Of a stretch of DNA of 26,585 bases, positions 1 through 26,585 are shown in pieces (the first letter of the stretch is position 1; every line of letters begins with the position of its first letter). A program made the translations under genes and the position numbers. The stretch lies in the IMG/VR virus record IMGVR_UViG_3300032259_000753, positions 1 to 26,585 of that record. One strand, written 5' to 3'. This DNA is from a virus (lineage: Duplodnaviria > Caudoviricetes). The notes below the pieces were generated by a model. It saw only the letters and a program-made list of their open reading frames with translations, did not search any database and was not told where the DNA came from.

Positions 1-1796
1 ACAACTCTAGCTACCTCTTCCGCCTGATCTTCTCTCACCTCAACAACGAACTCATCGTGAACTACCATAAGCACCGTGGCGTCATAGTTCTCCCGTTCTA
101 GCCGCTCAAACAAAAAAGCAAGTGCCATTTTAGTTACGTCTGCTCCGCTCCCCTGAATGGGGGTGTTCTTTCCGCGGCGTTTAATGCTCGACTTGGCTCT
201 CCTGAACATGGGGTCGTCAGGAGAGGGGAGGGTAAGGAACCTTTTCCTTCCCGAAATAGTAGTAGCGTACCCATTGTACACCGCAGAGCTTGCACAGTTA
301 TCTAGGAACCGCTTGATGTGACTGTAACGCTTGAAGTAATCATCAATAATATCCTGTGCTTCTTCCTCTGTACACTTTAGAGTGTCCGCAAGAGAGTAAG
401 CTCCTCCACCAAAAACGAGGAAAAAGTTCAGAGTCTTAGCTTTTTTACGTTGATTAGGAGTAACCTCTTTGTAAGGTACTTCAAAGATAACAGAGGCCGT
501 GTACTTATGAACATCAAGGGTGTTTCCGTCTTCATCACGCTCTAGATATGCTTTGCGGAAAGTAGGGTCCCCTGACATATCAGCAAGGATTCTAAGCTCT
601 TGCTGACTAAAATCTGCAGTGACCAGTTTATACCCAGGCTTTGCTATAAAACAGCTACGGAAATCAAGAGAGTCATCATCGTCAGGATCAAATCCTGGTA
701 CCTGCTGAAGGTTAGGGTTGGATGAACTCATCCTCCCTGTGTCGGCCATAACCTGATTAAACTGCCCGTGCAGCCTCCCGGTGTTCTTATTTATCTTGGC
801 TAAGAACTTGGAGCCGTAAGAACTAACAACCTTTTGGAAGCCACGCCACTTAATAAGCTGAGGGAATACCGCGTGTTTATTTTTGTAGCGCTTGAGTGTA
901 CCCTCGTCCGTGTCATCTAGTTTAAACCCGAGGCGCTTTAGGTTCTTTAGTAGCTGCGGCTGGCTGCCGATGTTAAACGTAGGCAAACCAAACAAGGTCT
1001 TTTGAGGCATCACACTTTCAAAGTGCTTGTACACCCGAGCCGAAATTTCTCGGTGCTTTACCACAGCCTCTCCTACTAGATCCTTCCACCGCTCCTGGTC
1101 TACAATAACACCCGCAACCTCGGCTTTAGCAAGAGCAGGCAAGGCCCTGTTCTCCATAGCCATTGCTAGGTGAATGTCGTGCTCTCTGAGCAGCTCCATC
1201 TGCTGATAGTAAATGTCGGGAAGAAGAACAACGTCAGCGCCGGAATACGCGTTCTCGCTGTCTGTTATGGGATCTTCAATAGGATCACGGTCAATAAATC
1301 CGGAGCGGGCTTCTTTCTTAAGCTCTATTCCTAAGTACTTGAGGACTACTTCCCGAAGAGAAGGCCTGCGGCGAGCATTGGGGAGCCCAACCGTCAGAAG
1401 ACGCTCTGCAACCTGGCAGCAAAATAAGTTACGTACCTTTATCCCGTAATGCCTGTAAATCCACTTCCAGTCATACTTAGCCTGGAAAAAAACCTTCAGG
1501 ATATCGGGAGACTCCAGTAGTTCCTTCAAAGGAGAAAAGTCTACGTCTCTCCCCGTGGCTTCTTTAGAGTGCCACCCTTCAAAAACAAAGCACTTATCAC
1601 TCGTCCCTACCTGGAGAAGAATAGGCCAGCCGTTGTGGGGGTCGATAGTGCTGTTTTCCGTGTCAACTGCTAGTAGCAGCTCACTGGATAGTTCCTCGGC
1701 TGCCCGCGCGACACCTTCTGTTGTATTTATGATCTCGTAGTCAACTGAGTCGGCAAAGTTAACCTGGGCGGATGTATTGGTAAAAACACTAGACAT
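1..1796 (-). CDS. polA: Family A DNA polymerase (3'-5' exonuclease + polymerase, no 5'-3' exonuclease), C-terminus truncated by window edge
   Basis: Hand translation from ATG at 1796 gives 598 open codons to the window edge (MSSVFTNTSAQ...). Motifs: ExoI LAVDTE, ExoII QAKYD, ExoIII YSGAD, DTGRMSSSNPNLQQVP, motif A ADFSQQELRILA, motif B RKKAKTLNFFLVFG, NTPIQGSGAD, motif C VHDEFVVE. Absent from the ORF track because its stop lies outside the window. Confidence 0.96.
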   Translation of the reverse strand, partial: MSSVFTNTSAQVNFADSVDYEIINTTEGVARAAEELSSELLLAVDTENSTIDPHNGWPILLQVGTSDKCFVFEGWHSKEATGRDVDFSPLKELLESPDILKVFFQAKYDWKWIYRHYGIKVRNLFCCQVAERLLTVGLPNARRRPSLREVVLKYLGIELKKEARSGFIDRDPIEDPITDSENAYSGADVVLLPDIYYQQMELLREHDIHLAMAMENRALPALAKAEVAGVIVDQERWKDLVGEAVVKHREISARVYKHFESVMPQKTLFGLPTFNIGSQPQLLKNLKRLGFKLDDTDEGTLKRYKNKHAVFPQLIKWRGFQKVVSSYGSKFLAKINKNTGRLHGQFNQVMADTGRMSSSNPNLQQVPGFDPDDDDSLDFRSCFIAKPGYKLVTADFSQQELRILADMSGDPTFRKAYLERDEDGNTLDVHKYTASVIFEVPYKEVTPNQRKKAKTLNFFLVFGGGAYSLADTLKCTEEEAQDIIDDYFKRYSHIKRFLDNCASSAVYNGYATTISGRKRFLTLPSPDDPMFRRAKSSIKRRGKNTPIQGSGADVTKMALAFLFERLERENYDATVLMVVHDEFVVEVREDQAEEVARV

Positions 1797-2772
1797 TGCT
1801 TATTCCCCTCATAGCATTGAGCACGAGGGCAGGGTCCGTCCTTAAAGAAGAGGTCACTTCCTCTTTTCTAAACTCTGCTAGGTCTTCCAGGTCCCCTAGT
1901 ATTGAGTGCCTAGGCTTCCACCCGCCTTTAACCAGGGAATTCAATAACTCTACGTCTGCTACGGAGGAAAAAGTTCCCCCCTTCTTCACTTCGTATATCT
2001 CGTGGTTAGCACCAATACATTTAATCATAGCGCCAACTAGTCCCCGCAGGGTTGTTGGCTTACCTGTACCTATGTTAACAGTCCCAGAGAAGCCTGACTT
2101 AATTACCGCTAAAAACGCATCTTTGACATCTTCGGCGTGTATGAAGTCACGTCTGTCCAAAGGACTGACTAGCCCCACGGGGTCTTGTTTTAAGAATGAG
2201 TCCATGAGAAAACTAACGACCCCTGTACGCGGGGAAAACATTACCCGGGGGCCGTACATGTCAAAAATTCTAAGAGCAGTAAATGGAATGCCCAAGGTGT
2301 TACAGTGGTACTCTAAGATAGACTCGGCAGCACGCTCCGCTGTACCGTGGTGTGTAGCGCTGCGTAAAATCTTTCTTGATTCTTTAAGAGGCTTATGGGT
2401 CTGCGGTCCCCCGTACACCTCATGCCCTGAACAGAAATAAACATGTTTAACCTCGGGTCCCAGTATCGAACAAAGAGAGTTGGCGCATCCCAGCGTTAAT
2501 TTTGTGTCCTCATAGAACTTGTAGATGACATCACGAGAAAAGTAGTGGGCCACTGCCAAGATAATAATCTCAGGGTTAAACGCCTTTACTGGGTGCTGTA
2601 CCGCGTTTAAATCAGTAAAATTTGTAGTAAATATGCGAAAGGCTGACGAAGTTCTGTACTTTAAGCTTCCAGAAAAATCGTCACACAAGGCCACATCATG
2701 GCCCGCCTGCTCTAATGCAGGAGCTAAATAGCTGCCAAGTAGCCCCGCACCTCCGACTAGTAAAACACGCAA
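1789..2772 (-). CDS. NAD-dependent epimerase/dehydratase (extended SDR) fold protein, catalytic YxxxK absent
   Basis: N-terminal GGAGLLG Rossmann motif, EVYG, LRIFDMYGPR, RDFIHAEDV, VNIGTG. The YxxxK position reads HGTAE. TTG start preceded by GAGGGG. Confidence 0.88.
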   Translation of the reverse strand: MRVLLVGGAGLLGSYLAPALEQAGHDVALCDDFSGSLKYRTSSAFRIFTTNFTDLNAVQHPVKAFNPEIIILAVAHYFSRDVIYKFYEDTKLTLGCANSLCSILGPEVKHVYFCSGHEVYGGPQTHKPLKESRKILRSATHHGTAERAAESILEYHCNTLGIPFTALRIFDMYGPRVMFSPRTGVVSFLMDSFLKQDPVGLVSPLDRRDFIHAEDVKDAFLAVIKSGFSGTVNIGTGKPTTLRGLVGAMIKCIGANHEIYEVKKGGTFSSVADVELLNSLVKGGWKPRHSILGDLEDLAEFRKEEVTSSLRTDPALVLNAMRGISNV

Positions 2773-2773
2773 G

Positions 2774-3031
2774 CTACACCCCTCTTTTTCTCTTAGTCCT
2801 TATAATTGGAACACGAACCTCACCACAGTCACCGAATACCTGTATGATAAAAGCCTCAATGTCGTCGTTTACCGCCTTAATGCGGCAAACATCAGTTCGT
2901 GGGGCAGTAATAACGAGAGTGCCTGAAGCAGCAGCAGTATGAGAGCCCAGTGTCCTCCCCGTAGCTGCATCAGAGATGGTAATCTTGTCGCCTGGCGCGA
3001 CACCGGTAAACGTAAATTCACAGTTAAGCAT
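2774..3031 (-). CDS. Hypothetical protein, 85 aa, beta-rich with basic C-terminus
   Basis: Fills the gap between neighbours exactly. AGGAGA RBS upstream of ATG. No recognised motif. Confidence 0.7.
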   Translation of the reverse strand: MLNCEFTFTGVAPGDKITISDAATGRTLGSHTAAASGTLVITAPRTDVCRIKAVNDDIEAFIIQVFGDCGEVRVPIIRTKRKRGV

Positions 3032-3042
3032 GCAGTCTCCTA

Positions 3043-3843
3043 TTAGAAGCGAAAAGAGTGGCCGTTGAGTACTTCGTAGTACCGAGCAATATCTCCGCGG
3101 TCGTAAGTCGCAGGATTTTGCTTGACTGCTTCCATGTATACCATTACTTCAGCTGAATCTATGTCGTCGAACTCGGGGCTCTTAGGGTCAACTCCCGAAA
3201 TATCAACACCATTAAATACGGTAGGTGTGAACCCTGCCTTCTGCAGTAAACAGTAAAGTTGGCGAGGGGTATAACAGATTATGTGATGAAGCCACGTATC
3301 GTACGTGTACCCTTTACTTGGAGGGGTCTCTACAATAATTGTTCCTCCAATACGAAGAACCCTGTTACACTCCAAAAAAGCTACAATCGGCATACAAGAG
3401 TGCTCAAACACTTGGTACCCTGCCACAATATCAAATTCTCCAGCGCTAAACGGCAACATATGGATGTCGCACAGAGTAAGGTTTTCTCCCACTACTTCTT
3501 CTGCAAACTTCATATTACGTAAGCCAAGGGTCGTACCTTCAACTCTGCGTGCCCCAAGAGACCGGGCCAACTTTACCTCTCTTCCCGTACCTGTTCCCAG
3601 GATTAAAAGGTCTTTGTCTTTAATCTTGTCTCCCGCAAACCTATTTAACGTTACACCTTCATTCGTTAAACTGTCATCAATATCCTGTCCGTTTTGAACA
3701 TTAATTAAGAAGTACATCTTCTTTCTTAACGATTCCATTTCCTCCGCTGTGTACTCGTAAGTGGCATGGAGGTTAGAGTTACGGTGCTTATCGTAAAACT
3801 CTTTCTTTTGTTTTTCTATTTCTTCAGGAGACGTTGTGTACAT
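3043..3843 (-). CDS. Class I SAM-dependent methyltransferase fold protein
   Basis: LILGTGTG glycine loop, CDIHMLPF...FDIV...VFEH...ECNRVLRIGG pattern typical of Methyltransf_11-like proteins. Confidence 0.85.
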   Translation of the reverse strand: MYTTSPEEIEKQKKEFYDKHRNSNLHATYEYTAEEMESLRKKMYFLINVQNGQDIDDSLTNEGVTLNRFAGDKIKDKDLLILGTGTGREVKLARSLGARRVEGTTLGLRNMKFAEEVVGENLTLCDIHMLPFSAGEFDIVAGYQVFEHSCMPIVAFLECNRVLRIGGTIIVETPPSKGYTYDTWLHHIICYTPRQLYCLLQKAGFTPTVFNGVDISGVDPKSPEFDDIDSAEVMVYMEAVKQNPATYDRGDIARYYEVLNGHSFRF

Positions 3844-3845
3844 TT

Positions 3846-4832
3846 CTATTCCTCAGGATAATGCGAATGAATGTGCTTTTTAAGGTCGTCAATAAATCGT
3901 CCGTGGTGGCCGTTTTTAAGGATGTCCCAATCTATTTTTCCAGTTTTAGTGACTGTTTCCATGTAGTCACTCCACGAATCGCAGTCATAGTCGTTGAACT
4001 TAGTGGTCCTTCCGTGGTGGTTGGCTCCCGCACAGACCGAAGCGCGTTGCCTGTCCCACTTAATAAGCTTTGAGTCTGGGACACCAAATATCTTAGGATA
4101 GTTGGTATACCCTACCTTAATAAACCTACCAGAAGAATCGTGGGTACGTCCTTTTGCATCCTTGTCCATATCATTGGCTAGTCTCGAACCAGAAAGTATA
4201 CACGAAAAGTACCCAAGTTTCCACCCTTTATTAATAAAAGGCATGTCTCCATAAATAGAGTACTCCGAGTAACCCCCGACCTCATACCAGTATGATTTTC
4301 TAAACCCAATGGCCCACCCTCCTCCATGTTTACACAGGAGAGAGTAGTGGCCTGCTTGCGGGTTGGTGCAGGAGATTATACCCGCAGAATCTACGTCGCT
4401 CTTGAGCCCGTTTTCGTTGTACGAGTGGCCTAAATAAACGGTACCCACGTAAGGAGCCGAGTTGAGTAAGTCAGTAGTCCTCCGCATGAAAGGAGCTAGG
4501 ACTTCTACGTCATCATATAGTAAGATAACATTCTTGGAACGCGTTAGAGAAACCGCTGTGTTTGCGTTTACGTGGAGGCCCTTGTTTCTCCCCAAGTTGA
4601 CGGCGACGTGGCTAACCTTGTCCTTTATCTCCGAGATAAAGTCGTAGTTGTCGTACAACAACCCCCCATCGTCACTAACTACTAGTTCAAACGGCATGTC
4701 TGCGTGCTTGTGAATGGAATCTATTAACCGCTTTAGTCTGTCGTGGCGATTAAATGAGACTATTGCAATGGAACAAAAATCCTCATTATGGATACTTGCT
4801 CTTCCCGGGAATGTCCGTAAGAATTCACTCAT
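3846..4832 (-). CDS. Glycosyltransferase family 2 (GT-A)
   Basis: SIAIVSFNR...FELVVSDDG...N.GL...N...ILLYDDVEV, later EVGGYSE...GD. Confidence 0.88.
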   Translation of the reverse strand: MSEFLRTFPGRASIHNEDFCSIAIVSFNRHDRLKRLIDSIHKHADMPFELVVSDDGGLLYDNYDFISEIKDKVSHVAVNLGRNKGLHVNANTAVSLTRSKNVILLYDDVEVLAPFMRRTTDLLNSAPYVGTVYLGHSYNENGLKSDVDSAGIISCTNPQAGHYSLLCKHGGGWAIGFRKSYWYEVGGYSEYSIYGDMPFINKGWKLGYFSCILSGSRLANDMDKDAKGRTHDSSGRFIKVGYTNYPKIFGVPDSKLIKWDRQRASVCAGANHHGRTTKFNDYDCDSWSDYMETVTKTGKIDWDILKNGHHGRFIDDLKKHIHSHYPEE

Positions 4833-5471
4833 TTATTTCCTCGGGGTAAGTGTAAAAAAGCCAACGCCATTAGAATACCTAGTCTGATGCTCCTTAAGTC
4901 CTGGTACTTGGTGACTCACACCCGCTACCTTCCACCCCTCATCCCTAAAAAAACAAGCCCAGGCGTCGCGGTCCTGGCGCACAATATGAGTGACGTCCAA
5001 CTCATCTTCAGGGACAATATACCTACCATCTTTAGCCAGCGGAACAATAACAAATAAAGACTCTGTCATTTCCTTAAACTTAGCCAAGATGGATCCGGCC
5101 ACATCAAGTTCCACGTGCTCAAATACATCTTTGGCAATTATGTGGTCAAAATTGCGGTCAAAGGGAACACACTCCTCTACCGTGCACAACTTGAGGTAGG
5201 GCTTTACATCCTCGTTGCACGAAAGTATCGCATACTCAGAGATATCGCATCCCCAAGCCTTCCGCCCTAAGAGACGGAAGGCTTTAACGTAGTGCCCCTT
5301 AGCACAGCCAAAGTCTAAAACAGAGGAATCTCTCTCTATTCCCAGGTAGTCAATGTAAGACATAACAGCAGGGATAGTTTTATCCGGCAACCAACGGTAG
5401 TTCTCGTAACAAGACTTACCTGTTTGAGGCCCTCTCTCAAAGTAGTCGTAATCAAACTTATTCCCTGGCAT
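4833..5471 (-). CDS. Class I SAM-dependent methyltransferase
   Basis: VLDFGCAKG, AWGCDISEYA, FDHIIAKDVFEH, DVTH motif. Confidence 0.92.
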   Translation of the reverse strand: MPGNKFDYDYFERGPQTGKSCYENYRWLPDKTIPAVMSYIDYLGIERDSSVLDFGCAKGHYVKAFRLLGRKAWGCDISEYAILSCNEDVKPYLKLCTVEECVPFDRNFDHIIAKDVFEHVELDVAGSILAKFKEMTESLFVIVPLAKDGRYIVPEDELDVTHIVRQDRDAWACFFRDEGWKVAGVSHQVPGLKEHQTRYSNGVGFFTLTPRK

Positions 5472-5480
5472 TACTAACGC

Positions 5481-6098
5481 CTATACTTTCTGGTAAAGGT
5501 ATTCTGAGCGGCCGTTAAAATCTAACAGCTCAAAGCCTAGATTCTTCATAAACTTTTCCCACCCTATGGGGGTAAAAGAGTAACCATCCGTGTCTTCGGG
5601 GTTCCCAACAGACTCGGGACGGTTGTCCTCTCTAAAGGTGTTCTCCGAACAAAGGAGATAACCACCGTCCTTAAGGATACCATGGATTCCTTTTACAATC
5701 TCGGTCTTATCGGGAGCATGCCTGTTGTGCTGAAGAACCGAAGCCGTAAAAACAACATCAAACGTTTGCGGTTCGTACGATTCCCCTAATGTACGGGCAT
5801 TTCCCTGTTTCCAAACGTTGCCCGGCTCCAAATCCTCAGCCAACTTTAACATTCTAGAGCTTTGGTCAAACCCTTCGTACGTCATTCCTCGGAACAGTAA
5901 CTGCCAGTAACCAGGACCACATCCTACATCTAAAGCACGCGTGCCTCCGGCCGGTATGATAACAGTAAGTACCTTATTGCGTAACCACCCTCCTAATGAG
6001 GTACTTTCTGTGTCACTAAATTCAAAGAAAGACCTCTCTGCTTCCCTGCACTGGTCCGCATGAACATCCCAAACATTAACATCTCTACCATCAGCCAT
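5481..6098 (-). CDS. Class I SAM-dependent methyltransferase
   Basis: ALDVGCGPG, YEGFDQSSRML, FDVVFTASVLQH, ILKDGG. Confidence 0.92.
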   Translation of the reverse strand: MADGRDVNVWDVHADQCREAERSFFEFSDTESTSLGGWLRNKVLTVIIPAGGTRALDVGCGPGYWQLLFRGMTYEGFDQSSRMLKLAEDLEPGNVWKQGNARTLGESYEPQTFDVVFTASVLQHNRHAPDKTEIVKGIHGILKDGGYLLCSENTFREDNRPESVGNPEDTDGYSFTPIGWEKFMKNLGFELLDFNGRSEYLYQKV

Positions 6099-6124
6099 TA
6101 AATGCTCCTTAAATACATTGTTCC

Positions 6125-7648
6125 CTAGGGAAAGTTAACATGGCTAATACTCGGGGACCCCTCTGGAGCACCAGCAGGATTAGCAACAAGGCTTTTTACT
6201 TCGTTATTGTTGTTCATGAAAAGGCAGGCAGAGCACATCTCACGTGGGTCAAAGAAGGGCTGCAGCGGTTCCGCAAACAAGCGAGACACTTCGGTGTTGG
6301 GAACAGTCCCCCACTTTTCGTGGTCAAACTTACGTTCAGATGCCAACACAGAGTTATCTGTTGCCTCTTCGGCGAGAACCGTAATAGAGTCACATGCGTA
6401 ACAGTATGACTTTCCGTTTTCTTCGTGGCCAGTTGTATCCCAAAACACATTGTATGCTTGAAGGAAGCACTGACCCGCATCAAACAAGGAGTTAGCTTCC
6501 TCCGATGTACCGTGGTACTTCAGTTGATGAAAAAACTTACCCAGGGGCTTCCCCTCTGAGTCAATGTAACCTAAACGGTACATCCTCTCTGATAAGTCCT
6601 GGTGAGCACGTAACTGAGCGCCGCGAGTGAGGTTACAGTCGGTCAGCATGCGGCAGTAGATGAACCCGTTATCCTCCATAGACTGGTGTATTCTATGAAG
6701 AATATCGTCATCTGTCCAGGGACCATACACATACGAGTACCCTACCGTAGTAGAAGGGTTATCTATTAACGTATCAGGAAGCCGCTGGTTGTTAAACTTA
6801 CCGTCTATATAGTGGGGAGAGGCATCCTCCGGGGTAACTGATATCCTAACCCACTTAAACTTGTTGTATGTTTCGTCGGGGATGTTCTTAGGGAACCCGT
6901 TGGTAATAAGACCAAGGTCAATGTCTAGTTTAGAGACCCACTCAACAAATTCAGTGAATGGGGGCCACAAGTTAGGTTGGCCGCCGCCCGAAAGAATAAG
7001 ACCTCTGAGCCTGATATCAGTCCCTGCTTCTCTAATGTAATTATTATTGTGCTCGGGAAAGTTCGCCCTGTTATACTCTGCCTGGTCTACGTACAGGGCA
7101 TTAACAAAGTCCTTAGCCTCCTGCAAGCTAATAGAGTCCTTTTTATTCCTAGAGATGGTGGAACAAAAATTGCACCGAGAAGAACAAACTTGGTGTAAGG
7201 TAAGGGTAGCCCTGATGATGCTTCCAAAGCCCGTCTCTTTTAGCTTGTTAAATATAGGCCAGTGGTGTCTAAGTTTAGCCCCCGTGGAGGTAAAAGATGT
7301 CTCTGCTCTAGTTAACTGGTGCCTTACGTCCGATGGAGATACTTTAGCGACCGACCTCTCATTTAGTTTACCAGCTGCTAGGTCCTTCTCATAGATATCA
7401 AAGGAGGCCGTACTGCCCCTGACTTCAAAGTTGGCCATAATAAAGCGAGCCACCTCTTCCGTTATCTCATCGCTCTTAATGATGCTTCCGTCCTCGCGGA
7501 GGAGGTTATAACGTGTGTGTTCAGCAAAATGCCCGCCACCTACTTGGCTGCGGAGCTGCAGGCTATTCTTCTGCAACCGGAAGCTAAAGCGGTACGACAA
7601 CTCGTACCCCCCTGCCTCTGCCTTAATAGCTACTTTATTGGCGGCCAC
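6125..7648 (-). CDS. Radical SAM enzyme with Cys-rich C-terminal (SPASM/twitch-like) region
   Basis: CSSRCNFC (CxxxCxxC), LSGGGQP, GLITNG, WVRISV; C-terminal CFLQ...CYAC...CSAC. GTG start. Confidence 0.9.
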   Translation of the reverse strand: MAANKVAIKAEAGGYELSYRFSFRLQKNSLQLRSQVGGGHFAEHTRYNLLREDGSIIKSDEITEEVARFIMANFEVRGSTASFDIYEKDLAAGKLNERSVAKVSPSDVRHQLTRAETSFTSTGAKLRHHWPIFNKLKETGFGSIIRATLTLHQVCSSRCNFCSTISRNKKDSISLQEAKDFVNALYVDQAEYNRANFPEHNNNYIREAGTDIRLRGLILSGGGQPNLWPPFTEFVEWVSKLDIDLGLITNGFPKNIPDETYNKFKWVRISVTPEDASPHYIDGKFNNQRLPDTLIDNPSTTVGYSYVYGPWTDDDILHRIHQSMEDNGFIYCRMLTDCNLTRGAQLRAHQDLSERMYRLGYIDSEGKPLGKFFHQLKYHGTSEEANSLFDAGQCFLQAYNVFWDTTGHEENGKSYCYACDSITVLAEEATDNSVLASERKFDHEKWGTVPNTEVSRLFAEPLQPFFDPREMCSACLFMNNNNEVKSLVANPAGAPEGSPSISHVNFP

Positions 7649-7651
7649 TGT

Positions 7652-8575
7652 CTAGCTCCAATCATCAAGATTTTTGATGTCTCTGAACTCCTCTGGTTCT
7701 TCTTCCGGGTGAAGCACTCGAAAATAAGTACGATACCACTCGCGCCACTCAGAGCTTCCGTCCCAGGTCTTGTTACTCAAAGCATTAGGTCCCGCCTTGG
7801 GTGTGCCTTCGTACATATGGTCAATCATCAATTGCTTGATCTCAGCATCGATGTTCCCCGCCACCATGTACTTGTAAAACTCGTGCCAGGAATCAATACC
7901 TACCTTCTTGCGGATAAGCGTACGTGCTTTCTTCCAGATAGGATTACGGTCTCCCAAATTAGGGCCGCCGCCGGCAACAAAAGAATTACGGCAGCCCCGT
8001 ACCCAAATAACATTCTCTTGCTTAACGTGTTCGTACTCTAGTGAAGTATTCATAATGTTATGAGGAATACCACCCTTACCCTCATGACATTTAAAACCGG
8101 TATAGTGGAAAGCAGGGTCCCACTTGAAGAACAGCTGCTTCCAGTACTCATCCAGGTTGTCATAGACGCGCGTACTTCCCTTCAAAGATACGCTCCTAGA
8201 TTGGAACCCTACCATATTGTTTCCGTCCTTCTCAGCCCTGTCCGCGGCGGCGTGCAGCTTCTCAAGGGCCAGTGTAGCAAAGAACTCATCGGGGTCACAC
8301 GTTAGGACCCAGTCTCCCGGCTTGGCAATCTCGTTAATTCGTTTAACATAATTATTGCGCTGAGCGGGGAAATCATCCTGCCAGGGGCAAACGTAGAACC
8401 TCAACTTAGGCTCTACTTGAGACCAATTACGCATATAAATGATGGTGTCGTCCGTGCTTCCACCGTCTATTATTGTAGCAGAGTCTACATAAGGAAGAAC
8501 CTTTTCTAGGTTAGCGATCACTTCCCACAAGTTGTTCTGGCACATCATCCCTAAATGAATTTTTCGGTCACTCAT
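7652..8575 (-). CDS. Glycosyltransferase family 2 (GT-A)
   Basis: IIDGGSTDDT, WQDDFPAQRN, DWVLTCDPDE, later CHE. Confidence 0.88.
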   Translation of the reverse strand: MSDRKIHLGMMCQNNLWEVIANLEKVLPYVDSATIIDGGSTDDTIIYMRNWSQVEPKLRFYVCPWQDDFPAQRNNYVKRINEIAKPGDWVLTCDPDEFFATLALEKLHAAADRAEKDGNNMVGFQSRSVSLKGSTRVYDNLDEYWKQLFFKWDPAFHYTGFKCHEGKGGIPHNIMNTSLEYEHVKQENVIWVRGCRNSFVAGGGPNLGDRNPIWKKARTLIRKKVGIDSWHEFYKYMVAGNIDAEIKQLMIDHMYEGTPKAGPNALSNKTWDGSSEWREWYRTYFRVLHPEEEPEEFRDIKNLDDWS

Positions 8576-8598
8576 ACTCGCCTCTTTCTTAAAACCTT

Positions 8599-9207
8599 CT
8601 ATATGACATCAAACCACAGTGCCAATTCTAGGTCGTCCCTTATTACTTTGTATCTACTAGCCAGAGCAAAAAGCTCATCTCCTAAATAAAAGAGGCACCT
8701 ATGAGACGGCTCATCCGACCAGGCCAGTTGAAACGGAACTACAAAAATAACACCCTTTGTAGCTGCTTTTAAGCACTCTGGTAGAACACAGTTTAACACC
8801 TCGTCCCGAGTAAAATGCTCCACGGTGTGCGATGAGTAAATATAGTCGTAGGTACCTTTAATCCCGTTCCTAATGTCATCACAATAAAAATCAATACCGG
8901 AGGAGAGCCCCGTTCCCGCCTCCTGTACATAGTCAAGTACGGAAACTTTATCGACGTTTGGGAACCCTAGGAAGGTGTTCGCCCAGTAACTGTGCCCTGA
9001 ACCAAACAACAAAACCGAAGAAGCGGGCTCAAAAAAACTAAACACCTCTTCTTCGGTTCTAATGCTAGTAGCCTGAGGGTTACCGGCGGGGACAGTAGTT
9101 ATATACCGAGACGGATAAACGTCAATGGGGTCAGGGGTAGCACGAGGAAGCTCAGCTATGCAAGCGGGAGAACTTACTTCTCCTACATCTAACCAAGGAG
9201 AGGCCAT
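8599..9207 (-). CDS. Class I SAM-dependent methyltransferase fold protein
   Basis: VLLFGSGH, VSVLDY, YDYIYSSHTVEH, VIFVVP...PSH. Start overlaps the upstream stop (TAATG). Confidence 0.8.
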   Translation of the reverse strand: MASPWLDVGEVSSPACIAELPRATPDPIDVYPSRYITTVPAGNPQATSIRTEEEVFSFFEPASSVLLFGSGHSYWANTFLGFPNVDKVSVLDYVQEAGTGLSSGIDFYCDDIRNGIKGTYDYIYSSHTVEHFTRDEVLNCVLPECLKAATKGVIFVVPFQLAWSDEPSHRCLFYLGDELFALASRYKVIRDDLELALWFDVI

Positions 9208-10058
9208 TAGTTAGTCACCACCACTTTTATTTTTTGGTACCCCAAGGATACTAGACAAGCAGCGCGGTGGCTGCCGGAGAGTTCTAGCTGGCCTCCCGGA
9301 ACCTTGTGTACTCGTACGTAATCGTGAAGCAGGGGTCCGCTGGCGTATCCATACTTCTTCATTACCTCGTACATTGAACATAAATACCTGCGGTCCAGCT
9401 CGTCGGGGGCCGGGCGATTCCGAGGGGAGTCTTTCAACCACCCACCGTCTGGTCTCTGTATCTCTTCTGGTCGGATATTATCTTTCATCTGTAAGAAGAG
9501 GTCCCAGTAACTATCAGGGTCTTCACTAGGGTACTTACCAGCCTTGTACTCCTCTAACCAGGGAATGTATTTATCTTTCGCCACGTCCCTTATCTTAGTG
9601 GAAGGACTTTCCAGGTCAATTTCTTCGTGGTAGTGGGCACTGTAGCACTTGAGGCTCTCAGTGAACAGCTGCGCTAGCCTGTAGAAGTCTCTCTTAGTCA
9701 GGTGAATACGGCAGTTTCGATAGTGAACATGGATTGTATCCCCTCCTCCATCTTTATCCGCCCCTCCTTGAGTGAACTCAACAGCGGCCCGTTCATGGTG
9801 CAGTCTAGTTCCTAATAAGGTAGTGCTGCTGAGGTCAATATTTTGCTCCACAGGCTCGGGCTGGCCTAACTCATCGTACTTCTTCCGTGCCGCAATCCAG
9901 TGGTCTGATAGTTTGAGGAAGTCCTCTTTGTCGTACACCATACGAAAATCTTCGGTGTGGTCGTGGATACACTCCCGCAGTTCTAGGTGACTCTCGTGGT
10001 TATAGTAGAGTGTCTGGTCTACCTGACGCTCCGCTAATATTTTAAGATTGATTCCCAT
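9207..10058 (-). CDS. Protein with duplicated His-motif N-terminal region and C-terminal ParB/sulfiredoxin-like domain
   Basis: C-terminal MKKYGY...VRV...LSGSHRAACLVSLGYQKIKV matches the ParB/Srx (D)GxHR pattern. N-terminal IHDH..FR and IHVH..CR repeat. Confidence 0.65.
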   Translation of the reverse strand: MGINLKILAERQVDQTLYYNHESHLELRECIHDHTEDFRMVYDKEDFLKLSDHWIAARKKYDELGQPEPVEQNIDLSSTTLLGTRLHHERAAVEFTQGGADKDGGGDTIHVHYRNCRIHLTKRDFYRLAQLFTESLKCYSAHYHEEIDLESPSTKIRDVAKDKYIPWLEEYKAGKYPSEDPDSYWDLFLQMKDNIRPEEIQRPDGGWLKDSPRNRPAPDELDRRYLCSMYEVMKKYGYASGPLLHDYVRVHKVPGGQLELSGSHRAACLVSLGYQKIKVVVTN

Positions 10059-10093
10059 AGAGAAGTCCTTTTTGACTCGTAATTATACCTATA

Positions 10094-10122
10094 ATAATAG
10101 GCCATAAACGTCGATTTGTAAA
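10094..10122 (-). promoter_or_regulatory. Sigma70-like promoter TTTACA-N17-TATTAT
   Basis: In the 89-bp intergenic gap the minus strand reads TTTACA AATCGACGTTTATGGCC TATTAT, then AAGGA RBS and ATG at 10058. Same hexamers and spacing as at 16596-16624. Confidence 0.75.
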
Positions 10123-10147
10123 GCCTGGTACCTCAGCAATAGCCAGT

Positions 10148-11071
10148 TTAAATCTTAGAAAAAATACTTCCAATGGTATCAAGCTGTTGATCAGAAACAC
10201 CAGAGTGGGCCGGGAGACATATTGTTCGCTCTGCCAAATTCTTAGCTCCGGGTTGGTCCATTAATACCGGGAGGCGCTCTACCTTAATTCCTCGCTTGAG
10301 TAATGCTTGCGTCACCTGGTAAGCAAAAGAGGAAGAGGGCAAGAACACTGGGAAAAAAGAATAGGCAGCAAGGGAATCCCAATTGGTCGGGAAGAATCGA
10401 GGAAGTAAGTCCTCGTAGAAAGATGTTATTTCTCGCCGCGATCTCACTTCTTCTGTTAATCCTTCTAGCTCTGCCAAAGCTGCGGCACAACTATACCTAT
10501 TGACAGAGAAGTACCCCGTATTGGTTAGATTTTTGGTCTCTTTCCTAACAGCAGCTGGGCAGTCAAAAATAACAGCCCCTAAAGAACCTACTGGTAAGGG
10601 GCTTCCCTCCTCAAATGCTGTGCAAAAGGCATCTCCCACCGAGGCAATTCCTGGAGTGCAGAAAGAGCTAAACCCCTCTATAATAAGAGTCTTATCTCTA
10701 CTATAACAAAAGTCCCCCAACTCCGTAAGATTCGGAACAACGCCCATAGGACAGGAGGCAATTACTGTGTCGTAATCGTCCGGCCTTACCTGTTCTAAGT
10801 GAGGAATGTCCATCACTCCCTGAGAGTTTACGTCCAGAGCAAGGGTGCGAACCCCCTCAAGAGCATTAAGCGCTTTAATTTCCGGCCGAGCAATCGCAGA
10901 CACGACAATGCTCTTTGAACCTAAAGCAAGGCAAGCAGTAACCAGAGACTCTCTCCCAGAGGACGTCAGAAATAACTTGCTTTCGCTAGGCACCTTAAGG
11001 TGCCCGGAGAGGGCCTCAACCAAAGAGGCTCTAACTCCCCCCTTACTTAGATACTTACCAATAGAGAGCAT
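10148..11071 (-). CDS. DegT/DnrJ/EryC1/StrS sugar-aminotransferase fold protein, degenerate active site
   Basis: LTSSGRESL, LALDV, LIIE, GAV, RREITSFY, AERTICLPAH follow the DegT pattern. PLP-binding Asp and Schiff-base Lys not found at the expected positions. Confidence 0.82.
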   Translation of the reverse strand: MLSIGKYLSKGGVRASLVEALSGHLKVPSESKLFLTSSGRESLVTACLALGSKSIVVSAIARPEIKALNALEGVRTLALDVNSQGVMDIPHLEQVRPDDYDTVIASCPMGVVPNLTELGDFCYSRDKTLIIEGFSSFCTPGIASVGDAFCTAFEEGSPLPVGSLGAVIFDCPAAVRKETKNLTNTGYFSVNRYSCAAALAELEGLTEEVRSRREITSFYEDLLPRFFPTNWDSLAAYSFFPVFLPSSSFAYQVTQALLKRGIKVERLPVLMDQPGAKNLAERTICLPAHSGVSDQQLDTIGSIFSKI

Positions 11072-11096
11072 TTATGACGCCTTCCGGGGACAGTAA

Positions 11097-12068
11097 TTAC
11101 GAGGACGCCTTAGCGTCTTCCTGAACCGCCAGTTGCCTGAGGTGCTCCTGCTTATACCAGGAGAAACACCGCTCAATTCCGTCGCGGAAAGAAACCTTAG
11201 CGTCCCACCCCAGCGCCTTAAGCTTAGAACCATCCATCCACTGAAAGGGAATCTCGGGAAAATCGCGGTCGATAATGTCGTACCCGCTAGAGCCAGCAGC
11301 TTCAGAAATTAGAGCGACCGTCTCCTCAATTGTGTGGAACTTATTGATTCCAATGTTATAAATGTGACCAGGTTTTCCGCTAGTTACCATCAAGTTATAG
11401 GCGTCACATACATCATCGATGTAAATAAACTCCCGCCTAAAATTACGCACTCCCGAGTATATCTCTGGCTTCTCCCCGCGTAAGATTCTCAAGATAGAGT
11501 TAGGAATCAAACGAGAGGTGTTCATGTCCCCTGGCCCATAAATATTAGAACATCGCACAACATTGACATTCATGTCGTACGTCTTGGCGTAAGACTGAGC
11601 TATCATATCCGTGCATGCTTTTGAGGTAGAGTAGGGGTCTTCAGGAACCAACTTCATGTCCTCGGTGTAGGGAAGCTGTGCTTGCTCGCCGTAAGACTTG
11701 TACGACGAAGCCACAACTACTTTGGCCGTTGGGCGAGTACGGCGGACGGCATCCAGTACGTTCACTGTCCCCATTACATTAGTCATATAGTTAGATGCAG
11801 GGTCCTTCACCCCAATCCTAACAATGGCGTTTGCTGCCAAGTGGAATACTACATCCGCTTCGTAGTTAGAGACCGCATGGTCAACTAGCTTGGGGTCTGT
11901 AATAGTTCCCTCCACAATAGAACACTTACTTAGTACATCGGGCCGGGTCTTGTGGTTCTTGTCTCGTATGATACCAATAACATGGTTACCTGCAGCGAGC
12001 TGACTGAGCGCCAGGTTGGAGCCTACAAAACCATTAATACCGGTTATTAGAACATTCTTTCTTGCCAT
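11097..12068 (-). CDS. Nucleotide-sugar dehydratase/epimerase, CDP-glucose 4,6-dehydratase-like extended SDR
   Basis: TGINGFVG, VFHLAA, TNVMGTVNVLDA, ASSYKSYG, PYSTSKAC (YxxxK intact), RCSNIYGPGD...SRLIP, REFIYIDD. Confidence 0.92.
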   Translation of the reverse strand: MARKNVLITGINGFVGSNLALSQLAAGNHVIGIIRDKNHKTRPDVLSKCSIVEGTITDPKLVDHAVSNYEADVVFHLAANAIVRIGVKDPASNYMTNVMGTVNVLDAVRRTRPTAKVVVASSYKSYGEQAQLPYTEDMKLVPEDPYSTSKACTDMIAQSYAKTYDMNVNVVRCSNIYGPGDMNTSRLIPNSILRILRGEKPEIYSGVRNFRREFIYIDDVCDAYNLMVTSGKPGHIYNIGINKFHTIEETVALISEAAGSSGYDIIDRDFPEIPFQWMDGSKLKALGWDAKVSFRDGIERCFSWYKQEHLRQLAVQEDAKASS

Positions 12069-12084
12069 TGGAGTCTCCTACTTT

Positions 12085-12885
12085 CTATGTAAGCTCGCTG
12101 TACCACTCTTCGATGCCGTCAGGGTGCTTCCCTAAGTACTTATAATACTTGGCATCTACCTCCGTCGGAAAACCGTCAAGAGAGAAGTGGTCATGTGTCC
12201 GAGCAACAAAGTCATACTCTGGTAGCTCGTCAAATGGAATTAAGGTGTCTGCTGGGTGGAAAAACCCATCGGCATTCCTTACCCTTTTACTAATCTTGGC
12301 AGGGTCTTTGGCTACCCGGCTGTAGTGGTAAATTTTGTAGGGCAGGTCTACACACCTACCAGGAACAACTGCCGCAGAAAACATCCCCGACTTGTCTGTA
12401 GCTTCAGCGAGGAACGAGTACGCGCCTGCCTTAAAGATACGAACCAAGTTAGCATTCCAGTCCTTACGAACAGTCTCCAGGTCCTTCCAGAAATAAACCC
12501 TCTCCAAAGAGAACCCAATAACATCCGTATCCTGGTTGCGTTCCATGAAAGCCTTGAGCATGTCAAAGTCATCGTTGAGGAGGAACTCATCCGCCTGCAG
12601 AGCAACAACCCAGTCAGCGCCAGAAGCTTTGGCCTCGTCCGAGAGGGCCTCTATTTGCATGGCTATCTCTGTACCGCCCTGAATGTTACTCATATCCCAG
12701 GGAGTGTCAAAAATCCTAACGTTAGGGAGACCTAGAGCGTTTATAGTTTTCAAGTCTTCCGGGAATCCGGGGTCTAAACCAACAATGACCTCGTCACACA
12801 GGCCAGCCATGTTTGATATCACCCTATCAAAAGGATAGTCTAGTCCTGTGCCGTCTCTGAGAATTAGTGTTCCTGCTATCTTCAT
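12085..12885 (-). CDS. Glycosyltransferase family 2-like (GT-A)
   Basis: MKIAG...LDYPF...LCDEVIV...DWVVALQADE...VRIFK...IYHYS pattern. Confidence 0.82.
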   Translation of the reverse strand: MKIAGTLILRDGTGLDYPFDRVISNMAGLCDEVIVGLDPGFPEDLKTINALGLPNVRIFDTPWDMSNIQGGTEIAMQIEALSDEAKASGADWVVALQADEFLLNDDFDMLKAFMERNQDTDVIGFSLERVYFWKDLETVRKDWNANLVRIFKAGAYSFLAEATDKSGMFSAAVVPGRCVDLPYKIYHYSRVAKDPAKISKRVRNADGFFHPADTLIPFDELPEYDFVARTHDHFSLDGFPTEVDAKYYKYLGKHPDGIEEWYSELT

Positions 12886-13457
12886 AGTAATATGTGCCCT
12901 TTAAGAGAGTACCCCTTGGTTGCTACAAACAGCCCTGTCGGGGTAGGTATTTCCTCCCACTTGTATCCCTCGCCCTTGAGGTAAAGGACCAGTTTTTCAT
13001 GCTTTATAGAGTTAGGGTTGTGGATATCATCAATCAAAATGAAGTGGTTGTCGCTCAAGGAGCGGGCGGTGGCTAGATACTCATTAAACATTTGGTCGGG
13101 GCTTTCCCCTGCGTCTAACCACAGAACATCTATGCTATTAGGACCAACACTAGAGAAAGGACTCCACCTGCTGGTTAATTCCGTAACACTATCCCCCCAA
13201 ACAAAAGTTACCTGTTGGTTCGTCAGCCCTAAGGGCTCCAACAGTCTTTGAGCAAAATCCAAGTGGTCTTTGTCGATGTCATAAGTGTATAGGTAGCCGT
13301 CATGGGGCTTACAAATAAACTCCGCAATGTTATTCGTAGTAGTGTGTACCTCATTGCCAGGAGGACATTGAAAAACACAGCCTGTCTCCACGCACACAGG
13401 ATAGCGTGGCAGGTAGGTAGCTATTGCTTTACAAACTTCTCGTACTGTGGAAATCAT
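12882..13457 (-). CDS. Class I SAM-dependent methyltransferase (Methyltransf_24-like, probable O-methyltransferase)
   Basis: VETGC, LYTYDID, GDSVTEL, IDVLWLDA, ILIDD. Confidence 0.85.
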   Translation of the reverse strand: MISTVREVCKAIATYLPRYPVCVETGCVFQCPPGNEVHTTTNNIAEFICKPHDGYLYTYDIDKDHLDFAQRLLEPLGLTNQQVTFVWGDSVTELTSRWSPFSSVGPNSIDVLWLDAGESPDQMFNEYLATARSLSDNHFILIDDIHNPNSIKHEKLVLYLKGEGYKWEEIPTPTGLFVATKGYSLKGHILL

Positions 13458-14155
13458 TACTTATTATCCTTATCGATAACAGGGGGCTCCGTATGCTCAA
13501 CACCCTCCCCTACGTCGGCTGCGTGTAGCCGCTTGTACAAAGATGCGCGCTTTTTTAGGGAAGCGTCATCCTTATGAACATTTTGAAAATGATGAATAGT
13601 AGGCCCGCCCGCAGCCAGCTCCGTACGCACACAGCCTACGACAGTCTCATGAATGCGGCGGCGGTACCTAATCTTTTTACGATTGTGGTGATTGCGGAAT
13701 AACCGCACCTGCCAGTCAGGGTAAGATTCAACATCTACCTGCTTAGTACGCCACTTGTCTTCCCACCGTTTACGAGGGAGCGCCCACGAGTCTATAATTA
13801 CGTTACCTTCGTCATCTAATTCCATGTCGTCCCCAGCAACTCCGAGGGGCTGGTCAATCAAAACTGCCAGCTTTGGCCACTCAGCAGAGTCAAGCCTTTC
13901 ATCCGCGTCAATCATCAGCACCCAGGCGTGGTTAGCGAGGTGCGCAGTCACGGTGCGGATGTTACCGAAGTCTGTGAACCCTACCTCGTACACGCGCTCC
14001 GTGTACTTCTTCGCTATCTCCACTGTCTTGTCCGTAGACCCGGTATCTACTATTATTACCTCTGATACGACAGGAAGAACACTCTCGATGCAGTCGCGGA
14101 GGTTGTCCTCTTCGTTTTTAACGAAGATGCATAATGAAATTGGAAGCTTTTCCAT
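13457..14155 (-). CDS. Glycosyltransferase family 2 (GT-A)
   Basis: ISLCIFVKNEE, VDTGSTDKTVEIA, WVLMIDADE, YPDWQVRLFRN, IHE. Confidence 0.95.
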   Translation of the reverse strand: MEKLPISLCIFVKNEEDNLRDCIESVLPVVSEVIIVDTGSTDKTVEIAKKYTERVYEVGFTDFGNIRTVTAHLANHAWVLMIDADERLDSAEWPKLAVLIDQPLGVAGDDMELDDEGNVIIDSWALPRKRWEDKWRTKQVDVESYPDWQVRLFRNHHNRKKIRYRRRIHETVVGCVRTELAAGGPTIHHFQNVHKDDASLKKRASLYKRLHAADVGEGVEHTEPPVIDKDNK

Positions 14156-15291
14156 TACAGCTCCTCAAGACGAAGTAACATTTGTTTTCCAACGGAATCC
14201 CAGCTAAATTCTGATTTTATGCGGGCCTGGAGGGCAACGCCCCGCTCCGCGGCCTCGTCTCTATTATGGTAAACATGTCTCATTTTGTCAGCTGCTTCTG
14301 GTAAACAGGGGCGAGCCCACTGCTGGTTTCCCCAGTACCAGGCGTTAAAACTTCCCATCCCTGCAACGTAATCCCACATAAAGGGAACAAGGTAACTGTT
14401 GTCTTCAGTCAGGTACTCCATCTGGCCACCCTGACCCGTCATAATCACGGGCTTGCCTGCTAGCCCCGCCTCTAACGAAGTCAGGCCAAACCCCTCCCCG
14501 TGCGGAAGAGTGACATAAGCATCCCCTCTCATATGGAAGGCTTTCATCTGCTCCGACGACAGACTATCGGTGATTAAATTAATCTTCGGGTACGAAGGTA
14601 ACTGCATGTCAGCCTTAATTCGCTTAATCATTTCCTTTATCTGCCGCATGTCTTCGGCGGGAGGGAGACCGCGGCCAACGTACGCCTTAAGAATTAAGCG
14701 AACATCTTCCCCGTTTTGGAACGCATTGAAGTAAGCACGTAGAAGACCGTCTGGGTTCTTACGGTAATTCCACTGCAGGATAGAGTAGAAAACAAAGGTC
14801 TCATCGCTTAATCCAGGGATAGAAAACAGAGTAGGGTCGGCTCCCAGATAAGTGTCCGGCCCTATTCCATGTGGAATCTTGTGGATAGGAACAGTAACTC
14901 CAGACTCTTTGAATGCCTTCACATTCCAATCACAAGGAACCCAAACCTCACTCATCTTGTTACAACAGTCGGCCCACAACGGGTGAAGTTTAGAGGTCTC
15001 CCACACAGTATAACTAATAACGTGTTTGTCGTGGTATTTACTAGCGTAACTGGGGGCGAGGTCGGGGGTTAAATGTACTACTACTATATCAAACTCTATG
15101 TCTTTGCCCTCTAAACTGGCAAAGATTGCGCGCTCATCGGGAGTACCTATCGGCGGAGGGTCGGGCTCAAAGCGCCGAGCTTCAATCGTCAACGGTACCC
15201 CCAGGCGGTGAAGCGCCAGGATATAATTTCTAGAGGCCTCGCCGTACCCGGAGTGGTCCCTAAACGGAGCAATATACTTAACCCCCTTCAT
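14155..15291 (-). CDS. Glycosyltransferase family 4 (GT-B)
   Basis: SGYG, YTVWET, IPHG, RKNPDGLL, HGEGFGLTSLEAGLAGKPVI (Ex7E). Confidence 0.93.
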   Translation of the reverse strand: MKGVKYIAPFRDHSGYGEASRNYILALHRLGVPLTIEARRFEPDPPPIGTPDERAIFASLEGKDIEFDIVVVHLTPDLAPSYASKYHDKHVISYTVWETSKLHPLWADCCNKMSEVWVPCDWNVKAFKESGVTVPIHKIPHGIGPDTYLGADPTLFSIPGLSDETFVFYSILQWNYRKNPDGLLRAYFNAFQNGEDVRLILKAYVGRGLPPAEDMRQIKEMIKRIKADMQLPSYPKINLITDSLSSEQMKAFHMRGDAYVTLPHGEGFGLTSLEAGLAGKPVIMTGQGGQMEYLTEDNSYLVPFMWDYVAGMGSFNAWYWGNQQWARPCLPEAADKMRHVYHNRDEAAERGVALQARIKSEFSWDSVGKQMLLRLEEL

Positions 15292-15292
15292 C

Positions 15293-16564
15293 TTATAGCT
15301 CCTCTGCTGAGATAACGGCCGAACGCTGGGCAGCTACATTGCCCTTTACTTTCTCCATTACGGCATTCGTAATTAACTTGTCCCACATAGGAACAATGTG
15401 CTTACTCCACACAAGGCTAGACGTTACCCACTTATATGCTGTTTCGGCGCGAGTCTTGGCTTCCTCGGGATTATCATAGACATGAACCATGGTCTCAGCC
15501 ATGTCGAGAATATCTGTAAGTGGGCGAACAACCTCGTTGTCATTAGGAAGAACGATGTGGTCGTTGGGAGTATCACCTGATTTCACAAGCCACCCCCTCT
15601 CCTCTCCGATAATTTCAGTGAGGACCGTATTGCTAGGGAAGATGATAGGTGTCTTACACGCCATAGCTTCAACAGTAGAAAGACCCCAGCCCTCTCCCAA
15701 CGTAGTAGACACAACAACATCAGATGCGTTGTAAATACGGTTGACTACATCAATGGGAAACCCTTGGTTGGGCTCGAATCCGTTGCCGGGCAGGAGAACA
15801 TCTTCTCCCAAAGTGAGACCAGTGGCTTTGATTACCTCAGGTAGATTCCATCCCTGGTCATTAGCGGCCATGTGTAGGTACAACACCGAGTTGGGGCGGA
15901 GCTTCTTAAACTCCTTGAAAGCTAGGATACAACGGGGGATGTCTTTGCGCTGCTGATTACGATTAATGTTTGTTACGATATACTTAGAGGCGTGCTTGCC
16001 AAAGTACTCCTTGCGAAATTTCTCTGTCTGCGTCTCTACCATCGGAAAGAAATCATCCGTATTCGCACCATGAGGAATTACCTGAAGCTTATTAGCGATT
16101 GAAGGGCAAGCCAAGATAGATTCCTTCTTACCATACTCCGTGTAAGCAACAGGAACATCAAGCATGTTCATACAGTCCACCCACTTCTTCTTCGGGACAC
16201 CGTCGATGGGATAATACCCCAAAGCAAGGAAGTTCTTCAGCTGGCGCAGCTTGGGGAGGCCTTGCGTCAGAAGGGATTCAAGGATGAACGAATCCTGAAA
16301 CAGAAATAGAACATCATAGTCGAAGTCCTTCGCCATCATGTCAAAGCACTTCTGCCTCCCGTAAGGGTCGCGTCCTCCAACACCTACCGGCCAAATAGGG
16401 AAGGGGTAAGGGTGAGGGTCCCCCCAGTAGTTAACACCTAAAACGGCAATGTCGTACTTCCCTGTTTTATGTAGTCCAGTAAGGATATTCCTACTTACTG
16501 TTCCGAACCCAGTGCTGACTGTGGGCGCGTCGCCATAAAACAAGATCTTAATTTTACTAGACAT
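15293..16564 (-). CDS. Glycosyltransferase family 4 (GT-B)
   Basis: TGFGTV, IPHG, NRNQQRKD, YNASDV...GEGWGLSTVEAMAC (Ex7E). Confidence 0.94.
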   Translation of the reverse strand: MSSKIKILFYGDAPTVSTGFGTVSRNILTGLHKTGKYDIAVLGVNYWGDPHPYPFPIWPVGVGGRDPYGRQKCFDMMAKDFDYDVLFLFQDSFILESLLTQGLPKLRQLKNFLALGYYPIDGVPKKKWVDCMNMLDVPVAYTEYGKKESILACPSIANKLQVIPHGANTDDFFPMVETQTEKFRKEYFGKHASKYIVTNINRNQQRKDIPRCILAFKEFKKLRPNSVLYLHMAANDQGWNLPEVIKATGLTLGEDVLLPGNGFEPNQGFPIDVVNRIYNASDVVVSTTLGEGWGLSTVEAMACKTPIIFPSNTVLTEIIGEERGWLVKSGDTPNDHIVLPNDNEVVRPLTDILDMAETMVHVYDNPEEAKTRAETAYKWVTSSLVWSKHIVPMWDKLITNAVMEKVKGNVAAQRSAVISAEEL

Positions 16565-16595
16565 CTAAATCTCCTTACTTGGTAGTACTGTAATC

Positions 16596-16624
16596 ATAAT
16601 AATCTAACTGCCCCTATATGTAAA
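16596..16624 (-). promoter_or_regulatory. Sigma70-like promoter TTTACA-N17-TATTAT
   Basis: In the 74-bp gap the minus strand reads TTTACA TATAGGGGCAGTTAGAT TATTAT, followed by a TAAGGAG RBS before ATG at 16564. Confidence 0.75.
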
Positions 16625-16638
16625 CTCGTTTAAGAGTC

Positions 16639-17784
16639 TTACTTCCCTTCAACGTCTTTTCGTTTCCTTATTCTAAAGGAGGGCGAGTTAAAAGAAAATG
16701 ACGACGACTCCGTTACTGCTTTCAAGTGCTCCGGGTTGTTCTTTAGGAATTTATCTACAGCGCCCTTACTAACAGAACTCATCCTCATGTAATCCTCTTG
16801 CCCTACGATTTTAAACACCGTCCTGGTATCGTAGTTAATTCTAGAGGTTTGAACTTTATAAATCTCCTTAGACTCCCCACTAATAACAGGAGCGTTGCGC
16901 ATACGCTGATAAGCGTCGTCCTTCAGCTCGCGCTGCCTCTTGTCAATAATCTTCTTTGCGGCAGATAGCGTAGCCCAGGACTGAACAAAGGTGTCAGTGT
17001 CCAGCTCTCCCGGGGGAGGAAGCAATAGATCAGGGTCTTCCACCACCTTACGATAGTCCTCACAAAAAACCTTAAAGTCGCACCAAGGACACAAAGTATT
17101 AAGGTTAGCATCTATGGTTTCCTTCGATGCCGCACAAATTTGAGCGTAGATGGTGTCAAGGAAGTCAATGAAAGACACCCGCTGCTCTGCAGTTCGATGG
17201 GTAACCACCTCAGAAAGACGTAGGTAGTCAAACGCACTGATAATAGTTTTGTACTGAGGGTACATCAGGCTGACAGCCAAGTCATACATTGACAGCTGAA
17301 TGTCGGTGTCCGCCTCCGGCTGAGACAGGGCCATTCTAGATGTCTTGTAGTCGACAATTAGGGCAGTCTCTGGGTCCAGCTCCACCAACTTATCGATGCT
17401 TCCTAGGAAAGGGGTGCCCTTAGGGGTTTTAAGCTCGAACCTAAGTTCCAGCCCTACGACCTTTTCTTCAGGGCTAACCCTGTCAAGGCGAGTCATGAGA
17501 AGGTCTCTTCCCTCTTGGTACGTGTCCAAGCTACTAAGCCCATGCGATGTAGCAGAGGTCATGAATACTTGGATTACTTCCTTGTACAGGTCTGGTGTAG
17601 GAGCCTGCTGCGAATCAGATACCTTCTGGTGCATGAACTCTAAAGCCTCGTGCATGGCTATACCAAAGGCTAGAGGGTCTGTCTTTCCTTGCCGAGGTTT
17701 TTTGTCCTCATAGCGGAAGTAATACTGCAAAGCACACTGCAGATAAGTCTTAATACTAGAAGCCGATAACGGTCGTTCTCTCAT
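16639..17784 (-). CDS. PD-(D/E)XK nuclease (RecB/Cas4/AddB-like exonuclease) with probable Fe-S cluster
   Basis: LSASSIKTYLQC, GIAMH, GSIDKL...IVDYKT...QLSMY, and CPWCDFKVFC completing four Cys. Confidence 0.9.
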   Translation of the reverse strand: MRERPLSASSIKTYLQCALQYYFRYEDKKPRQGKTDPLAFGIAMHEALEFMHQKVSDSQQAPTPDLYKEVIQVFMTSATSHGLSSLDTYQEGRDLLMTRLDRVSPEEKVVGLELRFELKTPKGTPFLGSIDKLVELDPETALIVDYKTSRMALSQPEADTDIQLSMYDLAVSLMYPQYKTIISAFDYLRLSEVVTHRTAEQRVSFIDFLDTIYAQICAASKETIDANLNTLCPWCDFKVFCEDYRKVVEDPDLLLPPPGELDTDTFVQSWATLSAAKKIIDKRQRELKDDAYQRMRNAPVISGESKEIYKVQTSRINYDTRTVFKIVGQEDYMRMSSVSKGAVDKFLKNNPEHLKAVTESSSFSFNSPSFRIRKRKDVEGK

Positions 17785-17786
17785 TT

Positions 17787-18275
17787 CTATTCCTTTTTAA
17801 GAGTCTTGTGCGCATAAAGAGCTAAAGCCAGCGCATCAGTAACATCATTCATTGCATTAAAGGACCAGTCTAGTTTGTAACGAGAGCAAATGTAACCAAA
17901 GGCTTCTTCCTTTTTGCGGCCACACTCAAGACCTGCTCTGACTTCTGCAGCCATCGCAAGCAGTGGATCCTTTCCTAGTAGTCTACGGGCCACCTCAATG
18001 GCTACCCCGTTAAACCTAGCTAGGACTTTCATAGTATTTACATTGCGGCCACTGAATACATCCTCGATAACTATATCGGTCGGCTTTACTTTTTCTACTA
18101 ACTCGTGTAAAGCGTCCCTTAACATCACCAAACGGCGGGCCACAGAGTCCTTCTTACTCTTAAACTTGATGTGACCGTACGAGGCTTTAGACTTATTCCA
18201 GCGGCCATTACGTAAAACAGCATACCCTGTACTTCTACTAGAGACATCTAAAGCTAAAATAACTAACCTACTCAT
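17787..18275 (-). CDS. ruvC: RuvC-like Holliday junction resolvase
   Basis: ILALDVSSRSTGYAV, IVIED, NDVTDALALA acidic tetrad. Start placed at ATG 18275, overlapping the dnaJ stop, rather than 18308. Confidence 0.88.
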   Translation of the reverse strand: MSRLVILALDVSSRSTGYAVLRNGRWNKSKASYGHIKFKSKKDSVARRLVMLRDALHELVEKVKPTDIVIEDVFSGRNVNTMKVLARFNGVAIEVARRLLGKDPLLAMAAEVRAGLECGRKKEEAFGYICSRYKLDWSFNAMNDVTDALALALYAHKTLKKE

Positions 18276-19026
18276 TATCCAGCCCCCTGATGAATTCCTT
18301 CTGCTCATCTGTTAGATTCGTAGGGTACTGCACATCAATAAAAAGCACTACGTCTCCTGGGGGGCCGCCCTTTACGCCGCGCTGACCCTGACCCCTCAAG
18401 GCCATTCGTTGCCCGTTTTTTATCCCCGCTGGAATAGTAACGGCTAGCTTACTCGTTCTAGGAACAGTCTTTCTGCCCGAGCAGGCGTCGCATGCCTTTA
18501 AAACGAATTGACCGACACCACCGCAATCACGACACGTTGAGCCGACAAACATGCCCCCGCGGTTCTGGCTTATCATACCGGACCCACTACAAGTACCGCA
18601 TGTATCGAAAGAAGCGCCTCCGGACCCGCCGCACGCCTCGCAAGGGTCAACAAATCTCATTTGAATTTCTCTCTTACCTCCTAGAATAGCTACGGACAGG
18701 CTTATTTTGAATCCAGTTTGAATGTCGGCGCCTCTCCGCGGGGCATCGCGCTGCTGTTGATGTACCTGGTTGAACCAAGCGCTCATGTCAGGAGGGGGAC
18801 CGGAGCCAGTGCTCCGGTCCCTTATCCCAAACCGATCATAACTCTGGCGTCTTTGGGGGTCAGATAAAACAGAGTAAGCTTCGTTAATTTCCTTAAGCTT
18901 ATCCTCTGACTCTTTGTCGCCGTCGTTACGGTCGGGGTGGTACTTAAGCGCAAGCTCTCGATACTTCTTCTTAAGATCAGAAGCTGCTATATCTTTAGAA
19001 ACGCCCAGTACCTTGTAGTAGTCCAT
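18268..19026 (-). CDS. dnaJ: DnaJ-class co-chaperone, compact (252 aa)
   Basis: DYYKVLGV...YHPDRN J-domain, four CxxCxGx(G) repeats, IPAG...GPPGDV C-terminal domain. Confidence 0.95.
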   Translation of the reverse strand: MDYYKVLGVSKDIAASDLKKKYRELALKYHPDRNDGDKESEDKLKEINEAYSVLSDPQRRQSYDRFGIRDRSTGSGPPPDMSAWFNQVHQQQRDAPRRGADIQTGFKISLSVAILGGKREIQMRFVDPCEACGGSGGASFDTCGTCSGSGMISQNRGGMFVGSTCRDCGGVGQFVLKACDACSGRKTVPRTSKLAVTIPAGIKNGQRMALRGQGQRGVKGGPPGDVVLFIDVQYPTNLTDEQKEFIRGLDNE

Positions 19027-19027
19027 C

Positions 19028-19201
19028 TTACCTTGCCTGCCTCATAATCTTCCAAGACACGCCGCAAGTGAGACAAGCGTATTCACAGGAACGGTCTTCC
19101 TCTATCTCGTAAGACTCACAAACAGGACAAGTTACCTCGTGGCTTACAAGAACATTTACCTTTACAGGCTTATCAAGCGACCTAAAAGACGATTTCAACA
19201 T
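19028..19201 (-). CDS. Small zinc-ribbon protein, 57 aa (not in ORF track)
   Basis: Hand translation MLKSSFRSLDKPVKVNVLVSHEVTCPVCESYEIEEDRSCEYACLTCGVSWKIMRQAR*. CxxC...CxxC, GAGGAG upstream, fills the gap exactly. Confidence 0.8.
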   Translation of the reverse strand: MLKSSFRSLDKPVKVNVLVSHEVTCPVCESYEIEEDRSCEYACLTCGVSWKIMRQAR

Positions 19202-19203
19202 TG

Positions 19204-19521
19204 TTACTCCTCAGAAAATTGAAGGACGCGGCCCATAACGCTTATCTGATTACCATCCTCCTCTATTTCTAAACCAAGAATGGTAAATCTCTGGTTATCC
19301 GCCATCTTAGGATACGCGTGATGGGCAAATATTACTTCCATCAACGTCCCGAACAAAATAACACCCTCTTGAGGAGAGATGTCATACACACCTGAGCGGC
19401 CCGAAGCCTCCGGGTACTCACCTCGAAGGGGCACTGATAGTGACTCCATCGAGGTGACGTACTCGTACTTATAGGAACGCGCAGGTAGAAACACCGGAGG
19501 TGGCGTGCCTACCGCAAGCAT
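19204..19521 (-). CDS. Hypothetical protein, ~105 aa
   Basis: Open frame. ATG at 19521 sits one base after the ssb stop with GAGGAG upstream. No recognised motif. Confidence 0.72.
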   Translation of the reverse strand: MLAVGTPPPVFLPARSYKYEYVTSMESLSVPLRGEYPEASGRSGVYDISPQEGVILFGTLMEVIFAHHAYPKMADNQRFTILGLEIEEDGNQISVMGRVLQFSEE

Positions 19522-19522
19522 A

Positions 19523-19864
19523 TTACGCGCTCTCCTCAAGGAAGTTGCTCACAAGAACATCTGTCCAGTACTTCTTCTCCTGGGCACCACACGATTTACA
19601 GTTACCATCGTACGACCTCTCGTTAAAAACTCCCTGGACACGAACAGACGTTCCGTCCTTCAAAGCCCCAAGGTCCTGCGCGGTATCTCCCCACGCCGAA
19701 ATCTTAACATAACGAGTTCCTTCCTTAGTCTCTCCTGTAGCCTTTTCGACATAGGAAAAAGGAATTGCTACCTTTCCCTGGAAGCGGTAATTGCCGTTCC
19801 TTGTCTCAGAAAGCTCCGGGTACTTAAGAAACCCAGCCAACTCCACAAAATTATTTCCTTGCAT
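19523..19864 (-). CDS. ssb: Single-stranded DNA-binding protein (OB-fold), tail-less
   Basis: NFVELAGFL..PEL..T.NG, ISAWGDTAQ, LKDGTSVRVQG...ERSY...KKYWTDV match the bacterial SSB pattern. Confidence 0.9.
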   Translation of the reverse strand: MQGNNFVELAGFLKYPELSETRNGNYRFQGKVAIPFSYVEKATGETKEGTRYVKISAWGDTAQDLGALKDGTSVRVQGVFNERSYDGNCKSCGAQEKKYWTDVLVSNFLEESA

Positions 19865-19878
19865 ATCTTTCTCCGTAT

Positions 19879-20919
19879 CTAAAGTGATTGTACATACAAA
19901 CTTAACAAATCGTTTAGGTCTTCCCTGCTAAAATCATCTGGTGACTTTCCCTCGGGAAGAGTTAGAACCATCGTATTAAACGCAGCTTCTAACTTAACTC
20001 TGGCTGACTCAGCTCCGGCAATCCCTGCGCGGTCCCCATCAAACATGAGGAGGCACCGTGTGAATCCCGCGATGCACAAGGCCAGCAGCTGTTCTTGTGT
20101 TATGTTGGCTCCCATACAAGCTACAACGTTCTGGTAACCTGCCTCATATACGGCCCAGAGAGCCTTGAACCCTTCAACAACAATAACGGTACCCTCAGTA
20201 GTGCTCGCCTCCCTGGAGGCACGGTGGAGGTTATAGAGGATACGCCCTTTCTGAAAATCGAACTCTAGTAAATAACGCGGTTCTGCGTCGGAGTCCGTAC
20301 GGCGGGCGCTAAGTCCTACAAGACACCCCTCAGCATCTCTAATAGGAACGGTTGCTCTGGGAACTCCATGACGGTCCACCATAGAACCAATCTCAAAGAT
20401 GTTGAGGGTGTTCTGACTGAATCCCCTCGCTAAGAAGTAGTCATCCCTGGACTGAACGTAACGTCCGATGTCTTCTTCCGATAACTCTGGGAGAGCTACG
20501 GCCCTCTTATTTACACGAGACACCGATTTAATATACTGAGAAACATCTCGCCGTCTTCTGTGCTCCTCGGTGTCCTGAACAAATAAAGTCGATTCGTCCA
20601 GGGACAGTCCCGAAAAGTCTGCCAGAAAACGAACAGCATCCATAAAATTCCTACCGGTGACTTTGCGGACAAGGGCAATAAAGTCGTTGTCAGACCGACC
20701 GGCGTCGCTTAGCTCACATCTCTGGGTAAAGCATTTCCACTTCTTTGTTTCTAGATGAACACTAAAAGCAGTTGGGTTATCTCCCCCATGAATGATGCAG
20801 GGCGCGCGAACCTCACTCGCTGTAGCGCGGCTCACCTTGAAGCCCAGTACCCGGAGGAGAGACTCTGTGTCCACTGCCTCCTTAATAAGCTGCTTTGCGT
20901 CTTCACTTAGCTTAGCCAT
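19879..20919 (-). CDS. dnaG: DnaG-type primase (CHC2 zinc finger + TOPRIM)
   Basis: CIIHGGDNP...WKCFTQRC, VPIRDAEG..VGLSAR, PRY, VVEGF, MFDGDRAG, GKSPDD. Confidence 0.93.
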   Translation of the reverse strand: MAKLSEDAKQLIKEAVDTESLLRVLGFKVSRATASEVRAPCIIHGGDNPTAFSVHLETKKWKCFTQRCELSDAGRSDNDFIALVRKVTGRNFMDAVRFLADFSGLSLDESTLFVQDTEEHRRRRDVSQYIKSVSRVNKRAVALPELSEEDIGRYVQSRDDYFLARGFSQNTLNIFEIGSMVDRHGVPRATVPIRDAEGCLVGLSARRTDSDAEPRYLLEFDFQKGRILYNLHRASREASTTEGTVIVVEGFKALWAVYEAGYQNVVACMGANITQEQLLALCIAGFTRCLLMFDGDRAGIAGAESARVKLEAAFNTMVLTLPEGKSPDDFSREDLNDLLSLYVQSL

Positions 20920-21350
20920 TAGAAATCCAGAATAGAGAACCCAACTCCAAGCGCTGGAGAGTTTTCACGCACATTGTATCCTACCCAAATAGAAGGGCCC
21001 GCCTTAATGATTGGAATAAATTCCCAAGTTATTGAGGTGTAAGCACGGCTAGTAGCCACCCCGGCGTCCCACGCCAAATCTCCTACGTAGGGAAGAGAAA
21101 ACTGTTTTAATTCTATTCCTATGTGGGGCAACAGGTCTCTGTTATAAACGTCTATCAGAAAACCTGCTTTAATTGGAGGAAAGGAGTACGTTCGTTTTGC
21201 CTTGCCACCATCAGGGATTATCTCTCCCTTATCATCGAATCCATTGAAGCACGCGCGAGGGTCATCCTTACACTTATCTTCAGCTAATGCCGAGCTACCC
21301 GCTAAAAAGAATACGCAGCATAAGGTTAACAGTACCACTAATTTTCGCAT
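20919..21350 (-). CDS. Secreted protein, possible small outer-membrane beta-barrel
   Basis: Signal peptide MRKLVVLLTLCCVFFLAGSSALA|ED, amphipathic beta-like segments, C-terminal Phe. Confidence 0.65.
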   Translation of the reverse strand: MRKLVVLLTLCCVFFLAGSSALAEDKCKDDPRACFNGFDDKGEIIPDGGKAKRTYSFPPIKAGFLIDVYNRDLLPHIGIELKQFSLPYVGDLAWDAGVATSRAYTSITWEFIPIIKAGPSIWVGYNVRENSPALGVGFSILDF

Positions 21351-22008
21351 TAAGCTCCGCCTCCGTCAAATCACCTAAATCTCTTAACCGCCTGTAAGCT
21401 TTAGTAAGCTTGTAGGTTCGGTAAATAGTAGACACTACTTTTTTAAGTGTCTTCTTGTCTGTTCCCTCGTCTCGGAGAAGCAGCAGCGCTTTATTTATTC
21501 CGAAGATAAGGTGTTTAAAGTACTCTTGCCCCAGGTCATCAGAGCGGTCTACATACTCTCCTGCTATGTCAATTGCTACCAGGGTAGCCTTTATTACCTC
21601 AAGGTTCTCCGAGTGGAGGGAAATCGTTTTAAATGTCTCCCAAATCTCCTGAGAATTTATGAACACTACGAAGGCCGCCTTAGTCGACTGTACATCCTCT
21701 TTAGTCCAGTTGTCGTTGGGGTAGAAATTACGGTGTACGTCGGCAACTACTTCCGCTGCTTGTTCCTTCAAGTCTCTGAGGTCAGTTCCCTCTTCCCACG
21801 AGAGCAGGTACAGAATGCTCATCTTTTTAATTACCTTAGCGTGGGTGTACCTCTTCTTATAGCCCCAGTGTTCCAATGAGATTATTACTATCTCGAACAC
21901 CCAAGGGATGAGGCCGATGTAAGGCTTTAGTTTGGGGTACCTCCTTCCCAAAACAAATGACAGGCCAAGGACAGCGGACACAAGTAATACTAATAGAGAA
22001 GTAGACAT
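21295..22008 (-). CDS. Hypothetical membrane-anchored protein, 237 aa
   Basis: Two N-terminal hydrophobic segments (about residues 4-21 and 31-45) followed by a helical-looking soluble region. Confidence 0.7.
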   Translation of the reverse strand: MSTSLLVLLVSAVLGLSFVLGRRYPKLKPYIGLIPWVFEIVIISLEHWGYKKRYTHAKVIKKMSILYLLSWEEGTDLRDLKEQAAEVVADVHRNFYPNDNWTKEDVQSTKAAFVVFINSQEIWETFKTISLHSENLEVIKATLVAIDIAGEYVDRSDDLGQEYFKHLIFGINKALLLLRDEGTDKKTLKKVVSTIYRTYKLTKAYRRLRDLGDLTEAELNAKISGTVNLMLRILFSG

Positions 22009-22009
22009 G

Positions 22010-23407
22010 TTAAACTCCCCCTCCCTGCATAGCAGAAACTAAGTAAGACTGGTGCTCTGCTTGACGCATAGTTAGAGTAGGCATATCGCAGTAGAGGTCT
22101 ATACCGTGGTAGTTTGGTGTCCCGGCACGAGCTAGAAGAACCTGAAGCCGGTGAGTACCACAAGAGATACCATCCTCCTCGATCTCCTTCTTAGACTTCT
22201 GCCCAATAGCTAACAGGTTGTTACAGTAACGTCCGATGCGGTCGGAGTCTGCGACGTCGTGGTCCCGGAAGCGTGTGCGAGGGGACGTAGCGTCCCCTCG
22301 TTTTATCTGCGCTGCAGCAACGACAGGAATATTAAGCTGTCCTGCTAAGTCTTTTAGACCTGTAGCAATATTACCTAGAAGCTGGTGCTCCTTCATATTA
22401 CCAGAGCCGGAGGATTCAGGCATCTTGATGTAGTCAAAAAACACCGCGCCTATTCCTTCCCTGGCGTGAAACTTGCGGGCCATACTCTTTACTGCATCCA
22501 TCGTAAAGCCTGGCATGTACTTATGAAAAAGCTCGCCGCCCTCAACAACGGCGCAGGCTCGCCACACATTCTCGGTGTACATGTCGTTTGTAATGAACCT
22601 ACCATTAGTAACAAGGCGCTCTGGTACCCCAGATAGGTGAGCGACCGTACGCATCTGCACTTCCTGCTTGCTCAGCTCTGTATCGATGTATAGAACGGGA
22701 ACGCCCAAAGAGAAGGAGGCGTGAGCCGCCATGTTCATAAGTAGGGTGCTCTTACCGGCTTTAGCGCGAGCGGCTATCACTGTGAGGGACCCGGGAGTAA
22801 GTCCGTTGATTGCTTTATCTAGTAAATCTACACCGGTAGACAGACCTAGAACCGAGACCGGGGCGCGTGCTCTCTCTTCCAAGAATGTGCGGAGGTCTGT
22901 TCCAATATTCTCAGCATCTTCTACCTGAAGAGCCTCCATAGAAACAGTTAAAAGCCTAGCCTCAGAACGAGCAACCAAATCTTCCGCAGCAATCGTATCG
23001 TCAGAAGCTCCCAAGTTAGCTAGAATATCTTCTTTAATATAATCCGCCTCTTGGAACAAGCGGTACTTCGTACTGCAGTCAAGTACCCTGGAGAGGTAGA
23101 TGGGAAGATTATGTCTGTTAACGGGGGTTACCAGAAGGGCGTCAATATAATCGACACCTCCTATTCGCTCAAGTACTCCGCGCGCATCGGCTTCGTTAGC
23201 CAAACCCATAAGGTCGAATGTCTTTATTCCCTCCTCGTACAGGGACTTCATTACCGAATAGAGGGCGCGGTGGTGCTCAGTTAAAAAGTCCAAGTCCTGT
23301 AGTTTGGACGCGACATCAATTAACGTATCCGGTTCTCTTAGCGCGAGAGACAGTATCATTCTCTCGCTGCCTTTATCGGCGAAGATATCTTTAGAAGTAG
23401 CACTCAT
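22010..23407 (-). CDS. dnaB: Replicative DNA helicase DnaB
   Basis: N-terminal SERMILS...DFLTEHHRALY...IGGVDYI, GLSTG..LLD..INGL, Walker A AARAKAGKST, IDTE, FFDYIK, AAQIKR, ADSDRI. Confidence 0.95.
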   Translation of the reverse strand: MSATSKDIFADKGSERMILSLALREPDTLIDVASKLQDLDFLTEHHRALYSVMKSLYEEGIKTFDLMGLANEADARGVLERIGGVDYIDALLVTPVNRHNLPIYLSRVLDCSTKYRLFQEADYIKEDILANLGASDDTIAAEDLVARSEARLLTVSMEALQVEDAENIGTDLRTFLEERARAPVSVLGLSTGVDLLDKAINGLTPGSLTVIAARAKAGKSTLLMNMAAHASFSLGVPVLYIDTELSKQEVQMRTVAHLSGVPERLVTNGRFITNDMYTENVWRACAVVEGGELFHKYMPGFTMDAVKSMARKFHAREGIGAVFFDYIKMPESSGSGNMKEHQLLGNIATGLKDLAGQLNIPVVAAAQIKRGDATSPRTRFRDHDVADSDRIGRYCNNLLAIGQKSKKEIEEDGISCGTHRLQVLLARAGTPNYHGIDLYCDMPTLTMRQAEHQSYLVSAMQGGGV

Positions 23408-23868
23408 TAGTCAGAGTATCGTCCAGACATTTCTTTCTTAAGCGCATTGAGGAGACCCTCCACCGCTCGTACCATACCATCTATAATTAACTTCTTTGCG
23501 TCAAGCGTCTGCGCCTCCGTATAAAGCTTTTCTACTTCGGGAACATTAATAAGCACCCAGGCGTCACGCTCCTTAGCCGTCTTCCCAACAATGCCCTCCT
23601 TACTAAGCTTACATTTGTTCAGTTCGTACTCAAATGTCTTCTGAGCCAACTTATGTTCAATAATAGCCATATTCTCGTTGTACTGAAGGGTAACAAGGTA
23701 CTGCCCCAGAGCAAACACATAACAAGATACCTGTTCTTGTCCCAAGGACGACAGCTCTGTAGCATCTAGCTGCAATATTTCCCTGATCGTATCTCTATTT
23801 GGTGATGTATAATGCAATTGCATGTCTTCTGCAAATCCGTTAACTATATCAAGAATCGCTTGCGTCAT
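23407..23868 (-). CDS. Hypothetical helical protein, possibly a UvsY-like recombination mediator
   Basis: 153 aa with coiled-coil character (KTAKERDAWV...VEKLY...LNALKK), located between recA and dnaB. Function inferred only. Confidence 0.5.
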   Translation of the reverse strand: MTQAILDIVNGFAEDMQLHYTSPNRDTIREILQLDATELSSLGQEQVSCYVFALGQYLVTLQYNENMAIIEHKLAQKTFEYELNKCKLSKEGIVGKTAKERDAWVLINVPEVEKLYTEAQTLDAKKLIIDGMVRAVEGLLNALKKEMSGRYSD

Positions 23869-24196
23869 CTATCATCTCCAGCAGCTTGTCGCCTGTAATA
23901 GGAAGCTGGTGCTCTCTGAGAGCGAGCCAGGTGTACCCATTTAAATCTGCCCACTCCTCCTTCAGTCTGTCTCTTTTGCGGGAAAGCCGGAAGCCCGCCT
24001 CATCCCCATGAAAGTGAGCAACAAACTCGTCGTGCTGCCTCCCATGAACTTCAATTATTAAACCCAACTGAGGAAGAAATATATCAAGAAATAACTTTTG
24101 GTTGTTGTAGTTAACAAAGTGCTCAAGTTTAATAAGCATCTCTGGAAAAACAGAACGAACCGTATCCACCACCTGAGAGCAGAGGTTACTTCCCAT
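23849..24196 (-). CDS. Small Vsr/DUF559-like PD-(D/E)XK endonuclease
   Basis: LFLDIFLPQLGLIIEVHGRQH...RDRLKEEWADLNG pattern. Confidence 0.78.
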   Translation of the reverse strand: MGSNLCSQVVDTVRSVFPEMLIKLEHFVNYNNQKLFLDIFLPQLGLIIEVHGRQHDEFVAHFHGDEAGFRLSRKRDRLKEEWADLNGYTWLALREHQLPITGDKLLEMIDDASDS

Positions 24197-25256
24197 CCGG
24201 AGAAAACCCTAACATACCTACCACATCGCTCCGAAGAGCCTTAAGTGTATCGGGATTCTCTGCCAGGAACTGAACAGCTTTAGCTCGGCCCTGGCCTATT
24301 TGGTCTCCGTTGTAGGAGTACCATGCCCCTGCCCTGTCTACAAACCCCATGTCGACTCCAAGGTCAACTAGCTCACCGGTTACATCAAACCCCACACCAT
24401 ACTTAAGGTCCACTTCGGCCTTCCTGAACGGAGAAGCTAGCTTGTTCTTGGTGATTTCAAATGAAACCTTGTGCCCAACAACCTCCCCCTTGCCATCAAG
24501 AATGTTTGATGCTTTAGTCCCCCCACCTGAAACTCTAATCTTACCTGTTATGTGGTGGCGAAGAGCGTTTCCTCCTGACGTCATCTCTTTCTTACCGTAG
24601 CCGGAAAGGTTAGCTCTAATCTGGTTAATTAAAACAAGAGCAGTATCTGTCCTTGCGCAGCGAGGTGTTAAATCTCGTGACATTCGAGACATCAGTCGAG
24701 GATGAAGGCCCATCGTCTGGTCTCCAAAACTCTCTAGATTGGCTTCGGCCGCGGGCTGAAGCGCACTAACCGAGTCAATAACGCACAGGTCGAACTCTCC
24801 TGTAGCAATCAAGGTCTTCGCTAAGTCCAGGTTGTCCTCTCCTGTGTAACCACGAACATCTACAATCAAGCTCATGTCTAAGCCCATCTTTACCATAAGC
24901 TTCTCATCCATCGCGTGCTCGGCGTCTACAAACAGCGTCTTTCCGCCGGTCTTCTGTAGTTCCTTCATGATGGCAAACGCTAGCGTGGTCTTTCCGCCCG
25001 AAGGTGGGCCGTAAAGCTCGTAGATTCTTCCCTTAACGAGGCCTCCTACACCTAAAGCACTGTCCAGACCGATAGACCCTGTAGAAATAATGCCGCGCTC
25101 TTTCTCAGGGCGCTTGCCTAACCACTCTACAACCTCAGGACCAAACTTCTTCTTTAAGGCCTTAATAGCCACATCAATGGCCTTACTTCCTTTACCAGGG
25201 TCTTTTTCTACAACAGGAGTTGGCTTTGGCTCAGCTATCTTCTTTTTCTTTGGCAT
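24186..25256 (-). CDS. recA: RecA recombinase, divergent
   Basis: ISTGSIGLDSALGVGG..KGRIYELYGPPSGGKTT, FVDAEHA, IDSVSAL, INQIR, KNKLASPF, AGAWYSY...GQGR. Confidence 0.97.
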   Translation of the reverse strand: MPKKKKIAEPKPTPVVEKDPGKGSKAIDVAIKALKKKFGPEVVEWLGKRPEKERGIISTGSIGLDSALGVGGLVKGRIYELYGPPSGGKTTLAFAIMKELQKTGGKTLFVDAEHAMDEKLMVKMGLDMSLIVDVRGYTGEDNLDLAKTLIATGEFDLCVIDSVSALQPAAEANLESFGDQTMGLHPRLMSRMSRDLTPRCARTDTALVLINQIRANLSGYGKKEMTSGGNALRHHITGKIRVSGGGTKASNILDGKGEVVGHKVSFEITKNKLASPFRKAEVDLKYGVGFDVTGELVDLGVDMGFVDRAGAWYSYNGDQIGQGRAKAVQFLAENPDTLKALRSDVVGMLGFSPDGK

Positions 25257-25806
25257 GACGATCTAGTATCCTATCCAAGCGGGAGCGAGCCTCATTCAAC
25301 TCATCCTCGTTAACGGTTTCTTCTTGATTTTTGTATAAACTATCCCACCACTCAGCTTCCTCATCCATGTTTAACTGGCGGTGAAGTCCTTCGTGCATCT
25401 GCCACAGCTTCTCAGTAACCCAACCCATCTTATCCTGACCAAGGATGGCCATAGAGGTAACAGTAAAGTCTAATCTAAGCCACTCTTCCCGAGCAAATAG
25501 AATTGTTATTAGCTCGCAGCATTCGATTAAAGCGCGTTCTCTGCTGGAACCGACAGCTATCCTAGACTCAATTAATCTCTTAGCGGTCGCTCTATCGCGA
25601 GCAGCGCTGCCGGCGTAGACCATTTTAAACTGAGGGTTGTACGCCGCCATGGTGTCATAGAAAAACCTAACCAATTGAGAGGGGGTTTCCACCTTAGTCT
25701 TCTTAGTTAAAGGGGGGCGGACAGAGTACCCATGCAGCAGTAGAAAGTCCTCCGCATCTTTAAGGCGCTGGGAGAGAGACCTCCCATCTAACAAAGAACG
25801 AGACAT
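25231..25806 (-). CDS. Hypothetical protein, 191 aa
   Basis: Abuts the dnaN stop and overlaps the recA start. No recognised motif. Confidence 0.75.
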   Translation of the reverse strand: MSRSLLDGRSLSQRLKDAEDFLLLHGYSVRPPLTKKTKVETPSQLVRFFYDTMAAYNPQFKMVYAGSAARDRATAKRLIESRIAVGSSRERALIECCELITILFAREEWLRLDFTVTSMAILGQDKMGWVTEKLWQMHEGLHRQLNMDEEAEWWDSLYKNQEETVNEDELNEARSRLDRILDRHAKEKEDS

Positions 25807-26585
25807 TTAAGCTGAAAGCGGGACTAGAACGCAGGTAAGCTTAGCGCCGCTATGAGACCCTTCTGCAGCTGACGAAAATTGAAGAGGAGATAGAGCGTCC
25901 GTAACACCTACCTTCAATATCTCCCCATATATATTACGAATAGAGTTAGCAAATAGTGTCAGGTTGCAGTCGAACTTAAGGGACCCTTTGAAGTCCGTAA
26001 ATATACCTTCGTTGTTTGAAGACCCACACTTCAGTTCCATCTTTCCCCCAGCTACCTTAGCCGATACGCGGCTGTCATCTACCTTAGAAGCATCATACGA
26101 CAGATTAACCAGATTGTCTAGAAGAACATGCTTATCCACCGAAACAAACTTCTTAGGAGTTGGAAGAACATCCTTATAGTCGGGGTAATCCTCCCTAATT
26201 AGAGCGCCGGCTAATGTAAGGTTAGCTGTCTTAATGAACATCATGCTATTTGTTATATCCACCGAAATGTGGTCAGTATCGAAAAAGCTTTTTGCTACCT
26301 TAGATGCAAAGGCTCCTGGAATTACTACCCTAACATCATTCCCATTATAGGTTATAGGAACCGAGTACTCGGCTAAGCAAATACCATTAGTAGCAAATAG
26401 GGTCATCCTGCCTGCTGTTAAATGAAACAGTACCCCCGAAAACAGAAGCTGGTGTTTATCAGAGGAAAGGGCGTAAGCAACACTATCAATACCATCCATT
26501 AACAAAGATGCGCCCAGCTCAAACGAGTTGTTTATGTGGGATTTATCATCAGTCGAAGGAAGCTCGGGGAAAAAGTCATGACTTC
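25807..26585 (-). CDS. dnaN: DNA polymerase sliding clamp (beta subunit), N-terminus outside window
   Basis: Frame is open to the window edge (SHDFFPELP...). VAYALSSD...SGVLF...LFATNGICLA, LIREDYPDY, SPL, LVPL follow the DnaN pattern. Confidence 0.88.
   Translation of the reverse strand, partial: SHDFFPELPSTDDKSHINNSFELGASLLMDGIDSVAYALSSDKHQLLFSGVLFHLTAGRMTLFATNGICLAEYSVPITYNGNDVRVVIPGAFASKVAKSFFDTDHISVDITNSMMFIKTANLTLAGALIREDYPDYKDVLPTPKKFVSVDKHVLLDNLVNLSYDASKVDDSRVSAKVAGGKMELKCGSSNNEGIFTDFKGSLKFDCNLTLFANSIRNIYGEILKVGVTDALSPLQFSSAAEGSHSGAKLTCVLVPLSA

Follow-up and report, generated by a model that had tools for sequence, protein, structure and literature searches.

Organization of the Locus

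The window, that is, the whole stretch of 26,585 nucleotides that was analyzed, is a 26.6-kb genome fragment, likely of a jumbo phage. Positions 1789..16564 are occupied by a cassette of 17 tightly packed ORFs (14.8 kb), all on the minus strand, with intergenic gaps of -4 to 89 bp. Its coordinates, strand and flanks had been given correctly in the initial annotation. The 19 genes counted there come down to 17, which is also the total of that annotation's own list, and gaps of this size leave no room for two further genes. Upstream lies a conserved replication block (16639..26505, minus strand), encoding a clamp, RecA, DnaB, DnaG, SSB, DnaJ, RuvC and a PD-(D/E)XK exonuclease in an order that matches related loci; the exonuclease and RuvC genes (16639-18308) border the cassette. 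Downstream, the gene of a family A DNA polymerase (PolA; 3..1796, minus strand) is open at its 3' end, where it is cut by the contig end. Both cassette junctions are spanned by contigs of the X1 run (1-7327 and 7308-20579), which may be the source of the record, so that a chimeric join is unlikely.

The first two genes encode a core pair of GT-B glycosyltransferases, GT4a (15293..16564, 423 aa; PF00534, phrog_2170) and GT4b (14155..15291, 378 aa; PF00534). Their Pfam E-values are 1.5e-11 and 8.2e-9, and both also exceed the cut-off for Pfam GT4-conflict. Four GT-A enzymes are predicted in addition. GT2a (13457..14155; PF00535, E 2.3e-14) is semi-conserved, with a homologue in 13 of the 42 related loci that reach 8 kb downstream, while GT2c (7652..8575; PF00535, E 2.5e-7) has an 80% identical homologue in locus L087. 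GT2d (3846..4832) matches PF00535 at E 2e-8. Two GT4 and three GT2 enzymes of the six glycosyltransferases initially annotated lie above the Pfam cut-off; the match of the fourth GT2, GT2b (12085..12885), is weak (PF13704, E 0.0046; PF00535, E 4e-4 for its family representative).

Four of the five annotated methyltransferases have Pfam matches: MT1 (12882..13457; Methyltransf_24-type, PF13578, E 3e-7; homologue in 5/42 loci) and the class I SAM methyltransferases MT3 (5481..6098; PF08241, E 1.1e-13), MT4 (4833..5471; PF13489, E 5.4e-9) and MT5 (3043..3843; PF08241, E 4.9e-12). The fifth, MT2 (8599..9207), is a putative methyltransferase at the level of motifs, as no methyltransferase match was obtained up to E 3 and its homologue reaches Methyltransf_11 only at E 0.09. 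A 507-aa radical SAM enzyme of an uncharacterized family (6125..7648; PF04055, E 1.2e-6) falls just short of the cut-off (29.2 vs. 29.5 bits); its cysteines C155, C159 and C162 are invariant across 28 homologues. This family counts 414 homologues, some of them ~60% identical and with bacterial names. Its neighbors on other viral contigs are MT4-like, SDR, GT8, GT17, pyruvyltransferase and UDP-glucose dehydrogenase genes; in L203-L207 an MT4 homologue adjoins it, so these two genes travel together.

Both annotated SDR proteins were recovered by Pfam. SDR1 (11097..12068; PF16363, E 3e-57) resembles NDP-sugar 4,6-dehydratases, its best solved-structure matches being dTDP-glucose 4,6-dehydratases; its Tyr123 is an Asp in the X1 assembly, as in relatives. 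SDR2 (1789..2772; PF01370, E 8.9e-29) has an epimerase fold in which, by motif alignment, both the catalytic Tyr and Lys of YxxxK are missing, and the X1 contig lists no variant there. The DegT fold (10148..11071) was found again as well, though weakly (PF01041, E 0.0011, below cut-off) and without the PLP lysine, which is kept in 12/12 related DegTs covering the site. This protein is likely a pseudo-enzyme or the product of a decayed gene, and judging from these residues, it and SDR2 probably contribute no catalysis. A 283-aa protein (9207..10058) is possibly ParB/Srx-like at its C-terminus, but this label could not be confirmed: no Pfam, PHROG or NCBIfam match was found, Atlas TM scores by query were at most 0.40, and none of the 42 loci has a homologue. 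An 85-aa ORF (2774..3031) has no family match.

No membrane segment is evident in the cassette. In a hydropathy scan of all 17 proteins, the top 19-residue value was 1.86 (DegT), and the other 16 reached at most 1.46, compared with values of 2.3-2.5 in two ORFs that are not part of the cassette. Family profile searches of the window did not retrieve a Wzx, Wzy, ABC transporter or priming transferase either. Both results agree with what had been claimed for this locus. A cellular O-antigen or capsule locus was rejected, considering the lack of transporter, priming and membrane proteins, the viral nature of the record, and the distribution of GT4a, with 122 viral matches vs. two weak ones among 185,579 prokaryote genomes.

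A Variable Slot in a Large Phage Lineage

GT4a follows the same replication genes in 80/80 related viral loci, and GT4b lies downstream of it in 50/50 loci long enough to show it; sporadic presence among relatives was rejected on the latter count. A PolA match was obtained in 23 of 43 records, and in every one of these it lies 5-33 kb downstream. The remaining 15 cassette genes each have a homologue in only 0-13 of the 42 loci. The slot between the replication genes and PolA is thus common to the lineage, and the cassette is one version of this fixed but variable slot, mid-sized at 14.8 kb. Its position in a replication operon is inherited synteny and says little about the glycan target. Among eight records selected by their capsid, one holds DnaB and the glycosyltransferase pair, and the other seven are without the whole region.

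The long relatives are tailed phages of 200-300 kb, which encode a terminase, a portal and a major head protein, in support of a phage origin. For the same reason, and because RecA, DnaB, DnaG and the clamp are of the bacterial type, a Nucleocytoviricota genome was rejected. Most of 77 capsid sequences of the lineage end in DRS or DRSL, a conserved motif; as the capsid protein is conserved throughout, this motif is no evidence for glycosylation.

Judged by its gene families, the content between the core pair and PolA is surface-glycan chemistry. Relatives encode glycosyltransferases of the GT8, GT9, GT17, GT25, GT32 and GT-D families, predicted modifiers (sulfotransferases with APS kinase, hexapeptide acetyltransferases, pyruvyltransferase, TylF), and heptose, rhamnose and amino-sugar pathways. 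The cassette of G019 includes a LamG/DUF2341 gene homologous to one in the large-protein block of G003, and a DUF2341 gene is also present in the large-protein block of G014. The median identity of GT4b across the lineage is 43%, at least equal to that of most replication proteins (DnaB 37%, DnaG 37%, exonuclease 33%, RecA 44%). A fixed core, a variable tail and this conservation fit a conserved, phage-encoded acceptor.

Homologues of the Core Pair

For both GT4a and GT4b, the top PDB match is chlorovirus B736L, an orthologue of A546L, by sequence profile as well as by fold, followed in fold by the small-molecule GT4 enzymes MshA, BshA, TreT and sucrose-phosphate synthase. Neither the PDB profile matches of these two proteins nor their top-50 Foldseek ranks, as listed, include the T4 enzymes AGT and BGT; the comparison covered the core pair.

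In other phages, homologues occur between the major capsid and tail chaperone genes (Arthrobacter phage DanielleIgnace), between the portal and head protease genes (S-CBS4), and five small genes ahead of the terminase (TJE1). In S-EIVl, the homologue lies near the primase, and in StarPlatinum it adjoins the ribonucleotide reductase. Rudiviruses of archaea, whose hosts are not known to have LPS, also carry homologues. TPR repeats were found in 12 of the top 24 long GT4b homologues scanned, with a GT2 in seven and methyltransferase domains in four; the named members of these clusters are bacterial TPR-glycosyltransferase polyproteins. Fusions of this kind are typical of cytoplasmic protein glycosylation. 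No mycobacteriophage match was obtained by tblastn for five glycosyltransferases (E 1e-3) or for GT4a (E 1e-5), so the proven enzymes of Che8, Corndog and Myrna are not linked to the cassette by sequence.

The cultured Flavobacterium phage immuto_2-6A has, after its PD-(D/E)XK nuclease, the same order as the window (exonuclease-GT4-GT4-GT2-DegT-MT-acetyltransferase-SDR-GT2), with eight cassette families matched by profile. Its glycosyltransferases are merely 24-25% identical, no match to the lineage capsid was found, and by sequence it belongs to a different lineage. Its DNA is modified via a separate deazaguanine pathway: the virion DNA gave peaks of dA, dC, dT and fdPreQ1, and no sugar on the DNA is reported in this nucleoside analysis (10.1101/2023.04.13.536721).

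Probable Acceptor of the Glycan

Our preferred reading, to which we give a probability of roughly 55%, is that the cassette serves to equip the proteins of the phage's virions with a methylated sugar chain that is specific to the strain. The initial annotation had named DNA or virion protein as acceptor; soluble enzymes and a cytoplasmic acceptor are supported, but the two acceptors are not equally likely, DNA being the less likely one. SDR1 and host pathways would supply the nucleotide sugars, and GT4a and GT4b may act in the cytoplasm, where they would prime and extend a conserved acceptor of the virion (candidates are capsid, decoration, tail or fiber proteins). The variable GT2 enzymes would then lengthen the chain, which the methyltransferases and the radical SAM enzyme may decorate or cap. 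The product could work as a serotype coat and might, speculatively, influence how stable the particle is, how it adsorbs, or whether it escapes proteases and grazers.

This reading is favored by the fixed GT4 core with its variable surface-glycan tail, the proximity of both core enzymes to B736L, the homologues within virion-gene blocks and in rudiviruses, the TPR repeats, the same-order cassette of immuto_2-6A with no sugar reported on its DNA, and the LamG/DUF2341 gene of the G019 cassette. Against it count the low identity to immuto_2-6A, the lack of mycobacteriophage matches, the location among replication genes (with S-EIVl and StarPlatinum as parallels), the LPS-flavored genes of some relatives and the fragmentary state of the window genome, as well as B736L itself, whose activity is described as uncharacterized and whose acceptor is perhaps not the capsid protein (PMC9614988).

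Host-surface modification, absent from the initial annotation, ranks second, although it is rather unlikely. The enzymes would remodel, from the cytoplasm and via a host carrier and flippase, a surface glycan (LPS or O-antigen, S-layer, pilin or flagellin glycan), resulting in a superinfection block or receptor change. Polymorphic glycosyltransferase clusters of jumbo phages have been read in this way by Iyer et al. (PMC7824862), relatives have GT9-, GT25-, WbqC-, LpxD-like and heptose-pathway genes, and the bacterial TPR-glycosyltransferases could equally mean host-protein acceptors. However, genes for membrane proteins, priming or export are absent from the cassette, and the core pair is a constant of the lineage and not sporadic. 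Homologues of this pair are placed within blocks of virion genes in other phages, and they extend to viruses whose hosts (Actinobacteria, archaea and algae) have dissimilar envelopes.

Hypermodification of the phage DNA with a complex glycan, as a defense against restriction or CRISPR, is improbable. The position in the replication operon would suit it, some GT-B enzymes are known that act on DNA and look like glycosyltransferases of small molecules (10.1101/2023.12.21.572611), Mom-like domains occur in 20 loci, and the genome at hand is incomplete. Moreover, a thymidylate synthase gene often lies between the two core GT4 genes in relatives, of a divergent ThyA-like family in 11 loci. However, this slot swaps divergent ThyA, ThyX and ThyA plus DHFR, with a single synthase per record (ThyA in 6/22, ThyX in 9/23, no overlap), and in the 8 of 11 rows displayed, the Asn of the divergent ThyA is of the dUMP type. 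The Asn/Asp rule of thymidylate synthases does not itself exclude a dUMP hydroxymethylase. Profile searches gave no base-handle enzyme in the window, as initially annotated, but this is a 26.6-kb fragment; the wider check in near-complete relatives, which did not include the closest ones (L085-L090), gave none either: TET/JBP (PF12851) and 2OG-dioxygenase (PF13640) were each found in 0/5, and Pfam scans of the G001, G003, G010 and G011 proteins were negative, although a divergent phage 5mYOX could escape them. QueD (PF01242) was present in 0/23 records and a C5-methyltransferase (PF00145) in 1/23. Two genes for uracil-DNA glycosylases and two for N6/N4 methyltransferases are present in G001. 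A G003 gene that is not part of the cassette combines a Mom domain with CapR repeats, and Mom-like genes shift position as mobile endonucleases do. The absence of T4 AGT and BGT among the core-pair matches and the immuto_2-6A nucleosides point the same way. GATC is depleted in the window (19 observed vs. 69 expected) and absent from G023 and L087, a weak point, as the modified control immuto_2-6A shows a similar mean palindrome depletion.

Slightly less probable still is a soluble glycosylated small molecule or an anti-defense or regulatory modification of a non-structural phage or host protein, with a partly decaying tail of cargo: the fold neighbors after B736L, the GT4-conflict matches and the residues missing from DegT and SDR2 would agree with it, but such neighbors are generic for GT4, and the breadth of chain-building families and capping enzymes suits an oligosaccharide coat better.

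Extending the preferred reading of virion-protein glycosylation, we tentatively suggest, at less than even odds, that an uncultured, widespread lineage of jumbo phages carries a serotype locus in the manner of bacteria, but for its virions. In it, the GT4 pair, possibly a virus-associated family common to chloroviruses, rudiviruses and actinophages, would prime virion proteins, and a swappable 5-33 kb block would add sulfated, methylated, acylated or pyruvylated rare sugars. If true, viruses of different domains of life would share virion glycosylation as a strategy, and many clusters that are labeled 'LPS' in large phages would have been wrongly assigned.

Comparison with Known Systems

The DNA glycosyl-hypermodification of T-even phages is based on hmC. 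Further examples are the 5mYOX-C5MT-GT clusters (10.1101/2023.12.21.572611) and the arabinosylation of 5-hydroxycytosine (PMC13326640). The cassette shares with these systems glycosyltransferase genes near replication genes, sometimes beside a thymidylate synthase gene. It differs in that the search of near-complete relatives gave no enzyme that would make a base handle, ThyX can take the place of the neighboring synthase, and the core enzymes do not match T4 AGT or BGT.

Clusters assigned to 'LPS / capsular polysaccharide modification' in jumbo phages such as P-SSM2 (Iyer et al. 2021, PMC7824862) likewise combine several glycosyltransferase families with 1-4 epimerases and are polymorphic among related phages. 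Here, the GT4 pair is not sporadic but fixed in position throughout the lineage; PfkB kinases and nucleotidyltransferases, present in some relatives, are missing from the window, and the acceptor is more probably one of the phage.

In mycobacteriophages Che8, Corndog and Myrna, virions are glycosylated by phage-encoded glycosyltransferases (PMC12363180, PMC12619734). The window likewise encodes predicted soluble glycosyltransferases and no export machinery, and the same action on virion proteins is proposed. However, its six glycosyltransferases have no homology to mycobacteriophages detectable by tblastn, the acceptor is only proposed, and the cassette exceeds those systems greatly in size, includes enzymes for sugar synthesis and varies across the lineage. 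The cassette also resembles the autonomous clusters of chloroviruses and Megavirinae (PMC9614988, PMC10117803), which are clade-specific and unite soluble glycosyltransferases, sugar methyltransferases and NDP-sugar enzymes; the same clustered set, varying by clade, is encoded here by a tailed bacteriophage lineage instead of a eukaryotic giant virus.

Gene Content of the Cassette

The cassette (1789..16564, minus strand) is composed of 17 ORFs, two fewer than the 19 genes of the initial annotation, and neighbouring ORFs are spaced -4 to 89 bp apart. Its position between exonuclease and DNA polymerase genes was correctly recognized: PolA, cut by the contig end, is located at 3-1796 and a PD-(D/E)XK exonuclease at 16639-17784, both on the minus strand. 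The GC content is 47.6% in the cassette versus 47.7% in the replication block. Pfam recovered two GT4 and three clear GT2 glycosyltransferases, four of the five proposed methyltransferases, and both SDRs; the fourth GT2 is weak, the radical SAM match is borderline, and the DegT match lies below the threshold. Neither the ParB label nor the fifth methyltransferase is confirmed. The cassette proteins are soluble; as first remarked, none contains a convincing membrane segment.

Two proteins with sugar-pathway folds are encoded by intact reading frames but lack catalytic residues. The DegT-fold protein (10148-11071) has no PLP lysine, a residue that each of the 12 related DegTs spanning this position retains, and SDR2 (1789-2772) is devoid of both the Tyr and the Lys of YxxxK; by their residues, these proteins may be pseudo-enzymes or scaffolds. 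SDR1 (11097..12068) is not a dead enzyme: its odd Tyr123 is an Asp in the assembly of X1, a metagenome run that may be the source of the window. The window is the entire record, classed as a virus record, and pieces of it were found in three sediment-metagenome runs. Between DnaB and DnaG, two ORFs of 143 and 237 aa with hydrophobic N-termini (20919-22008) gave no family match and are kept in the closest relatives (loci L085, L087, L088, and L011).

A Fixed Slot in a Lineage of Large Phages

The first core glycosyltransferase, GT4a (15293..16564), has 1,526 homologues, with only two matches, both weak, among 185,579 prokaryote genomes. The GT4a alignment scan yielded 122 viral stretches (80 kept) and 63 metagenome loci, one of which (L093) is the window itself. 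In 80/80 kept viral loci, an exonuclease or RuvC gene is present within 5 kb upstream of GT4a, plus at least two of DnaB, DnaG, and RecA, and GT4b lies downstream in all 50 loci having 3.5 kb there. The core is thus fixed and the tail is variable: among the 42 loci reaching 8 kb downstream, homologues of each of the other 15 cassette genes of the window occur in 0 to 13. PolA was matched in 23/43 records and, by hand calculation from the match positions, always (23/23) shares the strand of GT4a and lies 5-33 kb downstream of it. As several records are near-duplicates, the counts given here are non-independent. The 14.8 kb of the window is mid-range for the lineage. These loci were chosen via GT4a. 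In a cross-check on capsid-selected records, one of eight reached the replication region, and the GT4 pair is present in that one. The comparison of synteny proposed in the initial annotation shows the same slot and core pair recurring across related loci.

GT4b is interrupted (~730 aa) in four loci (L014, L015, L037, and L045), and the one scanned, L037, contains intein and LAGLIDADG domains. Essential genes are the usual home of inteins, so this fits a core role.

The capsid protein of the lineage is encoded on 326 viral stretches and has no match among 50,697 GenBank phage records. Long relatives measure 196-298 kb. The relative G001 (296 kb, with terminal repeats) carries terminase, portal, and major head protein genes by PHROGs, the capsid and terminase genes proposed for a search at the outset, and the window probably comes from a similarly large phage. 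Moraphages are not this lineage, being placed with PolB and T4/Lak references in PMC12619734. G001 also encodes a Volactin/MreB-like actin homologue (L151:1284-2624, G001 20.3-21.6 kb; Pfam PF25216, E 1e-65), present as well near 111.7 kb in G003, with 44% identity between the two jumbo phages. A conserved cluster of phiEco32-like COOH-NH2 ligases, amidotransferase, and GNAT (L156:15855 to L157:5221, G001 129.9-138.2 kb), with homologues in G003 and G011 and further ligase/amidotransferase genes at 73-78 kb, hints at peptide chemistry or glutamylation.

The Core Glycosyltransferases

The two AlphaFold models of the core pair (GT4b at 14155..15291) have pLDDT values of 88 and 96. By profiles and by models, chlorovirus B736L ranked first for both; T4 AGT and BGT are absent among the matches listed. 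According to PMC9614988, the capsid protein may not be the acceptor of B736L. GT4b matches are found in 127 records of Streptomyces phages and 32 of Sulfolobales viruses, and no mycobacteriophage match was obtained for any glycosyltransferase of the window.

At E 1e-30, the GT4b profile collected 9,768 cluster representatives. In the 24 top long matches scanned, TPR (12), GT2 (7), methyltransferase (4), and radical SAM (1) domains are listed, and no DNA-binding or base-modifying domain; members with names belong to KSB1, Brocadiales, and Anaerolineae. Giant soluble bacterial polyproteins of up to ~5,000 aa, mostly unnamed (P0361-P0402), combine up to six GT4b-like stretches with GT2, methyltransferase, and TPR domains; the window cassette may be likened to such TPR-GT polyproteins split into separate genes.

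The Variable Part

The clustering included 780 proteins, of which 130 representatives were scanned, followed by 83 of 116 further unmatched ORFs (those left out are mostly duplicates). The glycosyltransferases belong to families GT2, 4, 8, 9, 17, and 25, with GT32-like, GT47-like, and GT-D members. They are accompanied by sulfotransferases with APS kinase, hexapeptide and GNAT acetyltransferases, a pyruvyltransferase, TylF and FkbM methyltransferases, Gfo/DegT pairs, UDP-GlcNAc 2-epimerase, UDP-glucose dehydrogenase, and the rhamnose and heptose pathways. This is the repertoire of surface-oligosaccharide chemistry.

A second cluster with GT2, sulfotransferase, and methyltransferase genes (L158:1172-6450, G001 153-158 kb) is situated ~27 kb from the main cassette of G001. 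The radical SAM gene (6125-7648) and an MT4-like methyltransferase gene (4833-5471) travel together in L203-L207, glycan clusters from a different group of phages, which has a gp32-like SSB, and could form an uncharacterised sugar-tailoring pair. Bacterial homologues of the radical SAM protein are ~60% identical; the family matched 0/182 genomes and no plasmid, which is uninformative on bacterial context. Locus scans that used the exonuclease or the radical SAM protein as single queries returned nothing useful.

DNA as a Possible Acceptor

In many relatives, a thymidylate synthase gene separates GT4a from GT4b, and this is the strongest hint that the cassette modifies DNA. This slot contains a divergent ThyA in 11 loci, ThyX of two families in 8 and 6 loci, and ThyA with DHFR in 2 loci; ThyA was matched in 6/22 records and ThyX in 9/23, with no overlap. 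The divergent ThyA retains the Asn that is dUMP-type by the Asn/Asp rule in the 8 rows shown of 11. Because it is exchangeable with ThyX and with ThyA plus DHFR, without overlap and with the Asn kept, it looks like ordinary dTMP supply, and its reading as a hydroxymethylase was rejected.

The initial annotation had suggested looking for TET/JBP and thymidylate-synthase-like hydroxymethylase genes. None is recognisable in relatives, although divergent enzymes could escape: TET/JBP and 2OG-dioxygenase searches each gave 0/5 long records, QueD 0/23, and Pfam scans at E 1e-4 of 194/202 selected G001 ORFs, 96/98 G003 ORFs without a G001 homologue, and 121/125 selected ORFs of G010, G011, and G023 revealed no base-handle enzyme. 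A C5-methyltransferase was matched in 1/23 records. G001 has canonical ThyA/DHFR, dCMP deaminase, two uracil-DNA glycosylases, and two N6/N4 methyltransferases. Mom-like genes were set aside as probable mobile endonucleases. In Pyle et al. (10.1101/2023.12.21.572611), glycosyltransferase contigs without neighbouring 5mYOX or ThyS are judged less likely to act on DNA.

GATC occurs 19 times in the window versus 69 expected, and is missing from G023 and L087. This counts little, because mean palindrome avoidance is non-discriminating: the fully G-modified control, the cultured Flavobacterium phage immuto_2-6A, is similarly depleted. Eight cassette families are matched in this phage, in lineage order after a PD-(D/E)XK nuclease (GT4a-like 60 bits, GT4b 129, GT2a 65, DegT 232, MT1 23, acetyltransferase 64, SDR 153, GT2 28); it belongs to a different lineage, and its glycosyltransferases are 24-25% identical to those of the window. 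The portion seen of 10.1101/2023.04.13.536721 describes peaks of dA, dC, dT, and formyl-preQ1 in place of dG, and reports no glycan, where low-level species could escape UV detection. A separate set of deazaguanine genes accounts for this modified base. With no recognisable handle enzyme in the relatives and B736L nearest to the core pair, DNA is an improbable acceptor. A small molecule or another protein as the target of these enzymes is the least probable reading, marginally behind DNA.

Virion Proteins as Probable Acceptor

Homologues of the core pair occur among virion genes. In the Arthrobacter phage DanielleIgnace, a GT4b homologue is inserted between the major capsid and tail chaperone genes; in S-CBS4, the portal and head protease genes enclose a GT4a homologue, accompanied by a second glycosyltransferase and a methyltransferase, and in TJE1 one precedes the terminase shortly, near an epimerase and a methyltransferase. 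On the contrary, the S-EIVl homologue is near a primase and that of StarPlatinum adjoins ribonucleotide reductase. A virion-type LamG/DUF2341 gene is found inside the cassette of the related record G019, and a DUF2341 gene inside that of G014. Ser/Thr-rich stretches and the terminal Ser of the capsid protein were dropped as acceptor sites, being common or conserved for other reasons.

The initial annotation left DNA and virion protein side by side. Virion-protein glycosylation is now favoured, with a probability of about 0.55; remodelling of the host surface, rather unlikely, comes second and DNA after it. We infer this acceptor and purpose together with a pathway in which the GT4 pair would prime, the GT2 enzymes would extend the chain, and the methyltransferases and radical SAM enzyme would decorate it.

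Large phages often carry "LPS-like" clusters of unknown target, and here the target is narrowed for one widespread lineage. A conserved two-enzyme core is named, with cultured carriers of homologues (immuto_2-6A, DanielleIgnace, and Streptomyces BE-type phages), and B736L, of solved structure and unknown function, would gain a testable family. Should virions prove to be the target, coats of complex and variable glycans would be common in environmental phages. How these phages adsorb and persist, and how so-called auxiliary carbohydrate genes are annotated, would then be affected, and the lineage would be a source of soluble glycosyltransferases and sugar-tailoring enzymes.

Comparison with Known Systems

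Phage glycosyltransferase clusters and virion glycosylation are already known; a literature search, mostly outside subscription journals, found no description of this lineage's slot or cassette. On the features tested, the cassette belongs to neither the mycobacteriophage nor the T-even family. Its variable part has parallels in the glycogene clusters of Megavirinae, which are clade-specific (PMC9614988), and in those of jumbo cyanophages, which are polymorphic (PMC7824862). The cassette would work like an autonomous viral glycosylation cluster.
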